Shown here: piece by piece, positions 1 to 64,000 of the stretch | How the letters are laid out: the number at the start of each line of letters is the position of its first letter | How positions within the stretch are numbered: the first letter of the stretch is position 1 | Assembly: GCA_036378095.1 (NCBI GenBank) | Contig: DASUXC010000084.1 | Span: 19,805 to 83,804, forward strand | From: Gemmatimonadaceae bacterium | GTDB taxonomy: Bacteria; Gemmatimonadota; Gemmatimonadetes; Gemmatimonadales; Gemmatimonadaceae | DNA: 64,000 nucleotides | Direction: 5' to 3' | Program-made: the position numbers and the translations under genes | Notes under the pieces: model-generated | What the model was told of the DNA's origin: nothing | Seen by the model: only the letters and a program-made list of their open reading frames with translations | The model's database searches: none

Positions 1-395
1 ACCGGATGCGTGACCTTCCCCTCCTTCCCGAGGTCGTAGCGATCCCAGTAGCCCTGATTCAGGGCGAGCGCCACCCCGTTGTGGCGGAGCACGAGCACCA
101 CCGACATGGCGGTCGGCTCGACGCCGAGGATGTCGCCGTACTGGCGCGTCCAGAGCGCGGCGCGCCACACGCCGTAGCCGCTCTCGATCTCGGGCACGTC
201 GAACACCGTGCGGTACCTGCCCGTGATGCGGTTGGGCCAGGTGACGTCCCAGTCGTCAGGCGCGCGCCGGGGATCCGCGTGGCCGAGGAGCGTGGCGGCG
301 TGGAGCACGCCCGGCGCGTCGAACGCGAGCGGGAAGGCGCCGAGCGCCGCGCCGGCCGCGACGCGCGAGAGGAACTGTCGCCGATCGTGGGTCAT
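1..395 (-). CDS. Partial CDS (N-terminal part, runs off the window): Tat-signal secreted protein of unknown function
   Basis: Not in the ORF track because it leaves the window. My reverse translation from ATG 395..393 gives MTHDRRQFLSRVAAGAALGAFPLAFDAPGVLHAATLLGHADPRRAPDDWDVTW..., a twin-arginine motif (RRQFL) followed by a hydrophobic region. The frame stayed open in the stretches I translated. Confidence 0.45.
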   Translation of the reverse strand, partial: MTHDRRQFLSRVAAGAALGAFPLAFDAPGVLHAATLLGHADPRRAPDDWDVTWPNRITGRYRTVFDVPEIESGYGVWRAALWTRQYGDILGVEPTAMSVVLVLRHNGVALALNQGYWDRYDLGKEGKVTHP

Positions 396-610
396 TGTCC
401 CTCCGGAGCCGATGTGCGGGCGGCGCCCGGCATCGCCCACGTGCGACGCGCCGCCGCCCTGGAGCGACTCCAGTTTGTGGGCGGCGGCGGTGCACGCAAG
501 GGAACGAGCGTTTGGCGTCCGAGCGCGCCGGCTCGTCCGCCCCTCGGACGTCACTCGCGCAATCCTCCAGCATTTCACGAAGCGAACGAGCCATACCACC
601 CGGGCATCGA

Positions 611-1016
611 GATGGCCGGGCGCGTGCGCGCGCTCGTCGGTGACGGAGCGATCGACGTGGCGGTGGAGCAGGTGGGGGGCAGCGCGCGCGGAGCGAGCCT
701 CGCGCTGCTCGCGCCGCTGGGGCGGTTGGTGGTGATGGGCAACGCCAGCGGTGCCGACGACGTGGCGCTCTCCGCCAACACGCTCTGGTTCGCCAGCACG
801 AGCATCATGGGATTCAACCTGCGACTCGTGAGCGCCGTCGCCGCGGAGCGTGTCCGTCGCGCCATGCGGTTCGCGCTCGAGTGCATCGCCGATGGACGTC
901 TGCGCGTGGAGGTGACCGGCGTGCTCCCGCTCGCCGGTGCCGCCGACGCGCACCGGCGCATCGAGGCGAGGGAGACCATGGGGAAGCTCGTGCTGAAGGT
1001 GAGCGACGACTCGTGA
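611..1016 (+). pseudogene. Remnant: C-terminal ~135 aa of an MDR-family quinone oxidoreductase; N-terminal catalytic domain missing
   Basis: Tail of ORF 6..1016. LALLAPLGRLVVMGNASG...AHRRIEARETMGKLVLKV aligns by eye with the C-terminal third of the intact paralog at 32730..33737 (LELLAPRGRLVLIGTLAG...AHRRLESNATIGKVVLSV). The upstream part of the ORF is Arg/Gly/Ala-rich and overlaps the minus-strand Tat CDS. Confidence 0.45.
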
Positions 1017-1205
1017 TGCGCCGCGCTCACCACCGTCCAGCGCGGTTCACCGCACCGTAGCGCCGCTCGCCACGAAGTGGTGGCGCGCCGCTCGGGCGGA
1101 GGGCAGCATGCGGTCGAGATCTCCACGCGCGCGTCCCGGGGGCCGAGGTCGATCCCGCCCCAGGGACGCCGCGTGGGCACGCAGCTCCCCTCGACCCGGA
1201 ACCCG

Positions 1206-2792
1206 ATGCTCCGAACGCTGTCATCGTGGCGCGTGATCGCGCTGCCGCTCATCCTGTGTGGCGCGGGCGTCGCCACCCCCCATCCCACGGCGCGGCGAGC
1301 ACCAGCGCACGACCACCAGGCGGCGGTGGCGGTCGTGCGGCACGGCCTCGACGCGATCGGCGGCGAGAACGCCTGGCACCGCGTGCGCACGCTCGAGCTC
1401 TGGAGCCGCGGCGTGCAATTCCACGTCGGCGACTCGGAGTGGCCGGAGGGACCCTACGCCCTCGACTATCTCACCGTCCACGAATGGCGCGATCTGGCGG
1501 GCCTTCGGAGGTCGGAGCGGACCGCCTCCAGCACCATGGACACCGCCGCGGCCACCTCCCGGCGAGTCACGACGCTCCAGGGCTCCACGCAGTACGTGAC
1601 GAGCGGCGACACCGAGGTGGCCGTGGCGTCGCTCTCCCCCGACACGCTGGCGCTGCTGCTCGCCCCGGAGCACGTGCTGCTGGCGGCGCTGGAGGCGCCG
1701 GACCTGCGGGTCGAGCGCGACACGGTGATGCGGTTCGTCCCGCATCACGTGGTGAGCTTCCGGGTGGCGGGCCATCCAGCCCGCATCTTCTTCGAGGCGG
1801 AAACGGGATTCCCTCGCATGGTAGAGGTGCGGCGCGCGTTTCCGACGAGCGTCTTCTGGAACGCGTGGGGAGACGTGGTGGAGCGCGTGCGGTACACGAA
1901 CTGGACGCGAGAGGCTGGGGGGATCCTCTATCCTCGACAGATCGACACCGAGCGCAACGGCGTGCCACTGTCGAGCGTCAGCATCGGCGCGGTCGGCGTG
2001 AACGCGCAGGTGCCCGCGGGAAGGCTCGACGTGGTCGCGCGCACCACCGGCGGACCGCCGTGCGGGTTCTCGTGCCAGATCGCGGACTCGCTCCCGCTCG
2101 GCGTGGGTGGCGCGGGAGGAACGAGCGCGACCGCCGCGGATCGCGGGGGGCACGAGATCGCGCCGGGAGTGGTGCAGATCGTCGGTGGCTGGAACGTCAC
2201 CCTCGTGCGGCAGCCGGACGGCGTGGTCGTGATCGAAGCCCCGATCTCGGCCGGATACTCGCGACGCGTGATCGAGGAAGCGGCGCGGCGCTTTCCCGGC
2301 CTGCCGGTGAAGGCGGTGGTGAGCACCACGGACTTCTGGTGGCACGTGGCCGGGCTGCGCGAGTACGTCGCGCGCGGCATCCCCGTGTACGTGCTCGGCC
2401 GGAACGTGCGGGTGGTGCGCGACCGTGCGGCGGCGCCCCACACCCTGTTCCCCGACAGCCTCGCGCGCGCGCCGCGCGATCCGATCATCCGGGCGGTGCG
2501 CGGTCGCACCGTGCTCGGCTCGGGCGACAACCGGCTCGAGCTGATCCCGTTTCACACGGAGGGGCTCGACCGGATGATGATGGTGTACCTGCCCGGCCGG
2601 CGCGTGCTCTACACGGCGGAAGGCGTGCAGCTCTTCGGCGGCCGGCTGTGGTACCCGGAGACGGCCGCCGAGGCCATGAGCGCGGTGCGCCGCGAGGGGC
2701 TGGTGCCCGAGTCGTTCATCGGCATGCACGTCCCCCGAACGCCGTGGACCAGCCTGACGACGGTCCTCGACTCCGTCGCGCGGACCAACTGA
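1206..2792 (+). CDS. Secreted metallo-beta-lactamase-fold-like protein (degenerate metal motif)
   Basis: Inner ATG of ORF 1077..2792. Signal-like MLRTLSSWRVIALPLILCGAGVA. The C-terminal half (VVIEAPISAGYSRRVIEEAARRFPGLPVKAVVSTTDFWWHVAG...LIPFHTEGLDRMMMVYLP) resembles an MBL fold, but STTDFWWH replaces HxHxDH. Confidence 0.6.
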   Translation: MLRTLSSWRVIALPLILCGAGVATPHPTARRAPAHDHQAAVAVVRHGLDAIGGENAWHRVRTLELWSRGVQFHVGDSEWPEGPYALDYLTVHEWRDLAGLRRSERTASSTMDTAAATSRRVTTLQGSTQYVTSGDTEVAVASLSPDTLALLLAPEHVLLAALEAPDLRVERDTVMRFVPHHVVSFRVAGHPARIFFEAETGFPRMVEVRRAFPTSVFWNAWGDVVERVRYTNWTREAGGILYPRQIDTERNGVPLSSVSIGAVGVNAQVPAGRLDVVARTTGGPPCGFSCQIADSLPLGVGGAGGTSATAADRGGHEIAPGVVQIVGGWNVTLVRQPDGVVVIEAPISAGYSRRVIEEAARRFPGLPVKAVVSTTDFWWHVAGLREYVARGIPVYVLGRNVRVVRDRAAAPHTLFPDSLARAPRDPIIRAVRGRTVLGSGDNRLELIPFHTEGLDRMMMVYLPGRRVLYTAEGVQLFGGRLWYPETAAEAMSAVRREGLVPESFIGMHVPRTPWTSLTTVLDSVARTN

Positions 2793-2801
2793 CAGCGCGG
2801 A

Positions 2802-2820
2802 CCGGCGGCGGTGCCGCCGG
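2802..2820. terminator. Candidate bidirectional hairpin between convergent genes
   Basis: CCGGCGGC-ggt-GCCGCCGG, an 8-bp GC stem about 10 nt after the stop at 2790..2792. No U-tract. Confidence 0.3.
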
Positions 2821-2847
2821 CCCGCCGCTCGCGGTGCGCGGCGCTGG

Positions 2848-3861
2848 CTATGCCGCGTCGCCCCCGGCGCTCCGCCGCTCGCTGTCCAGCATCGCCATCT
2901 GGTGCGCGTCGTACCGTTCGCCGGCTGCCGCTCCGGGGGGGACGGCCCGCTCGATGCGCTCGATGTCTTCCGGCTCGATGTAGACGTCGAGCGCGGCGAG
3001 CGCCTCGGCGAGTCCGGCGCGGCGGGTGGTGCCGATGAGCGGGACGATGTCGTTGCCGCGCGACAGCACCCAGGCGATGGCGAGCTGCGGGACGGTCAGC
3101 CCGCGCGCGGCGGCGAGCTCGCGCAGCGCCTCCACCAGACGAAGGTTGTGGCGGAGGTTCTCCCCCTGGAAGCGCGGATAGCGGGAGCGCGAGTCTCCGC
3201 GGCCGCCGAGACTCGCGGCGCGGTCGCTCAGCAGCCCGCGCGAGAGCACCCCGTAGGCGGTGAGCCCCACGCCCAGCTCGCGCAGCGTGGGGAGGATCTC
3301 CCGCTCGATCCCCCGGCTGAGGAGGGAATACTCGATCTGCAGGTCGCACACCGGGTGAACGGCGTGCGCGCGACGCACGGTGTCCGCGGAGGCCTCGGAG
3401 AGACCGATGTGGCGCACGTACCCCGCCTGCACCATCTCGGCGATCGCGCCCACGGTGTCCTCGATGGGCACCCGGGAGTCCACGCGGGCGGGGCGGTAGA
3501 TGTCCACGTAGTCGGTTCCGAGCCGCCGCAGCGTGTAGGCGAGCGACGTCTTCACCGCCTCGGGACGCCCGTCGAACCCGAGATACGTGCCGTCCGGGGC
3601 GCGTTGCGCTCCGAACTTGACGCTGAGCAGCACCCGCGCGCGGTCCGCTCCGCGCAGCGCCTCGCGCAGCAGCAGCTCGTTGTGCCCCATGCCGTAGAAG
3701 TCGCCGGTGTCGAGCAGGGTGATCCCCGCATCGAGCGCCGCGCGCACCGTGGCGATACTCTCGGCGTCGTCGCTCGCGCCGTACACACCCGACATCCCCA
3801 TGCAGCCGAGGCCGATCGCGGCCACGGTCGGACCAGCCTTCCCCAGTCGTCGAACCTTCAT
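2848..3861 (-). CDS. Aldo/keto reductase
   Basis: Inner ATG (MKVRRLGKAGPTVAAIGLGCMGMSGVYG...) of ORF 2848..3972. AKR hallmarks LDTGDFYGMGHNELLL, YVDIYRPARVD, HIGLSEAS, IPLIGTTR. Confidence 0.9.
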   Translation of the reverse strand: MKVRRLGKAGPTVAAIGLGCMGMSGVYGASDDAESIATVRAALDAGITLLDTGDFYGMGHNELLLREALRGADRARVLLSVKFGAQRAPDGTYLGFDGRPEAVKTSLAYTLRRLGTDYVDIYRPARVDSRVPIEDTVGAIAEMVQAGYVRHIGLSEASADTVRRAHAVHPVCDLQIEYSLLSRGIEREILPTLRELGVGLTAYGVLSRGLLSDRAASLGGRGDSRSRYPRFQGENLRHNLRLVEALRELAAARGLTVPQLAIAWVLSRGNDIVPLIGTTRRAGLAEALAALDVYIEPEDIERIERAVPPGAAAGERYDAHQMAMLDSERRSAGGDAA

Positions 3862-3931
3862 TCCGTTCGCTCTCCGTACTCTTGCCGTGGTTCCCATCGC
3901 GGACGAGCGCCGAGCGATCGCCCCGGGCCGC

Positions 3932-6109
3932 TCACTTCCGCAGCACCTCCAGCCGCATCTCCGTCCACCCATCCACCTGCACGTACTCCACGCGCAGCGC
4001 GTGGCGGCCGGCGGGGAGCGGGGCGGACGACACGCGCGACTCGTGAGGTGTCCAGTCGTCGATCACGAGCGAGTCGTCCACCCACACCCGCACGGCATCG
4101 TCGCTGATGGCGCGGAGGGTGTACTCCCCGGCCGGAAGCTCCACACTTCCCCGGGCGACGAACGCGGCGCGCTCGGCGGGGATGCCGCCGATGGTGGGAC
4201 GGTACCACTCGTAGTCGAGGCGCGTCGTCCGCTGCTCGAGCACGGGAGTCGCGTGGGCGAGCAGCGAGTCGAACGCCGCGGGGTGCGCGCGCGGGTCGGT
4301 GTCGTCGGTCCATGCGTGCCAGCGTACCGTCCACGCGACCGGCGGCTCCCACCGGCCGTACGAGAACCGGTACGGCGCGCCGGCGGGGTGCCGCTCGCCG
4401 CGCGGCGACACCGTGGCGGCGCCGCGATACTCGAGCGTCAGCAGCCAGTTCCCCACCGAATCGGGGTGCGGCGTCACGGTGATCGTGTCGGGCTCGCCGA
4501 TGCCGCCGATCTTCCCGGAGGTCGCCGACAGATCGGCGATCCCGCGCCGGCCGACCACGCGCCAACGCCCGCTCGGCCCGAGCACGCGCAGGCGCAGGGG
4601 GACGGATCGCGTGCTGTCGATCGGCCAGAGCTTGGGGGATCGGTAGTCGTACGGGCCCCACTCGTCGACGACGATCGCCCCGCGCGGCAGGCGGGCGACC
4701 GGGTCGCCGTCGCGCGGGAGTCCACCGGGCATGGGCGCCGGCGCGAGACGGGCGATCTCGGGCGGAAGCACGGGCGCGGCGCCCGTGCCGGGCGTCACCG
4801 TGTTCCCCGTGAGGGCCACGGCCGTGGTGTCGGCGAGCACGAAGGTGGACTCCACGCCGGCGAACGCGTTCGCGGACACGTGGAGGGAGCTGGTGTTCCG
4901 CGCATGCACGGCGACGTGGTTCCCGAGGAACGCGTTGCCGTGAATCCGGTAGTCCCGGCTGCGGGTGTCGTGATGCTCCGGGTAGCCCCAGTCCGACGCG
5001 GTGATCGAGTCGGCCCAGAGGTCGATCGCGACGGAGTCGCCGTCGAACACGTTGAGCCCGATCTCGTTCGACTGGCCGTGCTCGATCGCGATGCCCACGC
5101 GGTCGTCCGCGAAGCGGTTGCCGAGCACGCGCGAGTCGTGGCTGTACCCGCCCCACAACCCATGGTCGGCGCCTTCGGCGCGGTTGCCGACGAAGGTGTT
5201 GCGGCTGAACGTCGCCTCGATCGCGTTCGTCGGCGCGAAGCTGAAGTCGTTCCCGTACACCAGATTGTCGTTCGCCCCGCCCTCCCCGGTGTCCATCGTC
5301 TGTTGCCCCGCCCACAGGAAGAAGCCATCTCCGCCGTGCGTCACCGAGTTGTACGCGATCACGTTGCGGCAGCTCTGCTCGTACAGGAGGATCCCCGCCG
5401 AGTCCTGGCCGCGCCGGTAGAAGCCGTGGCTGTACCCGCGCACGTCGTAGTCCACGTGGTTGTGCATGATCGTGTTGTCGCTCGACCGGTAGAGCCCGAT
5501 GCCGAGCCCGGAGTCGAACGAGAACACGTTGTTCCAGACGCGAAGCGAGTCGGAGCGCGCCATCATGAGGCCGTTCATCCCCCGTTCGGCGCGATTGCCG
5601 CGGATCTCGCCGCCGTGCACGTCGTCGAGGTAGATCGCCGCGCCGTAGCGCAGCCACTCGTCCCGCTCGTCGTGGTGGAACGACAGCCAGTCGACGAGGC
5701 TCTCGTGCTCGACCTGGCTGAAGAGCCGCGGCTTCCAGTTGTCGCTCAGGTCGTTGTCCCACAGCCGGAGCGAGCGGGTGCCGCGCGCGAGGATGGCGGC
5801 CTTGTAGCCGCGCACGCGGGCGCCGCGGATGGTGATGCGACGTCCGCCGTCCACGCGGATGGCCACGCCGGCCGCGCGATCGGGGTCGGCGCCCTCATCG
5901 AGCCCGACGAGCGAGACGCCGCGCATGTCGACCGTCACGTCATCGCCGCGCACGACGATCACGGCGGAGTCGAGGGAAGCCGGCGCGGACAGCCGGTAGG
6001 TGCCGGGCTTCACGCGCACGGAGTGGTCGATGACCAGACCGGGGTGAGGGGCGACGACTGGGAGCTGGATCGCGAGGAGAGAGGCGGCGAGGATGGCGGG
6101 TGGAAGCAT
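3932..6109 (-). CDS. Secreted right-handed parallel beta-helix repeat protein with C-terminal PA14-like domain
   Basis: 725-aa ORF with a signal peptide (MLPPAILAASLLAIQLPVVA). Repeated N/D-rich beta-helix rungs (NNVFSFDSGLGIGLYRSSDNTIMHNHV, NSVTHGGDGFFLW, GNRFADDRVGIAIEHGQSNEIGLNVF). C-terminus YTLRAISDDAVRVWVDDSLVIDDW...RVEYVQVDGWTEMRL is typical of PA14. Confidence 0.85.
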   Translation of the reverse strand: MLPPAILAASLLAIQLPVVAPHPGLVIDHSVRVKPGTYRLSAPASLDSAVIVVRGDDVTVDMRGVSLVGLDEGADPDRAAGVAIRVDGGRRITIRGARVRGYKAAILARGTRSLRLWDNDLSDNWKPRLFSQVEHESLVDWLSFHHDERDEWLRYGAAIYLDDVHGGEIRGNRAERGMNGLMMARSDSLRVWNNVFSFDSGLGIGLYRSSDNTIMHNHVDYDVRGYSHGFYRRGQDSAGILLYEQSCRNVIAYNSVTHGGDGFFLWAGQQTMDTGEGGANDNLVYGNDFSFAPTNAIEATFSRNTFVGNRAEGADHGLWGGYSHDSRVLGNRFADDRVGIAIEHGQSNEIGLNVFDGDSVAIDLWADSITASDWGYPEHHDTRSRDYRIHGNAFLGNHVAVHARNTSSLHVSANAFAGVESTFVLADTTAVALTGNTVTPGTGAAPVLPPEIARLAPAPMPGGLPRDGDPVARLPRGAIVVDEWGPYDYRSPKLWPIDSTRSVPLRLRVLGPSGRWRVVGRRGIADLSATSGKIGGIGEPDTITVTPHPDSVGNWLLTLEYRGAATVSPRGERHPAGAPYRFSYGRWEPPVAWTVRWHAWTDDTDPRAHPAAFDSLLAHATPVLEQRTTRLDYEWYRPTIGGIPAERAAFVARGSVELPAGEYTLRAISDDAVRVWVDDSLVIDDWTPHESRVSSAPLPAGRHALRVEYVQVDGWTEMRLEVLRK

Positions 6110-6140
6110 GTCGTGCGAGGGGCGTGTCCGGGCGAGTGTA

Positions 6141-6270
6141 TGGTGCGGGGGAGGGATGGGGCGCGGGGGGCGGGGCGCGGGACGCGGATTCGGCGAATCG
6201 CGGGCCCGAGGCCCTGACCCCCGACCCCTCGTCCGGCCACTGGCCCCCGGCCCACAACCCCCCGACCCCT
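6141..6270. repeat. Composite intergenic element E1: G-run array, central palindrome, C-run array
   Basis: Top strand has six G3-6 runs at 6147..6181, then the palindrome GATTCG-g-CGAATC (6187..6199), then C3-6 runs (gacccccgacccctcgtccggccactggcccccggcccacaaccccccgacccct) up to the stop of the MFS gene. Confidence 0.6.
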
Positions 6271-6272
6271 AG

Positions 6273-7919
6273 CTAGTGCGCATCGACGGGCGCCCGAGCT
6301 CCCCGGTGCCTGCGCAGGAGGAGGATCGCCGGGGAGACGATCAGGAACGTGAGGAGGAGGAGGATCCAAGCGTCGTTGTAGCTCAGCATGGCCGCCTGCC
6401 GCATCACGAGCTGGTCGAGAATCTTGAGCGCGCCCTGATGGGCGGCCTCCGGGGAGTAGCCGCGCTGCATCAGGCCGGCGGCGAACGCCTGCGCGCGCTG
6501 GGCCACGAGCGGATTGCCGGCGTACACGTTGGACACCAGGTCCACCCGGTGCAGCTGCGTGTGCGTGGTCACGTACGAGGCGAGCCAGGCGATGCCGAAC
6601 GAGCCGCCGAGCTGGCGCGCGAGGTTGATCAGGCCGGACGCCTGCTGCGCCTCGCTCGGCTGCAGGCTCGCGTACGCCACCTGGTTGATCGGCGTGAAGA
6701 GCATGCCGAGTCCGGCGCCGCGGAAGATGAGGGCGATGCGCACGTCCTCCTCCCCGGCGGCCACCGTGAGATGCCCGAGCTTCCACATGGCCCAGACCAC
6801 CAGGAGCACGCCGATGGCGATCAGCGCGCGCGGATCGGCCAACGGCTTGGCGCCGTTGAGCAGCGCGCCGCAGATGACCGCGGTGACGGCGGTGGCGATC
6901 CCGCCGGGGAGAAGCGCGAGCCCCGTCTCGGTCGGGGTGAAGCGCAGGATTCCCTGCGTGAACAGCGGGAAGATGAACGTCCCCCCGTACAGCGCGAAGC
7001 CGAGCGCCACGAAGAGGAAGATCGACGCGGAGAGCTCGCGATTCTTGAGTACGCGGAAGTTCACCACCGGATGCCGGTTGCGGGGCGAGATCTCCCACCA
7101 GAGCATGGTCAGCAGCGCCACGCCGGCGATCACGGCGAGCCTCACGATCCACTCGTTGGAGAACCAGTCCTTCGAGTTCCCCTCCTCGAGCACGTACTGG
7201 AGGGAGCCGAGGCCCACGGTGAGGAGCCCGATCCCGAGCCAGTCGATCTGCCCGGAGTGGCGCCGCTGCCCCGGCGGGTCCTTCAGGAAAGTGGTCACCA
7301 GGAACGCCGACACGATGCCGATCGGCACGTTGATGAAGAAGCACCAGTGCCACTGGTAGTTGTCGGTGATCCACCCGCCGAGCGTGGGGCCGAGCGTCGG
7401 GGCCACGATGATCCCGAGGAGGAAGATCGCCTGCACGATCCCTTGCTGCTCCAGCGGGAAGATCTGTCGGATGGTGGCCTGCGCGGTGGAGAGGAGCGCG
7501 GCGCCTCCCGCGCCCTGGACGATGCGCCAGAACACGAGCTCCACCAGGCTGTTCGACGTCCCGCAGAAGAACGAGGCGGCGATGAACAGGATGATGGAGA
7601 AGGTGAGGTAGCGCTGCCGCCCGAAGCGCTCGGTGAAGAACGCCGTCATCGGGAGGAAGATGACGTTGGACAGGATGTACCCGGTGGCCACCCAGCCGAT
7701 CTCCTCCTGGGTGGCGCCCAGGTTCCCCGCCATCTGCGGGAGGGCGACGTTGATGATGGTGGTGTCGAGCACCTCCATGATCGCCGCGGTGATGAGGCCG
7801 ACGAGGATCACCCAGCGGTAGCGGGCGACGAAGGCCGCGGCGGCTTCGGCCGCGTCGTGCGTACCTCCACGGGCGCCCGGGCCGCCGGACGCGCGGGAGT
7901 CGATAGCGTGTGTGGTCAA
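6273..7919 (-). CDS. emrB: MFS transporter, DHA2 (EmrB/QacA) drug-efflux family
   Basis: 548-aa ORF, polytopic. N-terminal block VLDTTIINVALPQMAGNLGATQEEIGWVATGYILSNVIFLPMTAFFTERFGRQ is the characteristic DHA2 motif. Confidence 0.88.
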   Translation of the reverse strand: MTTHAIDSRASGGPGARGGTHDAAEAAAAFVARYRWVILVGLITAAIMEVLDTTIINVALPQMAGNLGATQEEIGWVATGYILSNVIFLPMTAFFTERFGRQRYLTFSIILFIAASFFCGTSNSLVELVFWRIVQGAGGAALLSTAQATIRQIFPLEQQGIVQAIFLLGIIVAPTLGPTLGGWITDNYQWHWCFFINVPIGIVSAFLVTTFLKDPPGQRRHSGQIDWLGIGLLTVGLGSLQYVLEEGNSKDWFSNEWIVRLAVIAGVALLTMLWWEISPRNRHPVVNFRVLKNRELSASIFLFVALGFALYGGTFIFPLFTQGILRFTPTETGLALLPGGIATAVTAVICGALLNGAKPLADPRALIAIGVLLVVWAMWKLGHLTVAAGEEDVRIALIFRGAGLGMLFTPINQVAYASLQPSEAQQASGLINLARQLGGSFGIAWLASYVTTHTQLHRVDLVSNVYAGNPLVAQRAQAFAAGLMQRGYSPEAAHQGALKILDQLVMRQAAMLSYNDAWILLLLTFLIVSPAILLLRRHRGARAPVDAH

Positions 7920-7939
7920 CGACGGTTGGTGAGCGGGAG

Positions 7940-8617
7940 TTAACGCGATGCCGCCTCATCGCGGACGAGCGACACGACCATCCGGGCGGCGGTCTCGAGC
8001 GGGATGGTCGCGGTGTTGATCTGCATGTCGTACAAGTTCGGGTCGTTCGTGTCCTGCCGGTAGTAACGCTCGAGATAGTGTTTTCGGTCCCAATCCCGGC
8101 GGCGGACGTCGTCGGCGGCCTGCCTCGCCGAGACCCCCGTCCGGCTGGCCACCCGATGCACCCGCACGTGAAACGGGGCGGTGACCCGCACCCGGAGGAG
8201 GTCGCGGCGGTCGCGAAGCAGGCACGTGGCGCCATGGCCGATGATGACGAGTGGCGGGGTGCGCGCGGCCTCGAGCACCACCGCGCGCGTGGCATGCACC
8301 ATCGCGTCGGGGTCGGGGGTGCCCGGGGCGTCCGGGAGCACGGGCGCATCGGAGGGCACGACGGTGAACGCGGCGGCGATGCGCTCGAGCAGCGTGGGCG
8401 CGTGCTCGTCCACCAGCTCCACGTCCTCGCACCGGCAGCGCAGCCGCGCCGCGATGCGGCGGGCGAGCTCGCGGTCGAGCACGGGCCATCCCAACTGCTC
8501 GCCGAGCAGCACTCCCAGCTCGCTCCCCCCCGCGCCGTATTCGCGGGAGAGCGCGATCACGCGCACGGGCTCGCGACGCGTGACGTCCGGGGTCGCCTGC
8601 GCGGCCGGTGCGGTCAT
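7940..8617 (-). CDS. Cytidylate kinase-like family protein
   Basis: Inner ATG (MTAPAAQ...) of ORF 7940..8839. IALSREYGAGGSELGVLLGEQLGWPVLDRELARRIA and the C-terminal DRKHYLERYYRQDTNDPNLYDMQINT match the cytidylate-kinase-like (PF13189-type) pattern. Confidence 0.75.
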   Translation of the reverse strand: MTAPAAQATPDVTRREPVRVIALSREYGAGGSELGVLLGEQLGWPVLDRELARRIAARLRCRCEDVELVDEHAPTLLERIAAAFTVVPSDAPVLPDAPGTPDPDAMVHATRAVVLEAARTPPLVIIGHGATCLLRDRRDLLRVRVTAPFHVRVHRVASRTGVSARQAADDVRRRDWDRKHYLERYYRQDTNDPNLYDMQINTATIPLETAARMVVSLVRDEAASR

Positions 8618-8813
8618 CTCGCCTGTCTCGTCGTGCTCTGGCCCGGGACCGTCCCTTCCAGCATCACTGTCCCCTCGGTGGCCCGCCGAATCTAGCTCGC
8701 CCCGACGGCCCTGTCCACGCGCGGGGGCGAGCGGAACCGCTGCTCGATCATCGATGGTCAGATTCCATGCCATGACGCGGGGCTCGCGACCGCGATCGTC
8801 CGGTGGCCGCGCC

Positions 8814-8878
8814 GGGAACGGTCCACGGGAACGGTCCACGGGAACGGTTCACGGGAACGGTCCACGGGAACGGTTCAT
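8814..8878. repeat. Tandem repeat, 5 x 13 bp (GGGAACGGTCCAC; variants GGTTCAC and GGTTCAT)
   Basis: Read directly: gggaacggtccac gggaacggtccac gggaacggttcac gggaacggtccac gggaacggttcat, inside the 415-bp divergent intergenic region 8618..9031. Confidence 0.9.
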
Positions 8879-9031
8879 CCGCGCCAGGTGTTGTGGGAGC
8901 AGCGCGCGCGGCTCGGCGACGCGCGCTATTCGGGGCTCCCGGGTGACATTCGCGGCACGCGGCCATCCGCCGGGCATGGTCGCTGCGTTCCGATCGATCT
9001 TCGATTGAATGACATGAAGGAGCAGGATACG

Positions 9032-9922
9032 ATGGCCAGCAGACCGACGACGACAGCCACGCCCGCGGCACAGGCGGGCTCGATCACCATTGGCGGGGAC
9101 CTCGTGGTCGAGCGCATGGGCTACGGCGCCATGCGGCTCACGGGGAAGGGGATCATCGGCGAGCCCGCCGACCGCGCCGAGGCGAAGCGCGTGCTTCGCC
9201 GCGCCGTGGAGCTCGGAGTGAACTTCATCGACACGGCGGACTCGTACGGGCCGCACGTCTCGGAGGAGCTGATCGCCGAGGCGCTTCACCCGTATCCGGA
9301 GGGGCTCGTGATCGCCACCAAGGGCGGCCTCGAGCGGCCGGGGCCGGACCAGTGGCTGCCGAACGGCCGGCCGGAGCACCTGCGCGCCGCGCTCGATGGG
9401 AGCCTCCGCCGGTTGAAGCTCGACCGCATCGATCTCTGGCAGCTCCACCGCATCGATCCCGAGGTTCCGGCCGACGAGCAGTTCGACGTGCTCGCGGAGT
9501 TCGTTCGGGAGGGGAAGGTGCGGCACGTCGGCCTCTCCGAGGTGAGCGTGGAGCAGATCCGGCGCGCGCGCGAGGTGGTGCCGATCGCCTCGGTGCAGAA
9601 CCGCTACAACGTGTTCGACCGGCAGTGGGACGACGTCGTGGACGAGTGCGAGCGCGAGGGGATGGCGTTCATCCCGTGGTATCCGCTCGCCGCGGGGGTG
9701 CTCGGACAGTCGGAGCGCGAGGCGAGCGAGCGGCTGGCCAGAGTGGCGCGGCGCCACGGCGCGACGCCCCTCCAGGTGGCGCTCGCCTGGCTCCTTGCGC
9801 GGTCGCCGGCGATGCTCGTCATTCCCGGCACCTCCAAGGTGAAGCACCTGGAGGAAAACGTGGCGGCGGCGGGGGTGGAGCTGAGCGCGGACGACTTGCG
9901 GGAGCTCGGGAATCGGGAATAG
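9032..9922 (+). CDS. Aldo/keto reductase
   Basis: ATG 9032 is preceded by AAGGAG with a 9-nt spacer (alternative ATG at 9014). [47 protein letters not shown]. The last 7 codons and the stop lie in repeat element E2. Confidence 0.9.
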
Positions 9923-10082
9923 GGAATCTCGGGAATCGGGAAGCGGGAATCGGGAAGCGGGAATCGGCAAGCGAAGAGCACCGATGTGGATGGCAACGGG
10001 GCCGGCGACCGCCGGCCCCGTTGCGTTCCATGCTCGATCGCTTCCCGATTCCCGAGATTCCCTATTCCCGATTCCCGAGCTC
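9902..10082. repeat. Composite element E2 (GGGAATC family): perfect 44-bp inverted repeat around a 12-bp GC hairpin
   Basis: 9902..9945 (gagctcgggaatcgggaatagggaatctcgggaatcgggaagcg) is the exact reverse complement of 10039..10082. The left array continues with further GGGAA(T/G)C units to about 9972. Central hairpin AACGGGGCCGGC-gacc-GCCGGCCCCGTT at 9995..10022. Confidence 0.92.
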
Positions 10083-12359
10083 CTTCGCCATCTCGCTCAC
10101 GTGCGCCGCTTCGGCGTCGAGCACGGCGGCGATGCGGGCGATCTCGGTGTTCGCGGCCGTCCATTCCCCCTGCTCGATCGCCTCGCGCGCGCCGGGCATG
10201 GTCTTCACGCCGTAGCCCGTGTAGTAGCCCGGCGCGTAGAGCAGGTGGCGATACCACGGGCGGTTGGGGAGGCCACGATCCGACGTGAGCAGCCGCTCGC
10301 TGGCGAGGAGCTGCTCGTTGATCGACGCCAGCGACGCGCGGCGCTCACTGGAGCCCGCCGCCCGCGACGTGGTGTCGCTCTCCCCCGACCACGCGGCGTA
10401 CGCGCGCTCGAACCGGTCGGCGGCGTGCGCGAGCGAGTCGGCGGCGTTGTGCAGCGCGGCGAACTCGAGCCGCGGCGCCGGCGTCTCCCGCTCCGGCGCG
10501 CGCGTCGGGTCGCGGGGATCGCTCACCAGCGCGTACATGCCATCGTCGATGTCGCGGTTGCGCTGCTCGATCTCGCTCGCGCGCTTGTCGCGGAGCTGCT
10601 CCAGCTCGGTGACGTAGCGCTGCACGGTGGCCGCGAGGTTCGCGAAGCGGAACGGGAGCAGGTCGGCGTCGGCGAGACGCATGACGGCGGTGCCGACGGT
10701 CTGCGCGAGCGCGCGGCCGTAGACGAACGAGGTGTCGGCGAAGTGCGTGTACCAGTAGAAGTCGTCGTACACCGAGTGGTACACCCCGCCCCGGTCCTCG
10801 CCGCCGAAGCCGAGGTTGAGCGACGCGATGCCGAGGTGCTGCACGAAGGGCGTGTAGTCGGAGCCGGATCCGAGCGCGCCGATGGGAAGGTCGCCGCCAT
10901 CCTTCGGCGGCTCGCGGTGGTCATCGGAGGACCGGTGGACGCGGGCGCGCGCCTGGTCGCGCTTCCACACGGTGGCGCCGCTCTCCGGGTCGTCGATGTC
11001 GCGCGCCACGTCGTTGATGAAGCGCTCGAGCGTGTGCGAGCCCGACATCCCGAGGTATCCGCGGCCGTTCCCGTCCGTGTTCAGGTACGCGACCGCGTGC
11101 CGCGCCAGCTCCTCGGCGTGCGCCTCGGCCCACTCGGTCGAGCCGAGCAGCCCCGGCTCCTCGCCGTCCCACGCCGCGTAGACGATCGTGCGCTTCGGCC
11201 GCCAGCCGCTCTTGTACAGGGCGCCGAGCGCGCGCGCCTCCTCCAGCTCGGCCACGAGGCCCGAGATCGGGTCGGCGGCGCCGTTCACCCAGCCGTCGTG
11301 ATGGTTGCCGCGGACCACCCACTCGTCGGCCTCGCTCGTGCCCGGAAGCCTGGCGATCACGTCGTAGAGCGTCTTCAGGCTCCAGTCGGACTTCACGACG
11401 AGGTGCACGCGCGCGGGACCGCTCCCGCCATAGCGATACGTGATCGGCAGCCCGCCGCGCCAGCTCTCGGCCACCACGGGGCCGCCGAGCGCGGCGAGCA
11501 GCGGCTGCGCATCGCCGTACGAGATCGGGAGCACGGGGATCTTCGTGATCGTCTTCGCCTCGGCCACCGTCAGCCGCTTGGCGTCCTTCGTCGCGCCCAC
11601 GCCCGGCGTGAGCGGATCGCCGGGGTAGACCGGCATGTCCGCGACGCTGCCGCGCTGCACGCCATCGCGCGGGCGCATCGGCCCCGCGGGGAAGACGCTC
11701 CCCTCCGCCCAGCCATCATCGGCGGGGTCGGAGTAGATGAGGCACCCGACCGCGCCGTGCTCGGCGGCGACCTTGGGCTTGATGCCGCGCCACGAGCCGC
11801 CGTAGCGGGCGATGACGATCGCTCCCTTCACCGACACGCCGTGGCGCGCGAGCTCCTCGTAGTCGGCGGGGACGCCGTAGTTCACGTAGACGATCGGCGC
11901 GGTCACGTCGCCGTCGGCGGAGTAGGCGTTGTACGTGGGGAGCTGCTCGTCGTGCTGGCCGCTCGTGGGATCGGCGGCCACGGCCGGCTCGCGCAGCGCC
12001 GCGCGGAACGTCGTCGGGGCGACGAGCTCCACGACCCGCTGCTTCGGGGTGGGGAAGAGCACGTCGAAGCGCTCGATCCGCGCCTGCCAGCCGTACGACT
12101 CGAACTCCTTGCGCAGCCAGGCGGCGTTCGTGCTGTCGTACGGCGAGCCGACGTGGTGCGGACGCGCGGAGAGGGTTCGCATGGCCTCGCGCATGCGCGC
12201 GGGCTCGGGGATGGCGCGGAACTTCGTTTCCCAGCCGCGCTCGACGCGCGAGGACTCCGGCGTGAAGCCGCGCAGGGTCGAAGGATCGGTGCGGGTGGGC
12301 AGGATGGAGAGCCCGGCCAGCGCGAGCGCGAGCGAGAGGGAGTGAGCGGGAGTGTTCAT
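10062..12359 (-). CDS. M28 family metallopeptidase, glutamate carboxypeptidase II / transferrin-receptor-like
   Basis: Inner ATG (MNTPAHSLSLALALAGLSIL, signal peptide) of ORF 10062..12461. PA-domain block IVIARYGGSWRGIKPKVAAEHGAVGCLIYSDP, zinc-site blocks GNHHDGWVNGAADP and WDGEEPGLLGSTEWAE, and a C-terminal dimerisation-like region. Confidence 0.9.
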   Translation of the reverse strand: MNTPAHSLSLALALAGLSILPTRTDPSTLRGFTPESSRVERGWETKFRAIPEPARMREAMRTLSARPHHVGSPYDSTNAAWLRKEFESYGWQARIERFDVLFPTPKQRVVELVAPTTFRAALREPAVAADPTSGQHDEQLPTYNAYSADGDVTAPIVYVNYGVPADYEELARHGVSVKGAIVIARYGGSWRGIKPKVAAEHGAVGCLIYSDPADDGWAEGSVFPAGPMRPRDGVQRGSVADMPVYPGDPLTPGVGATKDAKRLTVAEAKTITKIPVLPISYGDAQPLLAALGGPVVAESWRGGLPITYRYGGSGPARVHLVVKSDWSLKTLYDVIARLPGTSEADEWVVRGNHHDGWVNGAADPISGLVAELEEARALGALYKSGWRPKRTIVYAAWDGEEPGLLGSTEWAEAHAEELARHAVAYLNTDGNGRGYLGMSGSHTLERFINDVARDIDDPESGATVWKRDQARARVHRSSDDHREPPKDGGDLPIGALGSGSDYTPFVQHLGIASLNLGFGGEDRGGVYHSVYDDFYWYTHFADTSFVYGRALAQTVGTAVMRLADADLLPFRFANLAATVQRYVTELEQLRDKRASEIEQRNRDIDDGMYALVSDPRDPTRAPERETPAPRLEFAALHNAADSLAHAADRFERAYAAWSGESDTTSRAAGSSERRASLASINEQLLASERLLTSDRGLPNRPWYRHLLYAPGYYTGYGVKTMPGAREAIEQGEWTAANTEIARIAAVLDAEAAHVSEMAKELGNRE

Positions 12360-12513
12360 GGGCGAACGCGTGGTTGAGTGGTGTCGCCAATCAACCGCTG
12401 GGGGCGGGGGCTCGCAACCGCGCGGCGGAGGCGTCGGGCGGGAGACTCGACCGGGGGGCACCCCGGGGGCGGCCCCGGAGCCACCTCGGGGCCACCCCCG
12501 GGTCGCCCCGGGG

Positions 12514-12846
12514 TCAGAGGTTCTCCTGGATGAAGCGCGGGCTCAGGTGGACGTCGAGCTGCACGAGCGGCCCGTCGCCGATGTTGCGGAAGCCGTGGAT
12601 CTCCCCGGCCTTGATGACGAGGATGTCGCCGGCGCCCGCCTCGAACTCCTCTCCGTTCACCACCCAGAGACCACGCCCTTCGCGCACGAACTGGACTTCA
12701 TCGTACGGGTGGCGGTGGGGTCCGGGTCCCTTCCCGGGGAGGGCGTTGAGGAGGAACACGGAGACGCCGACATCGCCGTTGTCGGCTCCGACGAACTGAT
12801 GCGAGCTGCCCACGAAGGGCAGGTCCTGCTGGCGGACGCGATACAT
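12514..12846 (-). CDS. Cupin domain protein
   Basis: ORF 12514..12876. I prefer ATG 12846 (MYRVRQQ...) because GAGGAG sits 9 nt upstream; 12876 is the alternative. Cupin motifs GPHRHPYDEVQFVREG and GEIHGFRN. Confidence 0.8.
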   Translation of the reverse strand: MYRVRQQDLPFVGSSHQFVGADNGDVGVSVFLLNALPGKGPGPHRHPYDEVQFVREGRGLWVVNGEEFEAGAGDILVIKAGEIHGFRNIGDGPLVQLDVHLSPRFIQENL

Positions 12847-12983
12847 CGTGTGGTGCTCCTCCCCGGTAGGGTCCATGCCTGCGCCGGCCGGCGGAGCGCC
12901 GGCCGGCTCCGGGAAGGATATCAGGCACGGCCGGCCGCGGACCAGTCGGGCCGGGGTTGCGCGCGCCGCCGGCGTTGGTCATA

Positions 12984-13013
12984 ATACCAAGTCTGCTTGG
13001 TATCGCTACCAAC
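12984..13013. promoter_or_regulatory. Two overlapping palindromes in the AT-richest part of a divergent promoter region (candidate operator)
   Basis: ATACCAAG-tctg-CTTGGTAT (12984..13003) overlaps TTGGTA-tcgc-TACCAA (12998..13013). It lies between the cupin gene (-) and the racemase gene (+). Confidence 0.35.
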
Positions 13014-13025
13014 GAGGTCGGGACG

Positions 13026-13724
13026 ATGCGGTACATCGGACTGCTTGGCGGCACGAGCTGGGCGTCGACCGTGGAATACTACGGGTTGATCAACCGGCGG
13101 ATCGCCGCGCGGATGGGCGGGCGGCACGCGGCGAAGATCCTGCTCCACAGCGTGGACGTCGCCGAGATCGACGGGCTGAGGTGCGCCGAGGCGTGGGAGG
13201 ACGCGGCCGCCATCCTCGCCGACGCGGCGGTGGGGCTCGAGCGCGGCGGCGCGGAGGCGATCGTCCTCTGCGCGAACACCATGCACCGCGTGGCCCCGGC
13301 CATCGAGACCGCGCTCGGCGTGCCGCTGCTGCACATCGTCGACCCCGCCGGACACGCGCTTCAGGCGGCGGGGATCCGGCGGGCCGCCCTGCTCGGGACC
13401 CGCTACACGATGGAGGAGCCCTTCTGGCGCGACCGGCTCGCCGACGGGTTCGGCGTCGAGCTGCGCGTGCCCGGCGCCGCGGATCGCCAGCTCATCCACC
13501 GCGTGATCCACGATGAGCTCTGCCACGACGAGTGCTACGAGCGGTCCCGCGCCGCGTGCGTGTCGATCATCGAGCAGATGGCCAGGGAGGGCGCGGAGGC
13601 GGTGATCCTCGGGTGCACCGAGATCGGGATCCTGATCCGGCAGTCGGATGTGACGCTGCCCCTGTTCGACACCACCACGCTGCACGCGGAGGCGGCCGCG
13701 TCGTTCGCGCTGGGCGCGGCGTAG
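13026..13724 (+). CDS. Aspartate/glutamate racemase family protein
   Basis: Inner ATG (MRYIGLLGGTSWASTVEYY) of ORF 12957..13724. The two catalytic-Cys blocks are IVLCANTMH and VILGCTEIG. Confidence 0.85.
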   Translation: MRYIGLLGGTSWASTVEYYGLINRRIAARMGGRHAAKILLHSVDVAEIDGLRCAEAWEDAAAILADAAVGLERGGAEAIVLCANTMHRVAPAIETALGVPLLHIVDPAGHALQAAGIRRAALLGTRYTMEEPFWRDRLADGFGVELRVPGAADRQLIHRVIHDELCHDECYERSRAACVSIIEQMAREGAEAVILGCTEIGILIRQSDVTLPLFDTTTLHAEAAASFALGAA

Positions 13725-13726
13725 GG

Positions 13727-13891
13727 CGTCGGGCGTGGTGTGAGCGAGTGGGGGGTGGGGTATGGCGCACCAAGCGGATGTGGCGTGAGGCGGCGTGGGG
13801 CGTGGCGAGTGGCCCGCGCTCCATGCGCCGCGCTCCATGCGCCGCGCTCCGTCCTCACGCCACAAGCGCGTCCATTGTCGCGCCCCACATC
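13727..13891. repeat. Composite element E3 (GTGGCGTGAGG family) between convergent genes
   Basis: G-rich left part (gagtggggggtggggtatgg). Inverted pair GTGGCGTGAGG (13780..13790) and CCTCACGCCAC (13853..13863). Internal 14-bp (2 x 7) tandem CGCGCTCCATGCGC x 2.5 at 13815..13850. Confidence 0.65.
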
Positions 13892-14407
13892 CTACCTTCT
13901 CTCGCCACGGCGGGGAAAGAAGCTCCTCTCCGTGCGCTCGAGCACGTTCGCGATCTCCGCGGCCGCCGCGTCGTACGCGTCGATGACGGCACGGCCCCGG
14001 GTCGTGAGCGCGGCGCCTCCGCCCGCGGGTCCGCCGGCACGACGCGCCACCAGCGTGTGCTCGAGCAGCGCCTCGGCGCGCTGGAGCCAGGCGATCGCGT
14101 GACGGTAGCCGAGCCCGAGCTCGCGCGCGGCGGCGCGCAGCGAGCCGTGCTCGTCGATCAACCGGAGCAGGCGGATGAAGCGCGGGCCGATCACCTTGTC
14201 GCCGTTCTCGGTGAGCAGGAGCACCGCGCGGGCATGGACGCGCCCGCGGCGCCACGACACGCCACCCGCGCAGGCGCGCGGCGCGGCGGACCGGGCACGG
14301 CGCGGGCGCCGCTCGGCGCGTGGGGAGGCTCGAGACGAGGTCTTCCGCATGTCCCTCCAGGGCGTGGGCGAGCGCGCCGGCCGTCGGCCGGGCGCGGCGT
14401 CATTCAT
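13892..14407 (-). CDS. ModE-N-terminal-like winged-helix transcriptional regulator (start uncertain)
   Basis: ORF 13892..14407. Core IGPRFIRLLRLIDEHGSLRAAARELGLGYRHAIAWLQRAEALLEHTLVARRAGGPAGGGAALTTRGRAVIDAY matches the ModE/LysR-type HTH domain. The N-terminal 50 aa are Arg-rich, so ATG 14350 or GTG 14260 may be the real start. Confidence 0.65.
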   Translation of the reverse strand: MNDAAPGRRPARSPTPWRDMRKTSSRASPRAERRPRRARSAAPRACAGGVSWRRGRVHARAVLLLTENGDKVIGPRFIRLLRLIDEHGSLRAAARELGLGYRHAIAWLQRAEALLEHTLVARRAGGPAGGGAALTTRGRAVIDAYDAAAAEIANVLERTERSFFPRRGERR

Positions 14408-14529
14408 GGAAGCTGCAACGGGCCGGGCGCCGCGTCGAGAGCACCCGCCGCCGCGACCTTGCGCGCGAAGCGGGGCGCCGCATCTTCTCGCTGTTCCCCG
14501 GAGGGTAACAACGATCGCCCGGAGCCCGC

Positions 14530-16641
14530 GTGTCGCGTCTCGCGTTTCGTCCCCGCCTCCGCCTTCGTTCGCGCGCGCGCCGTATCGCGCTCACGGCACT
14601 CGCCGCGCTGCCGGTCGGCGCGATCGCCTCCGCGCGCGCCGCGGCCCAGGACACCGCCGCGGCACCGTACCCGCTCGGCGAGGTCGTGGTCTCGGCGCGG
14701 GCCCCGGTGTCCGAGGCGAGCGGCACGGTGCGCATGGTCACGGCGGCGGACATCCGCGCATCCGGCGCGCGCACGCTCGACGAAGCCATCGCGCTCCTCC
14801 CCGGCGTCCACGTGCGCACCGGCGGCGACGGCGTGCCGCGCGTGGACGTGCGCGGCTTCCGTCCCCGCCACGTGCTCCTCCTGCTCGACGGCGTGCCCCT
14901 CAACTCCACGTACGATGGGCAGTTCGATCCCACCCTCGTGCCGGTCGAGGAGATCGCGTACATCAAGGTGCAGCCCGGCGCGTCGTCCGTTCTGTACGGC
15001 GCGGGGGCGCTCGGCGGCGCGATCGACATCGTGACGCGCACCGGGAGCGGGCCGGCGCACGGCGAGATCGGAGGTGAGGCGCGCGAGCGCGATGGCACCC
15101 TCGCGCGCGCCAGCATCGGCGGGGGGAACGCGCGCATCGGCGGCTTCGCCGCGGCGAGCGGCATGCGCACCGACGGCTACCTCGCGCCACGCCTCTCGCC
15201 GAGCGTCGCCGGCTCGGGGAGCGGGGACGCGCTCCGCGCCAACACCGATCGCAAGCGAGTGAACGCGTTCGGCAACGCGAAGGCGCGCATCGGCGAACGG
15301 CTCACGCTCGGTCTGGTGCTCTCCGGCGTGCACGGCGCGTACGGGATCCCGACCACGGTGATCGGCGACGCGAGCGATCCGTTCGCCACGCGAGCGACGT
15401 ACGAGCGCGTTCCCTCCCTCGACCAGCGCTCGGCGCAGCTCGCCGCATCGTGGGCGCCGCGCGGCGCGATCTCGGTGCGATCGTGGGCGTACGTCAATCA
15501 GTACGACGAGGACCACGACCGGTTCGACGACAGCAGCTTCGCATCGATGTCCGATTCCACCGTGCGCGGCACCTTTCACCAGTCGAGCCGCTCGCGCGTG
15601 AGCGGCGTGGGGGCGCAGGTCGCCCTGGAGGCGGCCCGGTGGGGGCGCCTCACGGTGGGCGCGAGCGCGGAGCGGGATTCGTGGCGGTCCGACCTGCACG
15701 TGCGGGACGTGCCGGTGGGGAGTGGCGGTGGCGGCGGTGGCGGCGGTGGCGGCGGTGGCGGTGGCGGAGGCGGAGGCGGCGCGACGTGGTACCGCTTCCG
15801 CGACGTGTCCGACGCGCGGCACCTCGATCACGCGGGACTCGCCGTCGAGTACGAGGTCCGGCCGGTGGCGCCGGTGGGCGTGGTCGTCGGCGTCGCGCAC
15901 GACTGGCTGGCGAAGGACTCGGCCGGGCACGACGATGCGGGGGCGTACACCGCCGGCGCCTACGTCGACGTGGCACGGGGGACGCGCGTGCGCGCCTCGG
16001 CGGGGCGGAAGGTCCGCTTCCCGGCGATCCGGCAGCTCTACGATCCCACCGCGGGGAACCCGGCGCTGCACGCCGAGCGCGCCGACGAGTACGAGGCGGG
16101 GGTGGAGCAGTCGCTCCCCGCGCGGTCGCTGCTGTCGGTGACGGCGTTCGTGACGAACGTGCGCGGCTACATCGAGCGCCCGTCGCCATCGGAGCCGTTC
16201 GCCAATGCCACGGCCTACCGCTTCTCGGGCGTGGAGGTGCTGGCCGAGACGCGGGCGATCGAGCGCGTGCTCCTGCGCGCGGGGTGGTCGTTCCTCGACA
16301 CCCAGGATCGCTCGCCCGGCGCCTCGCGCGACGCGTTGCAGTACGAGCCGCGGCATCGCATCACGCTCGAGGGGCGATGGGCACTTCCGATCGGGCTCGA
16401 CGTGGCGGGCTCGGTGATGCGCGTGACGGGGCAGGTCTTCTACTCGCGCGCGGCGCCCGTTCGGCAGGCGTCGCTCCCCGACTACACGCTGCTCGGCGTG
16501 CGGCTCGGGCAGCGCGTGCTGCGCGGCGCGGTCGACGTGTACGCCGGCGCCGACAACCTGCTCGACGAGGCGTACGAGGACGAGTACGGCTACCCGCGTC
16601 CCGGGCGCACGCTGTACGCCGGCGCTACCTTACGGTGGTGA
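14530..16641 (+). CDS. TonB-dependent outer-membrane receptor
   Basis: GTG start with GGAG 5 nt upstream. Signal peptide, plug block VRMVTAADIRASGARTLDEAIALLPGVHV...VDVRGF...LLLDGVPLN, and C-terminal barrel ending TLYAGATLRW. Contains an unusual 19-Gly tract. Confidence 0.9.
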   Translation: MSRLAFRPRLRLRSRARRIALTALAALPVGAIASARAAAQDTAAAPYPLGEVVVSARAPVSEASGTVRMVTAADIRASGARTLDEAIALLPGVHVRTGGDGVPRVDVRGFRPRHVLLLLDGVPLNSTYDGQFDPTLVPVEEIAYIKVQPGASSVLYGAGALGGAIDIVTRTGSGPAHGEIGGEARERDGTLARASIGGGNARIGGFAAASGMRTDGYLAPRLSPSVAGSGSGDALRANTDRKRVNAFGNAKARIGERLTLGLVLSGVHGAYGIPTTVIGDASDPFATRATYERVPSLDQRSAQLAASWAPRGAISVRSWAYVNQYDEDHDRFDDSSFASMSDSTVRGTFHQSSRSRVSGVGAQVALEAARWGRLTVGASAERDSWRSDLHVRDVPVGSGGGGGGGGGGGGGGGGGGGATWYRFRDVSDARHLDHAGLAVEYEVRPVAPVGVVVGVAHDWLAKDSAGHDDAGAYTAGAYVDVARGTRVRASAGRKVRFPAIRQLYDPTAGNPALHAERADEYEAGVEQSLPARSLLSVTAFVTNVRGYIERPSPSEPFANATAYRFSGVEVLAETRAIERVLLRAGWSFLDTQDRSPGASRDALQYEPRHRITLEGRWALPIGLDVAGSVMRVTGQVFYSRAAPVRQASLPDYTLLGVRLGQRVLRGAVDVYAGADNLLDEAYEDEYGYPRPGRTLYAGATLRW
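15721..15780 (+). repeat. Triplet simple-sequence repeat (GGY/GGA)n encoding Ser + 19 Gly inside the TonB receptor
   Basis: agtggcggtggcggcggtggcggcggtggcggcggtggcggtggcggaggcggaggcggc. Protein reads VGSGGGGGGGGGGGGGGGGGGGATWY. Confidence 0.9.
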
Positions 16642-16690
16642 CGATCACGCGAGCGGCGTCCGGTCGAGGACGACGGGGAGGGGTGTCGAC

Positions 16691-17326
16691 GTGAGAGAAG
16701 CGATGCTGTCGCTGCACGAGGAGCTGCGGGCCACGTCCCGCCTTCCGGTGCTCGCCGGTGCGCGCGGGGGGAGCGCGGTACGGCCCCTGGAGCTGGCGAC
16801 GCTCCTTCTCGCCGGCGTGGCCGCGTCGCTGCTGACGAACCTCGTGCGGCTGCGGCTCGGGATCCCGGGGAGCAGCATCGTGCTCACCGTCTTCCCGATC
16901 GCGCTCGGCTTCGCGCTCGTGCCGCGTCGGTGGGCGGGCTCGGTGATGGCCGGAGGGGCGCTGGCCACCTCGCTCGCGCTCTGGCTCGCCGGCGCGCGGT
17001 TGGACGGCGTGGGAGCGCAGACGAGCCTGCTCCTCACCGGGCCCCTGCTCGACGTGGCGTTCGGCTGGGGCGGGGGCGCGGGAGGGTGGCGGCTGTACGC
17101 CGCCTTCGTCGCCGCCGGCGGGGCGAGCAACGCGGCGGCGTTCCTCGTGCGTGGCGCCGCCAGGCTGGCCGGGGTCGGCGAACATGGCGGAGCGCGATCG
17201 TTCGCGCTGTGGTGGCCGCGCGCCATCGGGAGCTACGCCGCCGCGGGGATCGTGGCGGGGCTCATCGGCGCGCTCGCCTGGTTCCACTTCCGCGCGCGCG
17301 AGGCCGTCGCGCGCGACGGGCGATGA
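16691..17326 (+). CDS. Polytopic inner-membrane protein, unknown family
   Basis: 211-aa ORF (GTG 16691 or ATG 16703) with about 5-6 hydrophobic segments (LELATLLLAGVAASLLTNLV, IVLTVFPIALGFALV, SVMAGGALATSLALWLAG, SYAAAGIVAGLIGALAWF). Its stop overlaps the next start (ATGA). Confidence 0.6.
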   Translation: MREAMLSLHEELRATSRLPVLAGARGGSAVRPLELATLLLAGVAASLLTNLVRLRLGIPGSSIVLTVFPIALGFALVPRRWAGSVMAGGALATSLALWLAGARLDGVGAQTSLLLTGPLLDVAFGWGGGAGGWRLYAAFVAAGGASNAAAFLVRGAARLAGVGEHGGARSFALWWPRAIGSYAAAGIVAGLIGALAWFHFRAREAVARDGR

Positions 17327-18024
17327 TACACATCGGGATCGACGACACCGACACGCTCGACACGCCGGGGACGAACCAGCTCGCCCGCCGCCTCGCGGCG
17401 GCGCTCCCCGCCGGCTTCGCGTTCGTCGCCGCGCTTCGCCACCAGCTCCTCTTCGATCCCCGCATCCCGTACACGAGCAAGAACGGGAGCGCATCGCTCC
17501 TCGTCGCCGCCGACCCGGGGCACGACGCGAGCGAGCTCGTGCCGGTACTGCGCCGCGAGATGCGCGCGTGGTACGTGCCGGGGAGCGATCCGGGGCTGTG
17601 CGTGGCCGGCGAGGTTCCGCTCGCGGTGACCGCGTTCGCGCGCCGCTGCCAGGCGGAGCCGGTGCGTCAGGCGGAGGCACGCGCGCTGGCCGCCCGGCAC
17701 GGGATCCATCTCGAGGGGCTCGGTGGCACCGAGGACGGCGTGATCGGCGCGCTCGCGGCGGTGGGGCTCCTCGCCTGGGGGAGCGACGGTCGCGTGGTGC
17801 ACCTCGCCGGCTGGCCCTGGCCCGACCCCTTCGCCGGCGAGCAGCCCGTGCGCGCGGTGCTCGCGCGCGGCGTCGGCGCGATACGCGTCCTCTCGTCCGG
17901 CGAGATGGTCCGCGACGGCGTGGTCGATGTGGGCAAGCACCTGCGCCCGGCCTGGCGAGACGGGAGCGCGGTGCTGTTCGTGGAAGGGGGGAACGGCCGA
18001 TGGAGGGCGGTCAAGACGAGCTGA
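17323..18024 (+). CDS. Stand-alone protein resembling the N-terminal kinase domain (TCKD) of archaeal TiaS (tRNA-Ile2 agmatidine synthetase)
   Basis: Inner ATG of ORF 16930..18024, overlapping the upstream stop. MIHIGIDDTDTLDTPGTNQLAR...LRHQLLFDPRIPYTSKNGSASLLV resembles, from my memory of TiaS, IGIDDTDS..GMCTTY...RLIRLNPxIPYKTRGNGAVSFLV. No OB or zinc-ribbon region follows. Confidence 0.55.
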   Translation: MIHIGIDDTDTLDTPGTNQLARRLAAALPAGFAFVAALRHQLLFDPRIPYTSKNGSASLLVAADPGHDASELVPVLRREMRAWYVPGSDPGLCVAGEVPLAVTAFARRCQAEPVRQAEARALAARHGIHLEGLGGTEDGVIGALAAVGLLAWGSDGRVVHLAGWPWPDPFAGEQPVRAVLARGVGAIRVLSSGEMVRDGVVDVGKHLRPAWRDGSAVLFVEGGNGRWRAVKTS

Positions 18025-18228
18025 CCGCCCGATTCCCGTCGTGCGGCAGCCGTCCGCGTCGGCGACTCCCCGACACGCGCGGTGTGGATTCGGACCCGTC
18101 CGCCGGCTGAAATACGGACGAAAAATCAGCCCCCACCCGACGGAAGCAGGGTTGCGCCCGGCCTAATGTCCCGGTGCGACGATCGCCGACTTCGCGGCGA
18201 CGCCGGACACCTCATCGCCGAGCCCACC

Positions 18229-18843
18229 ATGCGCGTCAGGCTTCTCGCTCTCCTCGCCCTGTGCGGCGTCGTGACGCCCGCGTTGCGCTCGCAGAGCACC
18301 CCCGTCCCGGTCGAGCCGGAGAGCCGCATCTGGTTCGACGGCACCGCCACGCTGCACGGGTTCACGTGCACCGCCGGCGAGTTCGCCGCCGAAGTCCAGC
18401 CGGCGGCGGCGCACCAGGACAGCACGAGCCGACGCCCCGTTCAGCGCCGTGGCACCCTCACCATCCCCGTGCGCCGGCTCGAGTGCGGCGACGGGAAGAT
18501 GGAGAAGAGCATGCGCAAGGCGCTGCGAGCGGACGAGAACCCGGACATCCGCTTCGAGCTCGTCGAGTACGACCTCGCGCGCCAGAGCGACGACAGCGCG
18601 ACCGTGCGCGCCGACGGCACCCTCGAGTTGGCGGGGGAGACGCGCTCGGTCTCGCTCGTCGTGGGCGCGAAGCGCCGCGCGGATGGCGCCGTACGCCTGA
18701 CGGGGAGCCGCGCGCTGTACATGACCGACTTCGGCATCACGCCGCCGACGGGGCTCCTCGGCCTCATCAAGGCGGGCAATCGCATCGTGGTTCGCTTCGA
18801 CGTGGTGGTCCCGGCCGAGCGGCTGGCCACCGCGAGCAGATGA
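18229..18843 (+). CDS. YceI-like periplasmic protein
   Basis: Inner ATG (MRVRLLALLALCGVV, signal peptide) of ORF 18082..18843. WFDGTATLHGFTCTAGEF...GTLTIPVRRLECGDGKMEKSMRKALRADENPDIRFEL...GTLELAGETRSVSL. Paralog of 29701..30348. Confidence 0.78.
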   Translation: MRVRLLALLALCGVVTPALRSQSTPVPVEPESRIWFDGTATLHGFTCTAGEFAAEVQPAAAHQDSTSRRPVQRRGTLTIPVRRLECGDGKMEKSMRKALRADENPDIRFELVEYDLARQSDDSATVRADGTLELAGETRSVSLVVGAKRRADGAVRLTGSRALYMTDFGITPPTGLLGLIKAGNRIVVRFDVVVPAERLATASR

Positions 18844-18938
18844 GCTTCACTCACCAGGGGATGGCACCCATGCCCGTACGCGTCAGTGCCGCTCCGTACG
18901 CCCTCCGACCCTCAAACATCGCATCGGAGCATCGTCAT

Positions 18939-20246
18939 ATGAAACGCCGTCTCGCCCTCGCGCTCACCGCGCTCGTACTGCCGGCCACCGCCTCGCGCCT
19001 GGCCGCGCAAGACGGATCCGTGCTGCGCGCGCCGATCCAGCACATCCGTCCGGCCGATCAGAGCGGGATCAACGTCTTCGAGTCGCCGAAGACCGACTCC
19101 ACCCCGTTCAACGGCCTGGCGCTCTCGGTCGGCGCCGCGTTCACGCAGCAGTTCCAGGGACTCAAGCACGCCAACGCGGCGTCGCCGAACATGGTGGATG
19201 GCAAGGACGCGAACAAGTTGATCGACATCGGGAAGGGATTCAACAACGCGACCGCGAACCTGATGCTGAACGCCCAGCTCGCGAAGGGGATCCGCGTCCA
19301 GCTCACCAGCTACCTCTCGGCGCGCCACCATCAGGAGACGTGGGTGAAGGATGGCTACCTGCTCGTCGATGCGTCGCCGCTCGACGTCAAGGTGCTGAAC
19401 GACATCATGAAGGTCGTGACCCTCAAGGTGGGGCACTTCGAGATCAACTACGGCGACCAGCACTTCCGCCGCTCGGACAACGGGAACGCGATGTACAACC
19501 CGTTCGTCGGCAACCTGATCATGGATGCCTTCACGACGGAGGTGGGGGGCGAGGTGTACGTTCGCACCGGTCCCTTCCTGGCCATGGGCGGGATCACCGG
19601 CGGCGAGGTGCGCGGCAGCGTGCAGAACCCGAGCAAGCGCGGGCCGTCGTACCTGGCGAAGCTGGGCTTCGACAAGCAGATGGACCCGGCGCTGCGCGTC
19701 CGCCTCACGGGGTCGCTGTACAAGAACGGGAAGTCGAACAGCAACACGCTGTACAGCGGCGACCGCGCCGGCTCGCGCTACTACGACGTGATGGAGAACA
19801 TCACGTCCACCGAGACCGCGCAGGCCTGGTCGGGTGAGATCCAGCCCGGCTTCAAGAACAAGGTGACGGCGATGGTGCTCAACCCCTTCATCAAGTACCA
19901 CGGGCTCGAGCTGTTCGGCAACATCGAGCGCGCCAAGGGTCGCGCCTCCACGGAGGCGGCGGATCGCACCTGGCACCAGTACGCGGGCGACGCGGTGTAC
20001 CGCTTCGGGCCGTCGGAGAAGTTCTACGTGGGCGGCCGCTACAACACGGCCAACGGCTGGCTCGCGGGGATCACCGACGAGGTGCGCGTGAACCGCGTGC
20101 AGGCGGGCGGCGGCTGGTTCGTGACGCGCAACGTGCTCGCCAAGGCGGAGTACGTGGACCAGCGCTACAAGGACTTCCCGGTCACCGACATCCGGCACGA
20201 CGGTCGCTTCCACGGCTTCATGGTGGAGGGCGTGGTCGGCTTCTGA
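18939..20246 (+). CDS. Outer-membrane beta-barrel porin-like protein
   Basis: Inner ATG (MKRRLALALTALVLPATASRLAAQ, signal peptide) of ORF 18174..20246. Alternating beta-strand pattern, ending ...FHGFMVEGVVGF with a terminal Phe. Confidence 0.75.
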   Translation: MKRRLALALTALVLPATASRLAAQDGSVLRAPIQHIRPADQSGINVFESPKTDSTPFNGLALSVGAAFTQQFQGLKHANAASPNMVDGKDANKLIDIGKGFNNATANLMLNAQLAKGIRVQLTSYLSARHHQETWVKDGYLLVDASPLDVKVLNDIMKVVTLKVGHFEINYGDQHFRRSDNGNAMYNPFVGNLIMDAFTTEVGGEVYVRTGPFLAMGGITGGEVRGSVQNPSKRGPSYLAKLGFDKQMDPALRVRLTGSLYKNGKSNSNTLYSGDRAGSRYYDVMENITSTETAQAWSGEIQPGFKNKVTAMVLNPFIKYHGLELFGNIERAKGRASTEAADRTWHQYAGDAVYRFGPSEKFYVGGRYNTANGWLAGITDEVRVNRVQAGGGWFVTRNVLAKAEYVDQRYKDFPVTDIRHDGRFHGFMVEGVVGF

Positions 20247-20274
20247 TCCGGTGGTGGTCGACCACGAGCGGGAC

Positions 20275-20308
20275 GCCACGGGCGGCTCTCCGGAGAGCCG
20301 CCCGTGGC
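20275..20308 (+). terminator. Strong hairpin after the porin gene
   Basis: GCCACGGGCGGCTCT-ccgg-AGAGCCGCCCGTGGC, a 15-bp perfect stem 29 nt after the stop. No clear U-tract. Confidence 0.55.
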
Positions 20309-20415
20309 GCATCCATACCCGACGGTTGGGCACGACACGTGCACTTCTCCGCGGACGACATGGAAGCCGCCGGCCATCGGTCCGCGGCACGATCTCTCAT
20401 TGGGAGACACCACGC

Positions 20416-21300
20416 ATGAGAAGCGCACCTCTCGTCTCCGGGCGCATGGTCGCGCTCGTCTTCGCCGGCGCCGTTGCCGCGGCCTGTGGCAGCGACTCCT
20501 CGACACAACCCAAGACCGTCGCCAGCGTGACCGTGAGTCCCGCGAAGGACACCGTCCAGACGGGCGAGACGGCGCAGTTCACTGCCGAGCTCAAGGACGC
20601 CAACGGCAACGTGCTCACGGGGCAGTCGGTGACGTGGACCTCGAGCGACACGGATGCGGCCCCCATCTCCGCGTCCGGCGCGGTGGCGGCGATCCTCCCC
20701 GGGACGTCGACGATCACCGCCACCGCCGGGGGCGTCTCGAACACCGCCGATCTCACCATCCTCGCCGGTGCCGCGCACCAGCTCTCCGAGGGCGAGCGGA
20801 TCGGCGACTCCACCTTCGCCCCCGGCGACGGCCCCAACGGCGGGCAGGGCGACCCGGTGGGCAGCGTGCCGTGCGCCGCCGATGCGGGGCAGCCGGTGGA
20901 ACACCGGCACTCGCACCTCACGCTCATCGCCAACGGGCAGCAGATCGCGATCCCGCTCGCCATCGGCGTGATGAACCCCATCTACAACGACACCAACGAG
21001 GCGTTCGCCGGCACGTGCTTCTACTGGCTGCACACGCACGACCAGACGGGGATCATCCACGTGGAGCCGTTCGAGGGGGGACACACGTTCACGCTCGGTG
21101 ACTTCTTCGACATCTGGGGGCAGCCGCTGACGGCGAGCGGTGTAGCGGGGTACAGCGGGAGCGTGGCGGCGTACGTGGACGGGAAGCGCTTCACCGGCGA
21201 TCCGCGCTCGATCGTGCTCGCCGATCACCAGCAGATCACGCTCGAGGTGGGAGCTCCCCTCGTGGCGCCGCCGATCTACACCTGGCCCAATGGCTATTAA
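20416..21300 (+). CDS. Lipoprotein with Big_2 (bacterial Ig-like) domain and a His-rich C-terminal domain of unknown function
   Basis: Inner ATG of ORF 20251..21300. Lipobox LVFAGAVAAAC-GS. Big_2 block VASVTVSPAKDTVQTGETAQFTAELKDANGNVLTGQSVTWTSSD. C-terminal EHRHSHLTLIANGQQIAIP...CFYWLHTHDQTGIIHVE...FTLGDFFDIWGQPL. The 3' end overlaps the kaiC start by 11 nt. Confidence 0.75.
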   Translation: MRSAPLVSGRMVALVFAGAVAAACGSDSSTQPKTVASVTVSPAKDTVQTGETAQFTAELKDANGNVLTGQSVTWTSSDTDAAPISASGAVAAILPGTSTITATAGGVSNTADLTILAGAAHQLSEGERIGDSTFAPGDGPNGGQGDPVGSVPCAADAGQPVEHRHSHLTLIANGQQIAIPLAIGVMNPIYNDTNEAFAGTCFYWLHTHDQTGIIHVEPFEGGHTFTLGDFFDIWGQPLTASGVAGYSGSVAAYVDGKRFTGDPRSIVLADHQQITLEVGAPLVAPPIYTWPNGY

Positions 21301-22738
21301 GGCACCAACCGGCATCCGCGGTCTCGACGAGATCACCGGCGGTGGGCTGCCGGCCGGGCGCCCCACGCTGGTGTGCGGCGGTCCGGGCTGCGGGAAGACG
21401 CTCCTGGCGATGGAGTTTCTCGTGCGCGGCGCCACGGATGCCGGCGAGCCCGGAGTGTTCGTCGCGTTCGAGGAGACGGTGGCCGACCTCGCGGCGGACG
21501 TCGCGTCGCTCGGCTTCGACCTCGACCAGCTCATTGCCCAGGGGAAGCTGCGCGTCGACCACGTGCGCGTGCTGCGCTCCGAGATCGACGAGGCCGGAGA
21601 CTACGACCTGGAGGGGCTGTTCGTCCGCCTCGGCCACGCGATCGACAGCATCGGCGCGAAGCGCGTGGTGCTCGACACGATCGAGACGCTCTTCTCCGCC
21701 TTCTCCAACGAGGCCATCCTGCGCGCCGAGCTGCGCCGGCTGTTCGGATGGCTCAAGGAGCGCGGCGTGACCGCGGTGATCACCGCCGAGCGCGGAGAGG
21801 GCACGCTCACCCGGCAAGGGCTGGAGGAGTACGTCTCCGACTGCGTGATCCTGCTCGACCACCGCGTGAACGGGCAGGTGAGCACCCGGCGCCTTCGCGT
21901 GGTGAAGTACCGCGGCTCCTCGCACGGCACGAACGAGTTCCCGTTCATCATCGAGGACGGCGGGCTGACGGTGCTCCCGATCACCTCGGTCGGCCTCTCG
22001 TACGGTGTGAGCGAGGAGCGCATCTCGACGGGGGTGGCCGGGCTGGATGACATGCTCGGCGGCCTCGGCTTCTACCGGGGGAGCAGCATCCTCGTCTCCG
22101 GCAGCGCCGGCACGGGAAAGTCGCTGCTGGCGGCGCACTTCGTGGACGCCGCCTGCCGGCGCGGCGAGGGCGCGCTGTACTGCGCGTTCGAGGAATCGCC
22201 GGCGCAGATCATGCGCAACGCCCGCGCGACGGGGGTGAGGCTGGCGGAGCACGTGGAGCGCGGCCTGCTTCGATTCCACGCGGTGCGCCCCACCATGTAC
22301 GGGCTCGAGGCGCATCTGGCCCGGATCGTGAAGGACATCGACATGTTCCGGCCGCGCGTCGTGGTGCTCGATCCCCTCACGGCGTTCCTCGGCGCCGCCA
22401 TGCAGCCCGATGTGCTCGCGATGGCGACCCGTCTCATCGACTCGCTCAAGCTCGTCGGGATCACGGCGATGATGACGAGTCTCAACGGCCGTGACGAGAC
22501 GGTCCTGGGGGAGAGCGACGTCGGCGTCTCATCGCTGGTGGACTCGTGGATCTGCCTCCGCGATGTCGAGCGGCACGGTGAGCGCCACCGCGGCCTCTAC
22601 GTTCTCAAGTCCAGGGGCATGGCGCACTCCAACCGGATTCGCGAGTTTCTCATCTCGAGCCAGGGGATCCGACTGGGCGAACCCAACCCGGGTGACGAGC
22701 GGGAAGGGTGGCAAGTGGAGTTCATCGAACGGCAATGA
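21290..22738 (+). CDS. kaiC: Circadian clock protein KaiC homolog (double RecA-like ATPase)
   Basis: 482-aa [24 protein letters not shown]. Walker A GGPGCGKT (CI) and GSAGTGKS (CII). Catalytic EE pairs VAFEE and CAFEE. C-terminal [44 protein letters not shown]. Confidence 0.92.
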
Positions 22739-22793
22739 CACCGCCGCCGCTCACGCCGTGCGCGGCGCGGCCACCCTTTTTCGAGTGCGCTTC

Positions 22794-23123
22794 ATGAGCA
22801 CATCCAAGGCGCCCGGCGCGGCGCCCACCCTGTCGGAACCCGCGGTCGAGCAGTGGGATCTGCGGCTCTACGTGGCCGGGCAGTCTCCGCGCTCGCTCGC
22901 CGCGTTCGCGAACCTCAAGCGGCTGTGCGACGAGCACATTCCCGGTCGCTATCACATCGAGGTGATCGATCTCGTCGCCCACCCGCAGCTCGCGGTCAGT
23001 GACGAGATCGTCGCCCTTCCGACGCTGGTCCGGCGGCTGCCGCCGCCGATCAGGAAGCTCATTGGCGACCTGTCGAACGGCGAGCGCACGCTCGTCGGCC
23101 TCAACATTCGCCCTCGCGCGTGA
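22794..23123 (+). CDS. kaiB: KaiB homolog (copy 1)
   Basis: Inner ATG of ORF 22491..23123. [74 protein letters not shown] is the canonical KaiB pattern. Confidence 0.9.
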
Positions 23124-23151
23124 CCAGCGCGCCACCACGGCGGACGATCTC

Positions 23152-23493
23152 ATGCCCGAGCAGCCTGTCAGCGTCACCGAGGAGTTCGAGCGCGCACTCC
23201 GGGGCGTGCAGCCGAACGCGCGGTACGTGCTCCGGCTGTACGTCGCCGGCTCGAGCGCGCGGTCGCTCCGCGCCGTGGAGAACGTGCAGCGGCTGTGCGA
23301 GGCGTACCTGCCGGGGCGCTACGACCTCGAGGTCATCGACATCTACCAGCTCCCCTGGCTCGCCGAGGCGGGGGAGGTGGTGGCCGCGCCGACGCTGGTG
23401 AAGGAGCTCCCGCTTCCCCTCCGCCGCGTGGTCGGCGACCTCGCCGACGAGGGGCGCGTGCTGATCGCGCTCGGCCTCAGGGTGGCGGCATGA
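23152..23493 (+). CDS. kaiB: KaiB homolog (copy 2)
   Basis: Inner ATG of ORF 22999..23493. YVLRLYVAGSSARSLRAVENVQRLCEAYLPGRYDLEVIDIYQLPWLAEAGEVVAAPTLVKELPLPLRRVVGDLA. The stop overlaps the next ATG (ATGA). Confidence 0.9.
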   Translation: MPEQPVSVTEEFERALRGVQPNARYVLRLYVAGSSARSLRAVENVQRLCEAYLPGRYDLEVIDIYQLPWLAEAGEVVAAPTLVKELPLPLRRVVGDLADEGRVLIALGLRVAA

Positions 23494-25190
23494 GCACGTC
23501 GAGCGACGAGCCCGTCGCGGGATCGACGATCGCGATGGCGGATGCGGCGGCGCGCCCGAACGGCCGGGAGGACAGCCGGCCGGCCGATCCCGGGCTGGAT
23601 GCGCTGCGGATGCGCCTCCAGGAGGCGGAAGAAACGCTGCGGGCGATCCGCCTGGGGGAGGTGGACGCGGTCGTGGTGCAGGGACCGGACGGCCCGCGCA
23701 CCTACACGCTCGTCACCGCCGACCAGGTGTATCGGCAACTCGTCGAGCAGATGCGCGAGGGGGCGCTCACCTTGAGCACCGCCGGCGTCATCCTGTACTG
23801 CAACGCGCGCTTCTCGGCGCTCCTCGGCCGGCCGCACGCGAGCATCGCCGGGCGGCGGCTCCGCGAGCTCGCCGATGCGGGCGATGTGGATCGCCTGCAG
23901 ACGCTGCTCGATGCCGCCGCGACCGGGAGCGCGAGCGGCGAGGTGCGGCTCCGGCGCGGCGACGGCACCCCCATCCCCATGCTCCTCTCCCTCAGCGTGC
24001 TCCGCGCGGAGGCGTTCAACGGGATCTGCGCCGTGGCCACCGATCTCACCGACCGGGATCACCGCGAGCAGCAGGCGGCGGACGAGCGGCTCACGCGGGC
24101 GATCCTCGAGCACGCCGCCGAGGCGATCGTGCTGTGCGATGCCGACGGGCGGATCGCGCGCGCCAACCGGATCGCGGTCGAGCTGAGCGGGGAGGATGTG
24201 GTGGGTCGCCGCTTCGAGGAGGCGTTTCCGGTGGGGATCACGTTCGCCGAGCTCACGGCGCCGACGCACGCCTCGCTCGGCGAGCGCCGCGATGGAAGCT
24301 TCGTGCGGGGCGATGGCCGCCGGGTCCACCTGCTCGTGGGAGCGCGTCCGATCGGTGGCGAGATCGACATCGACGGCGACCGGTGGGTGGTGACGCTGGC
24401 CGACGTCACCGCGCGGCGCGAGGCCGAGGCGGCGCGCGACCGGCTGCTCCAGGCCGAGCGCGCGGCCCGCGCCGACGCGGAGAACGCGAGCCGGGCGAAG
24501 TCGGACTTTCTCGCCGTCATGAGTCACGAGCTCCGGACGCCGCTCAACGCCATCGCCGGCTACGCGGAGCTCATGCAGCTCGGCGTGCCGGAGCCGGTGC
24601 CCGAGGCGCACCGCCCGTATCTCGTCCGGATCCAGGCGGCGCAGCGCCACCTCCTCGCGCTCATCAACAATGTTCTCAACCTCGCGAAGCTCGAGCGGGG
24701 TCACGTGGAATACCAGGTGGAGCCCGTGGCCGTGAGCGAGCTGTGGACCACGGTGGAGGCGCTGGTGTCGCCGCAGATCCACGGCAAGGGGCTCGAGTAC
24801 CGGAGCACGCCGTGCGATCCGTCGCTCGTGGTGATGGTGGATCGCGAGAAGGCGGTGCAGATCCTCCTCAACCTGATCGGCAACGCGGTGAAGTTCACGC
24901 CGGCCGGCGGCCGGGTGACGCTCGATGCCGATCATCTGGGCGACCGGGTGAGCATCCGGGTGCGCGACTCGGGGATCGGGATCGCCCCCGAGAAGCTGGC
25001 ATCGGTGTTCGAGCCGTTCGTGCAGATCGACCGAACGGTCGCGGGTACGAGAGAGGGGGTGGGGCTCGGTCTCTCCATCAGCCGGGAGCTCGCGCGCGGG
25101 ATGGGCGGCGATCTGACCGCGCAGAGCGTGCCGGGTGAGGGGTCGGAGTTCTGCCTGGTGCTGCCGGCGGGGGGAACGGCTCGGGAATAG
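23490..25190 (+). CDS. Cytoplasmic PAS-PAS sensor histidine kinase (candidate Kai output/input kinase)
   Basis: Inner ATG of ORF 23295..25190. Coiled-coil plus IRLGEVDAVVV, two PAS-like blocks, H-box MSHELRTPLN, N-box LLNLIGNAVKF, G-boxes DSGIGI and GVGLGLS. No TM segment. The stop TAG lies in the first GGGAATA unit of E4. Confidence 0.9.
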   Translation: MSTSSDEPVAGSTIAMADAAARPNGREDSRPADPGLDALRMRLQEAEETLRAIRLGEVDAVVVQGPDGPRTYTLVTADQVYRQLVEQMREGALTLSTAGVILYCNARFSALLGRPHASIAGRRLRELADAGDVDRLQTLLDAAATGSASGEVRLRRGDGTPIPMLLSLSVLRAEAFNGICAVATDLTDRDHREQQAADERLTRAILEHAAEAIVLCDADGRIARANRIAVELSGEDVVGRRFEEAFPVGITFAELTAPTHASLGERRDGSFVRGDGRRVHLLVGARPIGGEIDIDGDRWVVTLADVTARREAEAARDRLLQAERAARADAENASRAKSDFLAVMSHELRTPLNAIAGYAELMQLGVPEPVPEAHRPYLVRIQAAQRHLLALINNVLNLAKLERGHVEYQVEPVAVSELWTTVEALVSPQIHGKGLEYRSTPCDPSLVVMVDREKAVQILLNLIGNAVKFTPAGGRVTLDADHLGDRVSIRVRDSGIGIAPEKLASVFEPFVQIDRTVAGTREGVGLGLSISRELARGMGGDLTAQSVPGEGSEFCLVLPAGGTARE

Positions 25191-25283
25191 GGAATCGGGA
25201 ATCGGGAATCGGGAATCGAGAATCGGGAATCGAATGCGCGAGGAGCGTGCTGGCGATTCCCGTTTCCCGATTCCCGAGCCGTT
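25176..25283. repeat. Composite element E4 (GGGAATC family) between convergent genes
   Basis: Left array of 7 heptads at 25183..25231 (gggaata gggaatc x4 gagaatc gggaatc). Right arm cgattcccgtttcccgattcccgagccgt (25254..25282). The outer 13 nt (acggctcgggaat / attcccgagccgt) are a perfect inverted repeat. Confidence 0.88.
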
Positions 25284-27031
25284 CAGAATCCCACCGCCAC
25301 CCCGTCCCCCCGCGAGTCCGCGCCTCCCTCGAGCACGCCGGTGTCCGCGTGCACGCGGATCATCTGGGCGTGTCCCATGTCGGAGGACCAGTCTTCCACC
25401 ACCCGCACGCGATGGCCGCGGCGGCGAAGCTCGCGCGCGACCGCGTGCCCCACGCGTCCCTCCAGCCACAGCAGCTCGCGCGGCGAAGCGAGCGTGCGCC
25501 CCATCACCCATCGCGGCGCGTCGATCGCGCGCTGCACGTCGTGCCGCATGTCCACCAGGCGCGTGATGAGCGCCGAGTGCGTTTGCGGCTGTCCGTTTCC
25601 TCCCATCGTCCCGAACGCCGCCCACGGCGCACCTCGCTCGAGCGCGAGCGCCGGGGAGAGCGTGTGGAACGGTCGCTTCCCCGGCGCGAGCACCCCGGAG
25701 GCGCGCGCGTCGAGCGAGAAGAGCGCGCCGCGATTCTGCAGCAGCACGCCCGTGTCCGCCGCCACCTCCAGGCTTCCGAACGCCAGGTAGATGCTCTCGA
25801 TCGCCGACACCACCAGTCCGTCGGCGTCCACGACGGTGAAGGCGCACGTGTCGCCGCGCGTGCCGCAACCGGCGCCCGCGTCCACGCCTCGCGGCGCGGC
25901 GCGCGGGATCCCCGGCGCCAGATCCGCCGCGGCGATCGCCGCGGCGGGCCGAATGAGCCGGCGCCGCTCCGCCGCATAGTGCTCGTCGAGCAGCCGCGCG
26001 AGGGGAGCCTGCACGAACCGCGGGTCGGCGCACCACGCATCGCGGTCGGCGTAGGCGAGGCGCGCGGCCTCGGCCTGGTAATGGTAGTAGTCGGCCGAGG
26101 CATCCCCCCACGCGGCGACGTCGAACCCCTCGAGCAGCGCGAGGATCTCGAGCGCGGCGAACCCCTGCGAGTTCGGCGGCATCTCCTGGACCGTGATGCC
26201 GCGGTACGAGGTCGCGATCGGCTCGGTCCACTCCGCGCGGTACGCGGCGAGGTCGGCGGCCCGGAGGGGGGAGCCGAGCGCGGCGACGTCGCGGCACGTG
26301 CGCTCCGCGAGCTCCCCATCGTAGAAGGCGCGCGGCCCCTCGCGCGCGATGCGATCGAGCGTCGCGGCGAGGGCGGGCCGAGCGAGCGGCTCCCCCAGGG
26401 CCGGTACCCGTCCGCCCGGCAGGAACTCGCGCGCCGCGCTCGGGTGTTGGCGGATCGGCTCGGCGCTCGAGGCGAGCGCGCGGGCGAGCGAGCGTCCCAC
26501 GGGCACGCCCTCCCGGGCCCAGCGAACGGCGTCGGCGAGGAGCTCGCCCCAGGCGAGGCGGCCGAACCGCTCGTGCGCCGCGCGCCAGCCATCCACGGCG
26601 CCGGGCACGGTGAGGGTGGCGAGCGCGCCGCGCTCGGGGATGCGCCGCCCGCGCCCGCGCGCCGCGTAGTAGTCAGGCGTGGCGAGGCGCGCGGCCGGGC
26701 CGCTCGCGTTGAGGGCGAGCGTACGAGCGCTCCGCGGGTCGTGAACGAGCCAGAAGCCGTCGCCCCCGATCCCGGTCATGTGCGGGGACGTCACGCCGAG
26801 CGCGGCGGCGATGGCGATCGCCGCATCCACGGCGCTGCCGCCCACCCGCAGGACTCGGAGCCCGGCCGCGCTCGCCAGCGCGTGCGGCGAGGCCACCATC
26901 GCCGTGGGGGCGAACACCGGGGCGCGAGGGGTGACGAGCGCGGCGGTGCCGCGGCGAGCGCGCGGGATGGTCACGAGGCACAAGGTACGGCTCGCCAGGG
27001 GAGATGCCAATGCATCTGTCCATCTGGTCAT
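25283..27031 (-). CDS. ggt: Gamma-glutamyltransferase family protein
   Basis: 582-aa ORF. MVASPHALASAAGLRVLRVGGSAVDAAIA, TGIGGDGF, nucleophile-Thr block GDTCAFTVVDADG, TMGGNGQPQ. The start may be an internal Met. Confidence 0.85.
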   Translation of the reverse strand: MTRWTDALASPLASRTLCLVTIPRARRGTAALVTPRAPVFAPTAMVASPHALASAAGLRVLRVGGSAVDAAIAIAAALGVTSPHMTGIGGDGFWLVHDPRSARTLALNASGPAARLATPDYYAARGRGRRIPERGALATLTVPGAVDGWRAAHERFGRLAWGELLADAVRWAREGVPVGRSLARALASSAEPIRQHPSAAREFLPGGRVPALGEPLARPALAATLDRIAREGPRAFYDGELAERTCRDVAALGSPLRAADLAAYRAEWTEPIATSYRGITVQEMPPNSQGFAALEILALLEGFDVAAWGDASADYYHYQAEAARLAYADRDAWCADPRFVQAPLARLLDEHYAAERRRLIRPAAAIAAADLAPGIPRAAPRGVDAGAGCGTRGDTCAFTVVDADGLVVSAIESIYLAFGSLEVAADTGVLLQNRGALFSLDARASGVLAPGKRPFHTLSPALALERGAPWAAFGTMGGNGQPQTHSALITRLVDMRHDVQRAIDAPRWVMGRTLASPRELLWLEGRVGHAVARELRRRGHRVRVVEDWSSDMGHAQMIRVHADTGVLEGGADSRGDGVAVGF

Positions 27032-27179
27032 GAAGTGACCTGCCGCCGACCGGTGGCGGCAGTATGTTGGAACGGGGCCTCGAAAATGGCGTCATGCAGC
27101 CGCCGCTCGTCCGTTCGCGCGACGCGAGGTACCCGGGCACGATCCCGCTCGACTGCATCGCCGACCACGGAGCCCGCCG

Positions 27180-29435
27180 ATGCTCGACGCGACCGACGCG
27201 CTGGACCTGGGTCCGGATGCCGTGATCGTTCTCGACACGGAGTGGCGCTGCACGCTCGTGAACGCCGCCGCCGAGCGTCTGCTCGGGAAGACGCGGGAGG
27301 AGTGCACCGGTCGGACGCTGTGGGAGATCGCCAGCCCGTGGCTCGGGGAGGCGGAGGCGCGCGCGCTCCGGCGCGTGATGGAGGAGCGGACCACCGCCGC
27401 GTTCGACTGGCGCGACGCGCCGAACGGCCGGTGGCTCGACGTGCGCGTGGCGGCCGACCGCCGCGGGATGGTGATCACCGGACGCGATGTGGGCGAGCGC
27501 CGGCGCGCGCAGGACGCGCTCATCGCGAGCGAGCGGCACCTCCGCGCGATCCTGGAGACGCAGCCGGAGGGGGTGATGCTCGTCGGACACGACGGGCGCA
27601 TCCTCCAGATCAATCGCGCCGGGCTCGCGCTGTTCGAGGCGCCGTCGCCGGCATCGGTGCTCGGGCTCACCGCGGGCACGTTCGTGACACCCGAGCACCT
27701 CGACTCCTACGCGGCGGCGCACGAAGCCGTGCTCGCCGGCGAGAGCAGCACGCAGGAGCTGGAGATCGAGACGCTGCGCGGAACGCGGCGGTGGCTGTCG
27801 GTGAGCTCGGTACCGTTGCGCGATGCCGCGGGGGGGATCGTCGCCATGCTCTCGATCGCCCGCGACATCACCGGCCGCAAGCTCGCCGAGGAGGCGCTCC
27901 GGGCGAGCGAGGAGCGATACCGCCTCGTGACGCGGGCGACGAAGGAGGTGGTGTACGACTGGGACCTCCGCACCAACGCGCTCGCGCTGAGCGATGCCGT
28001 GTTCTCCCGGTTCCGGTACGATCCGGGCAGCGTGCGCCCCGAGTACTCGTGGTGGGAGGAGAACGTGCACCCGGAGGACCGCGCGCGGGTGACGCGCGGG
28101 CTGGAGCGCGTGATCGCCGGTGGTGGCGAGGTGTGGGAGGATGAGTACCGCTTCCGCCGTGGCGATCGCACCTGGGCCACGGTCGCCGGAAGCGGCTACG
28201 TGATGCGCGATGCGCAGGGCGCGCCGGTGCGACTCGTCGGCACGATCCGCGACCTCACCGCGCGCAAGGCGCTCGAGGAGCAGCTCCGGCAGGCGCAGAA
28301 GCTGGAGGCGGTGGGGCGGCTCGCCGGCGGGATCGCGCACGACTTCAACAACATTCTGACCGCCATCTCGAGCAACGCCGAGCTCGCCCGCGCGATCGTC
28401 CCGCGAGGGAGCCCGGCGCGCGAGGATCTGGACGAGATCCGCCGCGCGATCGCGCGCGGCTCGGCGCTCACGCGGCAGCTCCTCGCGTTCGGGCGCCGGC
28501 AGGTGCTGCAGCCGCGCGTGCTCGACCTCAACGAGGTCGTCCTGGGCGCCGAGCGGCTGCTCACGCGCCTCGTCACCGAGGACATTCAGATCACCCTGCA
28601 GCTCGACCAGGAGCTGTGGCCCGTGCGCGCCGATCCCGGGCAGCTCGAGCAGGTGCTCATGAACCTCGTGGTGAACGCCCGCGACGCCATGCCGCACGGC
28701 GGGCTGCTGGTGATCCACACGTCGAACGCGACGATCGACGAGCCGGTGCAGGGCGTCGGCCTCGTGGTGGAGGCGGGCGACTACGTGCGGCTGGAGGTGC
28801 GCGACTCCGGCGTGGGGATGGACGCCGCGACGCGCGCGCGCCTGTTCGAGCCGTTCTTCACCACCAAGGCGCACGGGCGCGGTACGGGACTCGGCCTCGC
28901 CACGGTGTACGGGATCGTCGAGCAGTCAGGCGGGATGATCGAGGTGCAGAGCGAGCCGGAGCGCGGGAGCGCGTTCTGCATCCTGCTCCCGCGGGCGGAC
29001 CAGATCGAGGGGGAGGAGGCGCAGCGGTCCGGGCTCACGGTGCCCGAGCGGCGCCCCTCCGAGACGGTACTCCTGGTGGAGGACGAGGAGGCGGTGCGCT
29101 CGTCGCTGCGCCGCCTGCTCGAGCGAAGCGGCTTCCGGGTGGTCGAGGCGCGGGACGGCCTGGAGGCGCTGGAGGTGTGGGAGCGCGAGGGCGCGGAGGC
29201 GGGCGTGGACCTGGTGCTGAGCGACGTGGTGATGCCCCGCCTCGGCGGGCGCGAGCTGCTCGAAGAGCTGCGCTCGCGCGCGCCCGGCGCGCGGGTGCTG
29301 CTCATGTCGGGGTACACGGCGGACACGCACGCCGTGTCGGAGCTCCTGGGCACCGGGGCCGCGCTCATCGAGAAGCCGTTCGCGATCGAGGTGCTGCTCG
29401 CGCGGGTCCGCCAGATGCTCGGCAAGAGCGCCTGA
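27180..29435 (+). CDS. Hybrid sensor histidine kinase (multiple PAS, HisKA, HATPase, receiver)
   Basis: 751-aa ORF. 3-4 PAS-like blocks, H-box GGIAHDFNNILT, N-box NLVVNARDAM, DSGVGM, GTGLGLA, then receiver VLLVEDEE...DLVLSDVVMP...EKPF. Confidence 0.9.
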   Translation: MLDATDALDLGPDAVIVLDTEWRCTLVNAAAERLLGKTREECTGRTLWEIASPWLGEAEARALRRVMEERTTAAFDWRDAPNGRWLDVRVAADRRGMVITGRDVGERRRAQDALIASERHLRAILETQPEGVMLVGHDGRILQINRAGLALFEAPSPASVLGLTAGTFVTPEHLDSYAAAHEAVLAGESSTQELEIETLRGTRRWLSVSSVPLRDAAGGIVAMLSIARDITGRKLAEEALRASEERYRLVTRATKEVVYDWDLRTNALALSDAVFSRFRYDPGSVRPEYSWWEENVHPEDRARVTRGLERVIAGGGEVWEDEYRFRRGDRTWATVAGSGYVMRDAQGAPVRLVGTIRDLTARKALEEQLRQAQKLEAVGRLAGGIAHDFNNILTAISSNAELARAIVPRGSPAREDLDEIRRAIARGSALTRQLLAFGRRQVLQPRVLDLNEVVLGAERLLTRLVTEDIQITLQLDQELWPVRADPGQLEQVLMNLVVNARDAMPHGGLLVIHTSNATIDEPVQGVGLVVEAGDYVRLEVRDSGVGMDAATRARLFEPFFTTKAHGRGTGLGLATVYGIVEQSGGMIEVQSEPERGSAFCILLPRADQIEGEEAQRSGLTVPERRPSETVLLVEDEEAVRSSLRRLLERSGFRVVEARDGLEALEVWEREGAEAGVDLVLSDVVMPRLGGRELLEELRSRAPGARVLLMSGYTADTHAVSELLGTGAALIEKPFAIEVLLARVRQMLGKSA

Positions 29436-29700
29436 CCGTGGCGCCCCGAGCGTGCGGGCCGGGGCGCGTCGGGGCGCGTCGGGCGCCCCCTCACGCCGTC
29501 GCGCGGCGACCCTCACACACAATCGTTCCTTCCGCCGACAGCGAGGGCGCCCGCGCGCGGGCAGCTTACTCGTGCGCCCGGTGCAGAGCGGCCGGGGAGC
29601 GGCGCCGGAAGCGGGATGCGCCGCCCTCCACGACGGTCCGGGCGCGCACCCCGACGGCCGGCGCATCCGGCGATCCCGCGCGAACGAGGAGAGCTGCCAT

Positions 29701-30348
29701 ATGCGGAAGGACGTATTCACCGGCGCCGTGCTGGCCCTGGCGTTGGCGACGGGAGCGGCGACGGCGGGAGCCCAGTCGCGCTCCGGCACGATGATGGAGA
29801 TCCAGCCCGCCACCAGCAAGCTGTGGATCGAGGGCACGTCGTCGCTGCACGACTGGAGCTGCACGGCGGGAACGGTGAACGGCTCGGTGGAGCTGGATGC
29901 CGCCTACTCCACGCTGAACCTCCAGACGAACCCGAAGATCGCGAAGACGGTGGCCATCAGCGTCCCCGTGAAGGAGATGAAGTGCGGGCACGGGAAGATG
30001 GACGGCAACATGTACAAGGCGCTCCGGGCCGACGAGTTCCCGACGATCGAGTACAAGCTCGGTGGGTACGACGTGACGCCGCAGGCGGACGATCCCGCTT
30101 CCTTCGTGATGCACACGCGCGGCACGCTCACCATCGCGGGGCAGACGAAGGACGTCCAGTTCGACATCACGGCGCACCGCGCGCCGAACGGCGAGGTGAA
30201 GGTGCAGGGGAGCCAGCCGATCGTGATGACGGACTACGACGTGAAGCCGCCGAAGGCGATGCTCGGCACGATCAAGACGGGGAAGACGGTGACGGTGAAG
30301 TTCGACCTGCTGCTGGCGCCGGCGGCGGCGAAGGTGGGGGGGCGGTAG
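29701..30348 (+). CDS. YceI-like periplasmic protein (paralog)
   Basis: Inner ATG (MRKDVFTGAVLALALATGAATAGAQ), preceded by GGAGAG, of ORF 29452..30348. WIEGTSSLHDWSCTAGTV...VKEMKCGHGKMDGNMYKALRADEFPTIEYKL...GTLTIAGQTKDVQF. Confidence 0.8.
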   Translation: MRKDVFTGAVLALALATGAATAGAQSRSGTMMEIQPATSKLWIEGTSSLHDWSCTAGTVNGSVELDAAYSTLNLQTNPKIAKTVAISVPVKEMKCGHGKMDGNMYKALRADEFPTIEYKLGGYDVTPQADDPASFVMHTRGTLTIAGQTKDVQFDITAHRAPNGEVKVQGSQPIVMTDYDVKPPKAMLGTIKTGKTVTVKFDLLLAPAAAKVGGR

Positions 30349-30350
30349 TG

Positions 30351-30498
30351 GCCGGGGGCCGGGGGCCGGGGGCCGGGGGCCAGGGAGTGGAGGAGAACGT
30401 CGAGTATGGAATGCGACACGGGGCCGGCAGTTGCCGGCCCCGTGTCGCTCGATCTCCATTCTCGCGCACCCCGCACCCCGCGCCCCGCACCCCGCGCC
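30351..30498. repeat. Composite element E5: (GCCGGGG)5 array, 15-bp hairpin, (GCACCCC/GCGCCCC)4 array
   Basis: Left heptads at 30351..30385. Hairpin CGACACGGGGCCGGC-agtt-GCCGGCCCCGTGTCG at 30414..30447. Right heptads at 30466..30498, abutting the stop of the minus-strand gene. Confidence 0.85.
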
Positions 30499-31077
30499 TC
30501 ACCGCCGCGCGAGGTACTCCCGGTACGCGTCCGGATACACCGCCACGTGGAAGTGCGCCGGGTGGTGCTCCTCGGTGGCGTCCACGACGCCCCGACGCTC
30601 GAGCACGAGGAGCGTCTTGCGCAGCCAGCGCCGGCACTTGCCCCGCTTGGAGCGGCGCAGGTCGATGGCGATCCCGGTCGGGTGCACGGAATGGTCGCTG
30701 GCGTTCACCGGCTGCACCGATTCCGGGCGCACGGCGCTCGTGACGACGAGCGGCTCGCCGCATCCGCGCCGGTACTGGGCGGCGAGACGGCGCACGAAGG
30801 TGCGCGTCTCCGGGGCCACGTAGGGGAAGCTCACCTCGTGCAGCACGTAGTCGCGCCCGGGGTGGAGGCGAACGAGGCGACCCTCGTGCACCGCCCGGCG
30901 CACCTCGCGCGCGGTGTGCGTGAACGAGTAGTCATGCGCGACGGCGTAGTGCCACACGCGCTCGACGCTGCGGTGCGAGCCGTGCAGCGATTGGGCGCCC
31001 GCCGCCGGAGGGGCGATGACGAGCGCGGCGATGATCGCGGCGGGGGGGAGAAGCGGGGAGAGACGACGCACGGACAT
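30499..31077 (-). CDS. Secreted protein with peptidase-M15/Hedgehog-type zinc-site-like motif (function uncertain)
   Basis: Inner ATG (MSVRRLSPLLPPAAIIAALVIAPPAAGAQS, signal) of ORF 30499..31347. VVTSAVRPES...SVHPTGIAIDL...EEHHPAHFHV resembles the LD/DD-carboxypeptidase fold. Confidence 0.55.
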   Translation of the reverse strand: MSVRRLSPLLPPAAIIAALVIAPPAAGAQSLHGSHRSVERVWHYAVAHDYSFTHTAREVRRAVHEGRLVRLHPGRDYVLHEVSFPYVAPETRTFVRRLAAQYRRGCGEPLVVTSAVRPESVQPVNASDHSVHPTGIAIDLRRSKRGKCRRWLRKTLLVLERRGVVDATEEHHPAHFHVAVYPDAYREYLARR

Positions 31078-31312
31078 GACACGACTGAGCCGGAGCACCT
31101 GCGAGGGGTGTCCGGGCGGTACACGGAAGCGACTGCGGAGTGCGCAAGATACGGCTGGGTCGCGTGATGCGCCAGGGCTCGCCGGCGCATGGGCCCCCAT
31201 ACGATCGGGGTGGACCGCCACGGGCTCCGTCACGGCGAGCCGCCGTCGCGCTGGTCCGCCCCTTGCTCCGAACGTCGCCGTACACCACATCGACCACATC
31301 GGGGGACTCACC

Positions 31313-32686
31313 ATGCGAGGCCAGTCGTCAGTGCCGGCGATGGGCACCGCCGCCGCACGCGCCGTGCTCGGTACCCTGTTCGGCGATCCCGGCGCGCGCG
31401 CGTTCGACGTGCGCTACTGGGACGGTACGGTGGAGAAGGGAGGCGCGGATCCGGCCCCGTTCACGTTCGTGCCGCGCTCCGCGGGTGCGCTCAAACGCAT
31501 GCTCCTCCCGCCCTCGGAGCTGAAGCTCGGCGAGGCGTACGTGCGCGGCGACGTCGACGTGGAGGGGGATCTCGAGGCCGCCGCGTCGCTCGCCGATGGG
31601 GTCCGCGCTCGACTCGCCTCCCCCGCCCGGCTCGCGCGTCTCGCCCGGCAGGTGCTCGCGCTGCCGGGTGGCGCCTCCGCGGAGGCGCCCGCGCCGCGCC
31701 GCACGCGACATGGCCTGCCGCGCCACCGCCACTCGCGCGCGCGCGACCGCGCCGCCGTGCGCTCGCACTACGACGTGGGGAACGACTTCTACTCCCTCTG
31801 GCTCGACCGGAACATGGTCTACTCCTGCGCGTACTTCGCCACCGGGACGGAGGACATCCACGCCGCGCAGGAGGCGAAGCTCGAGCACATCTGCCGCAAG
31901 CTCCGGCTCGCCCCCGGCGAGCGCCTCCTCGACATCGGATGTGGATGGGGAGGGCTCGTGCGCTGGGCCGCCGCGCGTCATGGCGTGGAGGCGCTCGGCA
32001 TCACGCTGAGCGAGCGTCAGGCGGCGTTGGCGAACGAGCGCATCCGCGCGGAAGGGCTGGAGCGCCGCTGCCGCGTGGAGGTGCGCGACTACCGCGACCT
32101 CCCCGGTGATGCGCTGTTCGACAAGGTCGTGAGCGTCGGCATGTTCGAGCACGTCGGGCGCTCGCAGCTGCCGACCTACTTTCGGCACGCCGCCCGCCTC
32201 ACGCGCCCGGGCGGCCTCTTCCTCAATCACGGGATCGTGCGCGCGCCGGAGCGCGATGCCGGGCTCGTCAGCCGCGTGCGCCGCGCGCTCTGGCGGCAGG
32301 GGCGGTTCATCGACCGCTACGTGTTCCCGGACGGCGAGCTGGTGCCGCTCGACGTGGCCGTGCACGACGCCGAGGCCGCCGGCTTCGAGACGCGTGACGT
32401 GGAGTCGCTGCGCGAGCACTACGCCATCACCCTTCGCCACTGGGTGAGACGCCTGGAGCAGGCGCGCGACGCCGTGGAGGCGCTCGTCGGCGCGCAGGCG
32501 TACCGCGTCTGGCGGCTGTACATGGCGGCGTCGGCCTACGCGTTCCGCGTCGGGAAGCTGTCGCTCGCCCAGGTGCTCCTCGGACGCCCCGATGCCAGCG
32601 GCCGGGTGGCGATCCCCGCCACGCGAGACGACCTGTACGCGCCGGCCCCGCGCATCACCGCGCCTCAGCACGGAGCGGCGGCGTAG
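31313..32686 (+). CDS. cfa: Cyclopropane-fatty-acyl-phospholipid synthase family SAM methyltransferase
   Basis: Inner ATG of ORF 31016..32686. HYDVGNDFYSLWLDRNMVYSCAYF, EAKLEHICRKLRL, SAM motif LLDIGCGWGGL, VSVGMFEHVG, YIFPDG-like YVFPDGEL. Confidence 0.85.
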   Translation: MRGQSSVPAMGTAAARAVLGTLFGDPGARAFDVRYWDGTVEKGGADPAPFTFVPRSAGALKRMLLPPSELKLGEAYVRGDVDVEGDLEAAASLADGVRARLASPARLARLARQVLALPGGASAEAPAPRRTRHGLPRHRHSRARDRAAVRSHYDVGNDFYSLWLDRNMVYSCAYFATGTEDIHAAQEAKLEHICRKLRLAPGERLLDIGCGWGGLVRWAAARHGVEALGITLSERQAALANERIRAEGLERRCRVEVRDYRDLPGDALFDKVVSVGMFEHVGRSQLPTYFRHAARLTRPGGLFLNHGIVRAPERDAGLVSRVRRALWRQGRFIDRYVFPDGELVPLDVAVHDAEAAGFETRDVESLREHYAITLRHWVRRLEQARDAVEALVGAQAYRVWRLYMAASAYAFRVGKLSLAQVLLGRPDASGRVAIPATRDDLYAPAPRITAPQHGAAA

Positions 32687-32729
32687 CGCCGTGGCGCTCC
32701 GCGCTCGCCCGCGATAGACTGCGCGCACC

Positions 32730-33737
32730 ATGAGCCAGTCCAAGATGCGCGCGGTCGTCATCACGCGCCCCGGTGGGCCCGAGGTCCTCGAGCTGCGCGA
32801 GGTGCCGACGCCGACGCCAGGCCCCGGCGAGGTCCTCGTGCGCGTGCACGCGGCGGCGCTCAACCGCGCCGACGTCCTGCAGCGGCGGGGGCGCTATCCC
32901 GCCCCCCCTGGCGTGCCCCCGGAAGTGCCGGGGCTGGAGTTCGCCGGCGAGGTCGCGGAGCTCGGGCCCGGCGTCACCGCCTGGCGTCCGGCCGACCGCG
33001 TGTTCGGCATCGTCGGCGGGGGCGCGTACGCGCAGTTCCTGGTGACCCACGAGCGCATGCTCGCCGCCGTGCCGCGCGCGCTCGAATGGACCGCCGCCGC
33101 CGCCGTGCCCGAGGCGTACATCACCGCGTACGACGCGCTCATCGAGCAGGCCGGCGCGCGACTCTCCGAGCGCGTGCTCGTGAACGCCGTGGGGAGCGGC
33201 GTGGGGCTCGCGGTGGTGCAGCTCGCCCGCGCGATGGGACTCGTTCCGTACGGCAGCGCGCGCAGCGCCCGGAAGATCGACGTGGCGCTCGAACTCGGGC
33301 TGGAAGACGGGATCGTGGTGGGAGAGGACCTCGCGCCCATGGTGGAGCGGGCGCGCGAGTGGAGCGGCGGGATGGGGCTGGACATCGTGCTCGACCTCCT
33401 GGGCGGCCATTACCTGCCGGCGAGCCTCGAGCTGCTCGCGCCGCGAGGGCGGCTCGTGCTCATCGGCACCCTCGCCGGGCGCGACGCGGAGATATCGCTC
33501 GGCCGCGTGCTCGGCGCGCGCCTGACGATTCGCGGCACCGTGCTGCGCGCGCGTCCGCTCGAGGAGAAGATCGCCGCCACGCGCACCTTCGTCCACGAGG
33601 TCGTGCCGCAACTCGAGCGCGGCGCCCTGCGCCCCGTGGTGGACAGCGTCTACCGGCTCGCCGACGCCGCCGAGGCGCACCGGCGCCTGGAGTCCAACGC
33701 GACGATCGGCAAGGTCGTGCTCTCCGTGCCGGATTGA
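32730..33737 (+). CDS. NAD(P)H:quinone oxidoreductase (MDR superfamily)
   Basis: 335-aa ORF. MRAVVITRPGGPEVLELREVPTPTPGPGEVLVRVHAAALNRADVLQRRGRYP, VNAVGSGVGLAVVQLA, GKVVL. Confidence 0.9.
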   Translation: MSQSKMRAVVITRPGGPEVLELREVPTPTPGPGEVLVRVHAAALNRADVLQRRGRYPAPPGVPPEVPGLEFAGEVAELGPGVTAWRPADRVFGIVGGGAYAQFLVTHERMLAAVPRALEWTAAAAVPEAYITAYDALIEQAGARLSERVLVNAVGSGVGLAVVQLARAMGLVPYGSARSARKIDVALELGLEDGIVVGEDLAPMVERAREWSGGMGLDIVLDLLGGHYLPASLELLAPRGRLVLIGTLAGRDAEISLGRVLGARLTIRGTVLRARPLEEKIAATRTFVHEVVPQLERGALRPVVDSVYRLADAAEAHRRLESNATIGKVVLSVPD

Positions 33738-34861
33738 CGGACCTCGTGCGCCGGGGGCTCCGGGTCGCGCTCGCGGTCGCCGCGGCGGGGTGCGCCACCA
33801 CCGCCACCCTCCCGGGGTGGCGGGGCCCGAGAACCGACCACTTCGACGGCTCGCACTTTCACAACATCGAGCCCTTCGCCGAGCAGCCGGTGCAGGACGT
33901 CCTCCTCTGGCAGCTCGCCCGGCACCGCGGCGCGTGGCGCGACGACACCATCCCCCCCGCTCCGCCACCGCCCCGCCGCGTGACGGGGAGCGAGCTGCGC
34001 GTGACGCTCGTCAACCACGCCACGGTGCTCGTCCAGATGGACGGCCTGAACATCCTCACCGATCCGGTGTGGTCGGAGGGTGTGGGCCCGACGCCGAGCA
34101 CCGCGCAGCGGCGCCATCGTCCGGCCGGCATTCGCTGGGAGGACCTCCCGCCGATCGACGTCGTGCTCCTGAGCCACGACCACTACGACCACTTCGACGT
34201 GCCCACCCTGCGCCGGCTCGCGCGCCGATTCCACCCGCGCATCATCACCGGGCTCGGCAACGGCGAGCGGCTGCGACGGGAGGGGATCCCGGGAGGGGAG
34301 GAGCTGGACTGGTGGCGCTCGGCGCGGATCGCGCCCGGCGTGCGCGTGACCGCGGTGCCGGCGCAGCACTGGTCGGGACGCACGCTCACCGACCATTGCT
34401 CCACACTGTGGATGGGGTTCGTGATCGAGGGGCGCGCCGACACGGTGTACTTCGCCGGTGACACCGGCTGGGGAAGGTTCTTCGCGCTCATCCACGCGCG
34501 CTATCCGCGCTTCCGCCTGGCGATGCTCCCGATCGCACCGTTCCGCCCGGAGTGGTACATGCACCGCAAGCACGCGTCGCCGGCCGACGCGGTGCACGCG
34601 GCGCAGGTGCTGCACGCGTCGACGAGCGTGGCGATCCACTGGGGGACGTTCGAGCTGGGGGACGACGGACGCATGGAGCCCGTGGACTCGCTGCGGGCGA
34701 CGCTCGCCGAGCTGCCCGAGCGCTGTCGCCCCGTGTTCCTCACCCCCGACAACGGGGAGACGGTGCTCGTGCCGCCGTCGACCCGCGACGCGCGCCTCAG
34801 CGCGGCGGCGGATTCGGCGTGCGCGCCTCCGGCGTCCGAATCTCGCCGCCACTCGCGCTGA
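33734..34861 (+). CDS. MBL-fold metallo-hydrolase lipoprotein (NAPE-PLD-like)
   Basis: Tail of ORF 33086..34861. Proposed TTG start at 33734 overlaps the upstream stop (TTGA); GTG 33746 is the alternative. Lipobox-like ALAVAAAGC. HxHxDH as LLSHDHYDHFD, then FAGDTGW and IHWGTF. Confidence 0.78.
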   Translation: MTDLVRRGLRVALAVAAAGCATTATLPGWRGPRTDHFDGSHFHNIEPFAEQPVQDVLLWQLARHRGAWRDDTIPPAPPPPRRVTGSELRVTLVNHATVLVQMDGLNILTDPVWSEGVGPTPSTAQRRHRPAGIRWEDLPPIDVVLLSHDHYDHFDVPTLRRLARRFHPRIITGLGNGERLRREGIPGGEELDWWRSARIAPGVRVTAVPAQHWSGRTLTDHCSTLWMGFVIEGRADTVYFAGDTGWGRFFALIHARYPRFRLAMLPIAPFRPEWYMHRKHASPADAVHAAQVLHASTSVAIHWGTFELGDDGRMEPVDSLRATLAELPERCRPVFLTPDNGETVLVPPSTRDARLSAAADSACAPPASESRRHSR

Positions 34862-35645
34862 CCGCGCCACAGATCTCCGGGGGGCACGGCGTGATCGGGT
34901 GCGGCGTCACGCGCACGAGCAGCTCCTGGCCGATGCGGATGCGGTCGTCGGCGAGGCGGTTGAGCGCGCGGAGCCGCTCCGGCGTGGTGTGGTAGCGCCG
35001 GGCGATGCTCTCCAGCGCGTCGCCGCGGTGCACGCGATAGTACTCGCGGTTCGGCGGGAGCGCGGCGAGCGAATCGCGGTAGTGTCGCTCGAGCCGGAGC
35101 GTCTCGCGGATGACGAGGTCGCGCCGGTTCGCCTCGCGCACGAGCGCGCCGAGCTCCGCGCGTTGGCCGGCGCGCACGCCGTAGCGCCGCGGCTCCCCCC
35201 CGTGCGAGAGCCGCACCGCCGCCGCGCTGAACGGCGCGGACGTGGCGGCGATGGCGAACAGCGTGTCGTACGGGTAGGAGCGCACGTCGAAGGCGCGCGG
35301 CGCGTCCGGCGTGGGGTACAGCTCGGGGAGCACTCCCACGTAGAGCACGCGGCGGTCGGTGGCGGCGAGCACGCCGTAGGTCGCGCGGTACAGATCGTAC
35401 CAGTGACGCTCGGCGGCGCGCACGCGGTGCAGCACGCGCTCCCCCGGCTCCAGGCGCACGCGCAGCTCGCGGAGCGCGAGCCGCTCGGCGTTCGCCCGGT
35501 CGCGAACGTTGGCGGCGAACACCACGAGCACCACGGCGCCCACCGCGACCAGCGGCGCGCCCCAGGTGAGGAGCGCGCGACCGGCGCGACGATGCCATGG
35601 CTCCCGCCTGGCTGGCGGAGCGATCGTGGGTGGCTGCGCGGGCAT
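34797..35645 (-). CDS. Membrane-anchored LysM domain protein
   Basis: Inner ATG (MPAQPPTIAPP...) of ORF 34797..35774. One TM (APLVAVGAVVLVVFAA). C-terminal LysM YYRVHRGDALESIARRYHTTPERLRALNRLADDRIRIGQELLV. Confidence 0.7.
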   Translation of the reverse strand: MPAQPPTIAPPARREPWHRRAGRALLTWGAPLVAVGAVVLVVFAANVRDRANAERLALRELRVRLEPGERVLHRVRAAERHWYDLYRATYGVLAATDRRVLYVGVLPELYPTPDAPRAFDVRSYPYDTLFAIAATSAPFSAAAVRLSHGGEPRRYGVRAGQRAELGALVREANRRDLVIRETLRLERHYRDSLAALPPNREYYRVHRGDALESIARRYHTTPERLRALNRLADDRIRIGQELLVRVTPHPITPCPPEICGAVSASGGEIRTPEARTPNPPPR

Positions 35646-35772
35646 GCCCGGACGTACAGAAAATTTGATGCCAAACGGGCCCCGCCAGCCGCTCGGCGCC
35701 GTTGGAGCGAGATGGCGGGCGTCACATATTGTGTCATTCGGACTTCGGCCCGTCGTTTCGCCCCGGACCAGC

Positions 35773-36525
35773 ATGCTGGCGCGCCAACCACACCTGTCGT
35801 TGATCGTGCCGGTCTACAATGGGGCCGCGCGCCTACCTGGCACACTGTTGCAGCTCCGCGACTGGTTGTGCGCCCGCCCCTACGCGTGGGAGCTGATCCT
35901 CGTGGATGACCACAGCGATGCGCCCGCGGCGGAGATCCTGGGCGAGTTCGCGCGGGCGAGGCCGGGCGTGGTGCTGCTTCGCAACGACCGCAATCGCGGA
36001 AAGGGGTACTCCGTCGCGCGCGGCATGCTGGAGGCGCGCGGGCGCCATCGCGTGTTCACCGACGCGGACCTCGCGTACCCGCCGTCGGAGGTGGACAGGA
36101 TTCTCGCCGACCTGGATGACGGCGCCGACGTGGCGGTGGCGTGCCGGGTGCTTCCCGCGTCGCGCTACCTCATGAGCCCCACGTTCTTCTCGTACCTGTA
36201 CACGCGGCACGTGATGAGCCGCGTCTACAACGCGGTCGTGCGGTGGACGCTCGTGCCGGGGGTGCTGGACACGCAGGCGGGTCTCAAGGGGTTCACGGCG
36301 CGCGCCGCGGACACCGTCTTCCGGCGCGTCACCGTCCCGGGATTCGGGTTCGACGTGGAGGCGCTGTTCATCGCCAGGAAGCACGGCTTCGCGATCCGGC
36401 AGACGGCGGTCAACTTCCGGTACGACCAGGAGCCGACGACGGTCCGCTTCTTCCAGGATGCGGCGCGGATGGCGCGCGACCTGGCACGCATCCGCGGCAA
36501 CGACTGGCGGCGGCGCTACGAGTGA
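35773..36525 (+). CDS. Family 2 glycosyltransferase (polyprenyl-phosphate sugar synthase-like)
   Basis: Inner ATG of ORF 35509..36525. LSLIVPVYNGAARL, ELILVDDHSDD-type block, NRGKGYSVARG, FTDADL, GFGFDVE. Confidence 0.85.
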   Translation: MLARQPHLSLIVPVYNGAARLPGTLLQLRDWLCARPYAWELILVDDHSDAPAAEILGEFARARPGVVLLRNDRNRGKGYSVARGMLEARGRHRVFTDADLAYPPSEVDRILADLDDGADVAVACRVLPASRYLMSPTFFSYLYTRHVMSRVYNAVVRWTLVPGVLDTQAGLKGFTARAADTVFRRVTVPGFGFDVEALFIARKHGFAIRQTAVNFRYDQEPTTVRFFQDAARMARDLARIRGNDWRRRYE

Positions 36526-37388
36526 TGCGCGACCGCGCGCGCCGGCTGATCGTGCACGCCGACGATCTCGGGCTCTCCCCCGGCGTGACGCGCGGGATCC
36601 TGGAGGCGCACGCGGCGGGCGTGGTGACCTCCGCGTCGGCGGTGGGGAACGCGCCGTGGCTGGACGATGCCGCGTGTGCCGCGCGTGTGGCGCCGTCGCT
36701 CGACGTGGGGGTGCACCTGAACCTGGTGCAGGGGCGCCCGCTGGAGCGCGTGCCGACGCTCGTCGACCGCCGCACGGGGGCGTTCCTCTCCCTCGGCGCG
36801 CTCGCGCGCCGCGCGCTCGCCGGCCGCGTGGACGTGGGCGAGGTGAGCGCGGAGTGCGCGGCGCAGATCGCGCGCGTGCGCGGGGTGGGGATCGAGCCCT
36901 CGCACCTGGACGGCCACCGGCACGCGCACGTGCTGCCCGGGATCTGGCCGGGGGTGGCGGAAGCGGCGCGCGCGGCGCGCATCCGCGTCGTACGCGTGCC
37001 GGTGGAGCGCTCGCTCGGGGCGACGTGGCGGCCGGGCGCCGGCGTCAAGCGGCTGGCGCTCGCCGCCGCATGGCGCGTCGCGAGCCGGCGCGCACCTGCG
37101 CCGGATCACGCCGACCACTTCGCCGGGATCGCGCTCATGGGTGGGCGCCGGACGCTCCCGCGGCTCCTCCGGCTGCTCGACGCGCTTCCGCCGGGCACGA
37201 CGGAGCTCATGGTCCACCCCGGCCGCGCGGATCGCGCGCTGGCGGCCGTGGACCCGTACACGTGGCAGCGCGAGCGCGAGCTGGAGGCGCTCCTCTCCGC
37301 GGCGCTACGCGCCCGCCTCGCGCGAGCGGACATCGAGCTCGTCACGTTCCGCGAGCTCGGTCGGGCGACGCGGGACGATTCCCAGTAG
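36525..37388 (+). CDS. ChbG/HpnK (YdjC) family carbohydrate deacetylase
   Basis: Inner ATG of ORF 36141..37388, overlapping the GT2 stop by 1 nt. LIVHADDLGLSPGVTRGILEAH, HLDGHRHAH and ELMVHPG are YdjC hallmarks. Confidence 0.8.
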   Translation: MRDRARRLIVHADDLGLSPGVTRGILEAHAAGVVTSASAVGNAPWLDDAACAARVAPSLDVGVHLNLVQGRPLERVPTLVDRRTGAFLSLGALARRALAGRVDVGEVSAECAAQIARVRGVGIEPSHLDGHRHAHVLPGIWPGVAEAARAARIRVVRVPVERSLGATWRPGAGVKRLALAAAWRVASRRAPAPDHADHFAGIALMGGRRTLPRLLRLLDALPPGTTELMVHPGRADRALAAVDPYTWQRERELEALLSAALRARLARADIELVTFRELGRATRDDSQ

Positions 37389-38546
37389 CTCTCCCTGCAT
37401 CACCAGCCAGACCAGGACGCACGGTATCGTCTTGAGCCGGTAGGGCACGAAGATCGCGCGCTGCCACGCGTGCGGCGTGATCTCCGTGGACGAGAGCGAC
37501 ACGAGCAGGATGGCCAGAACGACGAGCGCCCCGTGCACCGCCGAGCGTGGGGTCGCGACGTACCAGATGGCGATGCCGGTCATGGCGATCACGAACGACG
37601 GCGACTCCGACTGGTGGTTGAAGATGACCAGGTACACCAGCAGCGAGCAGAGCATGCGCAGCCGGAAATCGGGGTCGCGCCAGGCGCCGGGGCGGAGCGC
37701 GAGGGGGAGGAGGAGGATCACCGTGCCGGCGAGTTGCACCGGCCAGTTGGGCCAGTGCACGCCGAGCCAGATGCGGAGCTGCTGCATCACGCCGCCGTAG
37801 AGTCCTCCTCCCCCGACGCCGCCGGTGGCGTGCGAATCGCGGGCCAGACGCAGCCACCACCAGTGGTACTGCGCGGCGAGGGCGCGCGGCGAGGTGACGA
37901 GCAGGGGGAGCGCGATGAGCGCGGCCATCACGCCCGCGAAGAGCAGCGCGAAGCGCCGACGCCGCGGATGCGGCACGGCGAGGGCGAGCGCGGCGATCGG
38001 GAAGATCTTCACCATGGTGCCGGCGGCGATCGCCGCCGCCGCGCCGAGCTGCCGCCGGCGCTCCAGCGCGACGAAGGCGAACAGGATGAGCGCGGCGACG
38101 AGCGCGTTGCTCTGCGCGCGCTGCATCGAGCGCAGCGCCTCGAGGTAGATGAGGGCGAGCGCCACGGTGGACTGCCGTTCGGGGAGCACGCGCGAGACGG
38201 CCCACCAGAGCAGCAGCGTGTTCAGCGCGCTCCACGCGAGCACGGACAGGAACAGGGGGAGCGCCGCGAGCGGGGCGAAGCAGAGCGCGAAGGTGGGGCT
38301 GTACTTGTACAGGTCGAGGTACTGGTCCGGGTAGGGCGCGTACAGATCGCGCCCCGCCGCGAGGTGGCCGAACGCCGCGCGGAAGATGGCGAAGTTGTTG
38401 TCCGGACGGATGAAGCCGTCGAGCGCGCCGGCTCGCATCACGCCCCCCTTCTGCACCGCCACGACGGCGATGCTCGCGACGTAGAGCGCGAGCAGCCACC
38501 GGCGCCAGCGAAGGCGGGGCGTCGCGATGGGATCGGAAGGCGGCAT
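37305..38546 (-). CDS. Polytopic GT-C glycosyltransferase, GT87/DUF2029 family
   Basis: 413-aa ORF with more than 9 TM segments. Block YPDQYLDLYKYSPTFALCFAPLAALP...LWWAVSRVL is typical of DUF2029 mannosyltransferase-like proteins. Confidence 0.72.
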   Translation of the reverse strand: MPPSDPIATPRLRWRRWLLALYVASIAVVAVQKGGVMRAGALDGFIRPDNNFAIFRAAFGHLAAGRDLYAPYPDQYLDLYKYSPTFALCFAPLAALPLFLSVLAWSALNTLLLWWAVSRVLPERQSTVALALIYLEALRSMQRAQSNALVAALILFAFVALERRRQLGAAAAIAAGTMVKIFPIAALALAVPHPRRRRFALLFAGVMAALIALPLLVTSPRALAAQYHWWWLRLARDSHATGGVGGGGLYGGVMQQLRIWLGVHWPNWPVQLAGTVILLLPLALRPGAWRDPDFRLRMLCSLLVYLVIFNHQSESPSFVIAMTGIAIWYVATPRSAVHGALVVLAILLVSLSSTEITPHAWQRAIFVPYRLKTIPCVLVWLVMQGELLGIVPRRPTELAERDELDVRSREAGA

Positions 38547-38632
38547 GGGCGAAGTCTGTGCACGGGGCGCCGTGGAGAGAAGTGCGCCCGGCCGGCATTG
38601 ACTCCTCAGGCCGGCGCCGACAGTGTTTCCGG

Positions 38633-39307
38633 ATGATGCGCGAACACCATATCCCGGTCGCGCGGACCGCGCGGTACGTGACCCTCGGCGACCCGGTGGG
38701 CGCGCCGCGCGAGGTCTGGTTCGTGTGCCATGGCTACGGCCAGCTCGCCGAGCGGTTCCTTCGCCACTTCACCCCGCTCGACGACGGCCATCGGCTGATC
38801 GTCGCGCCGGAGGCGCTGTCGCGGTTCTACGTGGATGTCCCCGCGCAGAGCTCGCACGTGCACGCGCCGGTGGGCGCCTCGTGGATGACGCGCGAGGACC
38901 GGCTGTCCGAGATCGACGACTACATCCGCTACCTCGACGCCTTGCACGCGCACGTGATGCGCGGGCTGCACGGGGTCTCGCCGCTGGTGGTGGCGCTCGG
39001 CTTCTCCCAGGGCGCGGCGACGGTGTGCCGCTGGCTGGCGCGCGGGCGCTCGCGCGCCGACCGCCTCGTGCTGTGGGGCGGGCTGGTGCCGCACGACATC
39101 GACCTGGACGGCGATGGCGCTGCGCTCCGGCGCGTGGAGCTGGTCCTGGTGAACGGCCGGGACGACGCGTTCGTGGACGCCGCGGCGCTCTCGGCGCAGG
39201 CGGAGCGGCTCGCGCGCCACGCGCTCAGCTTCCGCGAGATCCGCTACGACGGCGGGCACCGCATCGACGCCGCGGCGCTCGCGCGCGCGGCCGGCACCGA
39301 CGCGTAG
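38633..39307 (+). CDS. Alpha/beta hydrolase (phospholipase/carboxylesterase family)
   Basis: Inner ATG (MMREHH...) of ORF 38558..39307. VWFVCHGYGQ, nucleophile elbow GFSQGA, and a late DGGH motif. Confidence 0.7.
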   Translation: MMREHHIPVARTARYVTLGDPVGAPREVWFVCHGYGQLAERFLRHFTPLDDGHRLIVAPEALSRFYVDVPAQSSHVHAPVGASWMTREDRLSEIDDYIRYLDALHAHVMRGLHGVSPLVVALGFSQGAATVCRWLARGRSRADRLVLWGGLVPHDIDLDGDGAALRRVELVLVNGRDDAFVDAAALSAQAERLARHALSFREIRYDGGHRIDAAALARAAGTDA

Positions 39308-39320
39308 CGCGTCCGGCGCC

Positions 39321-39346
39321 GGCCGCTCGTCGCCGCGGGAGCGGCC
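39321..39346. terminator. Candidate hairpin between convergent genes
   Basis: GGCCGCTC-(10 nt)-GAGCGGCC between the stops at 39307 and 39352. Confidence 0.3.
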
Positions 39347-39351
39347 AGTCG

Positions 39352-41313
39352 TCAGCTCCCCGGCTGGAGCACGATGTACTTCACGTCGTCGGCGGAGAGC
39401 GCCTTCAGCCAGTCGATGAGCGCGGGCATGTCCGACGCGGGCGCCACTCCCTTCGTCCCGCGCAGCGTGCGTGTGACGCGCAGCTCGCGCCCGTCCTGCG
39501 CGTACTCGGCGGTGTACGCCCCGAACTCGCCGACGGCGCGCACGTTCCTGGGGAGGCGCGCCGTCCACCCCGGCGGGAGCGTGACGCGCAGCTCCTCGAC
39601 GTCCTCGTGCAGCCCCCACACCTTCTCGAAGTCGATGGGCTTGGTGCGCGGACCGCGCGCCTGGAGCGAGCTCACCACGTTCGGCGCGGCGAAGTCGCGG
39701 ATCGGGAGGGTGAAGATGCGCGTGTCGCCCGCGCTCGTGACCGCGTGCCCGTTCTTGACGAGCACCGAGATGCGGGGCTCGGCGCGCAGGTCGCGCCCGT
39801 CGAACAACTGCAGGCTGTCGCCGGATGCGCCCTCGATGATCGCGTTGGCGATGGCCAGCGTGGCGCGGGCGCGCTCGGTGGAGTCCAGCTTGGTCGAGCT
39901 GGACATCGAGCCGCGGAGCGAGTACTGCTGCGTGCCCGACGCGGTGCGCGTCCAGCGGCCGTTGAAGACGCCGGCCGTGTCGAGCGTGCCGACGATGCGA
40001 ACGGCGGCGCGGTTGGCGCTCGCCGAATCCGTGGGGAAGGTGACCTCCTCGCCGCGCCCGTCGGGGTGCACCACCAGCCCGAATTCCCCCTGCTCGGCGG
40101 GGGGGATCGAGCCATACGGCGTGAGGTCCGCCGTGAGGTCGACGAAGGTGTAGCCGCCGGCGGGGCGCTCCACGGCGGCGATCATGTGGTCGAAGGCGTG
40201 CGCGGTGGGGGTGGAGCGGTCCACGCCCCCGCCGGAGGCGAGCAGCACCGGATACGCCTTCACCCCGAGGTGGGCGAGGGCGGCGATGAAGAGCGTCGCC
40301 TTGTCCTTGCAGTCGCCGTACTTGTTGCGGAACACCTCGGCCGGCGGGTGCGGCTGGTAGCCGGCGATGCCGAGCGACAGCGACACGTAGCGGAAGTCCT
40401 GCGCGACCCACCGGTGCACGGCGCGGACCGAGTCGTCGAGGGTCGTCGCGTTCCTGACCACCTCGGCGATCCGCGCGGCGATCTCCGGCGTGATGGTGTA
40501 CCGGTCGCGGGAGAGCGACGCGTACCAGCGCGCCACGTCACCCCAGCCGATCGGCGCCGTCACGGTGAGATCCTCGCCGTACACGGTGTCGGGGGCGAGC
40601 GGCTCGACTTCCGGCTTGGGGATGTCCTGCGCCGCCCACACGTACACGTGCCGCCCGTGCGACACCGACTCCTTCCGGGCGAACGGGATGTGGTGCTCGA
40701 CGATCTTCGGCGACAGCGACGCGGGGACGTCGAGGACGAGCCGCGATCGCCGGGTGAAGACGCCGGTGATCACGCTCCACGAGTCGAAGAAGTCGTTGGG
40801 GATGAGCGGGCTCACCGTCTCCACGGTGAAGCTGTAGTCCACGATCGTGCCCGGCGCGACGCCGCCGAGGGTGACGCGGCGGATGCGCTGGTCGGAGTAC
40901 ACCGGCGCCTCGAGCGCCACCGGCGCGGCCGACTCCTGCTCGTGCGTCGGCTTGGCGGAGATCACCTTCCCGTTCCGGTCGAGCACCTTCACCCAGTTCA
41001 CGGTGAGCTTCTCGCGCCCCGGCGAGTAGCCGAAGGTGTGCTCGCCCCACCGCTCGGCGGCCTCGGGGGTGAGGAGCTGGATGACCTGGCGATAGGTGCG
41101 CGTGGCGCGGCCATCGGCTTCCAGCCGCACCACCCCATCGTCGAGGAGGAAGACGTATGGCTCGTCGCTGTGCTCCCCCTGCTTCAGGGCGAGCGCGTAG
41201 ATGCTGTCATCGCGTACGGAGGGATCGCCGGCCGGGGTGATGCGCGGCGCCTGTGCGAGAAGGGGGGAGGCCAGGAGGGGGAGCAGTGCGGCCGAAACGA
41301 GATGCCGGCGCAT
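39352..41313 (-). CDS. Secreted DUF3857 plus transglutaminase-like cysteine protease domain protein
   Basis: Inner ATG (MRRHLVSAALLPLLASPLLAQA) of ORF 39352..41340. Cys-His-Asp blocks KYGDCKDKATLF, AFDHMIAAV and FVDLT. Confidence 0.8.
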   Translation of the reverse strand: MRRHLVSAALLPLLASPLLAQAPRITPAGDPSVRDDSIYALALKQGEHSDEPYVFLLDDGVVRLEADGRATRTYRQVIQLLTPEAAERWGEHTFGYSPGREKLTVNWVKVLDRNGKVISAKPTHEQESAAPVALEAPVYSDQRIRRVTLGGVAPGTIVDYSFTVETVSPLIPNDFFDSWSVITGVFTRRSRLVLDVPASLSPKIVEHHIPFARKESVSHGRHVYVWAAQDIPKPEVEPLAPDTVYGEDLTVTAPIGWGDVARWYASLSRDRYTITPEIAARIAEVVRNATTLDDSVRAVHRWVAQDFRYVSLSLGIAGYQPHPPAEVFRNKYGDCKDKATLFIAALAHLGVKAYPVLLASGGGVDRSTPTAHAFDHMIAAVERPAGGYTFVDLTADLTPYGSIPPAEQGEFGLVVHPDGRGEEVTFPTDSASANRAAVRIVGTLDTAGVFNGRWTRTASGTQQYSLRGSMSSSTKLDSTERARATLAIANAIIEGASGDSLQLFDGRDLRAEPRISVLVKNGHAVTSAGDTRIFTLPIRDFAAPNVVSSLQARGPRTKPIDFEKVWGLHEDVEELRVTLPPGWTARLPRNVRAVGEFGAYTAEYAQDGRELRVTRTLRGTKGVAPASDMPALIDWLKALSADDVKYIVLQPGS

Positions 41314-41386
41314 GGGGAATCCTGTGAGGAGGTGGCACAAGATTCACCGGATGTTTAGCGGAGTCAACGGTTGGGGGGGAGGTTGC

Positions 41387-41547
41387 CGTCGGCCATCGGC
41401 TCTCGGCTCTCGGCCATCGGCTCTCGGCCATCGGCTCTCGGCTTGGGGCACACGCCGAGAGCTCTCTATGCTGGGCCGGTAGCCGAGAGCCGATGGCCGA
41501 GACCCGACAGCCGCGTCCTCCCGAGCGCCGATGGCCGAGAGCCGCCT
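41387..41547. repeat. Composite element E6 (CGGCTCT/CGGCCAT heptad family, core in + orientation)
   Basis: 8 heptads at 41387..41442 (cgtcggc catcggc tctcggc tctcggc catcggc tctcggc catcggc tctcggc). Core GGCACACGCCGAGAGCTCTC at 41447..41466. Complementary heptads (gccgaga gccgatg gccgaga ...) at 41482..41547. Confidence 0.88.
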
Positions 41548-41566
41548 CTTCGCTACCGCCGCTCTC

Positions 41567-42688
41567 TCATGGCTGCATCCCCGGGTACCACCTCGGCGCC
41601 GGGCCGTTGGCGAGGAGATGGATGGCACGCGCGGCGATGTCGATCACGCGCGTCATGTGCGCGAAGTCGATCCCGCTCGCCTCATCGCTCGGCTCGTGGT
41701 AGTCCCCGTGCAGGCCGAACGTGGAGAGCGTGTGCGCCGGGATCCCGCGCTTGGCGAAGGCGATGTTGTCGCTGCGCTGGAAGAACTGCTGGTCGGGGCG
41801 CGGGTCGGGCACCACCGGGAGGCCGGCGTCCCTGAACATCGCGCCCATGGTGGAGCGGTCGAATCCGGTGAGCCACGCCTTCCCCGGACCGACGGCGGTG
41901 TCGGGCCGGCCGATCATCTCGATCTCCAGGTTCGCCGTCATGCGCGACAGCGGGACCACCGGGTGCTCCAGGAACCAGCGCGTGCCGAGGAGCCGCGTCT
42001 CCTCGCCGGTGGTGGCGAGGAACACCACCGTGCGCTTGGGGGGAGACTCGTGCAGCATCGCCCGCGCGATCTCCAGCACCGCCACCGTGCCGGACGCGTC
42101 GTCGTCGGCGCCGTTGTAGATGGAGTCGCCGTTCACCGGCGCGCCGACGCCGAGGTGATCGTAGTGGGCGTCCACGAGCACGATGGAATCGCGGAGCACG
42201 GGGTCGGTGCCGCGCAGGATCCCGACGACGTTCACCGCGGGGAGTCGTCGCACCCCGGAGTCGGGGACCGTGCTGTCGATGAGCACGAGTCGTCGCTCCG
42301 GCCAGGGGCGCGCGCCCTCCGGTGCCGGGGGAGTGGCGGGAGGCGCCAGGAGCTCGCCCACGGGGACGCGCTGGAAGTAGCCGCTGTCGCCCGCCGGCTC
42401 GAGTCCGATCGCGCGCATCCGGTCGGCGATGTAGCGTGCCGCGCGCAGCGCGCCCGGCGTCCCGGTGCGGCGCCCCCGCATCGAGTCGTCGGCGAGCACC
42501 GTGAGCTCGCGGCGCACGTCCGACTCCCGCACGAGCTGCGCTGGGGCGGCTCCGGCCGCGGGGCGGGCGCTCCCCGCGTGCTGCGCGCGCGCCGCGGGCG
42601 CGGACAGCGCGGCGCTCAGCGCACCGAGGAACACGATGGGCGCGGCGCGCCTCGCTCGGGAACGTGTCTGCATGATCGGTCGGGCCAT
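41567..42688 (-). CDS. M28 family aminopeptidase (secreted)
   Basis: Inner ATG (MARPIMQTRS...; alternative 42673) of ORF 41567..42784. VDAHYDHLG, NGADDDASGTVAVLEIA, FLATTGEETRLLG, SDNIAFAKRGIPAH. Confidence 0.85.
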   Translation of the reverse strand: MARPIMQTRSRARRAAPIVFLGALSAALSAPAARAQHAGSARPAAGAAPAQLVRESDVRRELTVLADDSMRGRRTGTPGALRAARYIADRMRAIGLEPAGDSGYFQRVPVGELLAPPATPPAPEGARPWPERRLVLIDSTVPDSGVRRLPAVNVVGILRGTDPVLRDSIVLVDAHYDHLGVGAPVNGDSIYNGADDDASGTVAVLEIARAMLHESPPKRTVVFLATTGEETRLLGTRWFLEHPVVPLSRMTANLEIEMIGRPDTAVGPGKAWLTGFDRSTMGAMFRDAGLPVVPDPRPDQQFFQRSDNIAFAKRGIPAHTLSTFGLHGDYHEPSDEASGIDFAHMTRVIDIAARAIHLLANGPAPRWYPGMQP

Positions 42689-42698
42689 GTGTGAGAGG

Positions 42699-45581
42699 TC
42701 AGTTGGCCCCCCGGGCGGCGGGGGCCGAGGGGAAGCGCGAGACCTGCACGTAGTTCGCGCGATCGAGCCAGCGCCGCGCCGCATCGCGGATCGCGCGCGC
42801 GTCGAGCCGTCGCACGTCGTCGGGGTAGGAGAGGATCTCGCGCGGGTCCCACCCGTTGTAGTCGTAGCTGTAGAGCAGCGACAGCCACGTGCCGTTCCTG
42901 CGCAGCCCCGTCTCCCGCTCGCGCAGTTGCGTCTCCTTCACCTTCGCCAGGTCGCGCGCGGTGGGGCCGAAGCGCTGGAGCGAGTCCAGCTCGGCGAACA
43001 CCGCCGTCACCAGCTCGCCCACCCGTCCCGGCGCCGATCCGAACTCGATCGAGAGCGCGTAGCGCGGGCGCGGGTAGTGCTCTGGGCTGGCGCTCACGCC
43101 CACGCCGTACGTGCCGCCGAGCTGCTCGCGCAGCCGGTCGCGGAGCCGGATGTTCAGCACGTCGACCAGTGACGAGAGGAGATACACGTCGCGCCGGTCG
43201 AAGTCGAACGGCCCGGTGAACACCAGCGCCGTCTCGCTCTTCGGGTCGGATCCCCGGTACACCTCTCGCTTGACCACCCCGCGGGGATACTCGAATCCCA
43301 GGTCGCGCCAGTGGTCGCGCTCCGCCTCCGCCGGGAGGCTCGCCAGGTAGCGCTCGACCAGGGGGCGCAGCCGGAGGGTGTCGATGTTCCCCACGAAGAA
43401 GAACGTGAACGCGCCCGCGTCGGCGAAGCGCCGGCGGTAGAAGTCGAGCGAGGCGGCGAGATTCATGTCGTCGAACGTGCGCGCCGTGACCGGCCGCGCG
43501 CGCGGGTGATGCCGCGCGAGCGTGACGTCGAGCGTGTCGGCGAACGCCGCCTGGGGATCGGCGGCGCGGTTGGCGAGCAGCGCCTGCAGCCGGTTCCGGT
43601 ACGCGAGGTACGCCGCGCTGTCCGCGCGCGGCGCCGTGACGTACAGGTGGATGAGCTGGAAGAGCGTCTCCGCGTCCTCGGGCGAGGCGCTCCCGAAGAG
43701 TCCTTCGTCGTACATCCCGACCATGGGTCCCACGCTCACCGACTTGCCGGCGAGCGCCTTGCGGAGCGCGGAGGCGCTGAACGCGCCCACGCCGCCGGCG
43801 GTCACGACGCCGGTGGCCGTGCGCGCGGGCACGAGCAGCGAATCGGGGGCGAGCGACGTTCCGCCGAAGCTGTAGGCCCGGAAGAGCAGCTCATCATCCT
43901 TGAAGTCGGTCGGTTTGAGCAGCACGCGCGCGCCGTTGGAGAGCGTCCACTCGGTCACGCCGATCTCGGGGATGCGGCGCTCGGCCGTGACGCGTCCCGG
44001 CGCCGGCGCGTGCGCGAGGAGCGGGGCGGTGGAGGCGGAATCGTCGTACGCGGCCACCGTCGCATGCCCCACGCTGTCCGCCACGGCGAGAAGCCGGGGG
44101 GCGGTGGGCACGCGCGCGCTGTCCGTGGCCGGCGCGCTGGCGAGGATGACGCGGCTCGAGTCCCGGAGCCACTCGTGGGCCAGCCGGTCGATCTCGTGCA
44201 GCTCGACCCCCGGCAGCAGCAGGTGGGTGAGGTGGTGTTCGGCGGCGATTCCCGGGATCGGCTCGTCCTCGAGGAAGTTGTCGATGTACGCGCCGACGTA
44301 CGACGTGGACGGCGTCTTCTCCCGCTCGGCGTACGCGCGGTCGATGGCGCGCAGGGTGTTCGCCTTCGCGCGCTCCAGCTCCGTGCTGGTGAATCCGTGC
44401 TGCGCGACCCGCTCCGCCTCGGTGAGCAGCGCCGCCAGCCCGCGCGCGATCCCACCGTCCTTCACGAGCGCGCTCAGCGCGTACACCTCCTTGGAGCGGA
44501 TGAGGCGTCCCTGCGCCGAGAGCGCGCCGAGGAAGGGCGCGTCCGGCCGCCGGGCGATCTCGCGGAGGCGGTCGTTGAGCATCGTGTCGTACAGGTCCTC
44601 CACGAGGCGCTCGCGGAAATCCTTCACGGTGCGCTCGCGCCGGACGGGCTGCCGGTAGTACACGGCCACGCCGGAGCTGGTGTTCTCCGAATCGGTGACC
44701 ACCGACACGAGCGTCCGGTTGGTGTCGGGGACGGGATACACGACGCGGGGGCGCTCGCGCGGGGGCGCGGCGAGCGAGGAGAAGTGGCGCTCGATGAGCG
44801 CCTCGACCTTCCGCGGATCGAAGTCGCCGACGGCGATGACGGCCATGAGGTCGGGGCGGTACCAGTCGTGATAGAAGCGCAGCAGGGCATCGCGCCCCAC
44901 GTGCTCCAGGGTGGCGCGGTCGCCGATCGGGATGCGCTCCGCGTAGCGCGAGCCGGCGAACAGCACGGGGAACTGCGCGTCGCGCACGCGCTGCGCCGCG
45001 CCCCGTCCGAGCCGCCACTCCTCGATCACGACCCCGCGCTCGCGGTCCACCTCGGCGGAGTCGAACACCACGCCGTGCGCCCAGTCCTCGAGGATCTGGA
45101 TTCCGGTCGCGAGCAGCCTGGCGCTGTCGGTGGGGACGGTGAGCTGGTACACCGTCTCGTCGAAGCTCGTGGACGCGTTCAGGTCGGCGCCGAAGCGTAC
45201 GCCGGTGGACTCCAGGTAGCTCACGAGCTGCTGCCTGGCGAAGTGCGTGGTGCCGTTGAACGCCATGTGCTCCACGAAGTGGGCGATCCCGCGCTGCGTG
45301 GAGTCCTCGAGGATGGACCCGGCGTTCACCACGAGGCGAAGCTCGGCGCGTCGCGCCGGCTCGTGGTTGACGCGGATGTAGTAGCGCACCCCATTGGGGA
45401 GGGTGCCGATCGTGACCGCCGGATCCACCGGGAGCGTGCCGGTGGAATCGGCGCTCTGCGCGCCGGCCGCCGATGCGGTGAGCGCGAGGGCGGCGAGCAC
45501 GGAAAGCGCCCGGCGGGCGCCCCGGGGGCGCGGACCGGCGGCAGGGGAGTCCTGGCTCGTTGCGCCTCGATCATTAGACAT
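42699..45581 (-). CDS. M16 (pitrilysin) family zinc peptidase, double-unit
   Basis: Inner ATG (MSNDRGATS...) of ORF 42699..45650. Inverted zinc motif HFVEH in GIAHFVEHMAFNGT, with a second M16-like half downstream. Confidence 0.9.
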   Translation of the reverse strand: MSNDRGATSQDSPAAGPRPRGARRALSVLAALALTASAAGAQSADSTGTLPVDPAVTIGTLPNGVRYYIRVNHEPARRAELRLVVNAGSILEDSTQRGIAHFVEHMAFNGTTHFARQQLVSYLESTGVRFGADLNASTSFDETVYQLTVPTDSARLLATGIQILEDWAHGVVFDSAEVDRERGVVIEEWRLGRGAAQRVRDAQFPVLFAGSRYAERIPIGDRATLEHVGRDALLRFYHDWYRPDLMAVIAVGDFDPRKVEALIERHFSSLAAPPRERPRVVYPVPDTNRTLVSVVTDSENTSSGVAVYYRQPVRRERTVKDFRERLVEDLYDTMLNDRLREIARRPDAPFLGALSAQGRLIRSKEVYALSALVKDGGIARGLAALLTEAERVAQHGFTSTELERAKANTLRAIDRAYAEREKTPSTSYVGAYIDNFLEDEPIPGIAAEHHLTHLLLPGVELHEIDRLAHEWLRDSSRVILASAPATDSARVPTAPRLLAVADSVGHATVAAYDDSASTAPLLAHAPAPGRVTAERRIPEIGVTEWTLSNGARVLLKPTDFKDDELLFRAYSFGGTSLAPDSLLVPARTATGVVTAGGVGAFSASALRKALAGKSVSVGPMVGMYDEGLFGSASPEDAETLFQLIHLYVTAPRADSAAYLAYRNRLQALLANRAADPQAAFADTLDVTLARHHPRARPVTARTFDDMNLAASLDFYRRRFADAGAFTFFFVGNIDTLRLRPLVERYLASLPAEAERDHWRDLGFEYPRGVVKREVYRGSDPKSETALVFTGPFDFDRRDVYLLSSLVDVLNIRLRDRLREQLGGTYGVGVSASPEHYPRPRYALSIEFGSAPGRVGELVTAVFAELDSLQRFGPTARDLAKVKETQLRERETGLRRNGTWLSLLYSYDYNGWDPREILSYPDDVRRLDARAIRDAARRWLDRANYVQVSRFPSAPAARGAN

Positions 45582-45714
45582 CTCTAATGTCCATCCATTA
45601 AGAGAAACGTATCTTCGCCCCCCGCGAAGCGGTCCGGCGTTTGCCTCCACACCTGCGATCGCGCACGCCGCGCGCTCGCGGCCTCGCGCAGGAACTCACC
45701 CGACATCACCCATC

Positions 45715-47769
45715 ATGCACGGCCTGGAACGACTGGACCCGACGTCACCCGTGTTGGTTGCAGTCACCGAGGCCGTAGCCGGCGTGCTCGTCGCGTTCGT
45801 CGTGGCGCGGCTGACCGAGCCGGTGGTACACCCCAGCGCGTTCCTGGTGTTCTTCGGGGTGGTGGCGCTCACCGCCTGGAGACGCGGGTGGTGGCCGGCG
45901 CTCCTCGCCTCGGCGCTCTCCGTCGCGGCGCTCGCGCTCGCGTTCGGCCGCGAGGAGAGCGTGCCGCTCGCCGTGACGGCCGGCGCGCTCCGCCTCGCAA
46001 TGTACGTGGCGGTGAGCCGGTTCGTGAGCTCGCTCCGGACGTGGCGCGACGCGGCGCGCAAGCGCGAATCGGAGCTGGGTGAGCTCAACGCGCTGTTGGC
46101 GCAACAGGCGCTGGAGCTGCAGGGGCAGGTGCTCCAGTCGCGCGCGCTCGCCGCGCAGCTCGCGGAGTCGAACGCCGAGCTCGCGGCGCTCGCCCGGCGC
46201 AGCGAGGCCGATCGGGAGAGCGCCATCTCCGTGGCACAGCGGCGTGAGGGGGAGATGGCGGTCATCGACCTGCTCCTCGCCACGTCGAGCGTGGGGTTCG
46301 CGCACTGGGACCGCGACCTGCGCTTCGTGCGGGTGAACGCCCGGTTGGCGGAGATGACGGGGATCGCCGCCGAGGCGCACATCGGCCGGCGGGTGGAGGA
46401 GGTGGCGCCGGCGCTCGCGCCCGTGCTCGTCCCGATGCTGCGCCGTGCCCTCGAGGGCGGGCAGCCGGTGGTGGACGTGGAGGTGGTGGGGCAGGCGCCG
46501 GACCACCCGGGGAGCGGGCGGTCGTGGCTCGCGAGCTACTACCCGCTCCGCACCGCCGACGGCGACATCCACGGCGTGGGCGCGGTGGTCGTGGACATCA
46601 CCGAGCGCAAGCAGATCGAGGCCCGGCTCCGGCACGCGCAGAAGATGGAGGCGGTGGGACGCCTCGCGGGCGGGATCGCGCACGACTTCAACAACATCCT
46701 CACGGCCATCAAGAGCTACACGCAATTCCTCGGCGAATCGCTCCAGGACGCGGATCCGCGAGCGCAGGACGTGCGCGAGATCGCCGCGGCGGCCGATCGC
46801 GCCGCGGCGCTCACGCGGCAGCTCCTCGCGTTCGGGCGGCGGCAGATGATGCAGCCGCGCGTGGTGGATCTCAATCTCGTGGTCGGCGAGATGGAGCGGA
46901 TGCTCACGCGCCTGATCGGCGAGGACATCGAGCTGGTCACGCGGCTGCACCCGACGCTCGGCCAGGTGCGCGCCGATCCCAGCCAGCTCGAGCAGGTGGT
47001 GTTGAACCTCGCCGTGAACGCGCGCGACGCCATGCCGCACGGGGGCGTGCTGATGCTGGAGACGGCGAACGTCTGCGTGGAACCGGGGGGCGCCGACGCG
47101 ATGCTCGGGATCACCCCCGGGCCGTACGTGGTGCTCACCGTGCGCGACACCGGGATCGGGATGTCGCCGGAGACGATGTCGCACCTCTTCGAGCCGTTCT
47201 TCACGACGAAGGCGCCGGGGATCGGGACGGGGCTCGGGCTGGCGACGGTGTACGGGATCGTGAAGCAGAGCGGGGGGGATGTGCGGGCGTCGAGCGACCA
47301 GGGACGGGGAACCACGGTGGAGGTGTTCCTCCCGCGTCTGCCCGGATCGCCGGTGGAGAGCGCCGCGTCACGACGCGGCGGGATGGCACCGAGCGGGAAC
47401 GAGACGGTGCTGCTCGTGGAGGACGACGAGATGCTCCGCCCGCTCGTGCGGCGCGTGCTCGAGAAGCAGGGCTTCCGCGTGCTCGAGGCGCGGCACGGGG
47501 CGGAGGCGCTGCGCGCGGCGGCGGCGCACCGGGGGCCGCTGCACCTCCTGATCACGGACGTCGTGATGCCGGAGATGGGCGGGCGCGAGCTGGCGCAACG
47601 CATCGCCGTGACCCGCCCCGGGACGCCGGTGCTGTACATCTCCGGGTACACCGACGATGCCGTCCTCCGGCAGGGGATGCTGGAGTCGGGGAGCGCCTTC
47701 CTGCAGAAGCCCTTCACGCCGGCCGACCTGCTCGCCCGCGCTCGCGAGATCCTCGCCGGCGCCTGCTGA
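45715..47769 (+). CDS. Membrane hybrid sensor histidine kinase (TM sensor, coiled coil, PAS, HisKA, HATPase, receiver)
   Basis: Inner ATG (MHGLERLDPTSPVLVAV...) of ORF 45394..47769. 3-4 N-terminal TM segments, H-box GGIAHDFNNILT, NLAVNARDAM, DTGIGM, GTGLGLA, receiver VLLVEDDE...LLITDVVMP...QKPF. Confidence 0.9.
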   Translation: MHGLERLDPTSPVLVAVTEAVAGVLVAFVVARLTEPVVHPSAFLVFFGVVALTAWRRGWWPALLASALSVAALALAFGREESVPLAVTAGALRLAMYVAVSRFVSSLRTWRDAARKRESELGELNALLAQQALELQGQVLQSRALAAQLAESNAELAALARRSEADRESAISVAQRREGEMAVIDLLLATSSVGFAHWDRDLRFVRVNARLAEMTGIAAEAHIGRRVEEVAPALAPVLVPMLRRALEGGQPVVDVEVVGQAPDHPGSGRSWLASYYPLRTADGDIHGVGAVVVDITERKQIEARLRHAQKMEAVGRLAGGIAHDFNNILTAIKSYTQFLGESLQDADPRAQDVREIAAAADRAAALTRQLLAFGRRQMMQPRVVDLNLVVGEMERMLTRLIGEDIELVTRLHPTLGQVRADPSQLEQVVLNLAVNARDAMPHGGVLMLETANVCVEPGGADAMLGITPGPYVVLTVRDTGIGMSPETMSHLFEPFFTTKAPGIGTGLGLATVYGIVKQSGGDVRASSDQGRGTTVEVFLPRLPGSPVESAASRRGGMAPSGNETVLLVEDDEMLRPLVRRVLEKQGFRVLEARHGAEALRAAAAHRGPLHLLITDVVMPEMGGRELAQRIAVTRPGTPVLYISGYTDDAVLRQGMLESGSAFLQKPFTPADLLARAREILAGAC

Positions 47770-47784
47770 GCCGCGCCTGACGAG

Positions 47785-48876
47785 TCAGCGGCCGCGCGCC
47801 TCCACCGGCCACGGCTCCTCCACGCGCTCGCCGCGCGCGGCCCAGACCACGTCGTTGAGGTGGACGACGATGCACACGTGGTTGGGGACGACGCGAACCA
47901 CGTCGCCCACGCGCGGGCGCCACCCGCTGTCGCCGAGGTGGAGGATGCCGTGCTCCTCCGACATCGCGCGTACCACGACCTCGGGGTGGTCGAGCAGCGC
48001 GCCGAACCCCTCCCCGTCGGCGCCGCGCATCGGCTCGCGTCCGAGCGCCTTGGTGCCGGCGTCGATCACCGCCTGCCCCGGCACGGCGGTGCTCACCACC
48101 GTGGCCAGCACGGTGAGGGCGCAGTCGCTCCAGTGGGCGGCGCCGACCGCCGCCGTCACCCGGTCGTTGTACACGTAGGTCCCGGGGCGCATCTCGGACA
48201 CGCCGGGCAGCTCGTGCGTGCGCCACGCGGTGGGCGTGGAGCCGCCGCTCACCACGCGAGGGGGGAGCCCGGCGCGCGCGAGCGCATCGGTGAGCGCGCT
48301 CACGTCGCTGGCGAGCCGCGCGAGCGACGCATCCTGCGCGCTGGTGTGCTCGCGCACGTGCCCGGGATAGAAGGCGACGCCGGCCAGCGCGAGCGATGGG
48401 AGCGATGCGACGTGTCGCGCCAGCGTCACGGCCTCCGCCGCGGAGGCGACGCCGACGCGCCGCATTCCCAGATCCGCCTCCACGTACACCCCGACCGTGC
48501 GCCCGCGCTCGCGCGCGGCCGCCGACAGCCCGTTCGCCGCCTCGGCGGAGTCGAGCGCCACGGTGAGCCGCACGCGATCCGGGAGCGCCATGAGGCGGCG
48601 GAGCTTGGGCGTGCCCAGCACCGGGTAGGCGATCAGGATGTCGTCGGCCACCTGGCTCATGACCTCGGCCTCGCGCACGGTGGCGCAGGTGACGCCGGCG
48701 GCGCCGCGATCGAGCTGCAGACCGGCGATGCGCGCGGTCTTGTGGGTCTTGGTGTGCGGGCGCAGCGCGATGCCGTGTGCGCGCGCGTAGCTCGCCATCC
48801 GGTCGAGGTTGCGCTCCATCGTGGTCAGGTCCACCACGGGGGCCGGGGTCTCGAGGTCGAAGATCGAGGTCGCCAT
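47785..48876 (-). CDS. PLP-dependent D-threonine aldolase / D-serine dehydratase-like enzyme (alanine racemase N-terminal fold)
   Basis: Inner ATG (MATSIFDLETPAPVVDL) of ORF 47785..49086. PLP-Lys block LRPHTKTHKT. C-terminal VVRVVPNHVC. Confidence 0.8.
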   Translation of the reverse strand: MATSIFDLETPAPVVDLTTMERNLDRMASYARAHGIALRPHTKTHKTARIAGLQLDRGAAGVTCATVREAEVMSQVADDILIAYPVLGTPKLRRLMALPDRVRLTVALDSAEAANGLSAAARERGRTVGVYVEADLGMRRVGVASAAEAVTLARHVASLPSLALAGVAFYPGHVREHTSAQDASLARLASDVSALTDALARAGLPPRVVSGGSTPTAWRTHELPGVSEMRPGTYVYNDRVTAAVGAAHWSDCALTVLATVVSTAVPGQAVIDAGTKALGREPMRGADGEGFGALLDHPEVVVRAMSEEHGILHLGDSGWRPRVGDVVRVVPNHVCIVVHLNDVVWAARGERVEEPWPVEARGR

Positions 48877-48880
48877 GGAA

Positions 48881-48997
48881 GTGGGGAATCGGGAAGCGGG
48901 AATCGGGAATCGGAAGTATGGGCGGGAACGCGGCGCCGGTCGACCACGCCCCACCGGATCCCCTCGGCTCCCGATTCCCGATTCCCGATGCTTTCCC
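48881..48997. repeat. Composite element E7 (GGGAATC family) in a divergent intergenic region
   Basis: Left heptads gggaatc gggaagc gggaatc gggaatc at 48884..48911, starting 8 nt from the ATG of the minus-strand gene. Right arm ggctcccgattcccgattcccgatgctttccc at 48966..48997. Confidence 0.82.
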
Positions 48998-49185
48998 GCA
49001 TCCGGGCACCCCGTCCCACAATCGGACACCGCGGCGCCGCCCCGGAGAAGGCGGGAGGACTGCAACCTTTTGTCACCGCGCGACATCCAATCTCGGAGAC
49101 GATGGCTCGAACCTTTCCTTAGGGCTCACCGCCGGCACACGCGCGCCGGCTCGTCGATTCCCGGCTGGTCCACCCAGGAGCCTCC

Positions 49186-50166
49186 ATGAACACGCTCACT
49201 CTCGAGACGATGGCGCCGAGCCGCCGCGCCCGCCCGTCGGGCTCGTGGCGTTCGACCGGCGATCCCGAGCGCGACCTGCTCGAGCGGGAGATGGCGGGGC
49301 ACTACCAGGTGGTGCGCCTGCTCGGGCGCGGGGGGATGGGGGCGGTGTATCTCGCGCGGGACGTCGTGCTGCACCGGCACGTGGCGATCAAGGTGCTGCG
49401 GCGCGATCTCCTGGGGCGCGACGAGTCGCGCGAGCGCTTCCGCCGGGAGGCGCGGCTCTCCGCGCAGCTCAGCCATCCGGGGATCGTTCCGATCCACGAG
49501 TTCGGCGAGTCGCCGCGCCTCATGTACATGGTCATGCGCTACGTCTACGGCGAGTCGCTCGGCGAGCGGCTCCGGCGGGAGGGGCGCATCGCGGCCCCGG
49601 ACACGAGGGAGATTCTCGCCGGTCTCGCCGCCGCGCTCGAGTACGCGCACGCGCAGGGAGTGGTGCACCGCGATCTCAAGCCGGAGAACGTGCTCCTCGA
49701 TCGCGAAACGGGGCGCGTGGTGCTCGCCGACTTCGGGGTGGCGACGCGGCGCACGTGGGACCCCGTCCGCTCGGAGCTGCGAAAGGCGTTCGGGACACCG
49801 CACTTCATGTCCCCCGAGCAGGCCATGGGAGAGGTGGATCTCGACGGGCGCAGCGACCTGTACGGCCTCGGCGTGCTCGGCTTCCTCATGCTCTCGGGCC
49901 GACTCCCCTTCCGTGGGGAGACGTTCGCCGAGATCACCGCGCAGCACGTCTCGCGCGAACCGCCCCAGCTCTCGCCGCTCGCCCCGGACGCACCGCGCGC
50001 GCTGATCGAGGTGATCGGCCGCTGCCTCGAGAAGGACGCGGCGAAGCGGTGGCGGAGTGCGGGGGAGTTGCGCGAGGCGTTGGACGGAGTGGGGCGGAGA
50101 AGGTGGTGGGGAGTGGTGGTTGGAGCGTGGAACGGCAGAGGCGGGTGTGGCGTGAGGAACGCGTAG
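49186..50166 (+). CDS. Ser/Thr protein kinase (kinase domain only)
   Basis: 326-aa ORF. GRGGMGAVY, VAIKVL, HRDLKPENVLL, ADFG, GTPHFMSPEQ. The last ~20 codons and the stop are encoded by repeat element E8. Confidence 0.85.
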   Translation: MNTLTLETMAPSRRARPSGSWRSTGDPERDLLEREMAGHYQVVRLLGRGGMGAVYLARDVVLHRHVAIKVLRRDLLGRDESRERFRREARLSAQLSHPGIVPIHEFGESPRLMYMVMRYVYGESLGERLRREGRIAAPDTREILAGLAAALEYAHAQGVVHRDLKPENVLLDRETGRVVLADFGVATRRTWDPVRSELRKAFGTPHFMSPEQAMGEVDLDGRSDLYGLGVLGFLMLSGRLPFRGETFAEITAQHVSREPPQLSPLAPDAPRALIEVIGRCLEKDAAKRWRSAGELREALDGVGRRRWWGVVVGAWNGRGGCGVRNA

Positions 50167-50245
50167 GCGGTTGTGCGTGGGTGTGCGACCCCACGCTCCA
50201 TGCCCTACGCCTTCCTCACGCCACACCCGCCGTTCGCCGTTCCAC
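50127..50245. repeat. Composite element E8 (GTGGCGTGAGG family) between convergent genes
   Basis: Left arm gtggaacggcagaggcgggtgtggcgtgaggaacgcgtagg (50127..50167). Right arm 50204..50245, whose reverse complement is gtggaacggcgaacggcgggtgtggcgtgaggaaggcgtagg. Inner hairpin GCGTGGG-(8 nt)-CCCACGC. Confidence 0.8.
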
Positions 50246-50262
50246 TCCCCATCATCCACCCG

Positions 50263-51264
50263 CTACGCAGAAGCCCCCCGCTCCAGTCTGTCCCGAACCC
50301 CGTCCCAGCGAGACGACCCCGGCACCATCTCCACGAACACGACATCGCACCCCGCCTCGTCGAGGGAGTGGAGGGCCGCGTACAGGTCGCGCGCGTAGGC
50401 GGCGGGGTCGGCGGGCATGACGATCGGGTGGCGGAGTGGCGCGGCGAGCGGGGCGAGGAGGAGCGCACCCACGCGGCGGCCGCGCTCCGACTCGGCGCGC
50501 GCCTCCGCCGCCGCTTCGCTGCGACGCGCGGGGTCGAACAACCGGAGCTCGGCGCGCGGGGCGTAGTGCCGGTCGATCATCCCCGGCGAGGGGCGCGGCA
50601 CGTCCCCTCGGACCTCCGCCGCGGCGCGCACGGGTCCCACGATCCCCTCCAGCTCGTCGGTGGAGATCCCGCCCGGGCGCAGCAGTACGGGCGAGTCCCC
50701 CGAGACATCGACCACCGTGGACTCGATCCCGACCGTGGTCGCTCCGCCATCCACGATGACATCCACCCGGTCGCCGAGCGAGCGCTGCACGTGATGCGCG
50801 CGCGTGGGGGAGAGCTCGGTGAATCGGTTCGCGCTCGGGGCCGCGATGGGGAGACCGGCCGCGGTGATGAGCGCGCGCGCCACGGGGTGGGAGGGCGATC
50901 GGATGGCCACCGTGTCGAGCCCGGCGGTGACGACGTCCGGCACTCGAGGCCGCCGCGGCACGACCAGGGTGAGCGGTCCCGGCCAGAACGCTTCGGCCAG
51001 CCGCTGCGCCAGGTCGGGCCACCGGCTGGCCAGCGCGCGCGCGCCGGCAATGTCCGCCACGTGCACGATGAGCGGATTGAACTCCGGCCGCCCCTTCGCC
51101 GCGAAGATGCGGCGCACGGCATCCGCGTTCAGGGCATCGGCGCCGAGCCCGTACACGGTCTCGGTGGGGAAGGCCACGAGACCACCGCGCCGCAGCACGG
51201 CGGCGGCGCGTTCGATGCGCTCGGGCTCCGGGTGGACGGCGTCGACTTCGATGAGGAGTGCCAT
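50263..51264 (-). CDS. tsaC: L-threonylcarbamoyladenylate synthase (Sua5/TsaC with Sua5 C-terminal domain)
   Basis: 333-aa ORF. GGLVAFPTETVYGLGADA, KGRPEFNPLIVHV, PGPLTLV, SANRF, VDGG. Confidence 0.9.
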   Translation of the reverse strand: MALLIEVDAVHPEPERIERAAAVLRRGGLVAFPTETVYGLGADALNADAVRRIFAAKGRPEFNPLIVHVADIAGARALASRWPDLAQRLAEAFWPGPLTLVVPRRPRVPDVVTAGLDTVAIRSPSHPVARALITAAGLPIAAPSANRFTELSPTRAHHVQRSLGDRVDVIVDGGATTVGIESTVVDVSGDSPVLLRPGGISTDELEGIVGPVRAAAEVRGDVPRPSPGMIDRHYAPRAELRLFDPARRSEAAAEARAESERGRRVGALLLAPLAAPLRHPIVMPADPAAYARDLYAALHSLDEAGCDVVFVEMVPGSSRWDGVRDRLERGASA

Positions 51265-51400
51265 GCTCGGGATGTACGGGTCGGGTGCAATCTATAACAA
51301 CGGCGCCGTGCCGCGGCGCGGGATCTCCGTGCATGACGCGCGCGCGCGTGGGTCGTCAGCAGAGAGACGGGGCGGTCGGCGCTCGCCCCTCGGGAAGACG

Positions 51401-51500
51401 CGGCTGTCGGCTCTCGGCTCTCGGCCATCGGTGACTGCCCCGCGTAGCGAGCTCCCGGCGTGTGCCGTAGCCGAGAGCCGAGGCCCGAGAGCCGACAGCC
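51401..51500. repeat. Composite element E9 (CGGCTCT/CGGCCAT family, core in - orientation)
   Basis: Heptads ctgtcgg ctctcgg ctctcgg ccatcgg at 51404..51431. Core at 51447..51466 (reverse complement GGCACACGCCGGGAGCTCGC, 18/20 identical to E6). Complementary heptads ccgagag ccgaggc ccgagag ccgacag at 51471..51498. Confidence 0.88.
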
Positions 51501-51612
51501 GGGTCTTCGCCCCGTCGCTCGTGGTGAGTTTTCCGTCCCCCGTCATCCGAAGTCCGATTGCCGGTACGCGATCGGACGAGCAACTTCGCTGGCCCACGCG
51601 GGTACCTGTAGG

Positions 51613-53865
51613 ATGATGTCCCGGTTTCGCACGATCGTGATGCTGGTCGTGCTCACCGCGCTCGCCGCGTCGTGCGAGCGGATGTCCGTTGGCCCGGAGA
51701 TCGCCGGTGAGCTCCGCCGAGGGCGCGCGTACGCCGCCGCGCTCGAGGCGCGCACGCGTGCCACCCCCGCGGACAGCGTGGGCGCGATCGCGGCGATCTC
51801 GCTCGGCTACCTGGAGCGGCAGCGGCTCGCGCTCGGCAGCCCCTTCCGGCTCATCGACTACCTGCTGCGCGACGCCCGCCTCCCCGACTCCACCCGGCGC
51901 GCGGTGGCCTGGGCCGTGCTCGCCCGCACGCTCGACGACAACGGCGCCACCGTGAGCCCCCTCGCGCTCGACTCGCTCGCGGGCCCCGGCGCGCCCGAGG
52001 CGGTGAACGACGGTCGCCTCCATCTCCGCCTCATCGACCACGCGGTGCGCGAGACGCGCAGCCCCCGAGCGGGGGAGATGGCCGTCCGCCTCGCGTATCT
52101 GATCGAGGCGTCCGAGCACGTGGTGACGGCGGAGGCGCCGGGGATCGCGGCGCGAGCGGCCGCCGTGCTGCGCGATCGCGAGCTGGCGCGCGCCGATGCG
52201 CGCGACTTGCTGCGCGAAGCGTGGCGCAACGACGTCGATCCGCTGGCGATGATCCCGGCGTGGCGTGAAGCACGGCGCTTCCGCGTGGAGCGGCCGGTGA
52301 TGGACCGGCTCGACCGCGACGACCAGCTCGAGGCGATGACGCTCGTGCCCCGCCTCGTCTCCGATCTACGCGGGCTCGGTGCCGCCGACGAGGGCGAGGC
52401 GGAGCCGCGGCCGGCGGTGCCCGATCCGGCGATGCTCCCCTTCGGCGCCGCCGAGCGGCTCGCCGGGCTCGCACGCGCGGCGTCCACGCCGCCGGAGGCG
52501 CCGGTGGTGGTGCCGCTCATGCGTTATCGCCGCGAGCTGCTCGGCACCACGGATCTCTCGCGCTGGGAGCGCTCGGCGCGCCGGCGGTTCGTCCGCTACG
52601 CCGATGGCGAGGAGACGCTCGCCGCCGAGCACGCGATCGTCGCCGTGCGTGCGCCGGGGGCGGCGACGGCCCGCGCCACGCTCGCCGCGGCGGTGGCGCT
52701 GCGCGCCTACGCGCAGGAGCGTCCGTGGCGTCCCGGCGATGCCGGGCCCGCCGACGAGGAGCTGGCGAGCCGGTTCGGGATCGAGCGCGTGACCTTCGAC
52801 GCGACCGTTCCGGAGGCGTGGCGCCCCTACTACCGCGGGATGCTCGCCACCGCGCTCGATGACATGCACCGCGTGCTCCCGTCGCTCGACCTCACCGGGC
52901 TGCGCGTGCACTTCGGCGAGAGCGCGATGAAGGACGCCGCGCTCGCGCTGCACGAGCCGAAGACGCGCGTGATCTACCTCCCGCTCGCCACCAGCGCCGG
53001 CACGATCGCCCACGAGGTCGCGCACGACATCGACTGGCAGGCGGCGCTGTCGCGATACGCGGTGCACGGCGACTACGCCACCGACCGCTCCGTGCGCGAC
53101 CGGCGCGGCGGGTGGATGGCCGCGTCCATGCGCGGCCTCACCGCGGCCTCGCTCGTCTCGGCCGCCGAGCGCGGGGGGACATCGCGCCCGAGCGCGCGTC
53201 CCACCGAGGTGTTCGCGCGCAGCGTCGACTGGTTCGTGGCGTCGGCGCTCGCCCGTGACGGGCGGATGGACGGCTATCTCTCGTCGGCGCAGGATGAGCT
53301 GCTCACCGGGTACGCCCTCGGGACCTCGCCCGACGTGGCGGGGAGCGCCGTGCCGGCGCTGGTGAGCATCCTCGACGAGGTCGCCCCTCCGGCGCCGGCG
53401 GTACGGGAATGGTTCGTGGAGCAGTACGGTCCCGGCCGATCCCTCTCGCCGTTCGATCTGGTGCGTCGCGTGCTCGACGCGCCGCTCGACTCCACGGGGG
53501 GGACGCTGGTGGACCTGGTGACGCCCGTGCGCCGCGCGCGCGACCGTGCGCTCGCCCGGGTGGAGGCGGCGCGCTGCCGCCCCGGCGCGCCGGAGGACGA
53601 GCGCCTCACCGAGGCGCGGCGCAATCTCGTGGTGGTGGCGGCGAGCGCCCGCGCGGCGGGCGTCATGCGCATGCGGGGGACGGTCCTGGCGATCGAGGAG
53701 GCGCGGCGCTGGCTCACCGTCGCGCCGTACGCGGCCGCCGAGCCGCTGGTGCTCGCCGGCGCGCTCGCCGCGGCCGGGCAGACGGTGATGGCCGAGCGCG
53801 CGATGGCGCTCGACAGTCTCGCCACCCCCGCGTCGGTGCCCGCCTCGCGCTGCGGGGCGCGTTGA
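51613..53865 (+). CDS. Large lipoprotein of unknown function with a single HExxH motif
   Basis: Inner ATG (MMSRFRTIVMLVVLTALAASC, lipobox) of ORF 51460..53865. Ala/Arg-rich helical sequence. IAHEVAHDIDW is the only recognisable motif. Confidence 0.6.
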   Translation: MMSRFRTIVMLVVLTALAASCERMSVGPEIAGELRRGRAYAAALEARTRATPADSVGAIAAISLGYLERQRLALGSPFRLIDYLLRDARLPDSTRRAVAWAVLARTLDDNGATVSPLALDSLAGPGAPEAVNDGRLHLRLIDHAVRETRSPRAGEMAVRLAYLIEASEHVVTAEAPGIAARAAAVLRDRELARADARDLLREAWRNDVDPLAMIPAWREARRFRVERPVMDRLDRDDQLEAMTLVPRLVSDLRGLGAADEGEAEPRPAVPDPAMLPFGAAERLAGLARAASTPPEAPVVVPLMRYRRELLGTTDLSRWERSARRRFVRYADGEETLAAEHAIVAVRAPGAATARATLAAAVALRAYAQERPWRPGDAGPADEELASRFGIERVTFDATVPEAWRPYYRGMLATALDDMHRVLPSLDLTGLRVHFGESAMKDAALALHEPKTRVIYLPLATSAGTIAHEVAHDIDWQAALSRYAVHGDYATDRSVRDRRGGWMAASMRGLTAASLVSAAERGGTSRPSARPTEVFARSVDWFVASALARDGRMDGYLSSAQDELLTGYALGTSPDVAGSAVPALVSILDEVAPPAPAVREWFVEQYGPGRSLSPFDLVRRVLDAPLDSTGGTLVDLVTPVRRARDRALARVEAARCRPGAPEDERLTEARRNLVVVAASARAAGVMRMRGTVLAIEEARRWLTVAPYAAAEPLVLAGALAAAGQTVMAERAMALDSLATPASVPASRCGAR

Positions 53866-53965
53866 TCTTCCCGGGCGCCGGGGCGTAGATTCGGCGATCC
53901 CGCGCCCGGCGTGCCGCGCCCCGCGCCGCGCGCCCCTCGCGCCATCCCGCACCCACGCGCCCCGA

Positions 53966-55834
53966 ATGTCCTCCCGTCTGGAGCAGCAGGTCGAGATCGA
54001 GACGCCGGAGCAGGTCGTGTTCTCCTACACGATCGCCGGCGTGGGGTCGCGCGCGGCGGCGGCGATCCTCGACTACCTCATCATCTCGCTCACGCTCTCC
54101 GCGCTCGGCTTTCTGCTCTGGCTGCTCGGCAGGTTCGCGGGAGGAGCGGCGCAGCCGGCGAGCGAGCGCAGCTCGGGCGGATGGGCCACGGCGGTCGTGG
54201 CGCTCGTGGCGTTCGCCATCCAGTGGGGCTACTACGTGCTCTTCGAGGCGCTCTGGGACGGCCAGACGCCGGGGAAGCGGAAGCTCGGGCTCCGCGTGGT
54301 GCAGGACGGCGGGTACTCGGTGTCGTTCGCCGCCTCCGCGGTCCGCAACGTCGTGCGCATCATCGACATGCAGCCCGGCATCTTCTACGCGGTGGGGATC
54401 GTGAGCGCGGTGGTGTCGCGCACGGGGAAGCGCCTGGGCGATCTCGTGGCCGGGACGTTCGTCGTCCAGGAGCGGCTCGTGGCGTCGGGGCGGGCCAGCA
54501 CGAGCGATCGCGCACGCGCGGAAGGGGCGCCGGCGGTCACGGCGGCGCTCACCACGGAGGAGTACGAGCTGCTCGAGCGATTCCTCGCGCGACGGGCGGC
54601 GCTCGACCCCGAGCGTCGGCGCGCGATGACCGAGCAGCTCGCCGAGCGCTTCTCGACGCACTTCCCCGATCGGGACGGGCAGCCGCTCTTCCTGCTCATG
54701 CGCCTGTACGAGGCGGAGAAGACGGCGCGGGAGCGCGGGGTGGCCGCGCGCGGCGCCACCGGCGCGGCGCGAGAGCGCCACGCCATCGTGGCGCGCGGCT
54801 CGGCGCGGTGGAGTCAGTTCGCCGCCGCGCTCGCCGAGGCGCAGCGACGCGGGCTGCGCGCGATGTCCGATCGGGAGGTGAGCGAGCTGGTGGCGCAGTA
54901 CCGCGAGGTGGCCACCGACCTGGCGCGGCTCAAGACCGCGTCCCGCGGGCGCGATGACGACACCCTGTTCTACGTGAGCCGGCTCGTCGGCGCGGGACAC
55001 AATCTGCTCTACCGGCAGCGCACGCTCGCCATGCGCACCGCCGTGCGCTACCTGTTCTTCACCGTGCCGCGCGAGATCCGGCGCTCCGCCGCGTACATCG
55101 TGCTCGGCGCCCTGCTCCTGTTCGCGCCGGTCGGGATCACGTACCACGCCGTGCGGCGCCACCCCGCGCTCGCCGAGGAGATCCTCGGCGCGGGGATGAT
55201 CGATCGCGCCAACGAGGGCGTGGCGCGATCGAAGAAGGGGGAGCGCACGTACGTCCCGGTGAAGGACTTCATGCGTCCGGTGATGGCCAGCCGGATCATC
55301 GCCAACAACATCCAGGTCACCTACGCGGTGTTCGCGATGGGGATCACCGCCGGGATCATGACGGTGGTCATGCTCGTGCTCAACGGCGTGAGCATGGGCG
55401 CCGCGCTCGGGCTGTACGCGAACAAGGGGATCTTCCCGCAGATCGGCGAGTTCGTGCTCCCGCACAGCGTCTTCGAGCTGAGCGCGATCTGCATCGCGGC
55501 GGGCGGCGGCTTCCTGCTCGCCGCGGCGCTTCTCCTGCCCGGGGCGCGCACGCGCAAGGAGGCGCTGGTGGTGAACGGGCGGCGCGCCATCCGGCTCATC
55601 GCCGCGTCCACGCTGCTGCTCGTGTGCGCCGGCACGATCGAGGGGCTCATCTCGCCGCGCACCGACCTGCCCCTCGCCGTCAAGTTCGTGGTCGCCGGCC
55701 TGTGCGCGGCGGCGCTGGCGTCCTACATCTCGCTCGGCTGGCGCACGGACGCCGGCGCGGCTGGCGGGGAGGATGGGGACGGGGAGGGAGAGGCGTTCGC
55801 GTACGGCGCGGTCACAGCACCGCGCGCGCCTTGA
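53966..55834 (+). CDS. Fusion of an RDD-domain membrane protein with a SpoIIM-like (DUF95) membrane domain
   Basis: 622-aa ORF. N-terminal RDD pattern (SRAAAAILDYLIISL...WDGQTPGKRKLGLRVV...RLGDLVAGTFVV), a helical linker, then a C-terminal SpoIIM-like block NNIQVTYAVFAMGITAGI...LNGVSMGA...LPHSVFELSAICIAAG. Confidence 0.72.
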   Translation: MSSRLEQQVEIETPEQVVFSYTIAGVGSRAAAAILDYLIISLTLSALGFLLWLLGRFAGGAAQPASERSSGGWATAVVALVAFAIQWGYYVLFEALWDGQTPGKRKLGLRVVQDGGYSVSFAASAVRNVVRIIDMQPGIFYAVGIVSAVVSRTGKRLGDLVAGTFVVQERLVASGRASTSDRARAEGAPAVTAALTTEEYELLERFLARRAALDPERRRAMTEQLAERFSTHFPDRDGQPLFLLMRLYEAEKTARERGVAARGATGAARERHAIVARGSARWSQFAAALAEAQRRGLRAMSDREVSELVAQYREVATDLARLKTASRGRDDDTLFYVSRLVGAGHNLLYRQRTLAMRTAVRYLFFTVPREIRRSAAYIVLGALLLFAPVGITYHAVRRHPALAEEILGAGMIDRANEGVARSKKGERTYVPVKDFMRPVMASRIIANNIQVTYAVFAMGITAGIMTVVMLVLNGVSMGAALGLYANKGIFPQIGEFVLPHSVFELSAICIAAGGGFLLAAALLLPGARTRKEALVVNGRRAIRLIAASTLLLVCAGTIEGLISPRTDLPLAVKFVVAGLCAAALASYISLGWRTDAGAAGGEDGDGEGEAFAYGAVTAPRAP

Positions 55835-57287
55835 TCTCCAGATAGCGGTTGATCACCGCCGCGGTCATCTGCTGCGGCGATACGTCGAGCACTTCCACCC
55901 CGGCGCGGCGCATGCGGAGCAGCGCCTCGTTGCGCGCCAGCACCAGCTCCTCCGCCGCGGCGCTCTCGAACAGCCGGCTGGTGGAGGCGTCGCGCGGGGG
56001 GACGGTGGCGGCCATGAGATGGTCGTTCCGCAGCGCGACCACGAGGAGCAGGTGGCGCGCCGCGCTCCGTACGGTGTGCGCCACGAGCGCCTGCGACGAG
56101 CGCGGGTCCACCACGTCGGTGAAGAGGACGATGAGCGAACGCTTGCGGTGCCGCTCGGCGAGCGCGCGGAAGGCGGCCGCGTAGTCGGGCTCGGTCATCG
56201 TCGCGGTCGCCGGGATGAGCGCCCGGCGCACGCGCTCGAGCGCCTCCCGTCCGCGCGCCGCCGGCACGAACGCGCGCACCTCGTCGTCGAACACGATCAG
56301 CCCCACCTGGTCGCGCGACTGCACCGCCACGTCGGCGAGCAGCGTGGCGGAGGAGAGGGCGTACTCGAAGCGCGGCACGCCCTCGGCGAGCTGCGTCATC
56401 ATCCGGCCGGCGTCCACCGCGATCATCACCGTCTGCCCCTGCTCGACGGTGTACTCGCGCGTGATCAGCTTGCGCCGGCGTGCCGTGGCCTTCCAGTCGA
56501 TGTGCCGGGGATCGTCCCCCACGGCGTACTCGCGCAGGTTGTTGAACGTCGTCCCCTCGCCGCGCCGGCGGATGGCGCGGATGCCGACGTCGCGCAGTCG
56601 GTGCTGGAGGGAGAGCATCCGGAAGCGGCGCACGCCGCTCATGGATGGCACGACGAGCACCGCATCCCCCGGTTCGGCGCGCAGCGTGCGCTGCACGAGC
56701 CCGAGCCATCCGGTGGCGCGGAGCACCACGGGGCCGAGCGGCCACCGTCCGCGCTCGCGCCCGGTCACCGAGAAGGCGATCGTCACCTCGCCGCGCGCGG
56801 GGACGGTCCACGGGCCGGTGATGGCGCCGCTCGCCTCCACGCCGCGGGGGAGCGCGTCGAACAGGCGGACGCGGAGCCGCCACCGCATGCGCGAGCGCAG
56901 CACGTAGCTCGCGGGCTCGGTGTCGCCGAGGCCGAGCGGGTCGCCCACGTGCCGTTCCACGGGGAGCTGCCACGCCGCGGGGAGGGAGACGATGTCGATC
57001 GCCACCACGAGCAGCAGCACGAGCAGCGCGCCCACGGCGGGCGGCCACGCCGATCGCGTGCTCGAGAGCAGCCACACCGGCGCGAGCGCCGCGAGGACGA
57101 GCGCGAAGCGCCCCGTGGGGAGGAACGCCACCGTCCACCGGAACGCGCGCGTGACGAGCCCCCGGGCGGCGCGCCAGATGCGCTCGTCGCTCCACGCGGT
57201 CTCGTCGACCGCCGGCGCCTCGTCCGGTGCCGCCGCCGGCGCTGCCGCCGGCGCGCGCGGATGGAGCGGAGCGAGCGGGGGGCTCAC
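55812..57287 (-). CDS. DUF58 domain protein (vWA-like, MoxR partner)
   Basis: Tail of ORF 55812..58313. Proposed GTG start at 57287 overlaps the MoxR stop (GTGA). Two TM segments, then the hallmark FNNLREYAVGDDPRHIDWKATAR. Confidence 0.85.
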   Translation of the reverse strand: MSPPLAPLHPRAPAAAPAAAPDEAPAVDETAWSDERIWRAARGLVTRAFRWTVAFLPTGRFALVLAALAPVWLLSSTRSAWPPAVGALLVLLLVVAIDIVSLPAAWQLPVERHVGDPLGLGDTEPASYVLRSRMRWRLRVRLFDALPRGVEASGAITGPWTVPARGEVTIAFSVTGRERGRWPLGPVVLRATGWLGLVQRTLRAEPGDAVLVVPSMSGVRRFRMLSLQHRLRDVGIRAIRRRGEGTTFNNLREYAVGDDPRHIDWKATARRRKLITREYTVEQGQTVMIAVDAGRMMTQLAEGVPRFEYALSSATLLADVAVQSRDQVGLIVFDDEVRAFVPAARGREALERVRRALIPATATMTEPDYAAAFRALAERHRKRSLIVLFTDVVDPRSSQALVAHTVRSAARHLLLVVALRNDHLMAATVPPRDASTSRLFESAAAEELVLARNEALLRMRRAGVEVLDVSPQQMTAAVINRYLEIKARAVL

Positions 57288-58240
57288 TGCGGCGCGCTCA
57301 CCCGGGTGAGCAGCGCCTCGAGCACCTCGTCGCTCGACCGTCCCTCCACCTCGACCTCGGGGGAGATCACCACGCGGTGCCGGAGCACGGGGAAGGCGTA
57401 GTCCTTCACGTCGTCCGGGGTGACGAAGTCGCGTCCCGCCAGCAGCGCGGCGGCGCGCGCGACGCGGAAGAGCGACACGCTCGCGCGCGGCGAGCCGCCG
57501 AGGGTGAGCGCCGGGTCCTCGCGGGTGGCGCGCACGATGTCGGCGATGTACTCGCGCACCTCCGGCGCCACGCGGACGCCGTCCACGGCGGCGCGAAGCT
57601 CGCGGCACGCCGCGGCATCGAGCACGGGGGGCGGCACCACGTCCGCCGGCCGCTCGGCGTCGAATCCCTCGGCGTACCGCCCGAGCATCGCGAGCTCGGC
57701 CTCGCGCGCGGGATACTGCACGCGGATCTTGAGGAGGAAGCGGTCGAGCTGCGCCTCCGGGAGCGGGTACGTTCCCTCGTACTCCACCGGGTTCTGCGTC
57801 GCGAACACGGTGAACAGGTCGCCGAGCGGGCGCGCGGTGCCATCCACGGTCACCTGCCGCTCCTGCATCGCCTCGAGCAGCGCGGCCTGGGTCTTCGCCG
57901 GCGCGCGGTTGATCTCGTCGGCGAGCAGGAGGTCGGTGAACACGGGCCCGGCGCGGAACTCGCTCGTGCCGCCGCCGTCGCGCAGCACGTTCACGCCGGT
58001 GATGTCCGACGGCATGAGATCGGGGGTGAACTGGATGCGCCCGAAGCGGGCGTTGAGCGCCCCGGCGAGCGCGCGCACGAGCAGCGTCTTCGCCGTGCCC
58101 GGCACCCCCTCGAGCAGGGCGTGCCCGCGCGCCAGGAAGGCGACCAGCGCCTCGTCGATGACCGTATCCTGCCCCACGACGCGCTCGGCGACCGCGGCGC
58201 GCACGCGCTGCATGGTCTCTGCCACCTGCTCCGCTGTCAT
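57284..58240 (-). CDS. moxR: MoxR-family AAA+ ATPase
   Basis: Inner ATG (MTAEQVAETMQRV...) of ORF 57284..59395. Walker A GVPGTAKT, Walker B LLLADEINRA, ATQNPVEYEGTYPLPEAQLDRF. Confidence 0.92.
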   Translation of the reverse strand: MTAEQVAETMQRVRAAVAERVVGQDTVIDEALVAFLARGHALLEGVPGTAKTLLVRALAGALNARFGRIQFTPDLMPSDITGVNVLRDGGGTSEFRAGPVFTDLLLADEINRAPAKTQAALLEAMQERQVTVDGTARPLGDLFTVFATQNPVEYEGTYPLPEAQLDRFLLKIRVQYPAREAELAMLGRYAEGFDAERPADVVPPPVLDAAACRELRAAVDGVRVAPEVREYIADIVRATREDPALTLGGSPRASVSLFRVARAAALLAGRDFVTPDDVKDYAFPVLRHRVVISPEVEVEGRSSDEVLEALLTRVSAPQ

Positions 58241-59466
58241 CACTGGGTGATCGTCCTCTCGATGTGGTCGATGGCCCCGCCCACGGCGACCCACTCGGCG
58301 GGGGGGAGGGCACGCGCGAGCGCCGCGCGCAGCGTGTCGGCGTCGGCGGCGACCTCCGGCTTGCGCGCGCCGAGGAGCCGCAGGTACGCGTCGTCGTCCA
58401 GCGCGCCCGTGGCGCCGAGCGGATGCCGGCGCCGGAGTCCGCGCACGAGGCGCCGCGTGGCGAGGCGCGTGGCCTCGATCTGCTCGTACGCCCGCGACAG
58501 CGCGCCCACGTGCTCGAGCGGGGAGCGCCGCTCGATGCGGAGCCGCGGCACCGGCGGGATCGGGCGGACGCCGTACACGAGCAGCAGCACGAGCGCGGCG
58601 ATGAGCACCTGCACGAGCGCGCGCCCGGCCGGCGTCTGGAACAGCGCGCGCCCGATCGCGCTCACCGGACCGCCGTGCGCGCCGTAGCCGTGATGGAACT
58701 CGTCGAACACCACCGGCGCCGCGCGCGACGGGTCCACGTACTCGAGCAGACGCACGGCGAGCACCGCGCCCGCCCCGTCGCGCAGCTCGCCGTTGCGAAA
58801 GAACGAGGGGTCGGCCACGGCCAGCACCACGCCCCGCCCGAACGGCCGCGCGGCGATCGTCGGCCGGACGGCCGGCCCGCTCCGCGCGTTCAGGCGCACG
58901 TGGGCGAGCGCGATCGTGTCGGGTGGGAACACCGAGGCGGTGTCGTCGTCGGTCTTCGGGACGGGGCGCAGATAGCGGTGGACGTCGCCGATCTCCTCCA
59001 CGGCCGCGCGCACCGGCGCCGCGGCCGGGTCGCCGCCGCCCGGCTCCGGCGACACCGTCTTCAGCCCGTTCATCGGCCACGACTGCCGCATCGCGATCGA
59101 GTCGGCGAGCGGCGATCCATCGGCGGGCACGACGATCGCCCGCGCGCCGCGCCGCACGGCGCCGAGCAGCGCGCCCACCTCGGTCGCGCTCGGTTGGATC
59201 GGGGGGTCGAGGAGCACGTAGACCGCGCCGGTGTCGAGCGGCGCGCCGAAGCCCGTGAGCCGTCGCGAGACGCGGAAACCGACCCCGCGCAGCACCTCGT
59301 ACACGCCGCGCGCGGCGTACGGATCGGCGCCGTACGTGGTGAGGTCCGCGGCGCCCGCGCCCTCCGGCGGCTGCGGCGAGAACAGGAGCGCCCACGCCAC
59401 GAGCAGCGCGAGGAGGGGAAAGACGTAGCGCGGCCGGAGCCAGCGGTCGGCGCGGCGCTCAGGCAT
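58240..59466 (-). CDS. DUF4350-like membrane-anchored protein
   Basis: 408-aa ORF with N-terminal and late TM segments. Its position between DUF4129 and MoxR matches the conserved cluster. The stop overlaps the MoxR ATG (ATGA). Confidence 0.68.
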   Translation of the reverse strand: MPERRADRWLRPRYVFPLLALLVAWALLFSPQPPEGAGAADLTTYGADPYAARGVYEVLRGVGFRVSRRLTGFGAPLDTGAVYVLLDPPIQPSATEVGALLGAVRRGARAIVVPADGSPLADSIAMRQSWPMNGLKTVSPEPGGGDPAAAPVRAAVEEIGDVHRYLRPVPKTDDDTASVFPPDTIALAHVRLNARSGPAVRPTIAARPFGRGVVLAVADPSFFRNGELRDGAGAVLAVRLLEYVDPSRAAPVVFDEFHHGYGAHGGPVSAIGRALFQTPAGRALVQVLIAALVLLLVYGVRPIPPVPRLRIERRSPLEHVGALSRAYEQIEATRLATRRLVRGLRRRHPLGATGALDDDAYLRLLGARKPEVAADADTLRAALARALPPAEWVAVGGAIDHIERTITQ

Positions 59467-60094
59467 TGCCGTCGGGGCGCACGATGGGCACGGCGAGCGC
59501 GCGCAGCCGGAGGAACCGCTCCTCGTCGCACGTGCCGATGCCGTAGATCACCGTCTCGTACGAGCGGGCGAAGTCGCGGAAGCGGCCGAAGATCGCCGAC
59601 GAGCGCTGGCGCAGCTCGCGCACGTAGTCGCCCACGGTCTTGGACGGGTGCAGGCGCACCTCGCGCCGCCGCGCCGCCGCCTCGAGGAGCGCCGCGTACA
59701 ACGCGTGCGCGGCGTCGGTGTACTCGCCGCGGGCGGCCAGCTCCTGCGCCACCAACCACGGGTCGCGGCCGGACCGGCGAAACCCCGCCACCTCCCACGG
59801 CGGCGCGTTCGCGCCGTAGGTGCTGCGCAGGTACCAGAGGAACACCGCCCGTCCGATCAGCGCGGCGAGCACGGCGGCGAGCACCACGATCACCGTCCAG
59901 TAGAGCACCGGCGAGCGGTGCACCGCGCGGAAGAGCGGAGCGATGGACGCGAACAGCCGCGCGAGCTGCTCCCCCAGCCACCCCATGAACCGATCCCACG
60001 GCGAGTAGCGGTTGTACACGCTCTGCCGGAAAACGGAGTCCGTCACGCTCCGGATGAGGGAGTCGGGGAGCTGGCCGGGAGTGGAGGGGAGCAC
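59459..60094 (-). CDS. DUF4129-like domain protein
   Basis: 211-aa ORF with one TM segment (VLYWTVIVVLAAVLAALIG), then a helical C-terminus HPSKTVGDYVRELR...FRDFARSYETVIYG typical of DUF4129. Overlaps the next gene by 8 nt. Confidence 0.68.
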   Translation of the reverse strand: MLPSTPGQLPDSLIRSVTDSVFRQSVYNRYSPWDRFMGWLGEQLARLFASIAPLFRAVHRSPVLYWTVIVVLAAVLAALIGRAVFLWYLRSTYGANAPPWEVAGFRRSGRDPWLVAQELAARGEYTDAAHALYAALLEAAARRREVRLHPSKTVGDYVRELRQRSSAIFGRFRDFARSYETVIYGIGTCDEERFLRLRALAVPIVRPDGNA

Positions 60095-60194
60095 GAGGAG
60101 CGTCGGGGACCCGATCTCGGTTCGGACGGTGCGGAGCGGCTAAGATAGTCCGCGCCACCTTCCGTCGCCAACATCCGTCGCGCGGCGCCGCGCC

Positions 60195-61970
60195 TCACCG
60201 GCGCACCATGCCCTCCAGGCCACCGGCAACGAGGGAGGCGATGTTGGCGAGCACCACCGGGCGCACCGCGCCGCCGGGGGACGCGAGATACCTGGGCTCC
60301 CACACGGGGTGGAACCACTCCTTGAAGTCGCGCACGCCCTGGAAGTTGTAGAATCGCTCGCCGTGACCGTACAGCGCCATCCCGAGCTGGTTCCAGAGCG
60401 GCGCGATCGTGGAGGCGCGCAGCCCGGAGAGCGGGGCCATGCCGAGGTTGAACCAGCGCCACCCCTGTGCCTTCCCCCAGAGCATCGTCTCGCTGAGCAG
60501 ATAGCGCATGATGCCCGGCGGCGCATCGGGGGCGAAGCGCATGAGGTCCACCTCCAGCTCCTCGTGGCACCCGGACGGCCACACGTTGGCGAAGGCCACG
60601 ATGCGCCCGCCCCGCCGCGCGAGCGCGGTGGGATAGCGGCGCACGTAGCGCTCGTCGAAGAAGCCGAGCGAGAAGCGCTTCTCGCGCGCGTGCTTCGCCG
60701 CGAGCCACGCGTCGGAGATGGCGCGCAGCTCGGGGAGGAGCGCCGGCACGCGCTCCGCGGGGACCAGCTCGAACGTGCACCCCTCCTGCACGGCCTTGCG
60801 CCACGTGCGCCGCAGGTTGCGCCGCTCGGGCCCGTCGAGGGAGAAGTCGCCGAGAGGCACCCGCGCCTCCTCCCCGAGCTTCACGACGCTGAATCCGAGA
60901 TCGAGGTACAGGTAGAGCTGCGCGCGAGCGACCTTGTAGAACACCGGCCAGCCGCCGTGCTGATCCACCATCTCGATGAAGCGGTGCACGAGCGCCGGCG
61001 TCCGGTCGCTCGGCGCCACCGGATCGCCGAGCGCGACCCAACTGCGTCCGGCGACGGCGTACATCACGAAGCCATCGCCCTGCTCGTCCACGAGGACCGA
61101 CTTGTCGCCGAGAAAGACCAGGTGCGCCGATGCTTCCGGGTATCGCTCGACGATCGGTCGGAGCGCCTCCAGCTCGCGATCCGTGGGGAACGCGTGCCGG
61201 GGACGGGCGGGGCGCAGCAGCCGCGCGGCGCCGAGCATCGTGAGCATGGCCATCACGCCGGCGGTGGCGCGCAGGAAGCGGGGCGCCTGCGCGTGCACGC
61301 CGAAGTGCCAGAACAGGTCGCCCCGGATGACCGGCGTGCCGTACGAGATGAGGCCGAGCACGATCGACCCGAGCACGACGACGAGAATGGCCGCGATCCA
61401 TCCGGGGGTGAACCGCTCCTCCACCATGCTCGCCCGGCGGTAGAAGTAGCGCCGGCTCGCGAGGAGCGCGCCGAGCATCACGGAGAGGACGATCGCCTCC
61501 TCGTAGTCGAGCGCCTTGAGCAGGGAGAAGAGCACGCCGGCGGCGAGCAGCAGGGCGGTGAGGTGGAAGGCGGCGTCCAGCCGGCGCTGCAGCCCGCGCG
61601 CGAGGATGAGCAGCGCGGCGCCGGCCAGGCTGCCGAAGAAGTGCGAGACCTCGATGACGGGGAGGGGGAGGAAGTCGGCGAGCCACCCCAGCCGCCCGCG
61701 CACCGCCGGGGTGGCGCCGGAGAAGAGGAGGATCGTGCCGGCGATGAAGGTGGAGAGCGCGAGCAGGCGCGGGACGACCGCCGGCGCCACGTGTCCCGTG
61801 ATCCGCAGGAGTCGCTGGAGCGGCTGCTTCTTGCGGAGCAGGAAGATGCCGGCCGCGACGAGTGCGACGGCGAGCGTGGGGAGCAGGTAATGCACCACCG
61901 TGCCCGTGGTGTAGCGCTCGAGCGACTGGACGGCGGACCCGGTGGTGCCACGGTCCCAGGCGTGCTGCAT
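60195..61970 (-). CDS. mprF: MprF-like phosphatidylglycerol aminoacyl (lysyl) transferase, short form (membrane region plus DUF2156 synthase domain)
   Basis: Inner ATG (MQHAWDRG...) of ORF 60195..62588. About 7 TM segments, then the cytoplasmic block FVMYAVAGRSWVALGDPV...KRFSLGFFDERY...VDLMRFAPDAPPGIMRYLLSETMLWGKAQGWRWFNLGMAPLSG. Confidence 0.8.
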   Translation of the reverse strand: MQHAWDRGTTGSAVQSLERYTTGTVVHYLLPTLAVALVAAGIFLLRKKQPLQRLLRITGHVAPAVVPRLLALSTFIAGTILLFSGATPAVRGRLGWLADFLPLPVIEVSHFFGSLAGAALLILARGLQRRLDAAFHLTALLLAAGVLFSLLKALDYEEAIVLSVMLGALLASRRYFYRRASMVEERFTPGWIAAILVVVLGSIVLGLISYGTPVIRGDLFWHFGVHAQAPRFLRATAGVMAMLTMLGAARLLRPARPRHAFPTDRELEALRPIVERYPEASAHLVFLGDKSVLVDEQGDGFVMYAVAGRSWVALGDPVAPSDRTPALVHRFIEMVDQHGGWPVFYKVARAQLYLYLDLGFSVVKLGEEARVPLGDFSLDGPERRNLRRTWRKAVQEGCTFELVPAERVPALLPELRAISDAWLAAKHAREKRFSLGFFDERYVRRYPTALARRGGRIVAFANVWPSGCHEELEVDLMRFAPDAPPGIMRYLLSETMLWGKAQGWRWFNLGMAPLSGLRASTIAPLWNQLGMALYGHGERFYNFQGVRDFKEWFHPVWEPRYLASPGGAVRPVVLANIASLVAGGLEGMVRR

Positions 61971-62659
61971 CACGACTCCGAGCGAAGGGTGGCACACACG
62001 GCGCGCACGGGGCAGCGTCCGCAGTGGCGGACGCGGGCCGTGCACACGAGCGCGCCGAGCTCCATCAGCGCCTGATTGTGCGTGTATGCCGCGCGCCCCG
62101 TGCGCGGGAGGGTCGACTCGGCGATCGCCCAGAGCGCCTTGCGCCCCGCCGTGGTCTTGGGGTCGAGCGACGGCGCGAACACGCGGCGAAGGACGCGCGC
62201 CACGTTGGTGTCGACCAGCGGTGCCCGTCGCTCGAAGGCGAAGGAGGCCACCGCGCCGGCGGTGTACGCGCCGATCCCCGGCAGTCGCCGCAGCTCGGCG
62301 GGATCGGCGGGGAGCGTGGCCGGCGAGCCGCCGTCGGTCACCACGCGGGCGAGGCGGTGCAGGTTCCGCGCGCGCGCGTAATAGCCGAGCCCACTCCACG
62401 CCTCCAGCACCCGGCGTGGCGGCGCGCTGGCCACCGACTCGAGGGTGGGGAAGCGGGCGAGGAACTCCGGGTACCTGAGCACCACGCGCGACACCTGCGT
62501 CTGCTGGAGCATGAGCTCGGAGACGAGCACGTGGTACGGATCGCGCGTGCGGCGCCACGGGAGGTCGCGATGGTGCGCGCGATACCACGCGCGGAGCCGC
62601 CGGCCGAAGCGCTCGCGCGTGGCCGCGGTGATCCGGGGGAGCTTCGCCTTCGCGGTCAT
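61970..62659 (-). CDS. mutY: A/G-specific adenine glycosylase-like HhH-GPD/FeS DNA glycosylase (catalytic domain only)
   Basis: Inner ATG (MTAKAKLPRI...) of ORF 61970..63004. WYRAHHRDLPWRRTRDPYHVLVSELMLQQTQV, LPGIGAYTAGAV, cluster C-x7-C-x2-C-x5-C. No NUDIX-like C-terminal domain. The stop overlaps the mprF ATG. Confidence 0.8.
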   Translation of the reverse strand: MTAKAKLPRITAATRERFGRRLRAWYRAHHRDLPWRRTRDPYHVLVSELMLQQTQVSRVVLRYPEFLARFPTLESVASAPPRRVLEAWSGLGYYARARNLHRLARVVTDGGSPATLPADPAELRRLPGIGAYTAGAVASFAFERRAPLVDTNVARVLRRVFAPSLDPKTTAGRKALWAIAESTLPRTGRAAYTHNQALMELGALVCTARVRHCGRCPVRAVCATLRSES

Positions 62660-62690
62660 GGGTCGGTGGGTCGCGGGGGCCGGTTCCTGG

Positions 62691-62880
62691 CGGTCGGTTC
62701 TCGGCTCTCTGCTCTCGGCTCTCGGCTCTCGGCTCTCGGCTCTCGGCTCTCGGCTCTCGGCCATCGGCTCTCGGCTAAAGTCCCGCACGGAGAGCTCTCG
62801 GGGTGTGCCGCAAGCCGAGAGCCGAGAGCCGATGGCCGATGACCGATGGCCGATGGCCGATGACCGATGGCCGAGAGCCG
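62691..62880. repeat. Composite element E10 (CGGCTCT/CGGCCAT family, core in - orientation), the largest array in the window
   Basis: 12 heptads at 62691..62774 (ctctcgg x8 with variants). Core at 62790..62809 (reverse complement GGCACACCCCGAGAGCTCTC, 19/20 identical to E6). 9-10 complementary heptads (ccgagag, ccgatgg, ccgatga) at 62815..62880. Confidence 0.92.
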
Positions 62881-63033
62881 CTCTCCAAGGGCGGAAGCTA
62901 ATCGGCCGCGATCGCCGGGCAATCGGCGAGCGCGGCGGGGGTGTTACCCGGGCGTGGGCACGTGCATCCTTGAATGTGCTTCGAATGTGCTTCCCGTCGT
63001 CCACGTGAGACCAGATGCCCTCGGCCCCCGCAC

Positions 63034-63081
63034 GGGCCGAGAGCCGAGCCGAGAGCCGAGGACCGCCCGTTCCGGGCGGTC
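63034..63081. repeat. Solo half-array of the same heptad family plus a hairpin
   Basis: gggccgagagccgagccgagagccgagg, followed by GACCGCCC-gttcc-GGGCGGTC (63061..63081), just upstream of the RBS and ATG at 63104. Confidence 0.5.
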
Positions 63082-63103
63082 AGCCCTCGCCCCAGGAGTC
63101 GTC

Positions 63104-63907
63104 ATGACGAACCGCCGCATCGCCCTCTTCGCCACCGTCGCCATGCTCGCCGCCGCCGCCGAGCTGCCCGCCCAGAGCGCCATCGTGTACAAGCCGGGCG
63201 CGCGCACGTACCACCTCGTGTCGGTGATCACGCGCACGCAGGAGGTGGACGGGCAGAAGAGCAAGTACCGCATCACCAACGAGCAGCAGGTCTCGGTCAA
63301 CCTCTCCGCGCACGGCAAGGACACGCTCGACTTCTCCTACACGCTCGACTCCAGCCGCCTCTCGTCCGATCCGCCGGTGCAGCTCCAGGACGTCTCCAAG
63401 ATGCAGGGGACGAAGGTGACGGGGGCGATGTCCCCGCGCGGGGAGGTGTTCACGATCACCTCGAATCGCCCCTCGGACGATGCGTCGGTGAAGAACCTCG
63501 TGGAGGGGATGCGCCGGTTCCTCCTGACCCTCCCGCGCGACGCGAAGGTGGGGAGCCAGTGGACCGACACGACGCGGAGCGCGATGCGGGACAACGGGAA
63601 CGACCTCGACATGAGCACGATCACGACGTCCACGATCGTCGGCGACACGACGCTCGGCGGCGAGCGCGCCTGGCGCGTGCGGCGCGCCTCGGTGCTCGCG
63701 CTCGAGGGGAGCCAGAACCGCAACGGGCAGCGGATGGAGATTCACGGCAACGGCACTGGCGACGGCACGTACTACCTCAGCGCCGACGGCGCCTACCTCG
63801 GCTCCACCGGCTCGCAGCAGATGCACATGATGATCTCGATGCCGGGCTCGGGCGACACGGTGCCGGTCGACCAGGCGGTCACGAGCAAGGTCGAGGTCGT
63901 GAAGTGA
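63104..63907 (+). CDS. Secreted protein of unknown function
   Basis: Inner ATG, preceded by AGGAG with a 6-nt spacer, of ORF 62867..63907. Signal peptide MTNRRIALFATVAMLAAAAELPAQS. Composition is protein-like (K, N, D, T, S rich for this genome). Confidence 0.6.
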   Translation: MTNRRIALFATVAMLAAAAELPAQSAIVYKPGARTYHLVSVITRTQEVDGQKSKYRITNEQQVSVNLSAHGKDTLDFSYTLDSSRLSSDPPVQLQDVSKMQGTKVTGAMSPRGEVFTITSNRPSDDASVKNLVEGMRRFLLTLPRDAKVGSQWTDTTRSAMRDNGNDLDMSTITTSTIVGDTTLGGERAWRVRRASVLALEGSQNRNGQRMEIHGNGTGDGTYYLSADGAYLGSTGSQQMHMMISMPGSGDTVPVDQAVTSKVEVVK

Positions 63908-63943
63908 TCGAGAGGCGAGTGGCGAGCGCTCCGACGCCCGTGA

Positions 63944-64000
63944 TCAGTACCGGGTCTCGAGCCCGCCCACCACGCGCACCGTGTCCCTGGCGATGAGCAG
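63944..64000 (-). CDS. Possible 3' end of a minus-strand gene leaving the window
   Basis: The reverse strand reads ...LLIARDTVRVVGGLETRY-stop. Only 18 codons are visible. Confidence 0.2.
   Translation of the reverse strand: MLIARDTVRVVGGLETRY

Follow-up and report, generated by a model that had tools for sequence, protein, structure and literature searches.

Heptad-array elements in the intergenic gaps

The window analyzed here is a 64-kb stretch of DNA from the MAG of a soil bacterium belonging to the Gemmatimonadaceae. An initial annotation had listed ten composite elements (E1 to E10) in it, each described as a tandem array of strict 7-nt period, a central hairpin or conserved core, and the complementary array in inverted orientation. 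Our analysis found this description to be largely real, and the gene contexts are as claimed: convergent for E2 to E5 and E8, tandem for E1 and E6, and divergent for E7, E9, and E10. TRF detected the 7-nt arrays in E2, E4, E5, E6, E7, E9, and E10, and clear inverted pairs of such arrays are present in the same seven of the ten elements; the arms are complementary in all of these except E5, where they are made of two different heptads. The strict period does not extend to E1, E3, and E8, which are degenerate, with a lag-7 signal that is weak (0.47-0.57) in E1, E3, and the right arm of E8 (E8R) and absent in its left arm (E8L). The list was also incomplete, as arrays at 53899-53940 and 63036-63060 had been overlooked, and the occupancy had been overstated: the elements fill about 10 of the roughly 30 gaps that measure 90 bp or more, which is one third and not half of them. 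Every one of the five convergent gaps exceeding 60 bp is occupied by an element.

In total, 17 period-7 arrays (score >=36) were identified in the window, versus a mean of 1.0 (range 0-3) in 20 Markov-1 simulations. The inverted repeats of greatest length in the entire window coincide exactly with E10, E2, E9, E6, E8, and E4. Measured against dinucleotide shuffles, the RNA-fold z-scores are strong for E2 (-16.1), E8 (-9.9), E9 (-7.8), E5 (-7.7), E6 (-6.9), E10 (-6.6), and E4 (-6.3), and weak for E7 (-2.4), E3 (-2.1), and E1 (-1.3).

Three elements are built of GGGAATC units. E2 (9901..10083), in a convergent gap, consists of a left arm (9901-9975) with the array TCGGGAA x8.6 (9906-9967), a central GC hairpin termed core A (9993-10024), and a right arm (10039-10083) with a five-unit array (10042-10078). 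The outer 45 nt of its arms are 100% complementary, irregular units included. The TAG stop codons of the two convergent genes, at 9920-9922 (+) and 10062-10064 (-), lie within these 45-nt stretches, and both genes finish with the identical protein tail ELGNRE*; their orthologs in the closest relative, L120, end in ...LSAAR* and ...NGEAAA*. E4 (25174..25284), also in a convergent gap, has a left arm at 25174-25236 (array x7.4, 25181-25232), in which the TAG stop of a histidine-kinase gene (25188-25190) sits in a variant unit, and a right arm at 25254-25284 (array 25254-25277) that extends to the GGT stop at 25283-25285; its inverted repeat is 94% over 31 nt. In E7 (48877..48995, divergent gap), the left array (48884-48913) starts 8 nt away from the start codon of a minus-strand gene (ATG, 48876), and the right array occupies 48969-48989. 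The centers of E2, E4, and E7 are unrelated to one another, and no target-site duplication or direct repeat was seen in the flanks of E2 and E4.

The CGGCTCT/CGGCCAT family comprises E6, E9, and E10. E6 (41374..41548), between tandem genes, has its left array at 41385-41443, core B at 41444-41480, and its right array at 41481-41544. In E9 (51394..51508), which lies in a divergent gap, arrays at 51401-51431 and 51469-51501 enclose core B (51432-51468), and the arms match as inverted repeats at 82%. E10 (62686..62897), the largest member, also lies in a divergent gap; its left array (62694-62776, x11.9), core B (62777-62812), and right array (62813-62880, x9.7, with CGGCCAT/CGGTCAT variants) form imperfect arms (~74%), and its edge is 27 nt from the start of a HhH-GPD gene (62659, minus strand). 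The overlooked GCCGAGA array at 63036..63060 is a short one within the same gap, 44 nt upstream of the start of a plus-strand gene (63104). Units of this family contain no G3 tract and cannot form G-quadruplexes (G4), and their layout, ORF adjacency, and fixed polarity are those of the G-tract families.

Among the remaining elements, E5 (30349..30498) abuts both stop codons of its convergent gap (30348 and 30499) and comprises (GGGGGCC)x5 at 30350-30385, a core-A hairpin at 30413-30448, and (CCCCGCR)x4.4-4.8 at 30465-30498, so that its two heptads are GGGGGCC and, on the opposite strand, GGGGYGC. E1 (6141..6272), a degenerate G-rich to C-rich palindrome between tandem genes, is flanked by the stop of an MFS gene (6273, minus strand) and the start of a beta-helix/PA14 gene (6109, minus strand); it has a left array GGGGCGC x4.3 (6158-6187), a CCCCGAC-like right side, and a lag-7 signal of 0.55/0.57, and a different G-rich/C-rich palindrome stands at its position in L120. 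E3 and E8 form an inverted-repeat family of their own, with TGTGGCGTGAGG termini plus CGCTCCATGC. E3 (13725..13891) fills a convergent gap, with its inverted termini at 13779-13790 and 13853-13864, a 14-nt repeat (CCGCGCTCCATGCG x2.6) at 13814-13850, and weak heptad periodicity. E8 (50127..50245), also in a convergent gap, is a palindrome and not a heptad array; its arms (50140-50181 and 50190-50231) are 86% complementary, and it overlaps the stop of a kinase gene (50166). Finally, the array at 53899..53940 (CCCGCGC x6) is C-rich and unpaired and lies 26 nt upstream of a plus-strand gene at 53966; its G-rich strand is antisense, in agreement with the published rule.

Cores, strand polarity, and distribution

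Core A is homologous in E2 and E5, core B is common to E6, E9, and E10 (mean column identity 87%; inverted in E6 relative to the other two), and core C is common to E3 and E8. The recurrence of cores A and B between elements with different arms supports a modular build, as had been suggested from the layout. CGGCTCT arrays were found in at least 120 soil metagenome contigs, many of them with a conserved center whose near-palindromic apical motif, GGAGGACGTGCC, is more conserved than the stems; no covariation was found in this center. In L156 and L164, another palindrome is nested in the center of the element. Between the two arms of E2, E4, and E10, the differences amount to entire units and to stretches of variant units. 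Arrays are kept at orthologous loci despite 17% DNA divergence: the orthologous elements of two Gemmatimonadaceae MAGs (83% DNA identity) have 11.9 versus 9.9 units. Heptamer arrays serve as VNTR markers in Xanthomonas. No arrays were identified in the 87.8 kb scanned from four relatives, versus the 17 of the 64-kb window.

The G-run strand reads 5' to 3' from the ORF edge to the center on both sides, whatever the orientation of the genes. This rule is kept by 22 of 22 GGGAATC pairs, by 43 pairs versus 8 for other heptads, and, under a GG-run definition, by about 29-30 of 31 CGGCTCT pairs. Coding-like sequence occurs on the 5' side of the G-run strand at twice the frequency of the 3' side (p ~1e-20), and a test for a hairpin adjoining the 3' end of this strand was negative. 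The preferred arm is of about four units (28 bp), also in heptads without G-tracts: in sets not biased by our own queries, units without GGG/CCC peak at four as well (33/86, median 3.9). E2 and E4 are located where gene order departs from L120, and no heptad-array element lies inside the six adjacencies conserved with it.

It is important to note that these repeats are not lineage-specific, as had been thought possible. GGGAATC arrays occur at at least 119 loci in several phyla, our scan having found them in Xanthomonadales, Gemmatimonadaceae, Acidobacteriota, and cyanobacteria, and an inverted partner is present for 21 of 40 Gemmatimonadaceae, 25 of 71 Xanthomonadales, and 7 of 149 cyanobacterial arrays sampled. 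The architecture recurs in complete isolate chromosomes (Luteimonas, Xanthomonas, and Egbenema).

Relation to described repeats

In agreement with the initial annotation, Pfam scans of the ~50 predicted window proteins revealed no transposase, integrase, or RAYT, and the elements are not ordinary terminators, CRISPR, or coding sequence; in the 60 kb scanned, canonical terminators were no more frequent than in shuffled sequence, and no element coincided with one. The Rfam comparison that it had proposed gave no matching family. However, the repeats had been taken as undescribed, and GGGAATC/GGGNATC heptamer arrays were already reported, without an assigned function, in Xanthomonas and Nostoc (Rehm et al. 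2015, PLoS One, PMC4692102), so the GGGAATC family does match a known repeat. The published arrays have 2-26 units, are ~90% intergenic, form 70-75 convergent inverted pairs per Xanthomonas genome that are capable of stem-loops, and begin with their G-rich strand less than ~50 bp from an ORF. Their unit number differs between species while the locus is retained, and arrays persist between Xcc and Xac. In Xanthomonas, the majority of arrays are transcribed and a length of four units is the most frequent; such oligonucleotides form G4 in vitro (PMC4692102).

Judged by the identical unit in E2, E4, and E7 and by matches in the inverted pairing, the bias toward intergenic DNA, and the proximity to ORFs, the elements are the Gemmatimonadaceae counterpart of the convergent pairs of Xanthomonas. 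They differ in that the host belongs to Gemmatimonadota, a new phylum for the Xanthomonas-type repeat, and not to Xanthomonadales or cyanobacteria; in that cores are common to several elements and arms overwrite coding ends; and in the additional unit families CGGCTCT/CGGCCAT and G5CC/G4YGC, the former of which falls outside the published G4 rationale. The CGGCTCT/CGGCCAT family, the three core families, the mirrored arms of E2, and a polarity fixed across many heptads are likewise new here.

The proposed REP/MITE-like nature stands insofar as the CGGCTCT family is dispersed, multi-copy, and palindromic. Like REP/BIME/REPIN sequences, which are thought to stabilize transcripts or terminate transcription, the elements are intergenic, GC-rich, hairpin-forming, and present in many copies, frequently at the 3' ends of genes and in inverted pairs; like MITEs, they are small, non-autonomous, and intergenic, with inverted arms and nested insertions (L156, L164). 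Membership proper is not supported. A REP has a fixed, imperfectly palindromic unit of 20-40 nt and is associated with a RAYT transposase, whereas the arms here are variable tandem arrays of many heptads, with no RAYT or transposase in the window; in contrast to MITEs, E2 and E4 showed no target-site duplication, the elements lack a fixed inverted repeat at their termini, and no parent IS was found.

Cyanobacterial heptamer arrays are STRR-type repeats. These and the TAACTGA repeats of Beggiatoaceae (PMC4679880) resemble the elements in being tandem arrays of 7-nt period that adjoin start codons or gene ends and whose heptads recur in unrelated phyla, but they are mostly unpaired, as the cyanobacterial sample indicates. 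The long SSRs of Mrazek et al. (2007), as related in PMC4679880 and PMC4692102, have 5-11-nt units, heptamers being the commonest, and share the 7-nt period, non-coding location, patchy taxa, and slippage as a proposed origin; in these accounts they are defined by tandem arrays only, and inverted pairing, cores, and polarity are not part of the definition. In the 5' UTR of Haemophilus influenzae hmw1, an (ATCTTTC)n array provides one of the two arms of a long hairpin that RNase III cleaves, and its unit number alters stem length and expression (PMC12721329). This is the sole experimentally worked-out heptamer-array hairpin mechanism that we found in the literature. It concerns a single phase-variable pathogen locus, whose other arm is a non-repetitive G-rich stretch, and transcription and cleavage, which are putative for our elements, were demonstrated there.

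Possible origin and role of the elements

We tentatively propose that the elements are palindromes of heptamer repeats that are driven by slippage and in part copied from site to site, and that would form long UTR hairpins once transcribed. Arms would lengthen or shorten in 7-nt steps through slipped-strand mispairing, as suggested by arms differing by whole units, the unequal orthologs, and the VNTR use in Xanthomonas. One arm would be copied onto the other by inverted duplication or template switching, making the arms alike; the perfect outer arms of E2 and the shared ELGNRE* tail point to this step. Cores, and probably whole elements, would be copied to other intergenic sites, since cores A, B, and C recur and CGGCTCT arrays are widespread in soil contigs, and this would take place in genomes with a putative permissive factor, given the absence of arrays from the scanned sequence of the relatives. 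The elements would spread up to the flanking ORFs, where the last few codons can be overwritten.

Transcription in either direction would yield a stem-loop of roughly 30-85 paired bases. At 3' ends or in 5' UTRs, such stems would most plausibly be transcript-end or UTR structures that could act as a barrier to RNA polymerase and 3' exonucleases and provide double-stranded substrates for RNase III, and unit number would tune stem length. The anatomy, periodicity, copying, distribution, and polarity of the elements are evident from the sequences. We infer transcription, processing, and an effect on expression from the strong fold z-scores, a genome essentially without hairpin-plus-U-tract terminators (60 kb scanned), the elements in all five convergent gaps over 60 bp, the transcription of Xanthomonas arrays, and the hmw1 precedent.

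Several observations run against parts of this proposal. Polarity tracks ORF edges and not the direction of transcription, contrary to what an RNA-only role predicts; three elements are in divergent gaps, where termination makes no sense; and the flanks of E2 and E4 showed no target-site duplication that would hint at the copying mechanism. Arms are often imperfect (E10; weak in E7), and mirrored irregular units were seen in E2 only, which indicates that pairing is not strongly maintained; the metagenomic CGGCTCT center likewise lacks covariation.

It is possible, although we consider it rather doubtful, that the elements are selfish DNA, that is, MITE- or REPIN-like non-autonomous units mobilized by an enzyme encoded elsewhere (a RAYT/Y1 transposase or a hairpin-recognizing protein), with any hairpin function secondary. 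Asymmetric conserved cores that recur in either orientation, an apical motif conserved beyond its stems as for a protein site, the palindromes nested in L156 and L164, the genome-specific burst of arrays, and the overwritten gene ends would all fit. However, neither a transposase, integrase, or RAYT among the window proteins nor a target duplication at E2 and E4 was found, the outer ends are variable arrays, the GGGAATC elements have unrelated centers, and the many heptads in one genome argue against a single sequence-specific enzyme.

The near-invariant, symmetric polarity and the coding-like 5' side of the G-run strand would fit a reading in which the arrays mark or result from a directional process at the DNA level, either as cruciforms or protein-binding arrays at intergenic edges or as repair or rearrangement scars, with repeats laid from both sides towards the center like telomeres fused head to head. 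The four-unit arm preferred even without G-tracts and the position of E2 and E4 at gene-order differences agree with this reading, which nevertheless appears unlikely: just two breakpoints were compared, without outgroup polarity; dispersed repeats, which promote recombination, have a trivial reason to lie at breakpoints; the hairpin test was negative; and we know of no enzyme that adds arbitrary heptads.

The published proposal for GGGNATC repeats, in which at least four G3 tracts form DNA or RNA G4 and modulate nearby genes, draws on runs of three or more G at 7-nt spacing in E1, E2, E4, E5, and E7, on left arms of at least four units in E2, E4, and E7, and on the in vitro folding and four-unit preference reported for Xanthomonas (PMC4692102). 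As an explanation of the elements it is improbable, since CGGCTCT/CGGCCAT units have the same layout without a G3 tract, the four-unit peak is shared by heptads without GGG/CCC, and the complementary arm of a pair competes by duplex formation.

SSRs can drift when their units are too long for mismatch repair, and this, the frequent position of arrays at contig ends, and the loose arm symmetry of E10 would suit functionless slippage products in non-coding DNA or a MAG assembly artifact; both are highly improbable, because the architecture is present in complete isolate chromosomes, arrays persist at orthologous loci in Gemmatimonadaceae and in Xanthomonas, and fixed polarity with ORF adjacency is not expected of neutral slippage.

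Anatomy of the heptad-array elements

The initial annotation had described ten elements in the window (E1 at 6141, E2 at 9902, E3 at 13727, E4 at 25176, E5 at 30351, E6 at 41387, E7 at 48881, E8 at 50127, E9 at 51401, and E10 at 62691), each with two arms of strict 7-nt tandem units in inverted orientation on either side of a core. Tandem Repeats Finder placed period-7 arrays at the positions named there, and all ten loci were also read directly. Within the 72% G+C of the window, E2, E4, and E7 are composed of (TCGGGAA)n and its complement, E6, E9, and E10 of (TCGGCTC/GCCATCG)n and its complement, E5 of (GGCCGGG)5 facing (CGCACCC)4.4, and E1 of (GGGGCGC)4.3. With a threshold of period 7 and a score of at least 36, we counted 17 arrays, compared with 1.0 on average and never more than 3 in 20 first-order Markov simulations. 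All 17 are located in gaps between called genes or overlap ORF ends by no more than ~22 nt, and they show the properties used to define long SSRs (Mrazek 2007), that is, units of 5-11 nt, occurrence above chance, and a mainly non-coding location. An unbiased search for inverted repeats up to 300 bp apart returned E10, E2, E9, E6, E8, and E4 as the longest of the whole window. Relative to dinucleotide shuffles, the fold z-scores range from -6 to -16 in E2, E4, E5, E6, E8, E9, and E10 and are weak in E1 (-1.3), E3 (-2.1), and E7 (-2.4). The best self-similarity lag is 7 or 14 in 19 of the 20 arms; the lag-7 signal is weak (0.47-0.57) in E1, E3, and the right arm of E8, and there is none in the left arm of E8. 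The elements are real and greatly exceed what chance would produce. On the basis of the array, inverted-repeat, fold, and lag results, seven of them are clear inverted heptad-array pairs, so the layout proposed for all ten stands for these seven, and the other three either are degenerate or belong to another type. E1 and E5 can be classed as G-rich variants, E3 and E8 form a separate palindrome family with a decayed heptad signal at most, and E6, E9, and E10 constitute a new unit family that shares the architecture and has its own conserved core.

Special attention was given to known classes of repeats. With regard to REP and REPIN elements, the cores (A, B, and C) recur two to three times in 64 kb and the arms consist of variable arrays instead of a fixed unit; furthermore, no RAYT (Y1 transposase), transposase, or integrase domain was found by Pfam in the ~50 annotated proteins of the window, confirming the initial statement on transposases and integrases. 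MITEs have fixed terminal inverted repeats, whereas the termini of the window elements differ from one to another, and the sequences flanking E2 (…TTGCGG / CTTCGC…) and E4 (…GGGGG / AGAATC…) have no direct repeat in common that could represent a target-site duplication. A consensus scan of bases 1-60000 for hairpin-plus-T-run terminators gave no excess over shuffled sequences and no terminator at the elements; for E10 (62686-62897), beyond the scanned range, inspection of the sequence revealed no T run after the stem. A CRISPR array was rejected because the 7-nt units are head-to-tail and have no spacers, and for coding-sequence and tRNA-like readings the anatomy alone was sufficient for rejection. 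The terminator scan of bases 1-60000 and the anatomy thus agree with the earlier exclusion of ordinary terminators, CRISPR, and coding sequence. The Rfam search suggested at that stage returned no match at either the gathering or the E-value threshold; matches below threshold were to miRNA-precursor models, on both strands, and are explained by the length of the hairpins.

Membership and distribution of the GGGAATC and CGGCTCT families

Rehm et al. (2015; PMC4692102) reported 186 and 183 GGGAATC-type arrays in two Xanthomonas genomes, of which 89-93% are intergenic. In that study, four units are preferred, G4 structures form in vitro as demonstrated by CD spectroscopy, most arrays are transcribed, locus and type are conserved between species, and the repeats lie close to the 5' neighbouring ORF regardless of its orientation; the authors left their function open. 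These arrays are also the VNTR markers of Xanthomonas typing schemes. Under the published unit definition (at least two units, at least 14 bp, and GGGAATC present at least once), E2, E4, and E7 qualify, and the GGGAATC unit does not occur in E6, E9, and E10 (CGGCTCT), E5, or E1; therefore, three of the ten elements are members in the strict sense. Consequently, the initial view that the family had not been described is incorrect for E2, E4, and E7, which belong to the repeat type of Rehm et al. In the published description, the 5' end of the G-rich strand is mostly within 50 bp of an ORF and convergent inverted pairs are frequent; this inverted arrangement, with the G-rich strand on plus at the left and on minus at the right, was observed in 3 of 3 pairs in the window and in 22 of 22 across loci.

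The possibility of a lineage-specific family was not upheld either, since a scan for (GGGAATC)3 with one genome per species identified at least 119 loci that span several groups. The matches listed include Xanthomonadales (Xanthomonas, Luteimonas, Dokdonella, Rhodanobacter, and Pseudoxanthomonas), Gemmatimonadaceae, Acidobacteriota, many cyanobacteria (Moorena, Microcoleus, and Nostoc), and scattered others. Among all tandem repeats in the listed loci, period 7 is predominant (286 arrays), followed by periods 14 (69) and 12 (50), with dozens of further heptads, and an inverted partner within 300 bp accompanies 25 of 71 in Xanthomonadales, 21 of 40 in Gemmatimonadaceae, and 7 of 149 in cyanobacteria. 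It is important to consider that the loci were chosen by pattern and that the query families were excluded where that mattered. In the survey of Mrazek, as cited in PMC4679880, the long SSRs of bacteria most commonly have heptamer units; a regulatory role is a speculation in a preprint on Nostoc, and we found no literature report on repeats of Gemmatimonadetes.

A metagenome scan for (CGGCTCT)3 yielded at least 120 contigs, which, among those listed, come mostly from soil and have a median G+C of 0.68. Several of them encode orthologues of window genes with 46-77% identity, and are therefore Gemmatimonadaceae-like. In many of these contigs the centre is a long, conserved hairpin whose apical motif is GGAGGACGTGCC, and both orientations occur. 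The alignment of 11 copies of this centre gave one hairpin in RNAalifold, with a covariation term of +1.12 and 2 of 24 pairs compensatory; this lack of covariation speaks against structural selection on the metagenomic centre, which is conserved at the level of sequence. Such conservation is in line with copies that arose recently or with a sequence-specific site, more than with a structure under selection. In two of these loci (L156, 4336-4578, and L164, 2815-3100), the centre of the CGGCTCT element harbours a second, unrelated palindrome, GTCATCCCGCAGGAGCG...CGCTCCTGCGGGATGAC, which contains an inverted repeat of its own. In a soil contig (L186), two CGGCTCT elements (107-224 and 549-609) flank one small ORF; one has a 68-nt centre minus the left half of the stem, and the other a minimal 25-nt centre with no central hairpin, which suggests that the centre can be lost or gained as a block.

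ORF edges, copied arms, and shared cores

Genes were called from third-position G+C, and about 50 were annotated with Pfam. The gene contexts of the initial annotation were reproduced, with E2-E5 and E8 between convergent, E1 and E6 between tandem, and E7, E9, and E10 between divergent genes. Its estimate that the elements occupy about half of the larger intergenic gaps was too high: of ~30 gaps of at least 90 bp, ten contain a listed element, that is, a third. Each of the five convergent gaps above 60 bp is made up of an element, and at the six remaining convergent junctions the genes overlap or are at most 55 bp apart. The elements extend from ORF to ORF: E5 begins 2 nt past one stop codon and ends 1 nt short of the other, the start of E7 is separated from a start codon by 8 nt, with its right arm ~195 nt from the start of the plus-strand gene, and the arms of E2 hold both stop codons. 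In E2, E4, and E7, the ORF-adjoining arm overlaps the end of that ORF or is no more than 8 nt away. The elements occupy most 3' gaps in a genome that lacks classical terminators, a point of relevance to annotation and to the understanding of how transcripts end in high-GC soil bacteria. One C-rich heptad array without a partner, absent from the initial list (CCCGCGC x6, 53899-53940), is located 26 nt upstream of an RDD/SpoIIM-domain gene and follows the published rule, with its G-rich strand antisense and just upstream of the ORF.

The M28/transferrin-receptor-like peptidase that adjoins E2 has its next relative at 79% identity, on a contig (L120, GCA_035760785.1) syntenic with 6.2-30.3 kb of the window. 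No heptad arrays were found in L120, nor in three more relatives at ~73% identity, which makes 0 arrays in 87.8 kb for the four together versus 17 in the 64-kb window; array richness therefore belongs to particular genomes within the family. At E2, the arms encode ELGNRE* as the C-terminal end of both the aldo/keto reductase and the peptidase, with the TAG stop in the variant unit GGGAATAG; the orthologues in L120 end in ...LRELNGEAAA* and ...MAERLSAAR*. The perfect mirror of E2 spans 45 nt and takes in 22 nt of each gene; thus, one arm was copied from the other and coding sequence was lost. The native C-termini are kept at E1, E4, and E5, where the element starts at or just past the stop when compared with L120. 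The outer edge of the E2 mirror is GGAGCTC at both 9901-9907 and 10077-10083, and the corresponding positions of the L120 orthologues read GAGCTG (reductase) and GGAGC (peptidase); judging from these sequences, this edge may be a microhomology used in arm copying.

Both E2 and E4 are located where gene order departs from L120. Two additional genes separate the reductase and the peptidase in L120, and in the window a KaiC-KaiB-KaiB-PAS histidine kinase block (21455-25190), ending in E4, precedes gamma-glutamyltranspeptidase. This whole block is missing from L120, which has a 126-aa gene there. None of the six adjacencies conserved between the window and L120 contains a heptad-array element. With two testable junctions, we consider the location of elements at gene-order differences a lead and not a result. 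No orthologous arrays were found in the more distant relatives L228, L160, and L176, even though these loci have orthologues of the genes beside E10, E2, and E9, and the genes flanking E6 are missing from L117. Two Gemmatimonadaceae MAGs with 83% DNA identity over 2.3 kb share a GGGAATC pair that precedes a gene for a dehydrogenase and has 11.9 units in one MAG and 9.9 in the other; therefore, loci persist and unit numbers change.

Core B, common to E6 (minus strand), E9, and E10, is unique, asymmetric, and ~40 nt long, with a mean column identity of 87% (...CTA-N-GCCCCGC-NN-AG-GAGAGCTCTCGG-S-GTGTGCC-NN-AAG). Core A, TCGAGYATGGAAYGC-ACGGGGCCGGC-N4-GCCGGCCCCGT, is common to E2 (minus strand) and E5, which differ in their arm heptads, and was absent from all 240 fetched loci. 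Core C, common to E3 and E8, has inverted termini TGTGGCGTGAGG plus CGCTCCATGC. The core motifs include GGAGGACGTGCC and GAGAGCTCTC, and the centres of E4 and E7 are unrelated. The sharing of cores among E6/E9/E10, E2/E5, and E3/E8 implies that cores have been copied between sites, and arm heptads are not tied to cores.

Polarity, unit number, and possible origins

We identified 105 inverted heptad pairs in all the fetched DNA. The G-rich arm is at the left in all 22 GGGAATC pairs and CGGCTCT in ~29-30 of 31 CGGCTCT pairs, and pairs of other heptads divide 43 versus 8, with CGGCTCT variants making up most of the 8. One rule describes all families: on both sides, the arm strand with the G-run (GG or GGG) reads 5'->3' toward the centre. 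G-C skew was discarded as a descriptor of polarity because it fails for CGGCTCT, in contrast to the orientation of the GG-run strand, which works for all families. For 356 arrays oriented by this rule and scored for coding-likeness 30-150 nt beyond the array ends, 51% were coding-like beyond the 5' end versus 22% beyond the 3' end (p ~1e-20). The difference is present separately in GGGAATC, CGGCTCT, and other heptads, and reaches 54% versus 9% in high-GC loci. This result extends the published 5'-ORF-proximity rule (PMC4692102) to new taxa and units.

The comparisons demonstrate the anatomy and dynamics of the elements, for which the most likely explanation is that they are slipped-strand heptamer arrays arranged as palindromes, whose arms would be copied onto each other and whose cores, or whole elements, would be copied between sites in a permissive genome. 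When transcribed, they would form long stem-loops in 3' and 5' UTRs. We infer this hairpin function from where the elements lie, from the absence of classical terminators, and from a precedent in H. influenzae, in which the (ATCTTTC)n of the hmw1 5' UTR supplies one arm of a long hairpin that RNase III cleaves, and a change in repeat number requires transcription, folding, and RNase III (PMC12721329). It is the one experimentally worked-out mechanism that we found for heptamer arrays, and arm pairing of the hmw1 type is predicted in our elements by folding. The polarity rule is independent of transcription direction; therefore, an explanation based only on RNA is incomplete. An unlikely alternative to passive slippage is a trans-acting factor in some genomes that lays down and maintains 7-nt repeats from ORF edges inward, leaving paired elements as its footprint. 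Such a factor may be absent from close relatives, act with fixed strand polarity on any unit sequence, and occur in several phyla; by analogy with hmw1, its activity could require transcription and RNase III, or a link to break repair or rearrangement could exist. In several large bacterial groups, including Xanthomonas, cyanobacteria, Beggiatoaceae, and now Gemmatimonadaceae, heptamer arrays rank with the most abundant repeats that lack an explanation, and the combination of a near-invariant, transcription-independent polarity with an all-or-none difference between related genomes offers a testable lead to their cause.

The prerequisite for a G-quadruplex (at least four G3 tracts) is present in the left arms of E2 (8 units), E4 (7), and E7 (4), is absent from the right arms of E4 and E7 (~3 units), and is always absent from the CGGCTCT family. 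G-quadruplexes are insufficient as a general explanation because CGGCTCT/CGGCCAT, with no G3 tract, shares the layout, the ORF adjacency, the fixed polarity, and the preference for four units. In sets chosen independently of the query patterns, four units is the commonest length of heptad arrays lacking GGG/CCC (33 of 86, median 3.9), and G-tract heptads have the same peak; this points to a favoured arm length of ~28 bp and not to four G-tracts. Array growth at the foot of a polymerase-stalling hairpin was not supported: when the 60-nt flanks of 321 arrays were folded, the centre-facing side (z -0.26) was no more structured than the other (z -0.31; p 0.37).

Other repeats were observed in the window. 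At 8813-8874, ~160 nt upstream of the aldo/keto reductase gene (likely start ATG 9033, preceded by an AAGGAG Shine-Dalgarno), a 13-nt unit that includes the CGGGAA of the heptad is repeated five times head-to-tail (CGGGAACGGTCCA / ...GGTTCA) and looks, by its sequence, like an operator or iteron-like site. In the gap between the M28 peptidase and cupin genes, an 11-nt-period array of GGGGnnnCCCC palindromes (GGGGCCACCCC x5.4, 12454-12513, fold z -2.2) lies directly past the cupin stop (12514, minus strand). The less G+C-rich part of the divergent gap beside E10 holds a perfect direct repeat (GAATGTGCTTC x2, 62972-62993), possibly an operator or promoter element, and a 9-nt repeat (GGCGGTGGC x6.4, 15709-15781) within a TonB-dependent receptor gene presumably encodes a Gly-rich linker.

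Heptamer arrays rewrite gene C-termini and also seem to break MAG assemblies. Contigs often terminate within tandem arrays, L120, L031, L052, L085, L097, L098, and L105 among them. Tandem arrays seem to break short-read assemblies, and array numbers in MAGs are therefore probably underestimated. One end of L120 (20820-20940) is (GCGCGGCACCCG)x10, and its positions 1-60 are G-rich, just downstream of the YceI stop.

Follow-up and report, generated by a model that had tools for sequence, protein, structure and literature searches.

Cyanobacterial genomes reportedly contain STRR heptamers, which Mazel and colleagues are said to have described in 1990 as period-7 tandem arrays dispersed in intergenic DNA. 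REP/BIME and REPIN elements are intergenic palindromic repeats that are often located at 3' ends and can form mRNA-stabilizing hairpins. The REPs are imperfect palindromes of fixed sequence, about 20-40 nt long, and are spread by RAYT transposases.

A class of G-rich heptads was described by Rehm et al. 2015 (PLoS One, PMC4692102), with GGGAATC or GGGNATC units in Xanthomonas and GGGGA(C/T)T units in Nostoc. The class was defined as tandem arrays of at least 14 bp of GGGANTN units with at least one GGGAATC. In Xanthomonas, the arrays are dispersed and mostly intergenic, vary in unit number, keep their position between species and form 70-75 convergent inverted pairs per genome; downstream arrays lie 0-50 bp away from the stop codon or overlap it, and their G-rich strand is the coding strand (PMC4692102). 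Divergent regions are under-represented in Xanthomonas, and paired inverted arrays are rare in Nostoc (PMC4692102). It was demonstrated by CD spectroscopy that GGGAATC oligonucleotides form a K+-dependent G4 in vitro, with four units preferred, and transcripts in Xanthomonas start or stop more often at G4-capable repeats (PMC4692102). No regulatory role could be assigned to the class, and the repeat was considered limited to Xanthomonas among the gamma-proteobacteria, plus cyanobacteria (PMC4692102). Apart from this work and some Xanthomonas VNTR typing schemes, no paper naming the heptad was found in the literature, nor was any found on Gemmatimonadota repeats of this kind.

Structure of the palindrome and the shared protein tail

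The locus studied here lies in a 64-kb window, which is the whole stretch of DNA analysed and which originates from a metagenome assembly (a MAG contig of a soil bacterium of the Gemmatimonadaceae). In the window, a palindrome of 183 bp (9901-10083) lies between the 3' ends of two convergent genes, one for a reductase and one for a peptidase; it is composed of two inverted GGGAATC heptad arrays that flank a GC-rich hairpin (Table 1). Repeat finding demonstrated that the outer arms are reverse complements over 45 nt, with 100% identity and 93 nt between them. A preliminary description of this DNA had given a perfect inverted repeat of 44 bp; the perfection was borne out, but each side has one outer base more.

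The element belongs to the known class of Rehm et al. and is not a new kind of element. Both arrays fall within the definition of the class, with 8.6 and 5 units; they are convergent, with one on each strand; both stop codons are located inside them, and the G-rich strand is the coding strand. GGGAATC units are dispersed over three loci of the window, all between genes. Nine consecutive G3 tracts of the left array (9900-9961) matched the G3N1-7 quadruplex motif in a regex search, and, as a sequence motif only, four-tract G3N1-7 runs are present in both arrays, each on the coding strand of its own gene.

Table 1. Features of the palindrome locus and the other GGGAATC inverted pairs, in window positions
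Feature	Position	Strand	Description
Aldo/keto reductase gene, AKR13-like	9032..9922	+	296 aa in the database call; longer ORF from 8888
Left perfect arm	9901..9945	+	GGAGCTC, then GGGAATC GGGAATA GGGAATC, TC, GGGAATC GGGAAGC, G; holds the reductase TAG (9920-9922)
Left heptad array	9906..9967	+	8.6 units of TCGGGAA (= GGGAATC), TRF; G-rich on the reductase coding strand
Central GC-rich hairpin	9987..10030		21-nt arms, 90% complementary, 2-nt gap; 14-bp perfect core; no T/U run
Right perfect arm	10039..10083	-	Exact reverse complement of the left arm; the peptidase stop is CTA (10062-10064) on the + strand
Right heptad array	10042..10078	-	5 units (TRF); G-rich on the peptidase coding strand
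GCPII/NAALADase-like M28 peptidase gene	10062..12359	-	765 aa as called; longer ORF to 12461; PA, M28 and TFR_dimer domains
Second GGGAATC inverted pair	25175..25283		Arms imperfect, 2 mismatches in 31
Third GGGAATC inverted pair	48884..48989		Divergent 5' region, flanked by genes for an alanine-racemase-like protein (-) and a Ser/Thr kinase (+)

The reductase matched Pfam family PF00248 (E 6.5e-74) and AKR13B2 (8hnq; 1.9e-108), and the latter alignment ended at ...EL, one residue short of the chain end. The peptidase matched PF04253, PF04389 and PF02225, as well as GCPII/GCPIII structures at 1e-93. Each of the two is 100% identical to a database protein (P0001 and P0121, respectively).

The preliminary description had stated that both proteins end in ELGNRE followed by TAG and that the stop is created by a GGGAATA variant of the heptad, and both statements hold. 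In the ORF listing, the plus-strand ORF ends at 9922 and the minus-strand ORF at 10062, each after ...ELGNRE and TAG. Both gene ends read GAG CTC GGG AAT CGG GAA TAG, in which the stop consists of the TA of a GGGAATA unit and the G of the next unit. The last six codons and the stop of each gene fall within its own arm, the left one for the reductase and the right one for the peptidase. All six frames of (GGGAATC)n are free of stop codons, so an ORF whose end an array has overrun continues until a GGGAATA-G variant supplies TAG; as the register of entry into the arm is the same for the two genes, both proteins end in ELGNRE. This tail lies outside the Pfam domain limits and at the end of the AKR13B2 chain.

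The preliminary description would have been refuted by orthologues that end in ELGNRE without the repeat, but neither ELGNRE nor any other heptad-encoded tail was found in the 238 listed homologues (119 per protein, excluding P0001 and P0121). The C-terminal length of both proteins is the modal one for their own family; therefore, neither protein is truncated or extended. In both genes, protein and DNA homology to relatives ends inside the Leu codon at the arm border (for DNA, in comparison with the two nearest relatives, L001 and L121). Considering the modal length together with this homology limit, it may be concluded that only about four codons and the stop were overwritten. The earlier suggestion that the element replaced the native 3' ends of both genes is thus upheld at this small extent.

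GGGAATC heptads elsewhere in the window and in other genomes

The motif GGGAATCGGGAA with at most one mismatch was found 23 times in the 64-kb window, against 0.2 expected, which is an enrichment far beyond chance. Period 7 is dominant among the longer-period repeats of the window. The six GGGAATC arrays contain 8.6, 5, 7.4, 3.4, 4.3 and 3 units, and are few for judging the four-unit preference reported by Rehm et al. The second inverted pair is flanked by a Kai-linked PAS histidine kinase gene (+) and a gamma-glutamyltranspeptidase gene (-, stop 25283-25285). The kinase gene is located downstream of KaiC and KaiB, and its TAG (25188-25190) lies inside GGGAATA-G, in agreement with the preliminary description.

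At all three loci of the window, the G-rich array precedes the C-rich one. In the window and the retrieved loci together, 50 pairs had this G-then-C order and 2 the opposite one, and a long ORF ended inside or no more than 60 nt upstream of 85 of the 202 arrays. At least 19 long ORFs end within such arrays in this set, and 16 stop at a TAG inside a heptad unit. The array-derived tails, including those in unrelated genomes, are SRE, GNRE and GNGE, each directly before the stop; for annotation, this means that ...GNRE and ...SRE tails beside arrays stem from the repeat and do not represent conserved features of the protein. The GGGAATA stop variant was not concentrated in gene-proximal units, since the share of the TA variant was 9-11% irrespective of unit position.

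Half of the heptad palindromes of the window are located in divergent 5' regions and not at 3' ends. A second abundant family, TCGGCTC/GAGCCGA, has the same inverted-array architecture and no G tracts. At 30347-30501, a convergent gene pair has two non-complementary G-rich arrays (GGCCGGG and GGGGTGC) around a similar hairpin, and each array is G-rich on the coding strand of its own gene.

Genome contigs were scanned for the heptad, and the window's own genome was not among the matches listed. Among these matches, the heptad with the same G-then-C pairing was found in other Gemmatimonadaceae, in Xanthomonadales and elsewhere, including some isolate genomes; they also include Acidobacteriota, Moorena, Microcoleus, Nostoc and several other lineages. 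The GGGAATC class is thus extended from Xanthomonas and cyanobacteria to Gemmatimonadaceae, which raises the question of why the same heptad occurs with the same strict polarity across phyla.

Origin of the arm identity

Identity differs along the palindrome: it is complete (100%) over the outer 45 nt, the middle has indels amounting to 33 nt, and the inner hairpin matches at 19 of 21 positions. Since the outer arms are perfect and the inner part has diverged, the outer part is younger than the inner one. Both arms have the same irregularities, namely the A variant, a 2-nt TC phase slip, the G variant and seven non-heptad outer bases, and copying between the arms is the only reasonable source of these. 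The length of the perfect arms is an outlier among the 50 array pairings scored in the window and the retrieved loci (45 nt versus a median of 15, with the next best at 27).

The account that we favour, with a probability of roughly 0.65, is that a palindrome of the heptad class, most likely with a role as a 3'-end hairpin, underwent a recent arm-to-arm copy by template switching. An intramolecular template switch during replication (quasipalindrome "correction") would have used one arm to rewrite the other, and the switch back probably occurred at the short GAGCT homology that codons close to the two stops supply, Glu-Leu in the reductase and x-Leu in the peptidase. Such copying would have overwritten, in one gene at the least, the final four or so codons together with the stop; this would have been tolerated because the C-terminal extremities vary and fall outside the conserved domains. 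Quasipalindromes in E. coli are known to undergo template switching, a replication error through which an imperfect inverted repeat gains in perfection (PMC7202029). In this process, a short homology is enough to switch back, and the simultaneous appearance of multi-base changes is explained; it is a mechanism and not an element family. Most known quasipalindrome corrections span fewer than 45 nt, and the classical examples fall short of the tract proposed here, with its extension into two coding regions. In their present state, the arms are asymmetric: the left array reaches about 22 nt farther inward than the perfect arm (9967 versus 9945), and in the arm alignment the left half of the palindrome exceeds the right one by 33 nt, so extra slippage events are needed under template switching. 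Among the database proteins, the closest others were 82% and 79% identical in the reductase and peptidase searches, respectively, which leaves the state before the event and the identity of the donor arm to inference.

In L001 and L121, CarboxypepD_reg-like and amine-oxidase genes are located between the reductase and peptidase genes; the window is devoid of them. The heptad element is absent from both relatives, which carry plain GC hairpins directly 3' of the stop codons, where the central hairpin of the palindrome sits. More distant relatives have a different gene context around the locus. When the inner hairpin was compared by eye with the reductase terminator of the relatives, a weak likeness consisting of only short GC-rich matches was seen; a MAFFT alignment was uninformative.

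The gene content and plain hairpins of these two relatives are consistent with a single rearrangement. A snap-back replication error at the reductase terminator hairpin would have produced an inverted copy of the reductase 3' end, and rejoining at the GAGCT microhomology in the peptidase gene would have removed about 3.2 kb with the two genes and formed the palindrome in one step. The arm border GAGCTC, which is its own reverse complement, fits this scheme. However, a single event predicts uniform arm identity, whereas only the outer 45 nt are perfect; loss here versus gain in the relatives is not polarised, as the context in distant relatives is different; and the inner hairpin is only weakly similar to the terminator that follows the reductase gene in the relatives. 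Apparently, this scenario is unlikely, though it deserves consideration.

The fact that the gene content departs from that of the relatives exactly at the repeat, in a MAG contig, could also point to a chimeric join at the palindrome or at the reductase-peptidase junction, and no second, independent assembly of the locus was found in a metagenome scan with a 24-mer of the peptidase coding sequence. Such an assembly artefact is very improbable. The arms, being in opposite orientation, share no k-mers for mis-joining, and a 45-nt inverted repeat is shorter than the usual assembly k-mers. In addition, the spacer is unique and contains a regular hairpin, both ORFs are in frame at the modal length, and isolate genomes have similar elements.

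The preliminary description had attributed the arm identity to insertion, gene conversion or selection. Copying from arm to arm is what remains of this proposal, given the irregularities present in both arms. Insertion of a MITE-like mobile palindrome that replaced both 3' ends would be in line with the terminal inverted repeats, the several heptad palindromes in the window and the absence of the element from the relatives. However, no target-site duplication, which had been suggested as a mark to look for, was found at the outer borders, where the best direct match in the 20-nt flanks was 3 nt, and the core (9966-10038) is unique in the window and the retrieved loci except for a 26-nt hairpin resemblance. 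The copies share the heptad lattice alone and differ in unit number and spacer, and the class acts as a length-variable simple-sequence repeat with a position conserved between Xanthomonas species (PMC4692102). Such an insertion can hardly be credited. With no target-site duplication, and with a unique core and no near-identical full-length copies in the window and the retrieved loci, a mobile element was rejected.

It is also conceivable, at a very low probability, that G-rich short-period arrays in this lineage are more than slippage products and either mark sites where DNA breaks and is rejoined or take part in these events. Around the reductase gene, both sites devoid of the relatives' genes hold arrays built on a CGGGAA core, namely the palindrome at 9901-10083 and, at 8813-8874, an array of 13-mers. 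By our own count in comparison with L001, arrays were present at 4 of 6 synteny-breakpoint junctions versus 0 of 5 conserved adjacencies. The 50:2 polarity, in which the G-rich strand runs 5'->3' toward the centre from either side, would be the outcome if a single kind of G-rich unit had been added to the two 3' ends of a break before these were joined; alternatively, palindromes may provoke breaks and template switches that remodel the neighbouring gene ends.

Folding, possible function and comparison with known systems

Folding of the region had been proposed as a check on the long stem, and a strong fold was obtained for both nucleic acids. As RNA, the 196-nt region gave -155.4 kcal/mol versus -83.2 for shuffles (z = -15.7), and the other strand gave -151.4 kcal/mol (z about -15); as ssDNA, the region gave -94.6 (z = -15.0). 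Transcripts of either gene would end in a very stable hairpin. The most likely function would be to halt transcription in both directions and/or to protect the 3' ends of the convergent pair, and this is the weakest step of the template-switching account. A quadruplex of the G-rich arm is a possible competing structure, judging from the motif.

No terminator-like site was found on either strand in 9700-10300, the stem having no T run, and a classical intrinsic terminator was ruled out, as there is no U tract. A terminator role is doubtful because the U tract is missing and because half of the heptad palindromes of the window lie in divergent 5' regions. In Rfam, only generic long-hairpin plant miRNA precursors were matched (68 bits versus a 168-bit threshold). 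The inner hairpin motif CGGGGC...GCCCCG was not enriched as a dispersed motif (3 matches versus 3.3 expected).

If a long perfect stem in RNA or DNA (a terminator, an RNase III site or a cruciform) were under purifying selection that maintained the identity and the tail, the very stable hairpin predicted for both strands and its site between convergent genes would be accounted for; the more frequent start or stop of Xanthomonas transcripts at G4-capable repeats would also agree with this (PMC4692102). Nevertheless, other pairs of the class, two of them in the window, are imperfect, so perfection is not required by the class; RNA stems tolerate G-U pairs and mismatches, so 45 of 45 identical positions are not predicted; and the inner part of the same stem has diverged. 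Selection on the stem is therefore quite improbable as the explanation, and the part of the preliminary description that invoked it needs correction, as selection alone cannot give 45/45 while other class pairs are far less perfect.

Another reading is that the functional unit is not the hairpin but the G4-prone or G-rich sense array just after each stop, with the arm complementarity being a by-product of both genes using the same heptad. The presence of four-tract G3N1-7 motifs on both coding strands, the formation of G4 by GGGAATC oligonucleotides with four units preferred (PMC4692102), the non-complementary arrays of the convergent pair at 30347-30501, each G-rich on its own coding strand, and the strict 50:2 polarity are in its favour. 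However, a duplex of -155 kcal/mol with the complementary arm 93 nt away should outcompete the G4, the TCGGCTC/GAGCCGA family has the same architecture without G tracts, and the irregularities common to both arms are left unexplained, so that a copy event is still needed. This reading is considered unlikely.

Under the favoured template-switching account, a simple-sequence repeat that is open in six frames can take over the last codons of a gene and supply its stop, and copying between the arms of a palindrome can give two unrelated proteins an identical tail.

The locus resembles the cyanobacterial STRR heptamers in its period-7 intergenic arrays, whereas the unit sequence differs. Unlike REP and REPIN elements, its shared sequence is only a heptad lattice of variable length and its core is unique; no fixed palindromic unit recurred beyond the heptads in the window and the retrieved loci. 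As in intrinsic bidirectional terminators, a GC-rich hairpin lies between convergent genes, but there is no U/T run on either side, and the stem is lengthened by about 45 bp of heptads into both ORFs. With the Xanthomonas class, the locus shares the heptad unit, the same variable positions and the G4 motif. It differs from that class in its Gemmatimonadaceae host, which is new for the class, in the location of half of the heptad palindromes in divergent regions, in the coexistence of the TCGGCTC family without G tracts in the same window, and in its 45-nt perfect arms, which between them take in the stop codons of both genes.

The shared tail and the stop codon made by the repeat

The reductase and the convergent peptidase both end in ELGNRE, as stated in the preliminary description: the two ORFs read GAG CTC GGG AAT CGG GAA TAG, where the TAG spans a unit boundary: its TA closes a GGGAATA variant unit and its G opens the unit that follows. 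A standard GGGAATC unit in its place gives no stop there. Read directly from the sequence, the GGGAATC repeat was found to hold no stop codon in any of the six frames (the three forward frames cycle through GGG AAT CGG GAA TCG GGA ATC and the three reverse frames of (GATTCCC)n through GAT TCC CGA TTC CCG ATT CCC). Therefore, an ORF overrun by an array stays open until a stop-making variant is reached; the single-base change that makes one is GGGAATA-G. The tails of the two proteins are identical because both genes enter identical arms in the same register. The kai-linked kinase also ends as had been described, at the TAG 25188-25190 within GGGAATA-G; the genes for KaiC, KaiB and this PAS-HisKA-HATPase kinase are consecutive. 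In L001, a locus of one of the two nearest relatives, the syntenic stretch has a gene for a 126-aa hypothetical protein in their place. The names of the homologues point to Gemmatimonadaceae as the host, and the window is part of a 118-kb contig.

ORF ends were counted in 202 arrays from the window and the fetched loci, with ORFs of at least 120 codons taken as long. A long ORF ended inside the array in 19 of the 202 arrays, and 16 of these 19 ORFs stopped at a TAG within a heptad unit, with tails such as SRE-stop, GNRE-stop and GNGE-stop. Such in-unit stops were found in Rhodanobacteraceae, Luteimonas, Moorena and the window. In several other arrays, the stop TAG overlapped the first GGG of the array.

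Orthologs that lack the repeat and yet end in ELGNRE had been named as a refuting condition; among the best 120 matches listed for each protein, neither this nor any other heptad-encoded tail was found except in the window's own copies. Reductase homologues finish with one to seven variable residues after DLREL, in several cases with G first; peptidase homologues end in x-L-(G/S/N)-x-x-(R/K). In both window proteins the C-terminal length is modal for the family: 20 residues beyond the HLEEN motif in the reductase and, counted from EAIEQ, 40 in the peptidase (the latter shared by 63 of the best 120 homologues listed). The alignment of the reductase to its nearest solved relative, AKR13B2, stops at EL, one residue short of the chain end, and the final Pfam domain of the peptidase ends 13 residues ahead of the stop. 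DNA homology to L001 (GCA_035760785.1) and to L121, the locus of the other nearest relative (79-82% protein identity in the two loci), extends through CG(G/C) GAG CT in the reductase and through ATG GCG.AG ..G CT in the peptidase. In both genes it breaks off where the arm begins on its outer side, within a Leu codon. Because homology ends at the arm border and the lengths are modal, it may be concluded that in each gene the arm replaced approximately four codons along with the stop, and that nothing was truncated or extended. The proposed replacement of the native 3' ends thus held for both genes, but only to this extent. The coding properties of the repeat, together with copying between the arms, gave the shared tail as a by-product; this tail is neither a conserved protein feature nor a new kind of system.

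Features of the window and of a related locus
Feature	Position	Strand	Remarks
Aldo/keto reductase	ORF end 9922	+	PF00248, E 6.5e-74
Glutamate-carboxypeptidase-II-like M28 peptidase	ORF end 10062	-	with PA and TFR-dimerisation domains
KaiC	21146-22738		
KaiB	22966-23493		
PAS-HisKA-HATPase kinase	23124-25190		
TCGGGAA (= GGGAATC) inverted array pairs	9.9, 25.2, 48.9 kb		
TCGGCTC inverted array pairs	41.4, 51.4, 62.7 kb		
TCGGCTC/GAGCCGA family	41385-41544, 51365-51501, 62694-62880, 63036-63060		GCCATCG variants
Two different G-rich heptads	30.35-30.50 kb		
(GGCCGGG)x5	within 30347-30501	+	immediately after TAG stop
(CGCACCC)x4.4	within 30347-30501		GGGTGCG on - strand; ahead of stop of - gene
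13-mer array CGGGAACGGTCCA x4.8	8813-8874		95% matches; between cytidylate-kinase-like gene and reductase
11-mer array GGGGCCACCCC x5.4	12454-12513		~95 nt upstream of peptidase start
12-mer array GCGCGGCACCCG x10.2	L001 20820-20940		98% matches; contig end of related MAG

Structure of the 9.9 kb palindrome and origin of its arm identity

The outer arms had been described as an exact 44-bp inverted repeat; they are indeed 100% complementary, but over 45 nt (9901-9945/10039-10083), and are separated by 93 nt. The entire 183 bp form a single palindrome of uneven identity, with 45/45 positions matching in the outer part, a middle in which the left arm carries 33 additional nt (mostly heptad units) as well as substitutions, and an inner hairpin matching at 19/21. 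The 196-nt region was strongly structured both as RNA (-155.4 kcal/mol, z = -15.7; opposite strand, -151.4 kcal/mol) and as ssDNA (-94.6 kcal/mol, z = -15.0). Given these energies and the 23 occurrences of the dodecamer GGGAATCGGGAA with at most one mismatch in the window, against 0.2 expected, the anatomy of the element and the shared stops are not due to chance. An assembly artefact as the source of the palindrome is unlikely, being improbable on structural grounds. No Rfam family matched the element.

Unit 2 carries an A variant and unit 5 a G variant in both arms, which also share a 2-nt TC phase slip after unit 3 and the seven outer non-heptad bases GGAGCTC. Since slippage would not make the same irregularities twice, one arm was copied from the other. 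Across 50 array pairings in all sequences compared, the longest exact complementary stretch had a median of 15 nt and a maximum elsewhere of 27 nt, against 45 nt here. From the uneven identity along the palindrome, its outer part is younger than its inner part. The recent insertion previously suggested, taken as a MITE-like event, is not supported, as the non-heptad core is unique in the window and the fetched loci and no target-site duplication was found at the outer borders. Fold-back deletion in a single step is a less likely rival and leaves the uneven identity along the arms unexplained; homogenisation of an earlier imperfect palindrome fits this unevenness better than one insertion or one fold-back.

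For this homogenisation, we infer a template-switch step, in which the arms would have been copied intramolecularly at a pre-existing quasipalindrome. In contrast to RecA-dependent conversion, template switching needs only a few bases for switching back, and these may have come from codons near the stops, Glu-Leu in the reductase and x-Leu in the peptidase; GAGCTC at the arm border reads identically on both strands. As a replication error, intramolecular template switching at quasipalindromes is well established, and it renders imperfect inverted repeats more perfect (PMC7202029). In the 51.4 kb TCGGCTC element, the inverted repeat reaches 13 nt past the heptads into unique sequence.

Gene order in relatives and possible role of the palindrome

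In L001 and L121, the reductase is followed by a CarboxypepD_reg-like gene, an amine oxidase gene and the convergent peptidase. Plain GC-rich hairpins stand directly behind the stop codons there, and heptads are absent. The window lacks the two intervening genes, as well as the histidine-kinase gene found upstream of the reductase in both relatives, and arrays fill both positions: the heptad palindrome and the 13-mer array, the latter in the exact place of the PAS histidine-kinase gene. The genes may have been lost here or gained in L001 and L121; in more distant relatives the peptidase stands in a different context. At the position of the 11-mer array, L001 carries a 23S_rRNA_IVP-family gene. 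By our own count, arrays of at least four units lie at 4/6 junctions differing from L001 (8.8, 9.9, 12.45 and 25.2 kb) and at 0/5 conserved adjacencies (window 6273-30328), numbers that are small and confounded by the short spacers of conserved operons. The L001 contig ends in its 12-mer array, a hint that arrays of short period interrupt assemblies in this family and are under-sampled in MAGs.

Either gene would yield transcripts with a highly stable hairpin at the end, and the relatives have terminator-like hairpins at the place of the central GC hairpin. For these reasons, the most economical role would be to stop transcription in both directions or to protect the 3' ends of the convergent pair; function is the least secure step of the explanation. 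The lack of a U run next to the hairpin counts against this role. So does the placing of the six GGGAATC and TCGGCTC palindromes of the window, of which three are in divergent 5' regions and a fourth separates co-oriented genes, as does the absence of a regulatory effect in the study of Rehm et al. (PMC4692102). The TCGGCTC family is located mostly in divergent 5' regions (Sua5/unknown; MprF-like/unknown) and once between the 3' end of an M28 peptidase gene and the 5' end of a DUF3857 gene.

The convergent pair at 30347-30501 has the layout of the 9.9 kb element with two differing heptads, flanking a perfect 17-bp hairpin (30413-30448) with 92% identity over 26 nt to the inner 9.9 kb hairpin. 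That these arrays are each G-rich on the coding strand of their own gene, though mutually non-complementary, gives some support to quadruplexes formed by G-rich arrays as the functional unit; against this, the TCGGCTC inverted-array palindromes share the architecture of the GGGAATC pairs without G tracts, and the 45-bp duplex of the 9.9 kb arms would compete.

The heptad repeat class

Period 7 clearly leads among the longer-period tandem repeats of the window (11 arrays versus 0-3 for each of periods 5, 6 and 8-13). A contig scan for GGGAATC with GGGAATCGGGAAKCGGGAAT, using one genome per species, gave at least 119 loci. The matches listed included many Xanthomonadales (Xanthomonas, Luteimonas, Rhodanobacter, Dokdonella), filamentous cyanobacteria (Moorena, Microcoleus, Nostoc), about a dozen Gemmatimonadaceae/Gemmatimonadota contigs, Acidobacteriota, Thermoanaerobaculia and others. 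The identical array also occurs in far-apart phyla, with single listed matches in a Thermoplasmata archaeon, Vibrio jasicida, Elusimicrobia, Gemmataceae and Pirellulales. Many loci are laid out alike, as G-rich array, spacer and C-rich array; among inverted GGGAATC pairs within 300 nt (window and L002-L120, the loci from the scan), 50 were G-then-C and 2 C-then-G on either strand, so this polarity is nearly absolute. Hairpin formation alone does not require it.

Rehm et al. (2015; PMC4692102) reported 186 and 183 GGGAATC repeats per genome in Xanthomonas campestris and X. axonopodis, with convergent paired arrays in 70 and 75 cases. Those repeats are largely intergenic, lie on the coding strand 0-50 bp from or overlapping a stop codon and form quadruplexes in vitro; no function was assigned (PMC4692102). 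The 9.9 kb element agrees with this class in unit sequence, dispersal, convergent pairing, stop-codon overlap and quadruplex motif, the sequence-level characters compared. It therefore belongs to a known repeat class in a phylum new for that class, no report of such repeats in Gemmatimonadota having been found in the literature search, and is distinguished by unusually perfect arms that overlap two stop codons. For Xanthomonas, 'increased genomic stability' was reported, whereas the pattern of arrays and breakpoints relative to L001 points the opposite way.

Follow-up and report, generated by a model that had tools for sequence, protein, structure and literature searches.

Molybdenum and tungsten (Mo/W) enzymes power nitrate reduction, formate/CO2 conversion and methanogenesis, and current models assign the uptake of both metals to ModABC, TupABC or WtpABC, with MoeA-centred insertion as the next stage. 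TiaS, the archaeal tRNA(Ile2) 2-agmatinylcytidine synthetase, binds its tRNA through ferredoxin-like, OB-fold and Zn-ribbon domains. It autophosphorylates Thr18 (Terasaka et al. 2011, cited in PMC11938285), and bacteria rely on TilS for the equivalent tRNA modification (PMC11938285). The kinase (TCKD) fold of TiaS is not known to occur outside archaeal tRNA modification. Metabolic trapping, in which transport is joined to a kinase, is exemplified by PnuC/NadR, PnuT/thiamine kinase and solitary BioY.

Here, we analyze a cluster of four genes in a 64-kb stretch of DNA from a soil bacterium (hereafter, the window), in which a TonB-dependent receptor (TBDR), a putative ECF-type carrier and a stand-alone TCKD protein are encoded divergently from a ModE-like regulator. 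We propose that the cluster is a Mo/W-responsive acquisition module, a reading for which the arguments on either side seem to us of similar weight.

Cluster layout, regulator and receptor

The first-pass annotation had described four genes, a divergent ModE-like regulator and an ATGA coupling of the last two genes, all of which held (Table 1). The gene order is established, and the four ORFs are genuine genes rather than chance ORFs, because the TiaS-like and membrane proteins both have many homologs. The membrane-protein gene begins 49 nt past the TBDR stop codon, and its own stop overlaps, as ATGA, the start of the TCKD protein, which begins MIHIGIDDTD.

Table 1. Features of the cluster, in window coordinates.
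Feature	Position	Strand	Basis or remark
ModE-N-terminal-like winged-helix regulator	13892..14407	-	TIGR00637 ModE_repress + PF00126 HTH_1; divergent from transport operon
Intergenic divergent region	14408..14529	.	Presumed promoter/operator; contains CGCTGTTCCCCGGAGGGTAACAACGA
TonB-dependent receptor (TBDR)	14530..16641	+	PF07715 Plug, PF00593 barrel, signal peptide
Poly-glycine tract, 19 residues, in TBDR barrel region (aa 399-417)	15724..15780	+	
Six-helix inner-membrane protein, ECF S-component-like	16691..17326	+	hhalign, AF2, Foldseek
Stand-alone TCKD-fold (TiaS kinase-domain-like) protein, 233 aa	17323..18024	+	Pfam/NCBIfam, AF2, Foldseek

The regulator matches the NCBIfam model TIGR00637 at E 1.1e-21 (76.7 bits, short of the cutoff of 98.5), PRK10676 at E 2e-12 and PF00126 HTH_1 at E 5e-7, the last exceeding the gathering score. 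No Mop/TOBE molybdate-binding domains were found in Pfam/NCBIfam searches, and the C-terminal di-Mop/TOBE part of ModE is missing; the ORF, 171 aa in total, ends ~13 residues past the HTH-domain match. Its true start is likely internal, downstream of the first ATG, as homology begins only near residue 56-70. Short HTH genes homologous to the regulator flank the cluster at five other loci, in varying positions.

The divergent intergenic region is inferred to hold the promoter/operator, without data on operator function. The block CGCTGTTCCCCGGAGGGTAACAACGA within it is common to the window and one other locus, and the region upstream of the TBDR in a further locus carries a perfect palindrome; together these do not suffice to establish a ModE box. 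The divergent intergenic region yielded no sigma-70 consensus, and the TBDR upstream regions share no palindrome common to all loci compared. An Rfam scan of the whole window returned no riboswitch or other RNA element, which argues against B12- or TPP-type control.

The receptor matches PF07715 Plug at E 3e-24 and PF00593 barrel at E 2e-23 (Pfam), and with its plug, C-terminal 22-strand-type barrel and signal peptide it meets the criteria for a TonB-dependent receptor. Orthologs sit immediately upstream of the carrier/TCKD pair in Gemmatimonadota, and those of five loci carry a poly-Gly tract of 18-24 residues at the equivalent position. The substrate class cannot be assigned from sequence, since the NCBIfam and PDB matches are generic and plug-only, PDB receptors matching in the plug alone. 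The best NCBIfam match is BtuB-type (130 bits versus a cutoff of 599.7); an identity as BtuB was rejected, as the equivalog-level score was not reached and the window holds no Rfam cobalamin riboswitch.

The putative membrane carrier and the TiaS-like protein

The membrane protein had been taken for an uncharacterised protein of 5-6 TM segments, a description that needs correction: it has six, resembles ECF S components and is no orphan. It has no direct Pfam or NCBIfam match, BLAST does not relate it to ECF S components, and its family profile (A2) matched nothing among PDB sequences. Its AF2 model (pLDDT 85) shows 6 long TM helices, and the top Foldseek matches are 5edl (YkoE; probability 0.98) and RibU 5kbw_B (0.96, TM 0.54/0.64), followed by ThiT as the third highest-probability PDB match (0.66). 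All three are S components. Despite the high probabilities, the E-values of these fold matches (0.2-0.7) are non-significant alone. A further link comes from hhalign, in which A2 aligned to the profile of S components from TCKD-ECF operons (A3; 91.7%, E 7.6e-7, 159 columns), members of which match PF09819 at E 5e-6, over the gathering score, although weakly in the archaeal locus L085. From the profile link to PF09819 proteins and the top fold matches we class the membrane protein as a divergent S component of ECF transporters, of YkoE/PF09819-like type; this identity is limited by its resting on profile-profile and fold comparison only. The protein has 184 homologs, and its invariant motifs are PG(H/S)xI and VPRR.

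No EcfA, EcfT, TupA, TupB, MosB or Mo-sensor regulator was detected by tblastn in the 64-kb window, and no EcfA/EcfT lies within ±6 kb of any Gemmatimonadota or Planctomycetota locus, where the S component is solitary. An EcfA/A'/T module elsewhere in the genome is not excluded.

The last gene had been likened to the TiaS kinase domain without the OB and zinc-ribbon parts. This held in profile searches, AF2 and Foldseek, which show the TiaS TCKD fold and found no other characterised family. PF22641 TiaS_TCKD is matched at 25.2 bits (gathering score 27) over residues 4-64 only, while many close homologs carry a precomputed PF22641 match; the NCBIfam TiaS model (NF040849) is matched at E 1.8e-9 (36.7 bits versus a cutoff of 600), and the family profile reaches TiaS at E 4e-7 in a PDB profile search. 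The AF2 model (pLDDT 94, pTM 0.91) aligns with TiaS 5xob/3amt/4rvz at E 3e-8 over 152 columns with an rmsd of 2.4 Å. Methanogenesis marker 11 (TIGR03280) is also matched, at E 2.7e-10 (39.9 bits versus a cutoff of 255.8); this identity was rejected, as only model positions 135-283 (the C-terminal half) are matched and the two families have the TCKD-like domain alone in common. The next-best structural neighbours are HPPK pterin pyrophosphokinases (probability 0.7-0.96, E 0.02-0.1).

Conservation of the active-site motif is likewise shown: across 59 bacterial and archaeal sequences, the invariant residues include D7 D8 T9 D10 and T17, the counterparts of TiaS D8 D9 T10 D11 and Thr18 in the alignment, as well as R39 H40 Q41, D89 P90 G91 and D155 G156 R157. 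From this conservation we infer ATP-dependent phosphorylation or adenylylation, an activity that has not been demonstrated. OB and Zn-ribbon tRNA-binding domains are absent by Pfam, NCBIfam, PDB profile search and model. The description as a kinase domain alone held only in part, as a conserved beta-rich C-terminal domain of ~75 aa (residues 157-233) follows the TCKD in the AF2 model. This domain has no sequence match, TiaS included; the Foldseek alignments with 3amt and 3u02 run to 194-210 columns, a hint that its counterpart is the domain after the TCKD in those structures.

The family is large, with >4,000 homologs at E <= 1e-3; those at E <= 1e-30 form 391 clusters at 50% identity and measure about 230-260 aa throughout. 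An exact-sequence look-up of the window protein returned no record, and a full-text literature search found no paper on this family. Its NCBI name, "ABC transporter substrate-binding protein", is at odds with the fold, and JGI pipelines annotate some members as TiaS. Cultured carriers include Geothrix limicola, Maioricimonas sp., and Methanoculleus and Methanobacterium species.

Conserved neighbourhoods and the possible cargo

The pairing of the two genes is shown to be conserved. An S-component partner sits beside the TCKD gene in 40 of 45 bacterial loci, a 4-nt (A/G)TGA stop/start overlap occurs in 18 of 28 loci, and the pair is kept in five bacterial phyla and some archaea. Of 15 Gemmatimonadota loci, 11 have a TBDR next to the pair, as does Geothrix, and in 4 of 6 Spirochaetota loci one lies nearby. 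The cluster belongs to a broader family that spans bacteria and archaea and is no Gemmatimonadota oddity. The first-pass proposal of small-molecule import followed by ATP-dependent phosphorylation or adenylation is supported and not refuted, its chemistry still being inferred from active-site conservation. Its idea of an agmatine or polyamine substrate found no support, with no polyamine genes near any of 87 loci.

The importer beside the enzyme alternates between an S component with or without ECF genes, TupABC, or both, which fits an enzyme acting on whatever those importers deliver. Spirochaetota and Anaerolineae share the gene order TCKD, EcfAA', EcfT, small anchored protein and S component, and two archaeal loci (L082 and L085) carry the same TCKD/EcfAA'T/S-component module. 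In Methanobacterium, a MotA/ExbB-like gene and DUF2149 lie directly upstream of the TCKD gene. Two distant representatives lie on short contigs with uninformative context, and three Methanocella loci have neither transporter nor Mo/W neighbours. Otherwise, TCKD genes are encoded with transporters or Mo/W genes, and never in a tRNA context.

These arrangements bear on the possibility that the protein modifies tRNA or another RNA as TiaS does, its transport neighbours lacking functional meaning. In favor of it, the only characterised TCKD acts on tRNA C34 (PDB 3amt), and some members bear the TiaS name. Against it stand the missing tRNA-holding OB and Zn-ribbon domains (233 aa versus about 420 aa), the NF040849 score far under the cutoff, a C-terminal part without TiaS sequence match, the S-component operon partnership with overlapping stop/start codons across bacteria and archaea, and the fact that TilS already serves the equivalent modification in bacteria. 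We consider this explanation all but ruled out.

The recurrence of Mo/W genes around TCKD loci is shown as well, and these independent contexts in other lineages strongly reinforce the initial guess, drawn from the ModE-like regulator, of an oxyanion or metal. Regulators vary: in Gemmatimonadota and one planctomycete, ModE-N-like proteins are encoded near the loci at changing positions, HTH_1+SBP_bac_11 (ModA-like) proteins beside them in Planctomycetota, and GntR+PBP_like (PF12727) proteins in Chloroflexia and Pirellulales, the PF12727 domain also occurring fused to MoeA (PMC10102598). TupA/TupB/WtpC-like ABC genes adjoin the TCKD gene in Methanomicrobiales, Chloroflexia and Spirochaetota, and a full-length homolog of the molybdenum storage protein subunit beta (E 4e-64 to 2ogx_B) directly precedes it in Methanoculleus and Chloroflexia. 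A formylmethanofuran dehydrogenase (fwd/fmd) operon adjoins the locus in Methanobacterium, Oxidored_molyb-like lipoprotein genes lie directly upstream in Anaerolineae and Spirochaetota, and L085 combines the ECF/TCKD operon with an AA_kinase gene, a TupA-like binding protein and an MFS_MOT1 molybdate transporter within 8 kb. Every one of the eight lineage groups sampled, which span seven phyla, repeatedly shows Mo/W regulators, transporters, storage-protein homologs or enzymes at its loci, far exceeding a chance expectation of roughly 1% per locus. Spirochaetota clusters also hold TP_methylase and CcsA-like genes, a hint at tetrapyrroles, and cobW lies near the operon in L085.

Import of a corrinoid, another tetrapyrrole or Co/Ni, with coincidental Mo/W neighbours, would explain those last genes, the B12 receptor family as best NCBIfam match of the TBDR, and the 'CbiQ' and 'ABC_cobalt' Pfam matches of the ECF parts; metal ECF systems likewise require extra extracytoplasmic subunits, as found in TCKD operons. 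The BtuB score is however remote from its cutoff (130 versus 600), the window lacks a cobalamin riboswitch or other Rfam element, and the Pfam names are historical, PF09819 being the YkoE family and CbiQ a generic EcfT. Together with the breadth of the Mo/W association, these points make a corrinoid, tetrapyrrole or Co/Ni cargo very improbable.

In the Mo/W module that we propose, the ModE-type regulator would control the divergent operon, and the TBDR would carry a scarce Mo/W species, as oxyanion or in complexed form, over the outer membrane. The ECF-S-component-type carrier, solitary here and served by EcfAA'T in other lineages, would move it over the inner membrane. The cytoplasmic TCKD-fold enzyme, produced in a fixed ratio with the carrier, would then spend ATP on the arriving cargo through phosphoryl or adenylyl transfer, or an ATP-driven hand-over to storage or cofactor-insertion proteins, a step predicted to render uptake vectorial and to supply Mo/W metabolism. 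The Mo/W cargo, the catalytic activity on it and the type of chemistry are all three inferred, with no biochemical data for any member.

Several points count against this module. The ModE-like match falls under the NCBIfam cutoff, in a protein without molybdate-binding Mop domains; the S-component fold E-values are non-significant; three Methanocella loci have neither Mo/W nor transporter neighbours; and Spirochaetota clusters contain TP_methylase and CcsA-like genes. General background weighs in the same direction: ECF transporters serve vitamins and Ni/Co cations, no ECF transporter for oxyanions and no established TBDR for Mo/W is known to us, and a stable phosphorylated or adenylylated molybdate would be chemically unusual.

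A rival reading keeps this architecture but takes the cargo to be an organic molecule tied to Mo/W metabolism, such as a pterin/molybdopterin-derived compound or a Mo/W-chelating metallophore, which the TCKD enzyme would (pyro)phosphorylate for metabolic trapping, in the manner of Pnu/NadR-type or S-component-plus-kinase salvage. Organic cofactors are the classic cargo of S components and TBDRs, and the S component of the window most resembles the YkoE (thiamine-precursor) type. In Anaerolineae and Spirochaetota the operon is accompanied by extracytoplasmic Oxidored_molyb-like (Moco-domain-like) lipoproteins. HPPK enzymes are the next-best structural neighbours, and S components that stand alone, with no Ecf genes, are consistent with facilitated diffusion combined with trapping. 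On the other hand, the methanogen and Chloroflexia enzyme sits with TupABC and the storage-protein (MoSto) homolog and without an S component, an arrangement that points to the bare oxyanion as cargo; the resemblance to HPPK is weak and perhaps reflects only a common alpha/beta sandwich; and Moco-type compounds are very labile outside cells, Gemmatimonadota being largely aerobic. An organic cargo remains possible but fairly unlikely.

Less plausible is a role of the TCKD protein as a nucleotide-dependent accessory, whether it gates or energises the S component, serves as a metallochaperone, or senses the metal as partner of the Mop-less ModE-like regulator. Translationally coupled genes suggest that enzyme and carrier form a stoichiometric complex, the regulator is without any sensing domain, and the invariant equivalent of autophosphorylated TiaS Thr18 would suit a switch. 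The enzyme is nevertheless kept in loci already holding a full EcfAA'T energiser and beside sensor-bearing regulators (HTH+SBP_bac_11, GntR+PBP_like), where neither accessory role is needed, and the entire acidic DDTD catalytic motif is invariant, beyond the Thr alone. We thus regard an accessory function as unlikely.

Returning to the Mo/W module, a bolder version holds that the cluster represents an unrecognised Mo/W pathway in which the TBDR and S component import molybdate, tungstate or a Mo/W complex, which the TCKD enzyme then chemically activates or traps with ATP; here our judgement tips towards doubt. If true, methanogens and soil bacteria would share a new enzymatic Mo/W step, Mo/W would gain its first ECF-type and its first TonB-dependent route, and a link to MoSto-like storage would be drawn. 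An unstudied and widespread family sits among Mo/W importers, storage-protein homologs and regulators in bacteria and archaea, a position that suggests a missing step in the capture, discrimination or hand-over of Mo/W. Confirmation would give the TiaS kinase fold a non-RNA role, extend ECF-type carriers past vitamins and Ni/Co, and correct the propagated database name.

Comparison with described systems

The N-terminal ~150 residues of the window protein share the kinase fold of TiaS, and both families have GIDDTD, the Thr18 equivalent, (I/V)PY(T/K), (N/D)PG and a G(V/L)IGALA helix. Unlike TiaS, the protein is short and without OB fold or Zn ribbon, its family is marked by distinct invariant signatures (RHQ, GSDPG, GLGGTEDG and DGR) and a different C-terminal beta domain, and it is present in bacteria, which use TilS. 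Among solved structures, the closest in sequence is 3u02 from Pyrococcus furiosus (252 aa, structural genomics, function unknown), another short stand-alone TCKD protein, at a profile E of 2.5e-12 and a Foldseek E of 7e-7 over up to 210 columns. With only about 21-26% identity and sequence-level similarity confined to the TCKD, it belongs to a different subfamily.

Among ECF transporters, the S component is of the type found in YkoEDC(F) (thiamine precursors). Several TCKD lineages encode a dedicated fused EcfAA' ATPase and EcfT (CbiQ), as in group I ECF systems, and the small signal-anchored extracytoplasmic subunit of TCKD operons recalls CbiMNQO/NikMNQO(K/L) (Co/Ni). In contrast to group I systems, the S component is solitary in the window, Gemmatimonadota and Planctomycetota, the window has no riboswitch, the constant partner is a TCKD enzyme absent from any described ECF system, and regulators and neighbours are of Mo/W instead of thiamine, Co or Ni type.

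With canonical Mo/W systems the cluster shares a ModE-type HTH regulator, and other lineages encode the TCKD enzyme inside tupABC/MoSto-homolog gene strings. Unlike ModABC, TupABC and WtpABC loci, the 64-kb window has no ModA/TupA-type binding protein or ABC genes, its regulator lacks the Mop domains of ModE, and the TCKD protein is absent from described Mo/W uptake, storage and cofactor pathways (e.g. PMC13197769, PMC10102598). Finally, although the enzyme fold differs from those of the metabolic-trapping pairs, the cargo is probably of another kind and trapping here is hypothetical, the cluster resembles them in co-encoding a small ATPase-less carrier with a cytoplasmic ATP-using enzyme, an arrangement that makes directional uptake plausible.

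Gene cluster and neighbourhood conservation

The window has a G+C content of ~72%, and its nearest relatives are Gemmatimonadaceae MAGs. All four open reading frames of the cluster reported in the first-pass annotation were found: a ModE-like regulator, a TonB-dependent receptor (TBDR), a membrane protein and a stand-alone protein resembling the TiaS kinase domain (TCKD). The ATGA coupling claimed for the last two genes held as well, while the divergent HTH regulator matched the ModE N-terminal domain, with a score under the NCBIfam cutoff, and showed no Mop/TOBE domain in Pfam/NCBIfam domain searches. The membrane protein has zero Pfam or NCBIfam matches, and no Rfam elements were found across the whole window. 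The genes flanking the cluster (10062-13724 and 18082-22738) are probably unrelated to it.

Coordinates of features in the window and in related loci (L handles)
Feature	Position	Strand	Remarks
M28/PA/TFR_dimer peptidase	10062-12461	-	
Cupin	12514-12876	-	
Asp/Glu racemase	12957-13724	+	
ModE-like regulator	13892-14407	-	ModE repressor N-terminal domain TIGR00637 (E 1.1e-21); HTH_1
Block CGCTGTTCCCCGGAGGGTAACAACGA	14493-14520		Just 5' of receptor start; common to window and L001
TBDR	14530-16641	+	Plug and barrel domains
TBDR poly-Gly tract	15724-15780		aa 399-417; 19 glycines in a row
Membrane protein	16691-17326	+	49 nt after TBDR gene
TCKD protein	17323-18024	+	N-terminus MIHIGIDDTD; start overlaps membrane-protein stop as ATGA
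YceI-like protein	18082-18843	+	
Secreted protein	18933-20246	+	437 aa; no Pfam match
Big_2 protein	20251-21300	+	
KaiC-like double ATPase	21290-22738	+	
Palindrome CGATAGGCATT-ACA-AATGCCTATCG	L004, near 3230-3260		Perfect; ~40 nt 5' of TBDR start
Glyoxalase/VOC-like gene between S-component and TCKD genes, and split TCKD frame	L041, 4998-5951 and 5545-6808		Gemmatimonadales MAG
Anchored extracytoplasmic protein of ECF-type operons	L082, 8704-9555; L085, 8707-9513; L028 (bacterial), 8839-9348		No Pfam match
MotA/TolQ/ExbB-family (MotA/ExbB-like) and DUF2149 genes	L043 (Methanobacterium), 4980-5986		Directly 5' of TCKD gene; also L063, L065, L072
Small protein (cluster c7)	L053, 4771-5004	-	77-100 aa; no Pfam match; 25 other loci
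Small-protein counterpart	L039, 5370-5666	-	
Spirochaetota gene set 5' of TCKD/ECF operon	L028, 118-5744; L032, 204-5742; L035, 40-5689		

Neighbourhoods were compared across 80 loci from GTDB species representatives together with the window. ORFs of related loci were called mechanically, conserved clusters serving as a filter, and many loci lie on truncated contigs, so that co-occurrence counts are to be read as ‘at least’; the closely related Methanomicrobiales loci were counted as one lineage. An S-component-like membrane protein (see below) partners the TCKD gene in Gemmatimonadota (15/15), Planctomycetota (12/15, the other loci being on truncated contigs), Geothrix (1/1), Spirochaetota (6/6) and Anaerolineae (6/6), with none in Chloroflexia (0/2), and 18 of 28 such pairs share a 4-nt (A/G)TGA stop/start overlap. 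A TBDR lies immediately upstream in 11/15 Gemmatimonadota loci, immediately downstream in Geothrix (1/1) and nearby in 4/6 Spirochaetota loci, so one of the outcomes that the first-pass annotation had named as refuting its reading, namely a pair not kept beside TonB receptors elsewhere, did not materialise. No TBDR was seen in Planctomycetota (0/15), where DUF1559/N-methyl proteins adjoin the pair instead, in Anaerolineae (0/6) or in Chloroflexia (0/2). Energy-coupled uptake is the likely constant theme of these neighbourhoods.

Several further features of the receptor region were observed. The poly-Gly tract recurs at the same TBDR position in five orthologs from other Gemmatimonadota (18-24 Gly in L001, L004, L005, L006 and L007), is reduced to 7 Gly in L002 and is missing from L009, L011, L015 and L041; it is an unusual conserved loop, to which we assign no role. 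The L004 palindrome and the block common to the window and L001 are possible operators, inferred only from their sequence, and no operator motif common to all loci was found upstream of TBDR genes.

The TCKD protein and its membrane partner

Sequence evidence alone for TCKD identity is marginal. PF22641 scored 25.2 bits (gathering score 27), and the NCBIfam models for TiaS (E 1.8e-9) and methanogenesis marker 11 (E 2.7e-10) both fell far under their cutoffs, while phmmer against PDB sequences matched 3u02, a Pyrococcus protein of 252 aa (E 1e-5), and TiaS (E ~2e-4). A 59-sequence family profile gave E 2.5e-12 for 3u02 and E 4e-7 for TiaS, always over profile positions 1-151. The structural evidence, although resting on a predicted model, is clear: the AlphaFold2 model is confident (pLDDT 94, pTM 0.91), and its best Foldseek matches were structures of TiaS (E 3e-8, 152 columns, rmsd 2.4 Å), after which came 3u02 and then merely weak matches to pterin pyrophosphokinase (HPPK; E 0.02-0.1). 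Moreover, D7 D8 T9 D10 and T17, invariant in bacterial and archaeal family members, align with TiaS D8 D9 T10 D11 and Thr18. TiaS autophosphorylates Thr18 and has been called a dual protein and RNA kinase (Terasaka et al. 2011, cited in PMC11938285).

Unlike TiaS, the family is marked by invariant signatures of its own (RHQ, GSDPG, GLGGTEDG and DGR), and the protein lacks the OB and Zn-ribbon domains and ends in a beta-rich C-terminal domain of ~75 aa without any sequence match. The likeness to the TiaS kinase domain without OB and zinc ribbon that the first-pass annotation had proposed thus held in Foldseek and the family profile, with the C-terminal domain as an extra. Because the TCKD fold and active-site residues are kept while signatures and domains differ, the protein is not TiaS, yet its retention of TCKD-type ATP chemistry can be inferred with high confidence. 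An alternative in which it acts on RNA as a modifying enzyme is all but excluded, and one in which it serves as a non-catalytic switch, chaperone or co-sensor is unlikely.

The TCKD family is both large and uniform, with 391 clusters at 50% identity (E <= 1e-30) recovered when all 1.84 billion representatives were scanned; nearly all of the top 150 are 230-260 aa long. Database names for its members are ‘hypothetical’, ‘TiaS’ (some, from JGI) and ‘ABC transporter substrate-binding protein’ (many, from NCBI RefSeq/GenBank); the homologs P0093, P0120, P0121 and P0122 are among the misnamed. We reject the last name as incompatible with the fold, and ‘TiaS’ as unsuited to the fold and domain content. 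In L041, the TCKD reading frame is broken across two frames, indicating a frameshift or assembly error.

In Spirochaetota and Anaerolineae, four genes adjoin the TCKD gene downstream with no gaps. They encode EcfAA' (two ABC ATPases fused in one chain), an EcfT of the CbiQ type, a small protein with a signal anchor and a membrane protein of 181-194 aa that matches the YkoE-type S-component family PF09819 (E 5e-6, above the gathering score). The profile of window-type membrane proteins aligned with that of S components from TCKD-ECF operons (hhalign, 91.7% probability, E 7.6e-7, 159 columns), and PG(H/S) and VPRR motifs are common to both. Furthermore, AF2 predicts six transmembrane helices for the window protein (pLDDT 85), and the PDB matches of highest probability for this model are the S components 5edl (0.98), RibU 5kbw_B (0.96, TM 0.54/0.64) and ThiT, with E-values not significant taken alone. 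From profile link and model fold, we consider it a likely divergent ECF S component; its first description as an uncharacterised protein with 5-6 TM segments therefore held for topology and only partly for ‘uncharacterised’.

In the Ca. Argoarchaeum locus L082, the TCKD gene comes first, followed by genes for an anchored extracytoplasmic protein of 283 aa, the S component (hhalign 99.6%, E 5e-25), EcfAA' and EcfT; L085 shares this order. The anchored protein, which is longer in archaea (268-283 aa) than in bacteria (about 160-185 aa), might be a substrate-capture subunit. EcfA/EcfT were not found in the window and are absent within ±6 kb of every Gemmatimonadota or Planctomycetota locus, so the S component there may be solitary or served by a module encoded elsewhere.

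Molybdenum and tungsten context

The main new result is a probable link to molybdenum and tungsten (Mo/W), drawn from lineages that differ in gene order. In Gemmatimonadota, a short ModE-N-like HTH gene adjoins the cluster, divergent upstream in the window, L001 and L005 and co-directional downstream in L002 and L006; the planctomycete locus L020 has one upstream. Planctomycetota regulators are HTH_1 fused to ModA-type SBP_bac_11 (E 3e-39), and those of Chloroflexia and one Pirellulales MAG are GntR with PBP_like PF12727, noted as fused to a MoeA paralog (PMC10102598). In Methanomicrobiales (20-24/27) and Chloroflexia (2/2), the TCKD gene has a gene of the AA_kinase family on one side and TupA/TupB/WtpC-like ABC transporter genes on the other; the AA_kinase product is homologous over its full length to subunit beta of the molybdenum storage protein (MoSto; 2ogx_B, E 4e-64, versus 1e-10 for UMP kinases). 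Additionally, TupABC-like genes lie directly upstream of, or divergent from, the Spirochaetota TCKD/ECF operon, and in L085 a stretch of 8 kb contains the TCKD/ECF operon together with genes for an AA_kinase protein, a TupA-like binding protein and a molybdate transporter of the MFS_MOT1 family. Lipoproteins with Oxidored_molyb-like domains directly precede the operon in Anaerolineae and Spirochaetota, and in Methanobacterium the operon for formylmethanofuran dehydrogenase, a Mo- or W-dependent enzyme, adjoins the TCKD gene.

Genomes carry only a few Mo/W uptake genes, giving a ~1% chance of one in a 12-gene window; since the context nevertheless recurs in 8/8 lineage groups sampled (seven phyla), it is very unlikely to be coincidental. 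Methanocella and two metagenomic methanogen contigs, where no Mo/W context was found, are exceptions. The earlier guess of oxyanion or metal import, made from ModE, is reinforced by these neighbours, with the cargo itself still inferred.

Other genes accompany these loci. The MoSto-homolog/TCKD pair of Methanomicrobiales and Chloroflexia always occurs with the small 77-100-aa protein, and Chloroflexia loci add a DUF134 HTH protein. In Methanobacterium (L043; also L063, L065 and L072), a DUF11 surface protein precedes the MotA/DUF2149 genes, with the fwd/fmd operon in convergent orientation on the downstream side. The Spirochaetota upstream set comprises a TBDR, a CcsA-like cytochrome-c-assembly-family protein, a 288-aa membrane protein, a metallophosphoesterase and periplasmic proteins with two Oxidored_molyb-like domains, one of them fused to a TP_methylase domain in L028.

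Import of a corrinoid, a tetrapyrrole or Co/Ni is a competing explanation, hinted at by Pfam names, by the Spirochaetota TP_methylase and CcsA-like genes and by cobW in L085; however, the missing riboswitch and the Mo/W recurrence make it very unlikely.

Proposed mechanism and comparison with known systems

Everything said here about function is drawn from comparative genomics and predicted structures. Shown are the divergent ModE-type regulator, the translationally coupled operon of TBDR, S-component-like and TCKD genes, and the kept TCKD catalytic motif. The remaining steps are inferred: Mo/W status would switch the module on or off, and the TBDR would enrich the periplasm in a scarce Mo/W species, which the S-component carrier would move inward. 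There the TCKD enzyme, probably docked on the carrier or close to it, would spend ATP on the cargo, either by transferring a phosphoryl or adenylyl group or by driving hand-over to acceptors of the MoSto-like or MoeA type. The outcome would be directional uptake supplying cofactor synthesis or storage.

The importer genes beside the same TCKD enzyme are those of an S component, either alone or with ECF, those of TupABC, or both. Because the enzyme is kept with a full ECF ATPase, and also with TupABC as the only adjacent importer, it more likely acts on cargo than energises transport. Mo/W-responsive uptake with the TCKD enzyme acting on cargo is, in our judgement, as likely to be right as wrong. 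Within this reading, the TupABC and MoSto contexts tilt us slightly towards an oxyanion over a pterin or chelate. A rival reading, with an organic Mo/W-related cargo trapped by the kinase, is less likely.

No paper on the TCKD family, and none linking TiaS-like proteins or ECF transporters to Mo/W, was found in the open-access full-text literature searched, and recent Mo/W pathway papers include no TCKD protein (PMC13197769, PMC10102598, PMC11734730). While the individual parts are known, their combination and implied function are thus probably undescribed in that literature, leaving a large cross-domain family, tied by context to an important trace-metal pathway, that is readily testable. The TBDR belongs to the TBDR superfamily and the TCKD protein, at fold level, to the TCKD fold family, with the membrane protein a probable, divergent member of the ECF S components; TiaS, Mmp11, BtuB and full-length ModE were rejected as identities, their defining features not being met. 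As a whole, the proposed system operates in the manner of a transporter linked to an ATP-using enzyme in the cytoplasm, and resembles both group I ECF systems that have additional extracytoplasmic parts and Mo/W regulons.
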